Below, piece by piece: positions 1-20,000 of a stretch of 20,000 bases of DNA (positions within the stretch are counted from its first letter, which is position 1; every line of letters starts with the position of its first letter). The DNA lies in IMG/VR virus record IMGVR_UViG_3300005265_000028. The stretch is one strand, 5' to 3'. This stretch comes from an uncultured virus (IMG/VR IMGVR_UViG_3300005265_000028) (taxonomy: Duplodnaviria > Heunggongvirae > Uroviricota > Caudoviricetes). The notes under the pieces are model-generated. The model searched no databases. It saw only the letters and a list, made by a program, of their open reading frames with translations, and had not been told where the DNA came from. The position numbers and the translations under genes are program-made.

Positions 1-2
1 CA

Positions 3-596
3 TTAGCCTCTCTTCGCTCTCAACCTCTTTATCTTATCGACTATACTCTCCTTCGAGCTATCGCCAGTACCATTCGCGTTATCGTTGGCTTTGTTGTTAG
101 CAGCTGAAGTGTTGTTCTTCTTGTTCTTTATCAATTCTCTTAATTTACTTTTACTTGTTCCTCCACTATTCGCGGAACCCCTTGTGGATACACTATTAGC
201 TTCACGTTCACTTTTACTATACAGCCATAACGCGACACCGACATAGCTTGCTGCTAATTTGAATGAATCGCTAACCGCAGCCTTCAGGGTCAAATCTCTT
301 GTCATACCTTTCTTGTTTATCATCTCTGAACCTACACCATACCGTTTTATAACTCTACCGTCCGGTGTTATGAACTCAATATATGATTTGACGTACCATA
401 CATCATTAATGGGCTGTACTTCTTCGACCACGAATTGCCAGTTCAATCCGAACGCTTCATCCAGCACTTTCTTGGCTTCAAATTTGTCGATGTATGTTAT
501 CTTGATATTGCTACCCCTGTCATAGCTATACAGTTTGAGATCTTTGGTAGCCAAAGCTTCCATTATTTCTTGTTCTGTTTTCTGTTTCTCTGACAT
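3..596 (-). CDS. Rad52/Rad22-like single-strand annealing protein (Sak-type) with low-complexity basic C-terminal tail
   Basis: YID...VLDEAFGLNW, RYGVG and LKAAVSDSFKLAASYVGVALWLY match the Rad52-family core. GGAGGAGG lies upstream. The stop overlaps an ATG at the window edge (TAATG). Confidence 0.8.
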   Translation of the reverse strand: MSEKQKTEQEIMEALATKDLKLYSYDRGSNIKITYIDKFEAKKVLDEAFGLNWQFVVEEVQPINDVWYVKSYIEFITPDGRVIKRYGVGSEMINKKGMTRDLTLKAAVSDSFKLAASYVGVALWLYSKSEREANSVSTRGSANSGGTSKSKLRELIKNKKNNTSAANNKANDNANGTGDSSKESIVDKIKRLRAKRG

Positions 597-641
597 TATA
601 TATGATTCCTCCTCCTAATAATTTAATATTTGATATCATAA

Positions 642-1781
642 TTATTTATTATTTTTATTGTTATATAGACAAACACTTTTTGCCGTTATCATTTTACGTG
701 TCGTGTACTGATAATCTGTTTTGATACCATCAACCGTTACAATATTACCTCTAACTAATACGTCCAAATAGTTATCTGGCTTATTGAATAAGTAACATAA
801 TATATCTCCGTAATCGCTATTCAATACGAATTGGTGATACTTAGAGCCACGTGCCGAACGTTTATTCAGCTGAACATTTGAAATCACACCATTAATAGTC
901 AATCGTTCGCCGAAATCTGTGTCATAGAAGTTGTCGCCACCATATTCTGTATTGTTGTAACCACAATACTCGTATTGTTTCTTCAACAGATACTCTTCTG
1001 TTGTATCGCAATACTTGTTATAAAGCTCTACGATCTCTTCGTAATGCTCATCTGGCGTACCATCTGCTTGTTTCTTATATAACAGGAAATAGTTAAGATT
1101 ATCCTTACCTTTAACACCGAAGTATACATTCCTGCTGTAACTGCCACGTGAACAACGCATGATGAATATTTCTCGTAACATATTCGCACGGTTACCTATC
1201 GAATCCATAGCGCCACTGAACACTAATGCTTCCAGATGACCAAGCGTTATAGCGTTACGTGTACGCGCACACATGAGCATCGTATAAGCAGTTGATACAA
1301 CAAGATGTTCAGCTGAATATGTCGAAGCTATATACAAACATTTGTATATTTCGCTATCTACCAGTTGTTTCAAACGTGATGGGGTCAGTTTGTACGTTTT
1401 CATACTACGTTTGGAGTCCTTTGATCTCCATTTCTCGTAGCTGGACCAGAACTTGTCAGTATAATCGCTGTAACCGTATACTTCCTTGTTTGTATTAGCT
1501 TTCTCTAACAGATCATGCATATTCTTGAACGGCCTATTTGTTATCAACCATTTAGCTTTATCATAACCTATGGACTTAATCGCAGATAAAGAATACAGCA
1601 CGCTATTAGTCTCTGGTATGTATACGAAACGGTGCATCGATCTGTTTATGTCAGGCGCTAACAGCTTCATCTTACGTTTACAATCTGCCAGTAACGCTCT
1701 GAACAGATCACCCTCGTCTTCTGACATAGTAGCAATAATTGAAGCCATAAGATGTGCCGCTTTCAAGGATTTCCCATACAC
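642..1781 (-). CDS. dnaE: DNA polymerase III alpha subunit, C-terminal part (end of fingers, HhH, OB fold), out of frame with the N-terminal part
   Basis: MASII...CKRKMKLLAPDINRS, LYSLSAIKSIG, RPFKNMHDL, LEALVFSGAMDSIG and a C-terminal OB fold. Homology begins near the ATG at 1748. No clear Shine-Dalgarno, so independent translation is uncertain. Confidence 0.85.
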   Translation of the reverse strand: MYGKSLKAAHLMASIIATMSEDEGDLFRALLADCKRKMKLLAPDINRSMHRFVYIPETNSVLYSLSAIKSIGYDKAKWLITNRPFKNMHDLLEKANTNKEVYGYSDYTDKFWSSYEKWRSKDSKRSMKTYKLTPSRLKQLVDSEIYKCLYIASTYSAEHLVVSTAYTMLMCARTRNAITLGHLEALVFSGAMDSIGNRANMLREIFIMRCSRGSYSRNVYFGVKGKDNLNYFLLYKKQADGTPDEHYEEIVELYNKYCDTTEEYLLKKQYEYCGYNNTEYGGDNFYDTDFGERLTINGVISNVQLNKRSARGSKYHQFVLNSDYGDILCYLFNKPDNYLDVLVRGNIVTVDGIKTDYQYTTRKMITAKSVCLYNNKNNK

Positions 1782-3900
1782 GGTTTATAACTTCAGCTGA
1801 CCAACCTTTCTGTTCCGCTTTCTTGTAGAACAGCTCCTTAAGTTTAACTACCACATCGTGCTTCTTCTTACCCAACGCTTTACGAACTTTGTCAGCTTCA
1901 AGGTCAGTCATACCGATAGCTCTACATGCGCCTAACACATTATCTTGATACAGAAATATACCATACGTATGTTTCAATACTGGTTCCAGATCAGGATGGA
2001 TGTAATCAACTGGCTCTTCGCCGTTCTTACGTTTGATGTATAGCTGGTCTAACCCGTGTTTCAACACAGCTGGCCTGAACGATGCAACGGCAGCTGCAAG
2101 GTCATTGAGGTTATGAGGCTTCATATCACGAATCAGTTTCTTCATCATACGGTTCTTAGCCTGGAAGAAACCGACCATACTGTCTTTTATTATGAAATTG
2201 TAGATAGCCATGTCGTCAGTAGGAATATCAGCTATTTTTATACCAAGCATATGTAACCCAGTCCTTATCGCGTATAACGAATTCAGACCAAGAAAATCCA
2301 TCTTCACACCGCCGGCAGCTTCTATCGATTCCATATCATACTGAACAGCTGTAAGCCCGTCACGTATCATAACAGGCCATAACGTATGAGTAGGTTGTGA
2401 TGTTATAACACAACCACATGCGTGTAACCCATCGTTTTTGGGGATATTCATATCAGATATCACTCTAATATACTCTATCCATCGTTTATGTTCAGCTGAT
2501 TTATTAGCTAACTCCAGAGGCAAATCAGTCTTAGCCAAAAGTTCGTCATAACTGGTAACATCTGCAGCTTTATTGCTGAGCGCTTTGATATCACGTTGAT
2601 CTATCTCGAATGTTTTCCCAACAACCTGGATAGTAGATTTGAGTTTCAGCCTCTGGAATGTTGCGATACGCGCAACATTCTCTTTACCATACATCTCTTC
2701 AACTATCTTGAATGCCCGGTCTCTATCTGTGTTATAGAAATCGTAGTCTATATCTGGCAATGACTTACGACCGGGTGTCATGAACCGTTCGAACATAATA
2801 TTGTGTTTAATAGGATCAATATCATGCAGCTGCAAACAATAGGCGACTAACGAACCGCAAGCGCTACCACGTGGACCATACAGGATCCCGCGACGACGGA
2901 ACTCTTTGAATATATTATAGTTCAACAGGAAATAAGGAGCTGTACCGTTAGCTTTGATTACACTCAACTCATAGTCCAGACGTTCGTAATAACGTTTGTC
3001 ACAACCAGGTATTAACACTGGTAGCTGTTCATACACCAGTTCGCTTAGCTTAGTATACTCAGTATAATCGTTATCTAATTCGATATGCGGCATGAACGGT
3101 TTGTTCAATGCCAATTCGAACTCGACTAGTTCTAATAGCTGGTTCGTATTATCTATTGCGAAACGCGGGATACCTTCGTAGCTCATCAGCTGATCATATG
3201 TCCATAGGTAATAATAGTTCTCATAAGCTCTGCTTGGAGCATCTTTACGTTTCGTCGGCATCAATAGCTCGTCTTTGATTAAGCTATGCAGCTTATGATC
3301 GTCTGACGTTACGTAATGACTATCAGTCGCGCAATACACATTATGCTCATCGAACAACTCTAGTACGAATTCGTTCAACTTACGCTGGTTCTCTTCATAT
3401 GCTGGCTGTATCTCACCTTTGAATCTGTCGCCGAACACTTCTTTATACGCGTTGAAACGTTTAACAGCTATATCTTTATCACCTTCGAGGTATGGTTTGA
3501 GGATACCGCCGCGACAAGCGGTTGTGAGGAGGAGTCCTTCGTTGTGTTTGAATAGATCGGTATACAGTATTCTTGGTTTATAGTATTTGTATCTATACGA
3601 TTCTTTCACGAGGTACAGCAGATTGTTGTATCCGGTTTCGTTTAGTACTATGATGACTAGATGGGTAGTATCCTTCGGGTCATCGTGTAACATATATGCT
3701 TCTATGCCTATGATAGGTTTCACTCCGTATTCCAGGCACATCTGTGTATGTTCGACCCAACCGTAACAGTTGCCATGATCAGTTATCGCTAATGCTTTCA
3801 ACCAACCAGATGCGTAGTCCAGATACTCTTGACTGCTTGCGATTCCGTCCGCTATACTATAGGTAGTATGAGTATGATATGGTACATACACTACTATCAA
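1708..3900 (-). CDS. dnaE: DNA polymerase III alpha subunit, N-terminal part (PHP, palm, thumb, part of fingers)
   Basis: HTHTTYSIADG, AITDHGN, GVKPIIGIEAY, ATDSHY, GPRGSACGSLVAY, MFERF, LPDIDYDF, KMDFLGL, TYGIFLYQD. Ends at SYGFN plus 9 non-homologous residues. TTG start after AAAGGAGGAG. Confidence 0.95.
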   Translation of the reverse strand: MIVVYVPYHTHTTYSIADGIASSQEYLDYASGWLKALAITDHGNCYGWVEHTQMCLEYGVKPIIGIEAYMLHDDPKDTTHLVIIVLNETGYNNLLYLVKESYRYKYYKPRILYTDLFKHNEGLLLTTACRGGILKPYLEGDKDIAVKRFNAYKEVFGDRFKGEIQPAYEENQRKLNEFVLELFDEHNVYCATDSHYVTSDDHKLHSLIKDELLMPTKRKDAPSRAYENYYYLWTYDQLMSYEGIPRFAIDNTNQLLELVEFELALNKPFMPHIELDNDYTEYTKLSELVYEQLPVLIPGCDKRYYERLDYELSVIKANGTAPYFLLNYNIFKEFRRRGILYGPRGSACGSLVAYCLQLHDIDPIKHNIMFERFMTPGRKSLPDIDYDFYNTDRDRAFKIVEEMYGKENVARIATFQRLKLKSTIQVVGKTFEIDQRDIKALSNKAADVTSYDELLAKTDLPLELANKSAEHKRWIEYIRVISDMNIPKNDGLHACGCVITSQPTHTLWPVMIRDGLTAVQYDMESIEAAGGVKMDFLGLNSLYAIRTGLHMLGIKIADIPTDDMAIYNFIIKDSMVGFFQAKNRMMKKLIRDMKPHNLNDLAAAVASFRPAVLKHGLDQLYIKRKNGEEPVDYIHPDLEPVLKHTYGIFLYQDNVLGACRAIGMTDLEADKVRKALGKKKHDVVVKLKELFYKKAEQKGWSAEVINRVWEILESGTSYGFNYCYYVRRRG

Positions 3901-3913
3901 CTCCTCCTTTCCA

Positions 3914-3938
3914 AATGGCTCCTATCTAAGGAGCCATT
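3914..3938 (-). promoter_or_regulatory. Perfect 10-bp stem-loop between the primase stop and the dnaE ribosome-binding site
   Basis: AATGGCTCCT-atcta-AGGAGCCATT inverted repeat with only a 3-nt U run, a few nt upstream of the dnaE Shine-Dalgarno. Confidence 0.55.
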
Positions 3939-4971
3939 AAAATTTGAATAAATGATCTATCTCTCCAATGAACCCTTTGTATTCATATTCTGTTCTGCAT
4001 AGCTTCTTCAATTTATTATACAACCTGTATTTGATATATAACAAGTGCTGTTCGTTATATTCTTCAGCATCGTTCATGACTGTTTTGAAGTCTTCAGCTG
4101 AATGATGCTTGAGGTATTCACGCATATCCTTCGCTGGCAGTTTCATAACGAATACTTTACTCATACCATATAGCTTATCGATTATCTTCATAGCTGCTTC
4201 AGTGCCAGCGGTATCGTTATCATAACATACATATACTGTTTTCCTGTTAAAATATTTGTAGCACCATTCCAGTTTGAAAGAGTTACAACCATTAGTATTC
4301 GTGACTGGCGTTACGAATTTGTCTACACCCGCGCTGTAAGCTGCTAACACATCTGGCTCACCTTCTAGTAGAAGTAATTTGTTACTCTTAACCAGAAGGT
4401 TATGTGGATACATAGCAGCACGGCTACCGGATGCCATAAGAGTTTTAGAGAACGGGTTACCGTTGAGTCTATGATACTTCACACATACGAGTTTGCTGTC
4501 GTTATTAACTGGGATGACTAGTCGTTTACAGCTCTTATCGAGCCTTATACCAAGTTTGAAACGTTTAACTATATCAGTCGATATACCATATTTGTTGACT
4601 AACCTGAGATATTTGTTGTTATTAAGTAACCTATTATGCATCTCTGCGATATCTTTCCATGTAACATCCAGCTGTTGCTCATGTTTCACTAAAGTCGGAG
4701 CTAACAGCTTCAACGCTTCTTGGAATGTTATACCTAACTTATCGATAGTCAGCTGAATGAAATCACCTGAGGTGCCACATGCTTTGCATTGGAACAAGCC
4801 GGTTGTAGAGTTCAGATACATACTCGGATTATTGTCATCATGATATATACATGTGAATACCCATTCGTTACCATACTCTTTTGGCCATTGCTCTAATACA
4901 TCTTCGCAGAACATCTGTTTATCAGTAGTATCCCATATCAGCTGTCTGTCGATACGGTTATTCGTATACAT
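3937..4971 (-). CDS. DNA primase (CHC2 zinc finger + Toprim)
   Basis: CIYHDDNNPS...FQCKACG zinc finger; LLLEGEPDVLA and YVCYDNDTAG Toprim motifs; KDMREYL. Start placed at ATG 4971 (ORF track gives 4983). Confidence 0.92.
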   Translation of the reverse strand: MYTNNRIDRQLIWDTTDKQMFCEDVLEQWPKEYGNEWVFTCIYHDDNNPSMYLNSTTGLFQCKACGTSGDFIQLTIDKLGITFQEALKLLAPTLVKHEQQLDVTWKDIAEMHNRLLNNNKYLRLVNKYGISTDIVKRFKLGIRLDKSCKRLVIPVNNDSKLVCVKYHRLNGNPFSKTLMASGSRAAMYPHNLLVKSNKLLLLEGEPDVLAAYSAGVDKFVTPVTNTNGCNSFKLEWCYKYFNRKTVYVCYDNDTAGTEAAMKIIDKLYGMSKVFVMKLPAKDMREYLKHHSAEDFKTVMNDAEEYNEQHLLYIKYRLYNKLKKLCRTEYEYKGFIGEIDHLFKF

Positions 4972-5545
4972 ATTTATACACATCCTTGATCACATTAAAG
5001 AATTTTATCTCGATATCTTTATTATTAGCTCTTAACACATACGAAGGATGATATAACATGTATACCCTGTATATCTCATTGTTGATCATAACATCTTTAT
5101 GTTTCCCAGCTAGCTTCGTTATACCGCCAGTTGATTTGTTATCAACCACAGATTTGTAGGCCACATTCCCTAACACCAGTATCGCTATCGGCGAAACATA
5201 ATCTATCTCAGCTGCTAATATACTATAACAGCTGAATATCGCATCATCTGGTGGTTTGACTATTGTGCCGTTGATATGCGGGAAACATTTGACTGCATTT
5301 GTTATGTAACAATCATCAGCGGCGAACCCTGCTAGTTTGAGGTAACGGCGCAAGAGTTTACCACTCTTGCCTATGAACGGTTTCATCTGTTCGTATTCTT
5401 CTGGTCCCGGCGCTTCTCCTACTATTACTAGCTTCGCACTACCGTTACCTTCCGGGCCAACCTTATGAGACACGATACGATGTAACCGGCAACGTGTACA
5501 GTTACTGCACTGTATACCGGTATGCAAATCTATGTCATATCTCAT
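4958..5545 (-). CDS. Uracil-DNA glycosylase, family 4 (Fe-S cluster type)
   Basis: CTRCRL, GEAPGPEE, PFIGKSGKLL, YITNAVKC, HPSY. Confidence 0.93.
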   Translation of the reverse strand: MRYDIDLHTGIQCSNCTRCRLHRIVSHKVGPEGNGSAKLVIVGEAPGPEEYEQMKPFIGKSGKLLRRYLKLAGFAADDCYITNAVKCFPHINGTIVKPPDDAIFSCYSILAAEIDYVSPIAILVLGNVAYKSVVDNKSTGGITKLAGKHKDVMINNEIYRVYMLYHPSYVLRANNKDIEIKFFNVIKDVYKYVYE

Positions 5546-5843
5546 ATAATGATTTGTCCTCCGTTATATTCTCTTGTTCATTAGTATCAGCTGATAATTC
5601 GAAACGTAACACTTTGATATAAACTTTGCTGTCCCATTGACACAATGTGCCTGAAACCATAATCGTATCACCTTGCTTGATATTATTCTTCATCGCGATC
5701 GCCACATTTTTCCATGCGATGATAGTAAACAAGTTCTTACCGACCGTTAATCTGAATTGTAACCGTGCGGTCTGGTTATCTGCTGGTTCTTTGAACGATA
5801 CTATACGTTCAACTATACCAACAAGAACAACTCTGTTAAACAT
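5535..5843 (-). CDS. ssb: Single-stranded DNA-binding protein (short OB fold)
   Basis: MFNRVVLVG, F..IAWKNVA, KQGDTIMVSGTL and an acidic tail. Confidence 0.8.
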   Translation of the reverse strand: MFNRVVLVGIVERIVSFKEPADNQTARLQFRLTVGKNLFTIIAWKNVAIAMKNNIKQGDTIMVSGTLCQWDSKVYIKVLRFELSADTNEQENITEDKSLYEI

Positions 5844-6438
5844 ATTGGAATATCACACCCCTAACTATTTCGTTTATCTCAGCGTTAGAAAGATCAGCTG
5901 AGATATCAACAACGACAGTACGTTCGTTATTAAGTAGCCACTCGTCATATAAAGACTTTATGTGTTTGAGATACTCGATTGTTATATTCTCTTCGCCAGA
6001 ACGACCACGTTGCGCTATACGTTTAAGCGCGAATTCAATATCTATGTTGAGATAAAGGAATACATCTGGCTCACGTACGAAATACATCATATCATCGAAT
6101 ATCATGTTGTAACGTTGACGTTCCCATTCTTCCATGTAACCAGCTTCAGTTACTAACCTAGAAAATATATGATAATCAGTATATATCGAACGTTCTATTA
6201 CTATGTTCTTATCTGAATACCTGCGTTGTATATCGTAATGTATATGCGCACGACTCGTCAGCATCGCTAACTGGAACGGGAACGCCCATCTGTCCGGGTC
6301 TTCGTAGTACAGTTCGAGTAACCTCTTGTTCTTATCTATCGGTTCAGTAATCGTAATAATATTATAAGCGCTGGTATCTATGCGTCTTATGAACTCGCTT
6401 TTACCAGCGCCTATGTTACCCTCTATGCTAATAAGCAT
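5836..6438 (-). CDS. Deoxynucleoside kinase
   Basis: ISIEGNIGAGKS P-loop, EP, YYEDPDRWAFPFQ, ERSIYTD, RIAQRGRSGE. Confidence 0.93.
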   Translation of the reverse strand: MLISIEGNIGAGKSEFIRRIDTSAYNIITITEPIDKNKRLLELYYEDPDRWAFPFQLAMLTSRAHIHYDIQRRYSDKNIVIERSIYTDYHIFSRLVTEAGYMEEWERQRYNMIFDDMMYFVREPDVFLYLNIDIEFALKRIAQRGRSGEENITIEYLKHIKSLYDEWLLNNERTVVVDISADLSNAEINEIVRGVIFQYV

Positions 6439-6441
6439 CGC

Positions 6442-6588
6442 TCACACCTCACACAGTGTGTTATCTTCACAGTTGCAGTTGCCTATACATAAATCAACTG
6501 GCTGTCTGCAACGGTCACATAACACTAAGATTTCACGTGCATCTCTGTAATAGTCAGCTACCAGAGATAATAATAATGTATCGTTCAT
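6442..6588 (-). CDS. Small Cys-rich hypothetical protein (possible metal binding)
   Basis: AGGAG before ATG 6588; CDRC...CIGNCNC; fills the gap between genes. Confidence 0.6.
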   Translation of the reverse strand: MNDTLLLSLVADYYRDAREILVLCDRCRQPVDLCIGNCNCEDNTLCEV

Positions 6589-6627
6589 ATGTTTCACTCC
6601 TGATATAAAGTTTTGCATAACCATTTA

Positions 6628-7608
6628 TTATTTAATTAATACATGTAAATACTCAGCAACTGAAGATGTTCTTTTATCGCTATGGCTGTTGAAACGTCTT
6701 TTGACATACGTGTAACGATCATATACGCCGTGTTTGGAGAACATCTTCTTTATCTCATTTAATGATAGAATCCCTTCGTCGTTATATGACATGAACACAT
6801 ATCTGCATTTCAATCGTTTCAATAATTCGTTCAAATAACGTGCTGCGTTGCTCTTATAACACAGCTGCGAACGAATATAATTATCAGAACTGTAGTCTTG
6901 ATATCTTGTGCTGCAACATTTCGCAATAGTATTCAATACTCTGTACATAGAACCGTATTGTCTACGATTATACGGCGGGTCTATATACACGATATCAGCT
7001 GAAACGAATTTGGTTAACTCGAGAGCATCTAGCCTGTATACCTTACCATTCGTTACATGCGATAACGGTAACGCTGGCAGAAACTCTATGGGCTTAACAG
7101 CGCTGCTCTTGAATTGCTTGAGGTACGATTCATAGTTACAAGCTACATTAGCGACCCTATCAGCTGACTCTAATATAGATGCTACCACGAAATAATATAA
7201 CCTATGACCTTCGTATCTGCGCGCATAGACGCAAGCTGCATCGAGCTTCATTGCGTTATGCTCTGTGTAATACATCTTACCGCCAAGCGGACTATACGTA
7301 TTAGTTATATAGCCACGTAACGGTTTCAGGTTATTCAGCTGATTAATGATATCAACACACTCCTGTTGCGTATCAGCATCTAATGATAAGCCTATGTAGT
7401 TATTCGCTAACACGTATGAGAACAACTCGATATCATTAGCTATAACACCATTGCATTCGTACATACGTTGTGCTACAACAGTAGTGCCTGCCATTATGTC
7501 AAGGAAACTATGGTTCTCTAACTTGCCATCGATAGTCCTTATGATAGTGTTATATATGAACTCCAGAACGCTTAGCTTAGAGCCAATAAAATTTAATACT
7601 TTCTTCAT
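6628..7608 (-). CDS. N6-adenine DNA methyltransferase, M.NlaIII/M.HpyI-like
   Basis: NFIGSK, DIMAGT, VIANDIELFSYVL, ASILESADRVAN, YIDPPYNRRQYG, FMSYNDEG. ATG 7608 overlaps the dUTPase stop. CATG specificity is only by family analogy. Confidence 0.88.
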   Translation of the reverse strand: MKKVLNFIGSKLSVLEFIYNTIIRTIDGKLENHSFLDIMAGTTVVAQRMYECNGVIANDIELFSYVLANNYIGLSLDADTQQECVDIINQLNNLKPLRGYITNTYSPLGGKMYYTEHNAMKLDAACVYARRYEGHRLYYFVVASILESADRVANVACNYESYLKQFKSSAVKPIEFLPALPLSHVTNGKVYRLDALELTKFVSADIVYIDPPYNRRQYGSMYRVLNTIAKCCSTRYQDYSSDNYIRSQLCYKSNAARYLNELLKRLKCRYVFMSYNDEGILSLNEIKKMFSKHGVYDRYTYVKRRFNSHSDKRTSSVAEYLHVLIK

Positions 7609-8036
7609 CGTCCGGTTGAACCGTACCCACCTTTCTTTCTGGCTGTGCCGCCTAACTGTGTGGACAGCTTCCATTCCACATCCTCTACCTTACAGAACAC
7701 AGCTTGCGCTATTCTATCATATTTGTTGACAACATATGGTTCAGCTGAAGTATTGAATAATATCACACCTAACTCACCACGGTACCCGGAGTCTACTGTG
7801 CCAGGTGAATTGAGCACTATGATACCATGTTTTAATGCTAAACCAGAACGTGAACGTATCTGCATCTCATAACCAACCGGTATCTCGATGGAAAACCCAA
7901 GTTTGAATAGAGATATTTCTCCTGGCTTCAAAGCTTTTGTATCTAACGAATACAAATCGTAACCGCTATCATCGTGGTGTTGTTTCGTTGGCACCACAGC
8001 ATCACTATTGAGTAACAAAAACTTTATTGTCAACAT
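7605..8036 (-). CDS. dut: Trimeric dUTPase
   Basis: SGYDL, RSRSGLA, NSPGTVDSGYRGE, DRIAQ, RKKGGYGSTG. Confidence 0.97.
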   Translation of the reverse strand: MLTIKFLLLNSDAVVPTKQHHDDSGYDLYSLDTKALKPGEISLFKLGFSIEIPVGYEMQIRSRSGLALKHGIIVLNSPGTVDSGYRGELGVILFNTSAEPYVVNKYDRIAQAVFCKVEDVEWKLSTQLGGTARKKGGYGSTGR

Positions 8037-8899
8037 ATAAGTTCACCAACTTTCTTTAGGAATAATTCTACAAGCGGATACAGGACCGTATCCGCTGCTG
8101 TATACGCGAGTTCTATATCATCATCTGGCAATACATAACTATCGTCGTAACCGTTTATACGAGCCACTTCACGCGGTGTAAGTGGCCTTATAGTACGTTC
8201 TGGAGTAAGAAAGTATTTGTAATGTTTATGTTGCGCTTGACCATACGAATGATATAGCGTATAGCGTTTCCCATTATTATAAACGAAACCAAGTTGTACT
8301 ATACGTTTAGTTTTCCTGCGTAACGACAACTTGGTCTCAGAGAATAACATGATATCACGATGCAATATGTTATAACGCCATGTCAGAGCAGGATGCTGCA
8401 GGTAATCACATACATAGTTAACGGTCGTATACAGCTGTTGTGCTCCGAATATATTTATATGCTGATAACTCAAGTTATTCATTATCGCAATCAGGAACAG
8501 TTTGCGTTTCACCAACGGGTAACCGTAGTCGTTATTGCTGATGAATTTGTATTGCACGCAATAACCGTTCGACGCAAGGATACTGAGCAATACATCAAGC
8601 GGTCGACCACTCTGGTGTGTTACTACAGTAGTATCAGCTTCTATCAGTATCGCTGATGGTCTATGATGCCTTAAATAATTAGCAAGGATACTCTTCACTT
8701 TATTATCAGCTGATATAGTCGGCTGTTGCCGTAACGATACTAGCATCACATCGTAATCATTGATGTGATAGTTATGTTTACAACGAGCGATACTGTAATA
8801 CTTACAGAGGTTATTGTTAAGTGTTGCGTGCACAATGGTATTGTTAGTCTTTTGTGCAGCATGTATGAAGCCTGGGGCATTCAGCACTACTAGTTTCAT
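8030..8899 (-). CDS. Degenerate C5-cytosine DNA methyltransferase homologue (catalytic motifs lost)
   Basis: Motif VIII-like GY...NNDYGYPLVKRKLFLIA and motif IX RPLTPREVARINGYDDSY are present. Motif IV reads DVMLVSLRQQP (no PC), motif VI reads ILIEAD (no ENV), and motif I lacks FxGxG. Confidence 0.75.
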   Translation of the reverse strand: MKLVVLNAPGFIHAAQKTNNTIVHATLNNNLCKYYSIARCKHNYHINDYDVMLVSLRQQPTISADNKVKSILANYLRHHRPSAILIEADTTVVTHQSGRPLDVLLSILASNGYCVQYKFISNNDYGYPLVKRKLFLIAIMNNLSYQHINIFGAQQLYTTVNYVCDYLQHPALTWRYNILHRDIMLFSETKLSLRRKTKRIVQLGFVYNNGKRYTLYHSYGQAQHKHYKYFLTPERTIRPLTPREVARINGYDDSYVLPDDDIELAYTAADTVLYPLVELFLKKVGELIC

Positions 8900-8985
8900 T
8901 ATTTCCATCCAATCATAAGTATTGATATTATCGTCGCGATTATAAATATTATGAATACTAAATCGTTCTTATTCAAGCGATGCAT
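8899..8985 (-). CDS. 28-aa hydrophobic membrane peptide (not in ORF track)
   Basis: MHRLNKNDLVFIIFIIATIISILMIGWK; AAAGGA upstream; stop overlaps the next start (TAATG). Confidence 0.6.
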   Translation of the reverse strand: MHRLNKNDLVFIIFIIATIISILMIGWK

Positions 8986-9460
8986 CAACCGTGTCCTTTT
9001 TGAATAATATAACTTTCTCGCCTGTAATATTATATATGTAATACTCGCTATTTATGTATTCGAATAACGCATCTAATGTTTCTGCATCTATTAGCAACTC
9101 AGACCCATAATTTATTATCATACTCACTATATCTATACTATCAACATATGCTTCGTTCAGTAACTGTACCGTTACATTTATATTATAGTTATGCTTTATA
9201 AAATCTATTATGTCATCAACTATTAACGCGAAATCGTATGTATTACATTCCGCGTAATCGTTTATATTCTTTAACTTATCTATCAACTCAAATAACACTT
9301 CGTCTTTCTCGTATTGCTCGCATACTGCGTAATAACTATAACATTGTTTGTTATATAATTCGCATACCTCCGTTTGGATACTGTAATGTTTGCAATATAT
9401 ACAATACATCTTTTCCATTTCATAACACTTCCGAATCGTTTTATATAATAAATAGCTCAA
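8969..9460 (-). CDS. Hypothetical protein with Cys-rich N-terminus and acidic C-terminus
   Basis: CIYC...C...C...C cluster; fits gene packing; start uncertain. Confidence 0.65.
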   Translation of the reverse strand: MSYLLYKTIRKCYEMEKMYCIYCKHYSIQTEVCELYNKQCYSYYAVCEQYEKDEVLFELIDKLKNINDYAECNTYDFALIVDDIIDFIKHNYNINVTVQLLNEAYVDSIDIVSMIINYGSELLIDAETLDALFEYINSEYYIYNITGEKVILFKKDTVDASLE

Positions 9461-9778
9461 TCATAATCTCTTGATCACCATACTACGTGATACACATATA
9501 TCATACATAGCATTCTTCATCACTTCGTAATGCTCTAACGATAAGAGTATAACACAAACCTCATCAGCTGAACATATGTTGAGTCTTCTGAAACCATACA
9601 CATATAACACATCTTTCATAGCAGCCTTAAGATGTTCATACATATCTCTCTTTAACACATAACAATACGGATTATTATGATACAGCGGCATATTGCATTT
9701 GCTATGTATCAATAGCTCATGTCTTATGCCAGCTGTATCATGTATTACCAATCTATTGTTTTCGACGTACATATTCAA
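9461..9778 (-). CDS. Hypothetical protein
   Basis: 105-aa ORF in operon packing; no recognised motif. Confidence 0.6.
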   Translation of the reverse strand: MNMYVENNRLVIHDTAGIRHELLIHSKCNMPLYHNNPYCYVLKRDMYEHLKAAMKDVLYVYGFRRLNICSADEVCVILLSLEHYEVMKNAMYDICVSRSMVIKRL

Positions 9779-10340
9779 CCAACTCTGCGTTTATCCGTTC
9801 TGCTACAACCGGATAATCTTCTGTCGCATCGAACACCAGCCATTTGCTGCGTGTATCAGAACTGGCTAACGCATCATATCTGTCAGATACACGTTGCAAG
9901 AACTCAGCTGAAAGGTTGTCATACTTGTTCTTTACGACTCTGCGTTTGATCGCAACTTCGACCGGTACTCTGAGATATATAACAATATCTGGCACAGCGA
10001 CATCTATTAGTTCATGCAGTTTATTAACAATAGTTTGTTGCTCTTCATCAACACATTGATACGAAATAGTTGAATACATAGACCTGTCTGATACTACTAT
10101 CATATTCCTTTTCAATGCGTTCTTGACTCTACGCATGAGGATGCTGCGTGATACGATGAACAACAATATCTGTTCCATATTAGTCAGCTCAAGTTCATAC
10201 AGATTCTTGTATATCCCGTATTCATCGAACGGTTCACGCACAACATCCAATGGTAATCTCAGCCAGTTCAGGAAACCACATAGTCTTTCCATACATGTTG
10301 TTTTGCCCGCTCCGTCTATCCCTTCAAACGCTATATACAC
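9753..10340 (-). CDS. tmk: Thymidylate kinase
   Basis: IAFEGIDGAGKTT, VREP, LLFIVSR, VVSDRSMYSTISYQ, PDIVIYL. Likely GTG start at 10340 after AAAGGAG. Confidence 0.95.
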   Translation of the reverse strand: MYIAFEGIDGAGKTTCMERLCGFLNWLRLPLDVVREPFDEYGIYKNLYELELTNMEQILLFIVSRSILMRRVKNALKRNMIVVSDRSMYSTISYQCVDEEQQTIVNKLHELIDVAVPDIVIYLRVPVEVAIKRRVVKNKYDNLSAEFLQRVSDRYDALASSDTRSKWLVFDATEDYPVVAERINAELVEYVRRKQ

Positions 10341-10776
10341 AATACACCAACTCCTTTGTTTTATATTCATAGTTCTTATCAAATATATCTTTATGCAGAA
10401 GCACTTGGTGTTCGTCTTGATACAAAATCTTGTTACTATTGATACACGATGTATCTAATTCGATTCGTATAATCAAAATGTTAGAATAACCATCGAGATT
10501 ATGTTTCGCATAATCTATCAGCTGAAATAATTCCTGTATCAAACATTTGAACCTGACCAAACTTCTCTTACGGAAGAAAGCGCGACTATCGAATAGAACT
10601 GGACATGCCTGATAATCCGGTTCAGGTAGGTGATAAGAGAGACAGAAGATTCTGTTTAGCTTTTCGTTGGTAACAGAATCTTCTGTCAGATTATTGAAAA
10701 TAAAAGCGAATATCCCTAACTGTTTATCTTGCTCCAGTTTCACTTCAAACCTTACGAGCTCTTCCACGAGTATCAC
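10324..10776 (-). CDS. Hypothetical protein
   Basis: 150-aa ORF filling the operon gap. Confidence 0.6.
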   Translation of the reverse strand: MILVEELVRFEVKLEQDKQLGIFAFIFNNLTEDSVTNEKLNRIFCLSYHLPEPDYQACPVLFDSRAFFRKRSLVRFKCLIQELFQLIDYAKHNLDGYSNILIIRIELDTSCINSNKILYQDEHQVLLHKDIFDKNYEYKTKELVYCVYSV

Positions 10777-10779
10777 TCT

Positions 10780-11256
10780 CTATAACAAACTTCTGAATAT
10801 CGTTATCATCACAATTCTGCCATCTCGTTCGACAGCTACCATTATGCCTTTAGACCGCCATTCAACAACATAACCGTCTGAACATTGGGTGAATTCGTAA
10901 TCATCACCGAACTCGTCCAGGAACCCGGATATATCACTACCGATAGTATTGCCGTTAGGGGTTCTGTATAACGAAGACTCTATAGTTATCGTGGTGATGA
11001 ACTTCGAGTTGTCATTTAAACGTGTTACAGTGAAGCTCAAACCATATTTGTCATAACTATACTCTATAGTATTCTTGCTTAATAACGTGGAACGGTCAGG
11101 TTTACCCCAACGCTCTAATACATCAGCTGGCTCAGAATTGAGGCTCAGCGTGTTAGATATACAACTGCCAGCTATTATTAGTGGTTCAGCTGAAACTATT
11201 GATGAACAGATAGTAACAGCTAATACAACCAACGCTAATGCACGAACATTATTCAT
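10780..11256 (-). CDS. Exported protein with signal peptide and two internal repeats (possibly SmpA/BLIP-like fold)
   Basis: Hydrophobic N-terminus ending VSA-E; repeated units DVLERWGKPD...YSYDKYGLSF and GFLDEFGDDY...EWRSKGIMV. Confidence 0.65.
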   Translation of the reverse strand: MNNVRALALVVLAVTICSSIVSAEPLIIAGSCISNTLSLNSEPADVLERWGKPDRSTLLSKNTIEYSYDKYGLSFTVTRLNDNSKFITTITIESSLYRTPNGNTIGSDISGFLDEFGDDYEFTQCSDGYVVEWRSKGIMVAVERDGRIVMITIFRSLL

Positions 11257-11645
11257 TCTTTAATACACTCCGTTATATATATATCATGTTCATCGGCCCA
11301 TAGAGCCTTATCAGCTTGTTCTATATACAGTAGAACATAACGCCCGGTATACGACCGGGCACGTTTAACAACTATTACTTCCACATTGTTTCTTACCGTA
11401 TAGATAAACGGCATCAGATCGTAACGATCGTTTACCATCGGCTCAGATTTGTATAACTCTATATCTCTTAATGTCAGGCCAGCGTAGAAGTATTTGCCAT
11501 TGAATGAAGCAACCTTATATTTGCGACCCGGCGTTAGGGTAACATCTTTCTTGAACTTGTCTATACAGCTGGTAACTAATAATATCGATAATAACAAATA
11601 GACAACCACATTAACAATCTTAATAAATATACTTTTCTTAAACAT
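11253..11645 (-). CDS. Membrane-anchored protein, possible lipoprotein
   Basis: MFKK followed by a hydrophobic stretch ending LVTSC (lipobox-like). Confidence 0.6.
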   Translation of the reverse strand: MFKKSIFIKIVNVVVYLLLSILLVTSCIDKFKKDVTLTPGRKYKVASFNGKYFYAGLTLRDIELYKSEPMVNDRYDLMPFIYTVRNNVEVIVVKRARSYTGRYVLLYIEQADKALWADEHDIYITECIKE

Positions 11646-12018
11646 AACGCTCATGCCTTTCGTTAATATTAACAGTGTTGGTAACAAAGCTGGTATCATT
11701 ATTATTCTTTATGTGCTCTATTAATAGTAATACGAACGGCACTTTCTTGAATATACCCATCTCGTTGAAACCATCGTCAACGTATTGCAATACAACGTGT
11801 GGCTGTTGTCTGTGTGAGAAGCTGCGCACTCTGTAACGTTTTCCTTCGTATCTGATAACAGAGCCAACTGGCATGACACGTTGTATCTCGCGTCCAATAT
11901 TATCTAACAACATACTTTCAGTCATCTCTAATGACTTGAGTTTCAGTTGTGTATGATATATCTCCTCTTTGGTCTTCTTATAAGCTTTATAAAGTGTAAT
12001 AGCTTTCGAAATATCCAC
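11638..12018 (-). CDS. Hypothetical protein
   Basis: GAAAGGTGA before a GTG start; helical N-terminus. Confidence 0.7.
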   Translation of the reverse strand: MDISKAITLYKAYKKTKEEIYHTQLKLKSLEMTESMLLDNIGREIQRVMPVGSVIRYEGKRYRVRSFSHRQQPHVVLQYVDDGFNEMGIFKKVPFVLLLIEHIKNNNDTSFVTNTVNINERHERYV

Positions 12019-12094
12019 GGTATCACCTTTCTATTATATAATTCTCTGAATATGACATAACAGATAAATTGTTTAAACATAAAACACAACATCT

Positions 12095-12643
12095 CTAACT
12101 CTTCAACTCTAAAAATTTGTTCAATATTTGTTGTAATATCGGTCTATCAAATTTGTGAACATTGATCATATTAAAAGTATTATTTCTGCTCCTGCGATAT
12201 ATATAAGCACATTCGTTGGTGAAACAAACATAATCACTTATACCGCTATTACATATCCGTTGCATACATATATTGCATGGATATGGCCGGAATAGTTTAC
12301 CAACATATCTGTCATAACCAAGAAGATATAACGTCGCGCCTGCGCAATTCGAGGCGCCTGCCTTCAATATCGCATTATCTTCAGCGTGCATCGCTACACA
12401 GCCTCTGTATTTATCATAATCGTTTGTATTAACTTTATCAGCTGAACGGTTGCAACGGTTATGATCTATACAATTGATATGGCCAGCTGGGCTGCCATTA
12501 TAGCCTATAGTTATGTTCGTAACTATACCGTTATATTCTTTAACTATAACCGCACCATATGCTTTCTTCATACATGTTGAACACATTGCAGCTGATAGAC
12601 ATAACATTGCATACTTCTCGTATCCAACTAAACGGCTACTAAT
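12095..12643 (-). CDS. dCMP deaminase (ComEB-like zinc deaminase)
   Basis: STC...YGAVIVK, GYNGSPAG, HAEDNAI, PCNIC. The probable start is ATT at 12643; the ORF track uses ATG 12607. Confidence 0.92.
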   Translation of the reverse strand: MSSRLVGYEKYAMLCLSAAMCSTCMKKAYGAVIVKEYNGIVTNITIGYNGSPAGHINCIDHNRCNRSADKVNTNDYDKYRGCVAMHAEDNAILKAGASNCAGATLYLLGYDRYVGKLFRPYPCNICMQRICNSGISDYVCFTNECAYIYRRSRNNTFNMINVHKFDRPILQQILNKFLELKS

Positions 12644-12664
12644 ACTATCGCTCCTTTCTGTTCC

Positions 12665-12700
12665 ATTTAAAACTTATGCGGAGCTCTCTACTCTCCGCAT
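12665..12700 (-). terminator. Putative intrinsic terminator
   Basis: ATGCGGAG-N9-CTCCGCAT stem (12676-12700) followed by AAGTTTTAAAT on the minus strand, just after the peptide ORF. Confidence 0.5.
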
Positions 12701-12710
12701 CGTTCAATAT

Positions 12711-12776
12711 CTACCAGTAATCCTCAGGTTCATCAGGTTGAGGTTGTCTGGTTTTATCTTCTTCTGGTCCGGACAT
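12711..12776 (-). CDS. 21-aa acidic micropeptide MSGPEEDKTRQPQPDEPEDYW (not in ORF track)
   Basis: Strong GGGAGGTGA four nt before the ATG; TAG stop followed by a hairpin. Confidence 0.6.
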   Translation of the reverse strand: MSGPEEDKTRQPQPDEPEDYW

Positions 12777-12803
12777 AATGTCACCTCCCAATATAACTAT
12801 AGC

Positions 12804-13343
12804 TCATTTATTCTTTATCATATCATCATATTCACCGAACTGTGTATCCCATTCATATATGGAGCGTATACCCCATATATCGAATACCATATCAAGGTAT
12901 TCGTTGAACTCTTCTTCGGCGCAATTGTTAACTTTAAGGAAATGGTTTTTCACGTCATCAAAATTCAGCTGACCTTTATTTGCAAGTTCTTTAGCGAAAC
13001 CTATATGCTTTACGTGATGACACATATCGCACAGAGCGATGAAACCTTTCAATCTCTGTATACAATTGTCATCATCGTATTCCCATATCTCATGACAGTT
13101 CAGTTTCGCTTTGACACCACAGATGCCACATCTGTAGTTGTATTGTTTATATACTTGTTTGCGAAGCTCGTCCCATTGTTCTTTTGTGAAATGTTTCCTC
13201 AGGTTATTATACCATGTGGAAGCAGGAACAAGTTCTATTGTTAACCTATAATTCGGCAGTTGTTTCTTTGTTTCGTTAATTACGCTCTTGAATTGTTTAT
13301 CCAAACTATTTATTAAATCAACGAAAGAATCAAGCACAACCAA
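12804..13343 (-). CDS. HNH-type (His-Me finger) endonuclease-like protein
   Basis: WDELRKQVY...CGICG...LNCHEIW...LCDMCHHVKH. True start may be GTG 13337. Confidence 0.8.
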   Translation of the reverse strand: MVVLDSFVDLINSLDKQFKSVINETKKQLPNYRLTIELVPASTWYNNLRKHFTKEQWDELRKQVYKQYNYRCGICGVKAKLNCHEIWEYDDDNCIQRLKGFIALCDMCHHVKHIGFAKELANKGQLNFDDVKNHFLKVNNCAEEEFNEYLDMVFDIWGIRSIYEWDTQFGEYDDMIKNK

Positions 13344-13485
13344 GCTCCTTTATCGCTTGTTTTATTGCGTCCCGAACGATATCACTCTCAGCTACATATT
13401 CGGCAACTTCTTCCAGCTGTTCAGCTGACAACTCTAAACCTGAATCGTTTACATAACAAGTAACTAATTCATATATAGATAACAT
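13330..13485 (-). CDS. 51-aa hypothetical protein (not in ORF track), paralogue of 13986-14243
   Basis: MLSIYELVTCYVNDSGLELSAEQLEEVAEYVAESDIVRDAIKQAIKELGCA aligns with MLSITDIVRNYMKHNNIKLSDTQIEDIAHYVSES. Confidence 0.75.
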   Translation of the reverse strand: MLSIYELVTCYVNDSGLELSAEQLEEVAEYVAESDIVRDAIKQAIKELGCA

Positions 13486-13490
13486 TTACA

Positions 13491-13682
13491 TCAGCTCCGT
13501 TCATATCTATTATATATATCATCTAGCTCCACTTCATCAATAACCGTACCGGTCATGTTGATTGCATATTTTATATCAACTTCATCGAGCGCAACGAATG
13601 GCATGCTTTCTATGAAATCTGATAGACTTTCATAGCCCGCTTCGTATAACACATCGCATAATTTGTTGCGTTCGTACATCAC
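13491..13682 (-). CDS. Small acidic hypothetical protein, paralogue of 14271-14459
   Basis: Shares L.EAGYE.L and VELD.IYN.Y with 14271-14459. Confidence 0.8.
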   Translation of the reverse strand: MMYERNKLCDVLYEAGYESLSDFIESMPFVALDEVDIKYAINMTGTVIDEVELDDIYNRYERS

Positions 13683-13981
13683 TCTAGCTCTTCTCCTTCG
13701 TATATATCTGTCAATAAATCAACAAGCACAGCATACGCATCTGTGTAACCCTCTATATCATCTTCAGATGGCTTCGTATCGAGCATATTATACGCAGCAC
13801 GCATATGAAGCATCATCTTAACTATATCTTTCGATATAATTAACGATTTAAGATATGTTACATCTTCGTTTTCTTTATCGACAAGGAACGATACGAATAA
13901 TACTATCATTTTGCGTTCGTAATTGTTCGTTGTTCTGTTGTAATAATCTTTCAGATGTATCAATAGATCATTAACTTTCAT
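13679..13981 (-). CDS. Hypothetical protein
   Basis: GGAGTGA before ATG 13981; stop overlaps the next start. Confidence 0.7.
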   Translation of the reverse strand: MKVNDLLIHLKDYYNRTTNNYERKMIVLFVSFLVDKENEDVTYLKSLIISKDIVKMMLHMRAAYNMLDTKPSEDDIEGYTDAYAVLVDLLTDIYEGEELE

Positions 13982-13985
13982 ATTA

Positions 13986-14243
13986 TCACTCCATGCTTTC
14001 ATTATAATCTTTGTATAACACGTTACATTCTTCATCGAATTCACGCGTGATCTCGAATGTATTATTTATATTCAGCTTTCTAGGTTTGTTTGATATTTCT
14101 AGATCATATAGAGCATATTGTATTATTGTGTCCAACAATGTACTTTCTGACACATAATGAGCTATATCTTCTATTTGTGTGTCAGAAAGCTTTATGTTGT
14201 TATGTTTCATGTAATTCCTTACAATATCTGTAATACTTAACAT
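13986..14243 (-). CDS. Hypothetical protein, paralogue of 13330-13485
   Basis: AAAGGAG upstream; similarity to 13330-13485. Confidence 0.75.
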   Translation of the reverse strand: MLSITDIVRNYMKHNNIKLSDTQIEDIAHYVSESTLLDTIIQYALYDLEISNKPRKLNINNTFEITREFDEECNVLYKDYNESME

Positions 14244-14270
14244 AACATTCCAAATCTCCTTTCATTAGTT

Positions 14271-14459
14271 TCATTTATAGTTATTATATATTCTATCGAG
14301 CTCTACGAACTCAATATTATTGTTGTTCAGACTTAATGCATAATCTATATCAGTTTCGCTAAGCATAACCGGCAAGAAGCTATCAATTAATTCAGCTAGG
14401 TCTTCGTAGCCAGCTTCAAATAGCGCATCTCTTAATCGCCTACGATGATACATTAACAC
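14271..14459 (-). CDS. Small acidic hypothetical protein, paralogue of 13491-13682
   Basis: AAAGGAG upstream; similarity to 13491-13682. Confidence 0.8.
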   Translation of the reverse strand: MLMYHRRRLRDALFEAGYEDLAELIDSFLPVMLSETDIDYALSLNNNNIEFVELDRIYNNYK

Positions 14460-14487
14460 TTGCTCCTTTCATTTAATTAATACAACA

Positions 14488-14910
14488 CTATGGAGTCATA
14501 GCGAAATGAACTGTATTCTCAGATATATCAACTGAATGTATCTCAGTGACTTTGCCCAATAGTTCTATTAACTCTTCGTTGATAACTCGGAACCGTTTAT
14601 CTTTTACTGGTTCTGAGTTATCTATAACAAATCTATACTCTTTAACTTTCTCATCCTCGTTATTAATTGCTATCGTAACAAATATTTTGCCGTCTAATTC
14701 TTTTAGCATATATTCAACACCGTAATATGCTTTCATGTAATCAAATACCATACGCCACGCGTCAACTATGGTATTCTTATATAGCTCTAAATATATTGTT
14801 GTCTCACGCATATATACTTTGTATCTGGTATACCCATCATTCATCTCTGTTATAGTGAATGATGCAATCCCTTTGTTGCCTGGAATATATAATGGTCTCG
14901 CACGTATCAT
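14488..14910 (-). CDS. Hypothetical protein
   Basis: 140-aa ORF with AGGAAGTGA upstream. Confidence 0.7.
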   Translation of the reverse strand: MIRARPLYIPGNKGIASFTITEMNDGYTRYKVYMRETTIYLELYKNTIVDAWRMVFDYMKAYYGVEYMLKELDGKIFVTIAINNEDEKVKEYRFVIDNSEPVKDKRFRVINEELIELLGKVTEIHSVDISENTVHFAMTP

Positions 14911-14929
14911 AATTCGTCACTTCCTGTAT

Positions 14930-15487
14930 TTAAAATTTGTTTAATACATGTATTGCATCTTTTAACACCAGCTCACGAAGAACGTTTCGTAACAGACTAT
15001 AAAACTCTGGCGGTAACAGTTTTACGCGTGTATCGAATTCTTCTTTGAGCCATTCCAAACATTCTTGGTTATCAGCTGAATCAACTATTGAAACCAGCTG
15101 TTCCGGTTTAGGTAACGCATTGTGAGTATCTATATAATCTATCATAGCGTTACATACGGCATCATAACCAAACTTCGTAGGCGGTATGTATCTGTCTCGA
15201 ATAGTTATCAGCTTGTTCTTTATATCCTGAAGTCTATTATAGTTGCTCCAGAATTTATGTATTATGCGTTTCACATACTCTTCGTACGCATTTTCTAGCA
15301 TATCAATATAGCCATAACTTTTGCGGATAACATAATCGCAGTAATCAATAGCGCCTTCATAGTCATTTAACCATTCTATTAAGTCGTCACTCGTTGTTTC
15401 ATCCATTATCATGTCAGCTATTTCTTGTTTAGTTTTGCCGACATTATTCTTCACAATCTGTTCGATACCATTTTCACGTAAATACAT
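14930..15487 (-). CDS. Two-domain hypothetical protein; N-terminal domain related to the 17204 and 18262 family
   Basis: LIEWLNDYEGAIDYCDYV matches LIDWLNNCEDAITYCDEV. AAAGGAG before ATG 15487. Confidence 0.7.
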   Translation of the reverse strand: MYLRENGIEQIVKNNVGKTKQEIADMIMDETTSDDLIEWLNDYEGAIDYCDYVIRKSYGYIDMLENAYEEYVKRIIHKFWSNYNRLQDIKNKLITIRDRYIPPTKFGYDAVCNAMIDYIDTHNALPKPEQLVSIVDSADNQECLEWLKEEFDTRVKLLPPEFYSLLRNVLRELVLKDAIHVLNKF

Positions 15488-15500
15488 AATCTCATCTCCT

Positions 15501-16097
15501 TTAAATATTAATATGGAACGCAAATCTTGCTGTTATTTCATCGCATTCATATTCGAATACATATAGTTTATCGCCTAAATCGCTGTAGTCATAAAGTTTT
15601 ACATCAAATGTTTTGCTTTTGAGTTTATATAACTTTCTGACTTTCGCTATATTGCTTTTACTATACTCCAGCTTATCGTTATCAACCGGCAATATCGTTT
15701 CAATATCATCAGCTGATAATGTGAACTGGCAGGCATCAACGTATTGATAGTCCATATCCAGTATTGCCCTGTAGTTAGGAAACACTGTGCATCCAGTCAT
15801 GAATCTCTTGCTGTTCACCGCAACATATGTATCACATAATTTTATTTTATCACCTAGTTCCACATGATTATACAGTTCTGTGAATTTATCGTAATACAAT
15901 ATTGCATATATATTGTCATTACTATTGATCTGGAAATGCGATTCAAAAAGTGTATAACCGTCCGTTGCTACAACCCTAAAAGTATTACTATCTATTTCAA
16001 ATAATACACGAGTAAACAAATCACCCCCTTTATATAAAGCGTTAATTGTATCTAATATTTGCATTAACTTTTTATCAACTGAAATTACTATTGACAT
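15501..16097 (-). CDS. Beta sliding clamp (DnaN)-like domain protein, short
   Basis: VLFEIDSNTFRVVATDGYTL and VFPNYRAIL resemble the DnaN central-domain ATDG and FP.Y motifs; only 198 aa. Confidence 0.65.
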   Translation of the reverse strand: MSIVISVDKKLMQILDTINALYKGGDLFTRVLFEIDSNTFRVVATDGYTLFESHFQINSNDNIYAILYYDKFTELYNHVELGDKIKLCDTYVAVNSKRFMTGCTVFPNYRAILDMDYQYVDACQFTLSADDIETILPVDNDKLEYSKSNIAKVRKLYKLKSKTFDVKLYDYSDLGDKLYVFEYECDEITARFAFHINI

Positions 16098-16101
16098 TCA
16101 A

Positions 16102-16665
16102 TCACCTCGCTAATCTATACGCGTTATTCACTTTAAGAGATATCATTGGATTGCGCATTACAACATGATACGATGTGAGGTTATCATCTAGCTTCATCTT
16201 CTCTATTCTTGTGTATCTATTTATTATCATTTCATATAATGCGTTATCATGCTTTGAATACTCCTCAATATGTTCCTTGATCATATAGTGATGCATACAT
16301 ATAATCGGCAGTTCTATTACATACAAATTATCACATGTTTTGTAATATATGTAATTATCAAACCCATGTTTGCTATCGTACGCAAACAAATATGACTCTA
16401 TATCTTTTGTTTTAATTCGCGGGTTATCCAACTCTCGTTGCATCTGTTTAGCAATAAGCATGCTGAACATTCTTTCTGTAACAACATCTGCGATATTAGT
16501 ACATCCAAATTCGTTTGTGTCATTAAACCAATATTTTAAACATATATCATCATATATAGAATCATTATTTTCTTGCAATACTATGTTTGATGATTTGGTT
16601 AGTTCATATTCTTTGTTGTAAAAGCTAATGTTAGTATTCACATTTGGCGCCAAAACTTTTGACAT
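16102..16665 (-). CDS. Hypothetical protein
   Basis: AAAGGAGG upstream; 187 aa. Confidence 0.75.
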   Translation of the reverse strand: MSKVLAPNVNTNISFYNKEYELTKSSNIVLQENNDSIYDDICLKYWFNDTNEFGCTNIADVVTERMFSMLIAKQMQRELDNPRIKTKDIESYLFAYDSKHGFDNYIYYKTCDNLYVIELPIICMHHYMIKEHIEEYSKHDNALYEMIINRYTRIEKMKLDDNLTSYHVVMRNPMISLKVNNAYRLAR

Positions 16666-16906
16666 AATATCCTCCTTTCCAATCTATTTCGATATAAAAA
16701 TATGCAGGTTGGTAAAATTCCAACCTGCATATCACACACATGTAACCGTCTTTATAGCTTTCTAATACCAAGCCGGTTACTATGAAATAGTACTTATCAC
16801 CAATACGAACTGGTGTAAGATGCACTCCTGAACTAAATATAGTTCTGTCTGCAAACGTCTCTACACCACTCGCTTCTAATGTCCATAATATAGTCTTCTC
16901 AATCAT
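16631..16906 (-). CDS. Hypothetical protein
   Basis: 91-aa ORF directly abutting the upstream stop. Confidence 0.6.
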   Translation of the reverse strand: MIEKTILWTLEASGVETFADRTIFSSGVHLTPVRIGDKYYFIVTGLVLESYKDGYMCVICRLEFYQPAYFYIEIDWKGGYYVKSFGAKCEY

Positions 16907-17191
16907 TTATATATCAATTCCTATTTCGCTGATTATTTCGGTTACACATTGCCTGTAACCGAATTCAGCTGGAATATTACTATACATCGAATGGAATAAA
17001 CTATGGTAATAACCAGCTTTCGTTACAGTAGTATCAATTAATGCAATAAACTCTTTATCGCTAATACTGTTGCACATAGTTTCAGCTGCATATGTTTTCA
17101 ATTCATCGCTGAATAGCTTGGCGACAGCTTTGGTTATGCTGTCGCCATTTATATTATCTAACTTGTTAATTACATCTCTTATATCTATCAT
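16907..17191 (-). CDS. Hypothetical protein
   Basis: GAGGTGA upstream; 94 aa. Confidence 0.7.
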   Translation of the reverse strand: MIDIRDVINKLDNINGDSITKAVAKLFSDELKTYAAETMCNSISDKEFIALIDTTVTKAGYYHSLFHSMYSNIPAEFGYRQCVTEIISEIGIDI

Positions 17192-17203
17192 ACTGTCACC
17201 TCA

Positions 17204-17578
17204 TTACTTATCACCAATGGTATCTTCAAGTTCATCTAACATTCTTATACTCCTGTCATAGCAATACTTAGCAACTGCTATTGTTAGAAGCTTCCACATC
17301 GTCATGCCAGGAGAATATGTCTCTTCTAATACTTCATCACAATACGTTATAGCATCTTCGCAGTTGTTTAACCAATCAATCAGCTGATTATAATATGGCA
17401 TCACCTCATAAAACATTTCGTATTGGCGATCATCAACTAAATCACGTAACTCGCTTATAGATTCTACTTCTTCACATTCAGCATATTCTGCTAACATATC
17501 GAAGATAAAACTGTCATTACAAACAAAATCCTGTTTGTATCTAACTACTACATCATCACGATATTTCTTTATGTCCAT
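17204..17578 (-). CDS. Acidic protein, possibly Ocr-like DNA mimic; paralogue of 18262-18627
   Basis: AAAGGAG upstream; D/E-rich; FVCND, MPYY.QL..WLNNC, YC.EVLE and MW.LLTIA shared with the paralogue. CDS and paralogy are solid; the function is tentative. Confidence 0.6.
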   Translation of the reverse strand: MDIKKYRDDVVVRYKQDFVCNDSFIFDMLAEYAECEEVESISELRDLVDDRQYEMFYEVMPYYNQLIDWLNNCEDAITYCDEVLEETYSPGMTMWKLLTIAVAKYCYDRSIRMLDELEDTIGDK

Positions 17579-17626
17579 ATATTTATCTCCTTTCTATATA
17601 ATACAGATTATCATAACTATTTATTG

Positions 17627-18238
17627 TCAACACAAATTGCTGACTTTATAATCAAGCATTGCGTCTATCTCATCTATCAAGTGGTCAACATTTATATCAT
17701 TCCATAATATCTCACGTAAAGTGTACCACTCAAGGTTATCTATTAACTCATATAATAAATCGTCCCTATCGAATTCCTCCTTAAACTTCTCCCGTTCTTC
17801 CTGTTTTGGTTTATAAGCACATAACAGATGTTCAGTAATATAAGCAACAGAATCTTCACAAATGCAATCTATTAACGTATCTATATCAAACTTCAGTTTC
17901 ACGTATAGTAATGAATCGATATTATCATTTAACCAGCCAGTATATACTCTGTAACAATCTGCAATTTCGTACAAACAATCGAAATCCACTATAATAGGCT
18001 TGCAGTCTATCACAGCTTCTTTTATATCGTTCTTAAAGAACTCGCTGTGTAATACGTTATTCTCTTTTATCTTGCGTCTAATGAAAGCACGCGCATAACT
18101 GCGTGCTTCAGCTTCTGTGATACCCAGCTCAGCTGGAGTTACACATTCGTCATGCCCAGAAACTTCAAGCGTAGAGATAAGCTCATAATCTTCGTTTAGA
18201 ACATAATGCTTCTTAAATGGCAATTTTATGTATCTCAT
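17627..18238 (-). CDS. Acidic hypothetical protein
   Basis: AAAGGTGG upstream; 203 aa, D/E-rich C-terminal half. Confidence 0.75.
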   Translation of the reverse strand: MRYIKLPFKKHYVLNEDYELISTLEVSGHDECVTPAELGITEAEARSYARAFIRRKIKENNVLHSEFFKNDIKEAVIDCKPIIVDFDCLYEIADCYRVYTGWLNDNIDSLLYVKLKFDIDTLIDCICEDSVAYITEHLLCAYKPKQEEREKFKEEFDRDDLLYELIDNLEWYTLREILWNDINVDHLIDEIDAMLDYKVSNLC

Positions 18239-18261
18239 TCCTATCCCACCTTTCCTGACAA

Positions 18262-18627
18262 TTAAGCTAAAATCTTGTCTAACAAATATTCTACACGTTC
18301 TCTGACGTACTCGTTAGATGCAATCGTTAATAAACGCCACATATCGGTTACACAATCCTTTTGTTCTCCTTCTAATACTTCGTTGCAATAATCAATTGAT
18401 GTTCTACAGTTATTCAACCATTCGAACAGCTGATAAAAATATGGCATTGAGCCATAACAAAATAATTCGTCAAAGTTTCTTTCTATGAATTCTTTTAGCT
18501 TTCCCTTTGTTTCGAAATTGTTGTTATATGTTATACCAATTAATATATCGATTAATGTTTCATCATTGCATACAAAATTCTGGTCGCTTGGAATGCTAAA
18601 CATTCTCTTCTCCAACTTTATTGACAT
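18262..18627 (-). CDS. Paralogue of 17204-17578 (possibly Ocr-like)
   Basis: QNFVCND, MPYFYQLFEWLNNC, YCNEVLE, MWRLLTIA. Confidence 0.6.
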   Translation of the reverse strand: MSIKLEKRMFSIPSDQNFVCNDETLIDILIGITYNNNFETKGKLKEFIERNFDELFCYGSMPYFYQLFEWLNNCRTSIDYCNEVLEGEQKDCVTDMWRLLTIASNEYVRERVEYLLDKILA

Positions 18628-19274
18628 AACTTTTTCCTTTCAATTAATACATCGATATAGTTATCAAGCGGATACTGAAAATAGTTCTGTTCTATTATAT
18701 GTAACGCTTCTTCTGGCGACATGCCAGAATTATCGACAAGATTATCAACCAATACGTTACACATATCGTAACCGAACGTTATCATATCAGCTGATATGTC
18801 AGTGATGTCACCATCAAATACACCGTCGTTCAACGGGTTCTCTGACGATATGTAATCGATTATTTTCACCAGTTCGTTCAGCTGACCATATATATCGTTG
18901 CTCTTGAACGGGAACTTCCGGTCGTTTAATTCTTCTATCAGCTGAATCAACTCTTCGGTCATCCAGTAGCCTATATCGCTACTGTTACCAGGGTGTGAAC
19001 CAAAATACACGCCGGGTGGCGCTAGATATGAAAGAATATCAGTCAATTCGTCTAACGTTTCCGTATCGTTATCACCCTCTTGATACCATGCGAGCGTGTC
19101 TTCCATGTCGTAGAGCAATTCTTCGTAGTCCCGTTCGTTGAAGTTAGCACATATTAACTTCAACAATCGTTTATTCGATATGAAATCTTTGAATACATTA
19201 ATCAAGTATTTAATATCTAATGTATTTTCGCTTATAGGACCCAAATGTTCATATTTTATATACATTCGTATCAT
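18618..19274 (-). CDS. Acidic phage hypothetical protein with APPGVYFGSHPGNSSDIGYW motif
   Basis: AGGAG upstream; motif resembles a pattern I recall from uncharacterised phage proteins (AP.G.YFG.HPG...D.G.W). Confidence 0.7.
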   Translation of the reverse strand: MIRMYIKYEHLGPISENTLDIKYLINVFKDFISNKRLLKLICANFNERDYEELLYDMEDTLAWYQEGDNDTETLDELTDILSYLAPPGVYFGSHPGNSSDIGYWMTEELIQLIEELNDRKFPFKSNDIYGQLNELVKIIDYISSENPLNDGVFDGDITDISADMITFGYDMCNVLVDNLVDNSGMSPEEALHIIEQNYFQYPLDNYIDVLIERKKLCQ

Positions 19275-19326
19275 CTCCTATCAAAATAGAATATATAGTT
19301 TTGTTCGCCTTTTATCATATTATCAT

Positions 19327-20000
19327 CTACCAGACTAGATGTTTCATAACTTCATACATTTCTTCGTTAACTTTATTTTCTATATGCTGCATTAATGTTA
19401 TGTCACAGTCTAATACAGGTATATTCTTTGATAATAAATATTTCATGCAATCGATTTCTACAGGAGTATCGATTATATGATCGGCAGATAATAAATCGTT
19501 AGATATATCCATTCTGAAATGTAAACATTTACCAGGCGGTTCGTGTTTGTAATAGAATGATATATCATGATCTTCGTTTATAACCAGTTTATAATCGTTT
19601 ATATCAAAGCCAGTCGGTTTGTAATTAATCATATTTTCGTTAGCTAAATAGTCTGCCACATCGACTAGTGCCGCCATATAATAGTTGTGATCAGTACGTT
19701 TATCGTTCTCAGCGGTTATCTGCCATTTCGATTCGGTAAATACTTTTGCTCTAATGAATATTGTCTTGGGATTATATTTCCCACGTTCCACGACATTTAC
19801 TTTGAAATAATATTCGTTAGCTGGCGTGTCCATTATTTTACCAAACGTATCAGTCGATATCTTTTCCAGTCGAGCTTCTACAGGTCGTTTAGGCACAACT
19901 TTTCTTAATGCTTCAACTTGTTCGAGTGAATCTATATGGATCGAAGATAACGCGTTGTTCTTCTTAACCAAGAAGTAAAGAATTTCGTCACTATTATGTA
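19327..20000 (-). CDS. Hypothetical protein, probably 5'-truncated by the window edge
   Basis: The frame stays open upstream of the TTG at 19971 to position 20000, and there is no Shine-Dalgarno before it. Confidence 0.65.
   Translation of the reverse strand, partial: HNSDEILYFLVKKNNALSSIHIDSLEQVEALRKVVPKRPVEARLEKISTDTFGKIMDTPANEYYFKVNVVERGKYNPKTIFIRAKVFTESKWQITAENDKRTDHNYYMAALVDVADYLANENMINYKPTGFDINDYKLVINEDHDISFYYKHEPPGKCLHFRMDISNDLLSADHIIDTPVEIDCMKYLLSKNIPVLDCDITLMQHIENKVNEEMYEVMKHLVW

Follow-up and report, generated by a model that had tools for sequence, protein, structure and literature searches.

A HIP1-like octameric palindrome iterated through a phage genome segment

The octamer TCAGCTGA, a palindrome with the hexamer core CAGCTG, is dispersed in 27 copies through a 20,000-nucleotide stretch of DNA from an uncultured virus of the Caudoviricetes (hereafter the window), at a density of one per 0.74 kb. 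It is enriched about a hundredfold, it acts at the level of DNA rather than protein, and it fills nearly every place at which the encoded proteins permit it. By analogy, the pattern would seem to be what the HIP1 repeat is in cyanobacteria, carried here by a virus. I put at about 35% the probability that the word, most fully (W)TCAGCTGA(W) around its core CAGCTG, is a phage-encoded, methylation-linked, genome-wide mark of the HIP kind. Searches of the full-text literature returned no report of a highly iterated palindrome in a phage, and for the octamer itself they returned primers only.

Abundance, placement and anatomy of the palindrome

Every one of the 27 octamers claimed in the earlier note is an exact match. 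They span 866..18945, with no strand assigned, and start at 866, 1309, 1793, 2492, 3186, 4094, 4749, 5587, 5894, 6995, 7160, 7335, 7741, 8706, 9564, 9904, 10518, 11186, 12438, 12965, 13421, 15072, 15709, 17380, 18787, 18878 and 18938. The core CAGCTG (101..18944, likewise unstranded) is present 49 times, exactly as a hand count had suggested, 27 times within TCAGCTGA and 22 times without both outer bases. Neither count was matched by any of 200 dinucleotide-preserving shuffles, which gave a mean of 0.30 octamers (maximum 3) and of 2.54 hexamers (maximum 7). Mononucleotide expectations for the window, 2.19 hexamers and 0.22 octamers, reproduce the chance figures of about 2 and 0.2 per 20 kb that had been proposed, and the G+C content is 37.0%, not the 35% or so that had been assumed. 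Across these two nulls the enrichment is 90-125-fold for the octamer, in line with the earlier estimate of about 100-fold, and about 19-22-fold for the hexamer, for which the earlier figure was about 25-fold. A maximum-order Markov model predicts 33 hexamers and 21 octamers, but it is unusable as a null here because the sub-words are already common owing to TCAGCTGA itself.

By its ratio of observed to expected copies, CAGCTG stands at the top of all 6-mers of the window, and TCAGCTGA is the commonest 8-mer. The core remains about 10-fold enriched outside the octamer, where its 22 copies compare with roughly 2 expected. The same window holds GATC, GGCC, CTAG and GTAC at only 0.35-0.56 of expectation, so the contrast that had been drawn with the usual avoidance of palindromes by phages can be seen within a single stretch of DNA. 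Longer extensions around some sites, also reported earlier, are present as a 12-mer at 8704, a 16-base palindrome at 18783 and five copies of TTCAGCTGAA.

All 27 octamers lie inside open reading frames. They are spread over 21 different reading frames and use both of the frames that are free of stops, with 18 read as Ser-Ala-Asp/Glu and nine as Gln-Leu, while the frame that yields TGA is never used. The sole two copies outside larger reading frames, an octamer followed directly by a hexamer, fall within a 51-codon reading frame (13330..13485, minus strand). The imprint on the proteins that the earlier note described is real: where chance predicts 1.2 copies each of SAE and SAD, the proteins contain 7 and 11, and QL is found 27 times against 13.4. 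The enrichment does not vanish under shuffles that preserve proteins and codon usage, a disappearance that the note had named as a refutation: 1000 synonymous shuffles within genes gave 2.76 +/- 1.48 octamers (maximum 9) against 26 observed in the gene set, and 10.3 hexamers (maximum 21) against 47.

Furthermore, the places open to the word are nearly exhausted. The octamer is present at 27 of the 30 places where synonymous changes could produce it, and the hexamer at 49 of 76. Twelve control hexamer palindromes, by comparison, were realised at 0-23% of their possible places, and of 12 control octamers ten were realised nowhere, one at 1 of 16 places and the core-containing ACAGCTGT at 2 of 4. 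The use of two frames, the survival of synonymous shuffling and the near-filling of permitted places together bear out the claim that the word acts on DNA. Comparison with homologues also indicates that TCAGCTGA has displaced conserved residues. In the N6-adenine methyltransferase gene discussed below, one site gives Ala where 13 of 16 homologues carry Gly, and a hexamer gives Leu where all 16 carry Tyr, Trp or Phe. In DnaE, the three octamers occupy positions at which five homologues differ.

The sites consist of the core CAGCTG and a preferred outer T/A. Of 98 half-sites, 64 have T directly 5' of the core and 78 have A or T one base further out; beyond these two flanking bases the information is at most 0.03 bit and a flank common to the sites is absent, so TCAGCTGA is not part of a repeated element. 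One-letter variants of the octamer fall ten times at the outer position and four times at the three inner positions. Octamers are more regularly spaced than chance would have them, with a coefficient of variation of 0.64 against 0.97 (P 0.007) and a largest gap of 1671 bases where the null averages 2802 (P 0.008), a result that comes from 27 sites and two mutually correlated tests; hexamers overall are not under-dispersed (0.88, P 0.23). This spacing fits a model that requires a mark near every position. One-off hexamers are not depleted (the deamination product CAGTTG/CAACTG stands at 17 against 7.5), which counts against a drive by repair of the very-short-patch type. Finally, TCAGCTGA is its own reverse complement and not the asymmetric, strand-biased word of a polar signal such as Chi or KOPS.

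Relatives, strains and public genomes

The window belongs to a contig of 72,987 bases, and the same methyltransferase proteins also occur on a contig of 139,761 bases; all results on the phage itself come from the 20 kb of the window. Near-identical DNA was absent from 50,697 phage records, and IMG/VR contained no close relatives of DnaE, the D12 methyltransferase or the C5 homologue. Profile scans for relatives recovered one metagenome contig, whose DnaE is 54% identical, and two IMG/VR contigs (33% and 26%), all three too divergent for the comparison of individual sites. The first of these has the same G+C content as the window, matches only 4 of 32 window proteins and contains no CAGCTG in 19.4 kb; the two more distant relatives contain 7 and 2 copies. 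Judged by these sequences, the enrichment of TCAGCTGA is restricted to the phage lineage of the window. Contigs from a second study include pieces at least 99% alike to the window, with other relatives down to less than 90%, and are identical to it over 93-323 and 7535-7796, covering the sites at 101 and 7741. In the stretch 9795-9987, which is about 14% different, the octamer 9904-9911 is intact and changes fall at 9900, 9903 and 9915 (among the differences listed, 40 of about 808), an outcome that chance alone gives about 3 times in 10.

I also scanned IMG/VR, and genomes of 185,579 species at one genome per species, for three TCAGCTGA in succession at set distances. IMG/VR yielded 29 and 14 stretches, which were local tandem arrays. 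The species genomes yielded 119, and wherever the surroundings were readable (39 of the 119 had only about 800 bases) these too were local tandem arrays, for the most part with a period of 69. Dense TCAGCTGA elsewhere in public data arises from tandem protein repeats. Dispersed copies at a density like that of the window were absent from the IMG/VR contigs and the 185,579 species genomes scanned, and lower densities would escape, as a 3-Mb genome at the phage density would yield about 14 matches and one at a third of that density about 0.5. Among Bacteroidales (5 + 401 genomes), the densest carried one octamer in 20 kb, whereas the window has one in 0.74 kb.

Methyltransferase-like genes of the window

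Two methyltransferase-like genes lie 356 bases apart within the replication module. The first (6628..7674, minus strand) encodes a D12-class N6-adenine DNA methyltransferase with an intact DPPY, which matches Pfam PF02086 (E 3.4e-23) and, over its full length, a PADLOC Type II methyltransferase model (E 7e-74). The gene itself contains three octamers and one further hexamer, and its product is a candidate for the enzyme that would mark TCAGCTGA. The closest relatives of this enzyme share 38-39% identity, and no recognition site is named for them. Its nearest phage homologue, from Agrobacterium phage Atu_ph07, shares 36% identity, which is too distant to bear on specificity; CAGCTG is absent from 41 kb of that phage against 5.1 copies expected.

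Active C5 methyltransferases carry a catalytic Pro-Cys and an E-N-V motif. The second gene (8030..8908, minus strand) encodes a protein that has a cytosine-5 methyltransferase fold but lacks the catalytic cysteine. Both the profiles and M.HhaI align only from about residue 75 onward, and the Atlas model (residues 4-292) reaches TM 0.76-0.79 to C5 methyltransferases. Residues 44-116 are without any cysteine, and E-A-D is aligned to the E-N-V of M.HhaI, motifs outside the HMMER alignment having been judged against consensus motifs. With the Pro-Cys cysteine missing and E-N-V altered, I rejected the protein as an active cytosine-5 DNA methyltransferase, a verdict drawn from its sequence. It is a candidate reader of TCAGCTGA. 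No homologue was found for it at E 1e-5 or better.

An HNH endonuclease gene (12804..13343, minus strand; PHROG 5200, E 2.4e-40) could possibly supply a nicking partner for the TCAGCTGA system, although this role is putative. Its product was the sole nuclease or repair match when unassigned proteins were compared with Pfam (E up to 1), PADLOC and NCBIfam. MutS, MutL, MutH, Vsr and PvuII-like proteins were not detected in the window, whose 20 kb come from a contig that measures at least 73 kb. The protein at 8969-9460 (163 residues) bears a weak resemblance to a cluster of restriction endonucleases, which was set aside, its TM of 0.41 being below threshold and the Atlas model poor (pLDDT 0.47). 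The window contains no tRNA genes.

Known systems and competing readings

HIP1 (GCGATCGC) is the highly iterated palindrome of cyanobacteria, known since the 1990s and of unsettled function (PMC4390886, PMC6105098). It is targeted by two orphan methyltransferases, one of the C5 class and one Dam-like (Hagemann et al. 2018, PMC6105098). Elhai (2015, PMC4390886) reports that its one-letter variants fall mainly at the two end bases and that CGATCG is not particularly enriched outside it, and presents a model in which sites saturate once there is about one per 1000 nt. The terms CAGCTG, AGCT and 'phage' are absent from the text of Elhai 2015. On these accounts, both words are palindromes of eight bases that recur roughly once per kb around a hexamer core such as Type II methyltransferases recognise, with variants mostly at the outer base (10 against 4 here), and both are gained through point substitution in unrelated genes and not via a mobile repeat. 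Both also go with orphan methyltransferase genes of two classes, the core specificity of the phage pair being putative. On the same accounts, however, HIP1 is GCGATCGC or a G+C-rich alternate on a cyanobacterial chromosome, whereas TCAGCTGA has A/T outer bases in DNA of 37% G+C with a phage-like replication module; its core is enriched outside the octamer too; and the phage cytosine-methyltransferase homologue lacks the catalytic cysteine. Thus, the description of the pattern as HIP1-like holds for the hexamer core, the preferred outer base and the way in which sites arise in unrelated genes through point substitution, but not for the word or its carrier.

Other systems share parts of the pattern. 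In E. coli, as related in PMC4390886, Dam/MutH repair needs a short palindrome within about 1 kb of a mismatch, and GATC is not strongly over-represented; if a mark were needed within about 1 kb, this would account for how dense and how evenly spaced TCAGCTGA is. MutS, MutL and MutH genes were, however, not seen in the 20-kb window, and a repair role in the phage would be an extrapolation. CAGCTG is also the site of the PvuII restriction-modification system, and restriction sites are normally avoided, not accumulated. The hexamer core is the same, but the window yielded neither a PvuII-type endonuclease nor a family of N4-cytosine methyltransferases (Pfam at E up to 1 for 20 unassigned proteins, and PADLOC). 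DNA uptake sequences of Neisseria and Pasteurellaceae, and Chi, are short words found inside genes at about one per kb or few kb and maintained by a protein that reads them. TCAGCTGA resembles them in being short, dense and intragenic; they are asymmetric and chromosomal, whereas it is palindromic and the scan of 185,579 species genomes turned up no bacterial genome of comparable density.

For the reading of a phage-encoded mark, I infer that a protein reads TCAGCTGA, that this reader is of phage origin, that methylation is involved and that the mark is put to use. The reader would be a symmetric, Type-II-like, sequence-specific phage protein, most likely the N6-adenine methyltransferase at 6628-7674, perhaps with the catalytically dead homologue at 8030-8908. 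A process dependent on the (methylated) mark would require one within about 1 kb of any position, and candidates are strand discrimination in replication-coupled repair or the labelling of phage DNA as self. Sites would arise by successive single point substitutions where the proteins tolerate them, the hexamer core first and the outer T/A next, until the genome was covered.

It is unlikely that TCAGCTGA is instead the binding site of a non-modifying phage protein, a dimer that coats, condenses or packages the DNA or organises its replication, placed every few hundred bases. An 8-base palindrome with a 6-base core suits a dimeric reader, as does the even spacing of the octamers, and an obvious candidate is the orphan protein at 8030-8908, which is predicted to keep the full C5 fold and the target-recognising region while having lost the catalytic cysteine and changed E-N-V. 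Keeping about 1.3 sites per kb near saturation would, however, be a heavy demand on selection if the reader were only structural, even given the large populations of phages. A signature of the host is unlikely. It would have the host lineage carry the same hyper-abundant TCAGCTGA, made by host enzymes or read by a host process (repair, uptake or a Chi-like signal), and the phage acquire it through replication there or by mimicry. Phages commonly drift to the oligonucleotide usage of their hosts, which speaks for such an origin, but the 119 stretches from species genomes revealed no organism with several dispersed hits (lower densities would escape), Bacteroidales peak far below the window, and the contig with the 54% identical DnaE has no CAGCTG at an equal G+C content. 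Shine-Dalgarno-rich gene starts are ill-suited to a Bacteroidota host, and the motif stands at 16 of 34 starts here. From the scans of public genomes, a phage system is favoured over a host signature.

Quite improbable is a pure mutational by-product, in which biased repair or replication turns near-sites into TCAGCTGA by a ratchet free of selection and function. Near-saturation (27 of 30) is to be expected of a one-way ratchet, and Elhai (PMC4390886) states that over-representation need not mean functional selection. A blind ratchet does not, however, predict even spacing of octamers, the overwriting of conserved residues is costly, and one-off words are undepleted. Trivial causes (codon or peptide bias, a repeated element, a protein repeat or an assembly error) can be set aside, as the enrichment outlasts synonymous shuffles, the sites occupy two frames and 21 reading frames with dissimilar flanks, and contigs from a second study are identical across two of the sites.

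The strongest over-represented restriction-type site in the part of a survey consulted, CCGG in Helicobacter, exceeds expectation by about 1.4-1.5-fold, whereas CAGCTG and TCAGCTGA do so 20- to 90-fold here. A phage that saturates one restriction-type palindrome while shunning others shows that viral DNA can be subject to a strong sequence-specific force. Should one of the two methyltransferase-like genes beside the replication genes encode the writer or reader, the system is testable with two cloned genes and an oligonucleotide. At its fullest, the idea is of a HIP system run by the virus, in which the phage methyltransferase and its dead homologue write and read a palindrome within about 1 kb of every position and so steer a phage-controlled process, which may be strand discrimination for the phage's own replication errors or self-recognition during destruction of host DNA. 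I consider this unlikely, but if true, it would for the first time bring a highly iterated palindrome together with the proteins that write and read it on a small, bench-transferable genome, and it would give an experimental handle on the 30-year-old question of HIP1.

Abundance and spacing of the palindrome

The earlier note had listed 27 copies of the palindromic octamer TCAGCTGA (the word) and about 49 of its core, the hexamer CAGCTG. All 27 coordinates are exact matches in the window, the exact core count is 49, and the extended palindromes that it quoted were found. Its G+C estimate of about 35% was too low (37.0% measured, from about 0.41 at the left to 0.32-0.35 at the right). The strong enrichment is upheld by 200 dinucleotide-preserving shuffles of the window, which gave a mean of 0.30 octamers (largest 3) and 2.54 hexamers (largest 7). 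Among hexamers, CAGCTG ranks first by observed/expected ratio (22-fold relative to base composition), and TCAGCTGA is the commonest octamer, followed at ranks 2-6 by octamers that overlap it. Other short palindromes follow the common phage pattern: GATC, GGCC, CTAG and GTAC reach 0.55, 0.49, 0.35 and 0.56 of expectation, and nine hexamer palindromes have zero copies in the window. ATATAT and TATATA lie 2.3-2.6-fold above base-composition expectation, and 2.7-3.0-fold in L001, a metagenome contig with a related polymerase; AATT and TTAA reach about half of expectation in the window.

T directly precedes the core in 64 of 98 half-sites (background 31%), and the next base outward is A or T in 78 (background 63%). 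Positions further out carry at most 0.03 bit of information, and therefore the sites share no flank and belong to no repeated element. One-letter variants of the octamer number ten at the outer position and four across the three inner positions. One-off hexamers are 2-3-fold above base-composition expectation, without depletion, and CAGTTG/CAACTG, the expected deamination product of a core 5-methylcytosine, occurs 17 times against 7.5 expected, which speaks against a drive of the very-short-patch-repair type.

Octamers are placed more evenly than random points: their gaps have a coefficient of variation of 0.64 against 0.97 (P 0.007), the longest stretch free of octamers spans 1671 bases, where the null model averages 2802 (P 0.008), and the variance/mean ratio of counts per kb is 0.57. 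This under-dispersion is absent when all hexamers are taken together (CV 0.88, P 0.23). At least one core is present in 24 of the 32 larger reading frames.

The palindrome in coding sequence

In gene sense, 18 octamers read TCA-GCT-GAn (Ser-Ala-Asp/Glu) and nine nnT-CAG-CTG-Ann (Gln-Leu); none of the 27 lies in the third frame, which would read a TGA stop. The two copies outside the larger frames sit in a 51-codon frame at 13330-13485. The earlier note had named codon shuffling as a check on its claim that the word acts at the DNA level. Across 1000 synonymous shuffles that preserve proteins and per-gene codon usage, the gene set, with 26 octamers and 47 hexamers, retained only 2.76 +/- 1.48 octamers (largest 9) and 10.3 hexamers (largest 21); codon-order shuffles left 0.36 and 3.85. 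The imprint on the proteins described there is real as well, Ser-Ala-Asp/Glu tripeptides being 7-fold too common, and 17 of 18 such tripeptides are spelled with the word, as are 16 of the 27 Gln-Leu dipeptides. Where synonymous choice leaves a place open, the octamer fills 27 of 30 places and the hexamer 49 of 76. A dozen hexamer palindromes used as controls fill 0-23% of theirs; of twelve control octamers, ten are at zero, one fills 1 of 16 places, and ACAGCTGT, which includes the core, fills 2 of 4. The two frames, the synonymous shuffles and this saturation bear out action on DNA.

Comparison with homologues points the same way. Three octamers in the DnaE-type polymerase gene lie at positions at which none of five homologues (46-53% identical) has the same residues, and two of its four hexamer-only sites exploit conserved x-Ala-Val positions through codon choice. 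In the D12 methyltransferase gene, compared with 16 homologues, one octamer encodes a Ser-Ala-Asp also present in several of them, another places Ala where 13 carry Gly, and the remaining one falls at a residue that varies; a hexamer in this gene encodes Leu at a position that is aromatic in all 16. The Ala-for-Gly and Leu-for-aromatic replacements imply a pressure strong enough to overwrite conserved residues. The reading in which an artefact or coding bias makes the enrichment is refuted, and I give it practically no credence.

Strains, relatives and candidate hosts

No close relative of the window was found in 50,697 phage records or IMG/VR. Sequence words sampled from the window are present at 98% in one public run labelled as a marine sediment metagenome, a possible source of the window, and at 12-14% in three runs of a second study, which contain difference-free pieces (e.g. 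93-323 and 7535-7796, covering the sites at 101 and 7741) together with relatives down to below 90% likeness. Because pieces of these runs match without difference, an assembly artefact is ruled out for both the sequence and the word. Related-strain contigs bypass 1180 bases at 15500-16681 (two runs) and 603 bases at 13485-14089, and the small right-side genes, of no known function, are variable cargo among strains.

The search for metagenome contigs with a related polymerase found a single one, L001. Its polymerase is 54% identical and in one piece, its G+C equals that of the window, and it has only 4 of the window's 32 proteins in common. Its 19,359 bases would be expected to hold 2.1 CAGCTG but contain none, and no other palindrome is strongly enriched there. 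CAGCTG occurs 7 and 2 times in two distant relatives from IMG/VR, of 33% and 26% identity.

Searches with a pattern of three octamers at prescribed spacings returned 29 and 14 stretches from IMG/VR and 119 from 185,579 species, one genome each; for 39 of these 119 the surrounding DNA spans only about 800 bases. A spread of about one octamer per kb was seen in none of the loci with readable surroundings, all being local tandem arrays with periods of 15-69 bases, mostly 69. The multi-match organisms (an Actinomycetota and a Saccharimonadales MAG) likewise carry tandem arrays. Such arrays (period 69, also 42, 36, 21 and 15) occur in many unrelated phyla, including Chlamydiales, Saccharimonadales, cyanobacteria, Acidobacteriota and Actinomycetota, and are presumably 23-residue protein repeats whose DNA retains the palindrome.

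By my arithmetic, about 14 matches would be expected in a 3-Mb genome as dense in octamers as the phage, and about 0.5 at a third of that density; the species scan therefore excludes a represented host of equal density, not one of lower density. Five Bacteroidota genomes touched by the scan hold 36-228 octamers in 2.5-5.1 Mb, and the densest of 401 sampled Bacteroidales genomes holds 264 in 5.4 Mb, or 1 per 20 kb; the window has 1 per 0.74 kb. A Shine-Dalgarno motif stands at the right distance before 16 of 34 mechanically chosen gene starts, several of the motifs being strong, and frequent motifs of this kind fit poorly with a Bacteroidota host.

Gene content, HIP1 and possible mechanism

The gene set consists of reading frames of at least 80 codons, every one of them on the minus strand, and together they take up 93% of the window. 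They form a replication and nucleotide module of the phage type: a Rad52-like annealing protein, a DnaE-type polymerase in two pieces (642-3900), a DnaG-type primase, an SSB-like protein, a UDG-family protein, a deoxynucleoside kinase and a thymidylate kinase of the same kinase family (5836-6438 and 9753-10382), a dUTPase, a dCMP deaminase, a D12-class N6-adenine methyltransferase (6628-7674), a cytosine-5 methyltransferase homologue (8030-8908), an HNH endonuclease and some 19 small proteins that belong to no known family. The window contains no structural genes and no thymidylate synthase; the two kinases, dUTPase, dCMP deaminase and UDG-family protein make up a full thymidylate supply line for an A+T-rich phage. 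The polymerase lies on a 72,987-base contig, and a further contig, of 139,761 bases, also carries both methyltransferase-like proteins.

The polymerase comprises frames of 730 and 379 codons with a 74-base overlap (junction near 1731-1746), and is a single protein of 1133-1224 residues in five relatives. About 23-28 conserved residues after the relatives' Tyr-Gly-Phe-Asn motif are absent at the junction, where the frame shifts and where the match of related-strain contigs ends (1733/1734); possible causes are a deletion, the loss of an insertion or a true split of the gene.

The D12 protein, a candidate writer of a mark on the word, matches PF02086, fits a Type II methyltransferase model at full length and has the DPPY motif. 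Its closest relatives are 38-39% identical and bear no site name; its closest phage homologue is annotated after a Helicobacter ulcer-associated adenine methyltransferase. The 41-kb stretch of Agrobacterium jumbo phage Atu_ph07 with that homologue (128352-169323) has no CAGCTG against 5.1 expected, and CATG and CTAG at 0.36 and 0.10 of expectation. The 8030-8908 protein, a candidate reader of the word, probably lacks methyltransferase activity. Its match to M.HhaI and to cytosine-5 methyltransferase profiles starts only at about residue 75. Residues 4-292 of its Atlas model align with C5 methyltransferases (TM 0.76-0.79); it has no cysteine in residues 44 to 116, and E-A-D stands opposite E-N-V of M.HhaI. 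Relative to the consensus motifs, its Pro-Cys, glycine-rich AdoMet loop and last-motif Gly-Asn are changed as well. The octamer at 8706 encodes Ser-Ala-Asp directly after the expected place of the catalytic motif. No homologue of this protein was detectable among the word-sharing candidates. Searches of the window for a PvuII-type endonuclease, an N4 methyltransferase, Vsr, MutH, MutS or MutL found none.

HIP1, the highly iterated palindrome of cyanobacteria, is targeted by two orphan methyltransferases, a C5 and a Dam-like one (Hagemann et al., 2018; PMC6105098). For HIP1 and its alternates Elhai (2015; PMC4390886) proposes a mismatch-repair ratchet that depends on methylation and reaches saturation near 1 site per 1000 nucleotides. 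As far as HIP1 and its alternates are described there, the phage word resembles them in its core-then-outer-base pattern, its near-saturation, its density of about 1 per 0.7 kb and its largest gap of 1.7 kb; both the word and its carrier differ from those of HIP1. The word is thus not a HIP1 member, yet by four of five tested features it is the same kind of phenomenon. Literature searches turned up no publication describing a highly iterated palindrome in a phage, or the octamer TCAGCTGA as such, and passages from a survey of restriction-site representation give excesses of no more than about 1.4-1.5-fold.

An 8-base palindrome around a six-base core typical of Type II enzymes points to a reader of double-stranded DNA that is dimeric or pseudo-symmetric. 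That reader may be a binding protein that modifies nothing, a possibility of modest weight. A signature imposed by an unsampled host is unlikely, no represented species genome having a dispersed density equal to the phage's. A mutational ratchet without function, of the saturating sort proposed for HIP1, seems less likely still, and mechanisms not considered here take the remainder. Since four features, the core-then-outer-base pattern among them, are common to HIP1 and its alternates, I tentatively favour, at a probability of about 0.35, a phage-encoded, methylation-linked mark. A phage-encoded reader would recognise the word on double-stranded DNA, methylation linked to the word would set the mark, and a coverage-dependent process would require that mark near every position of the genome.
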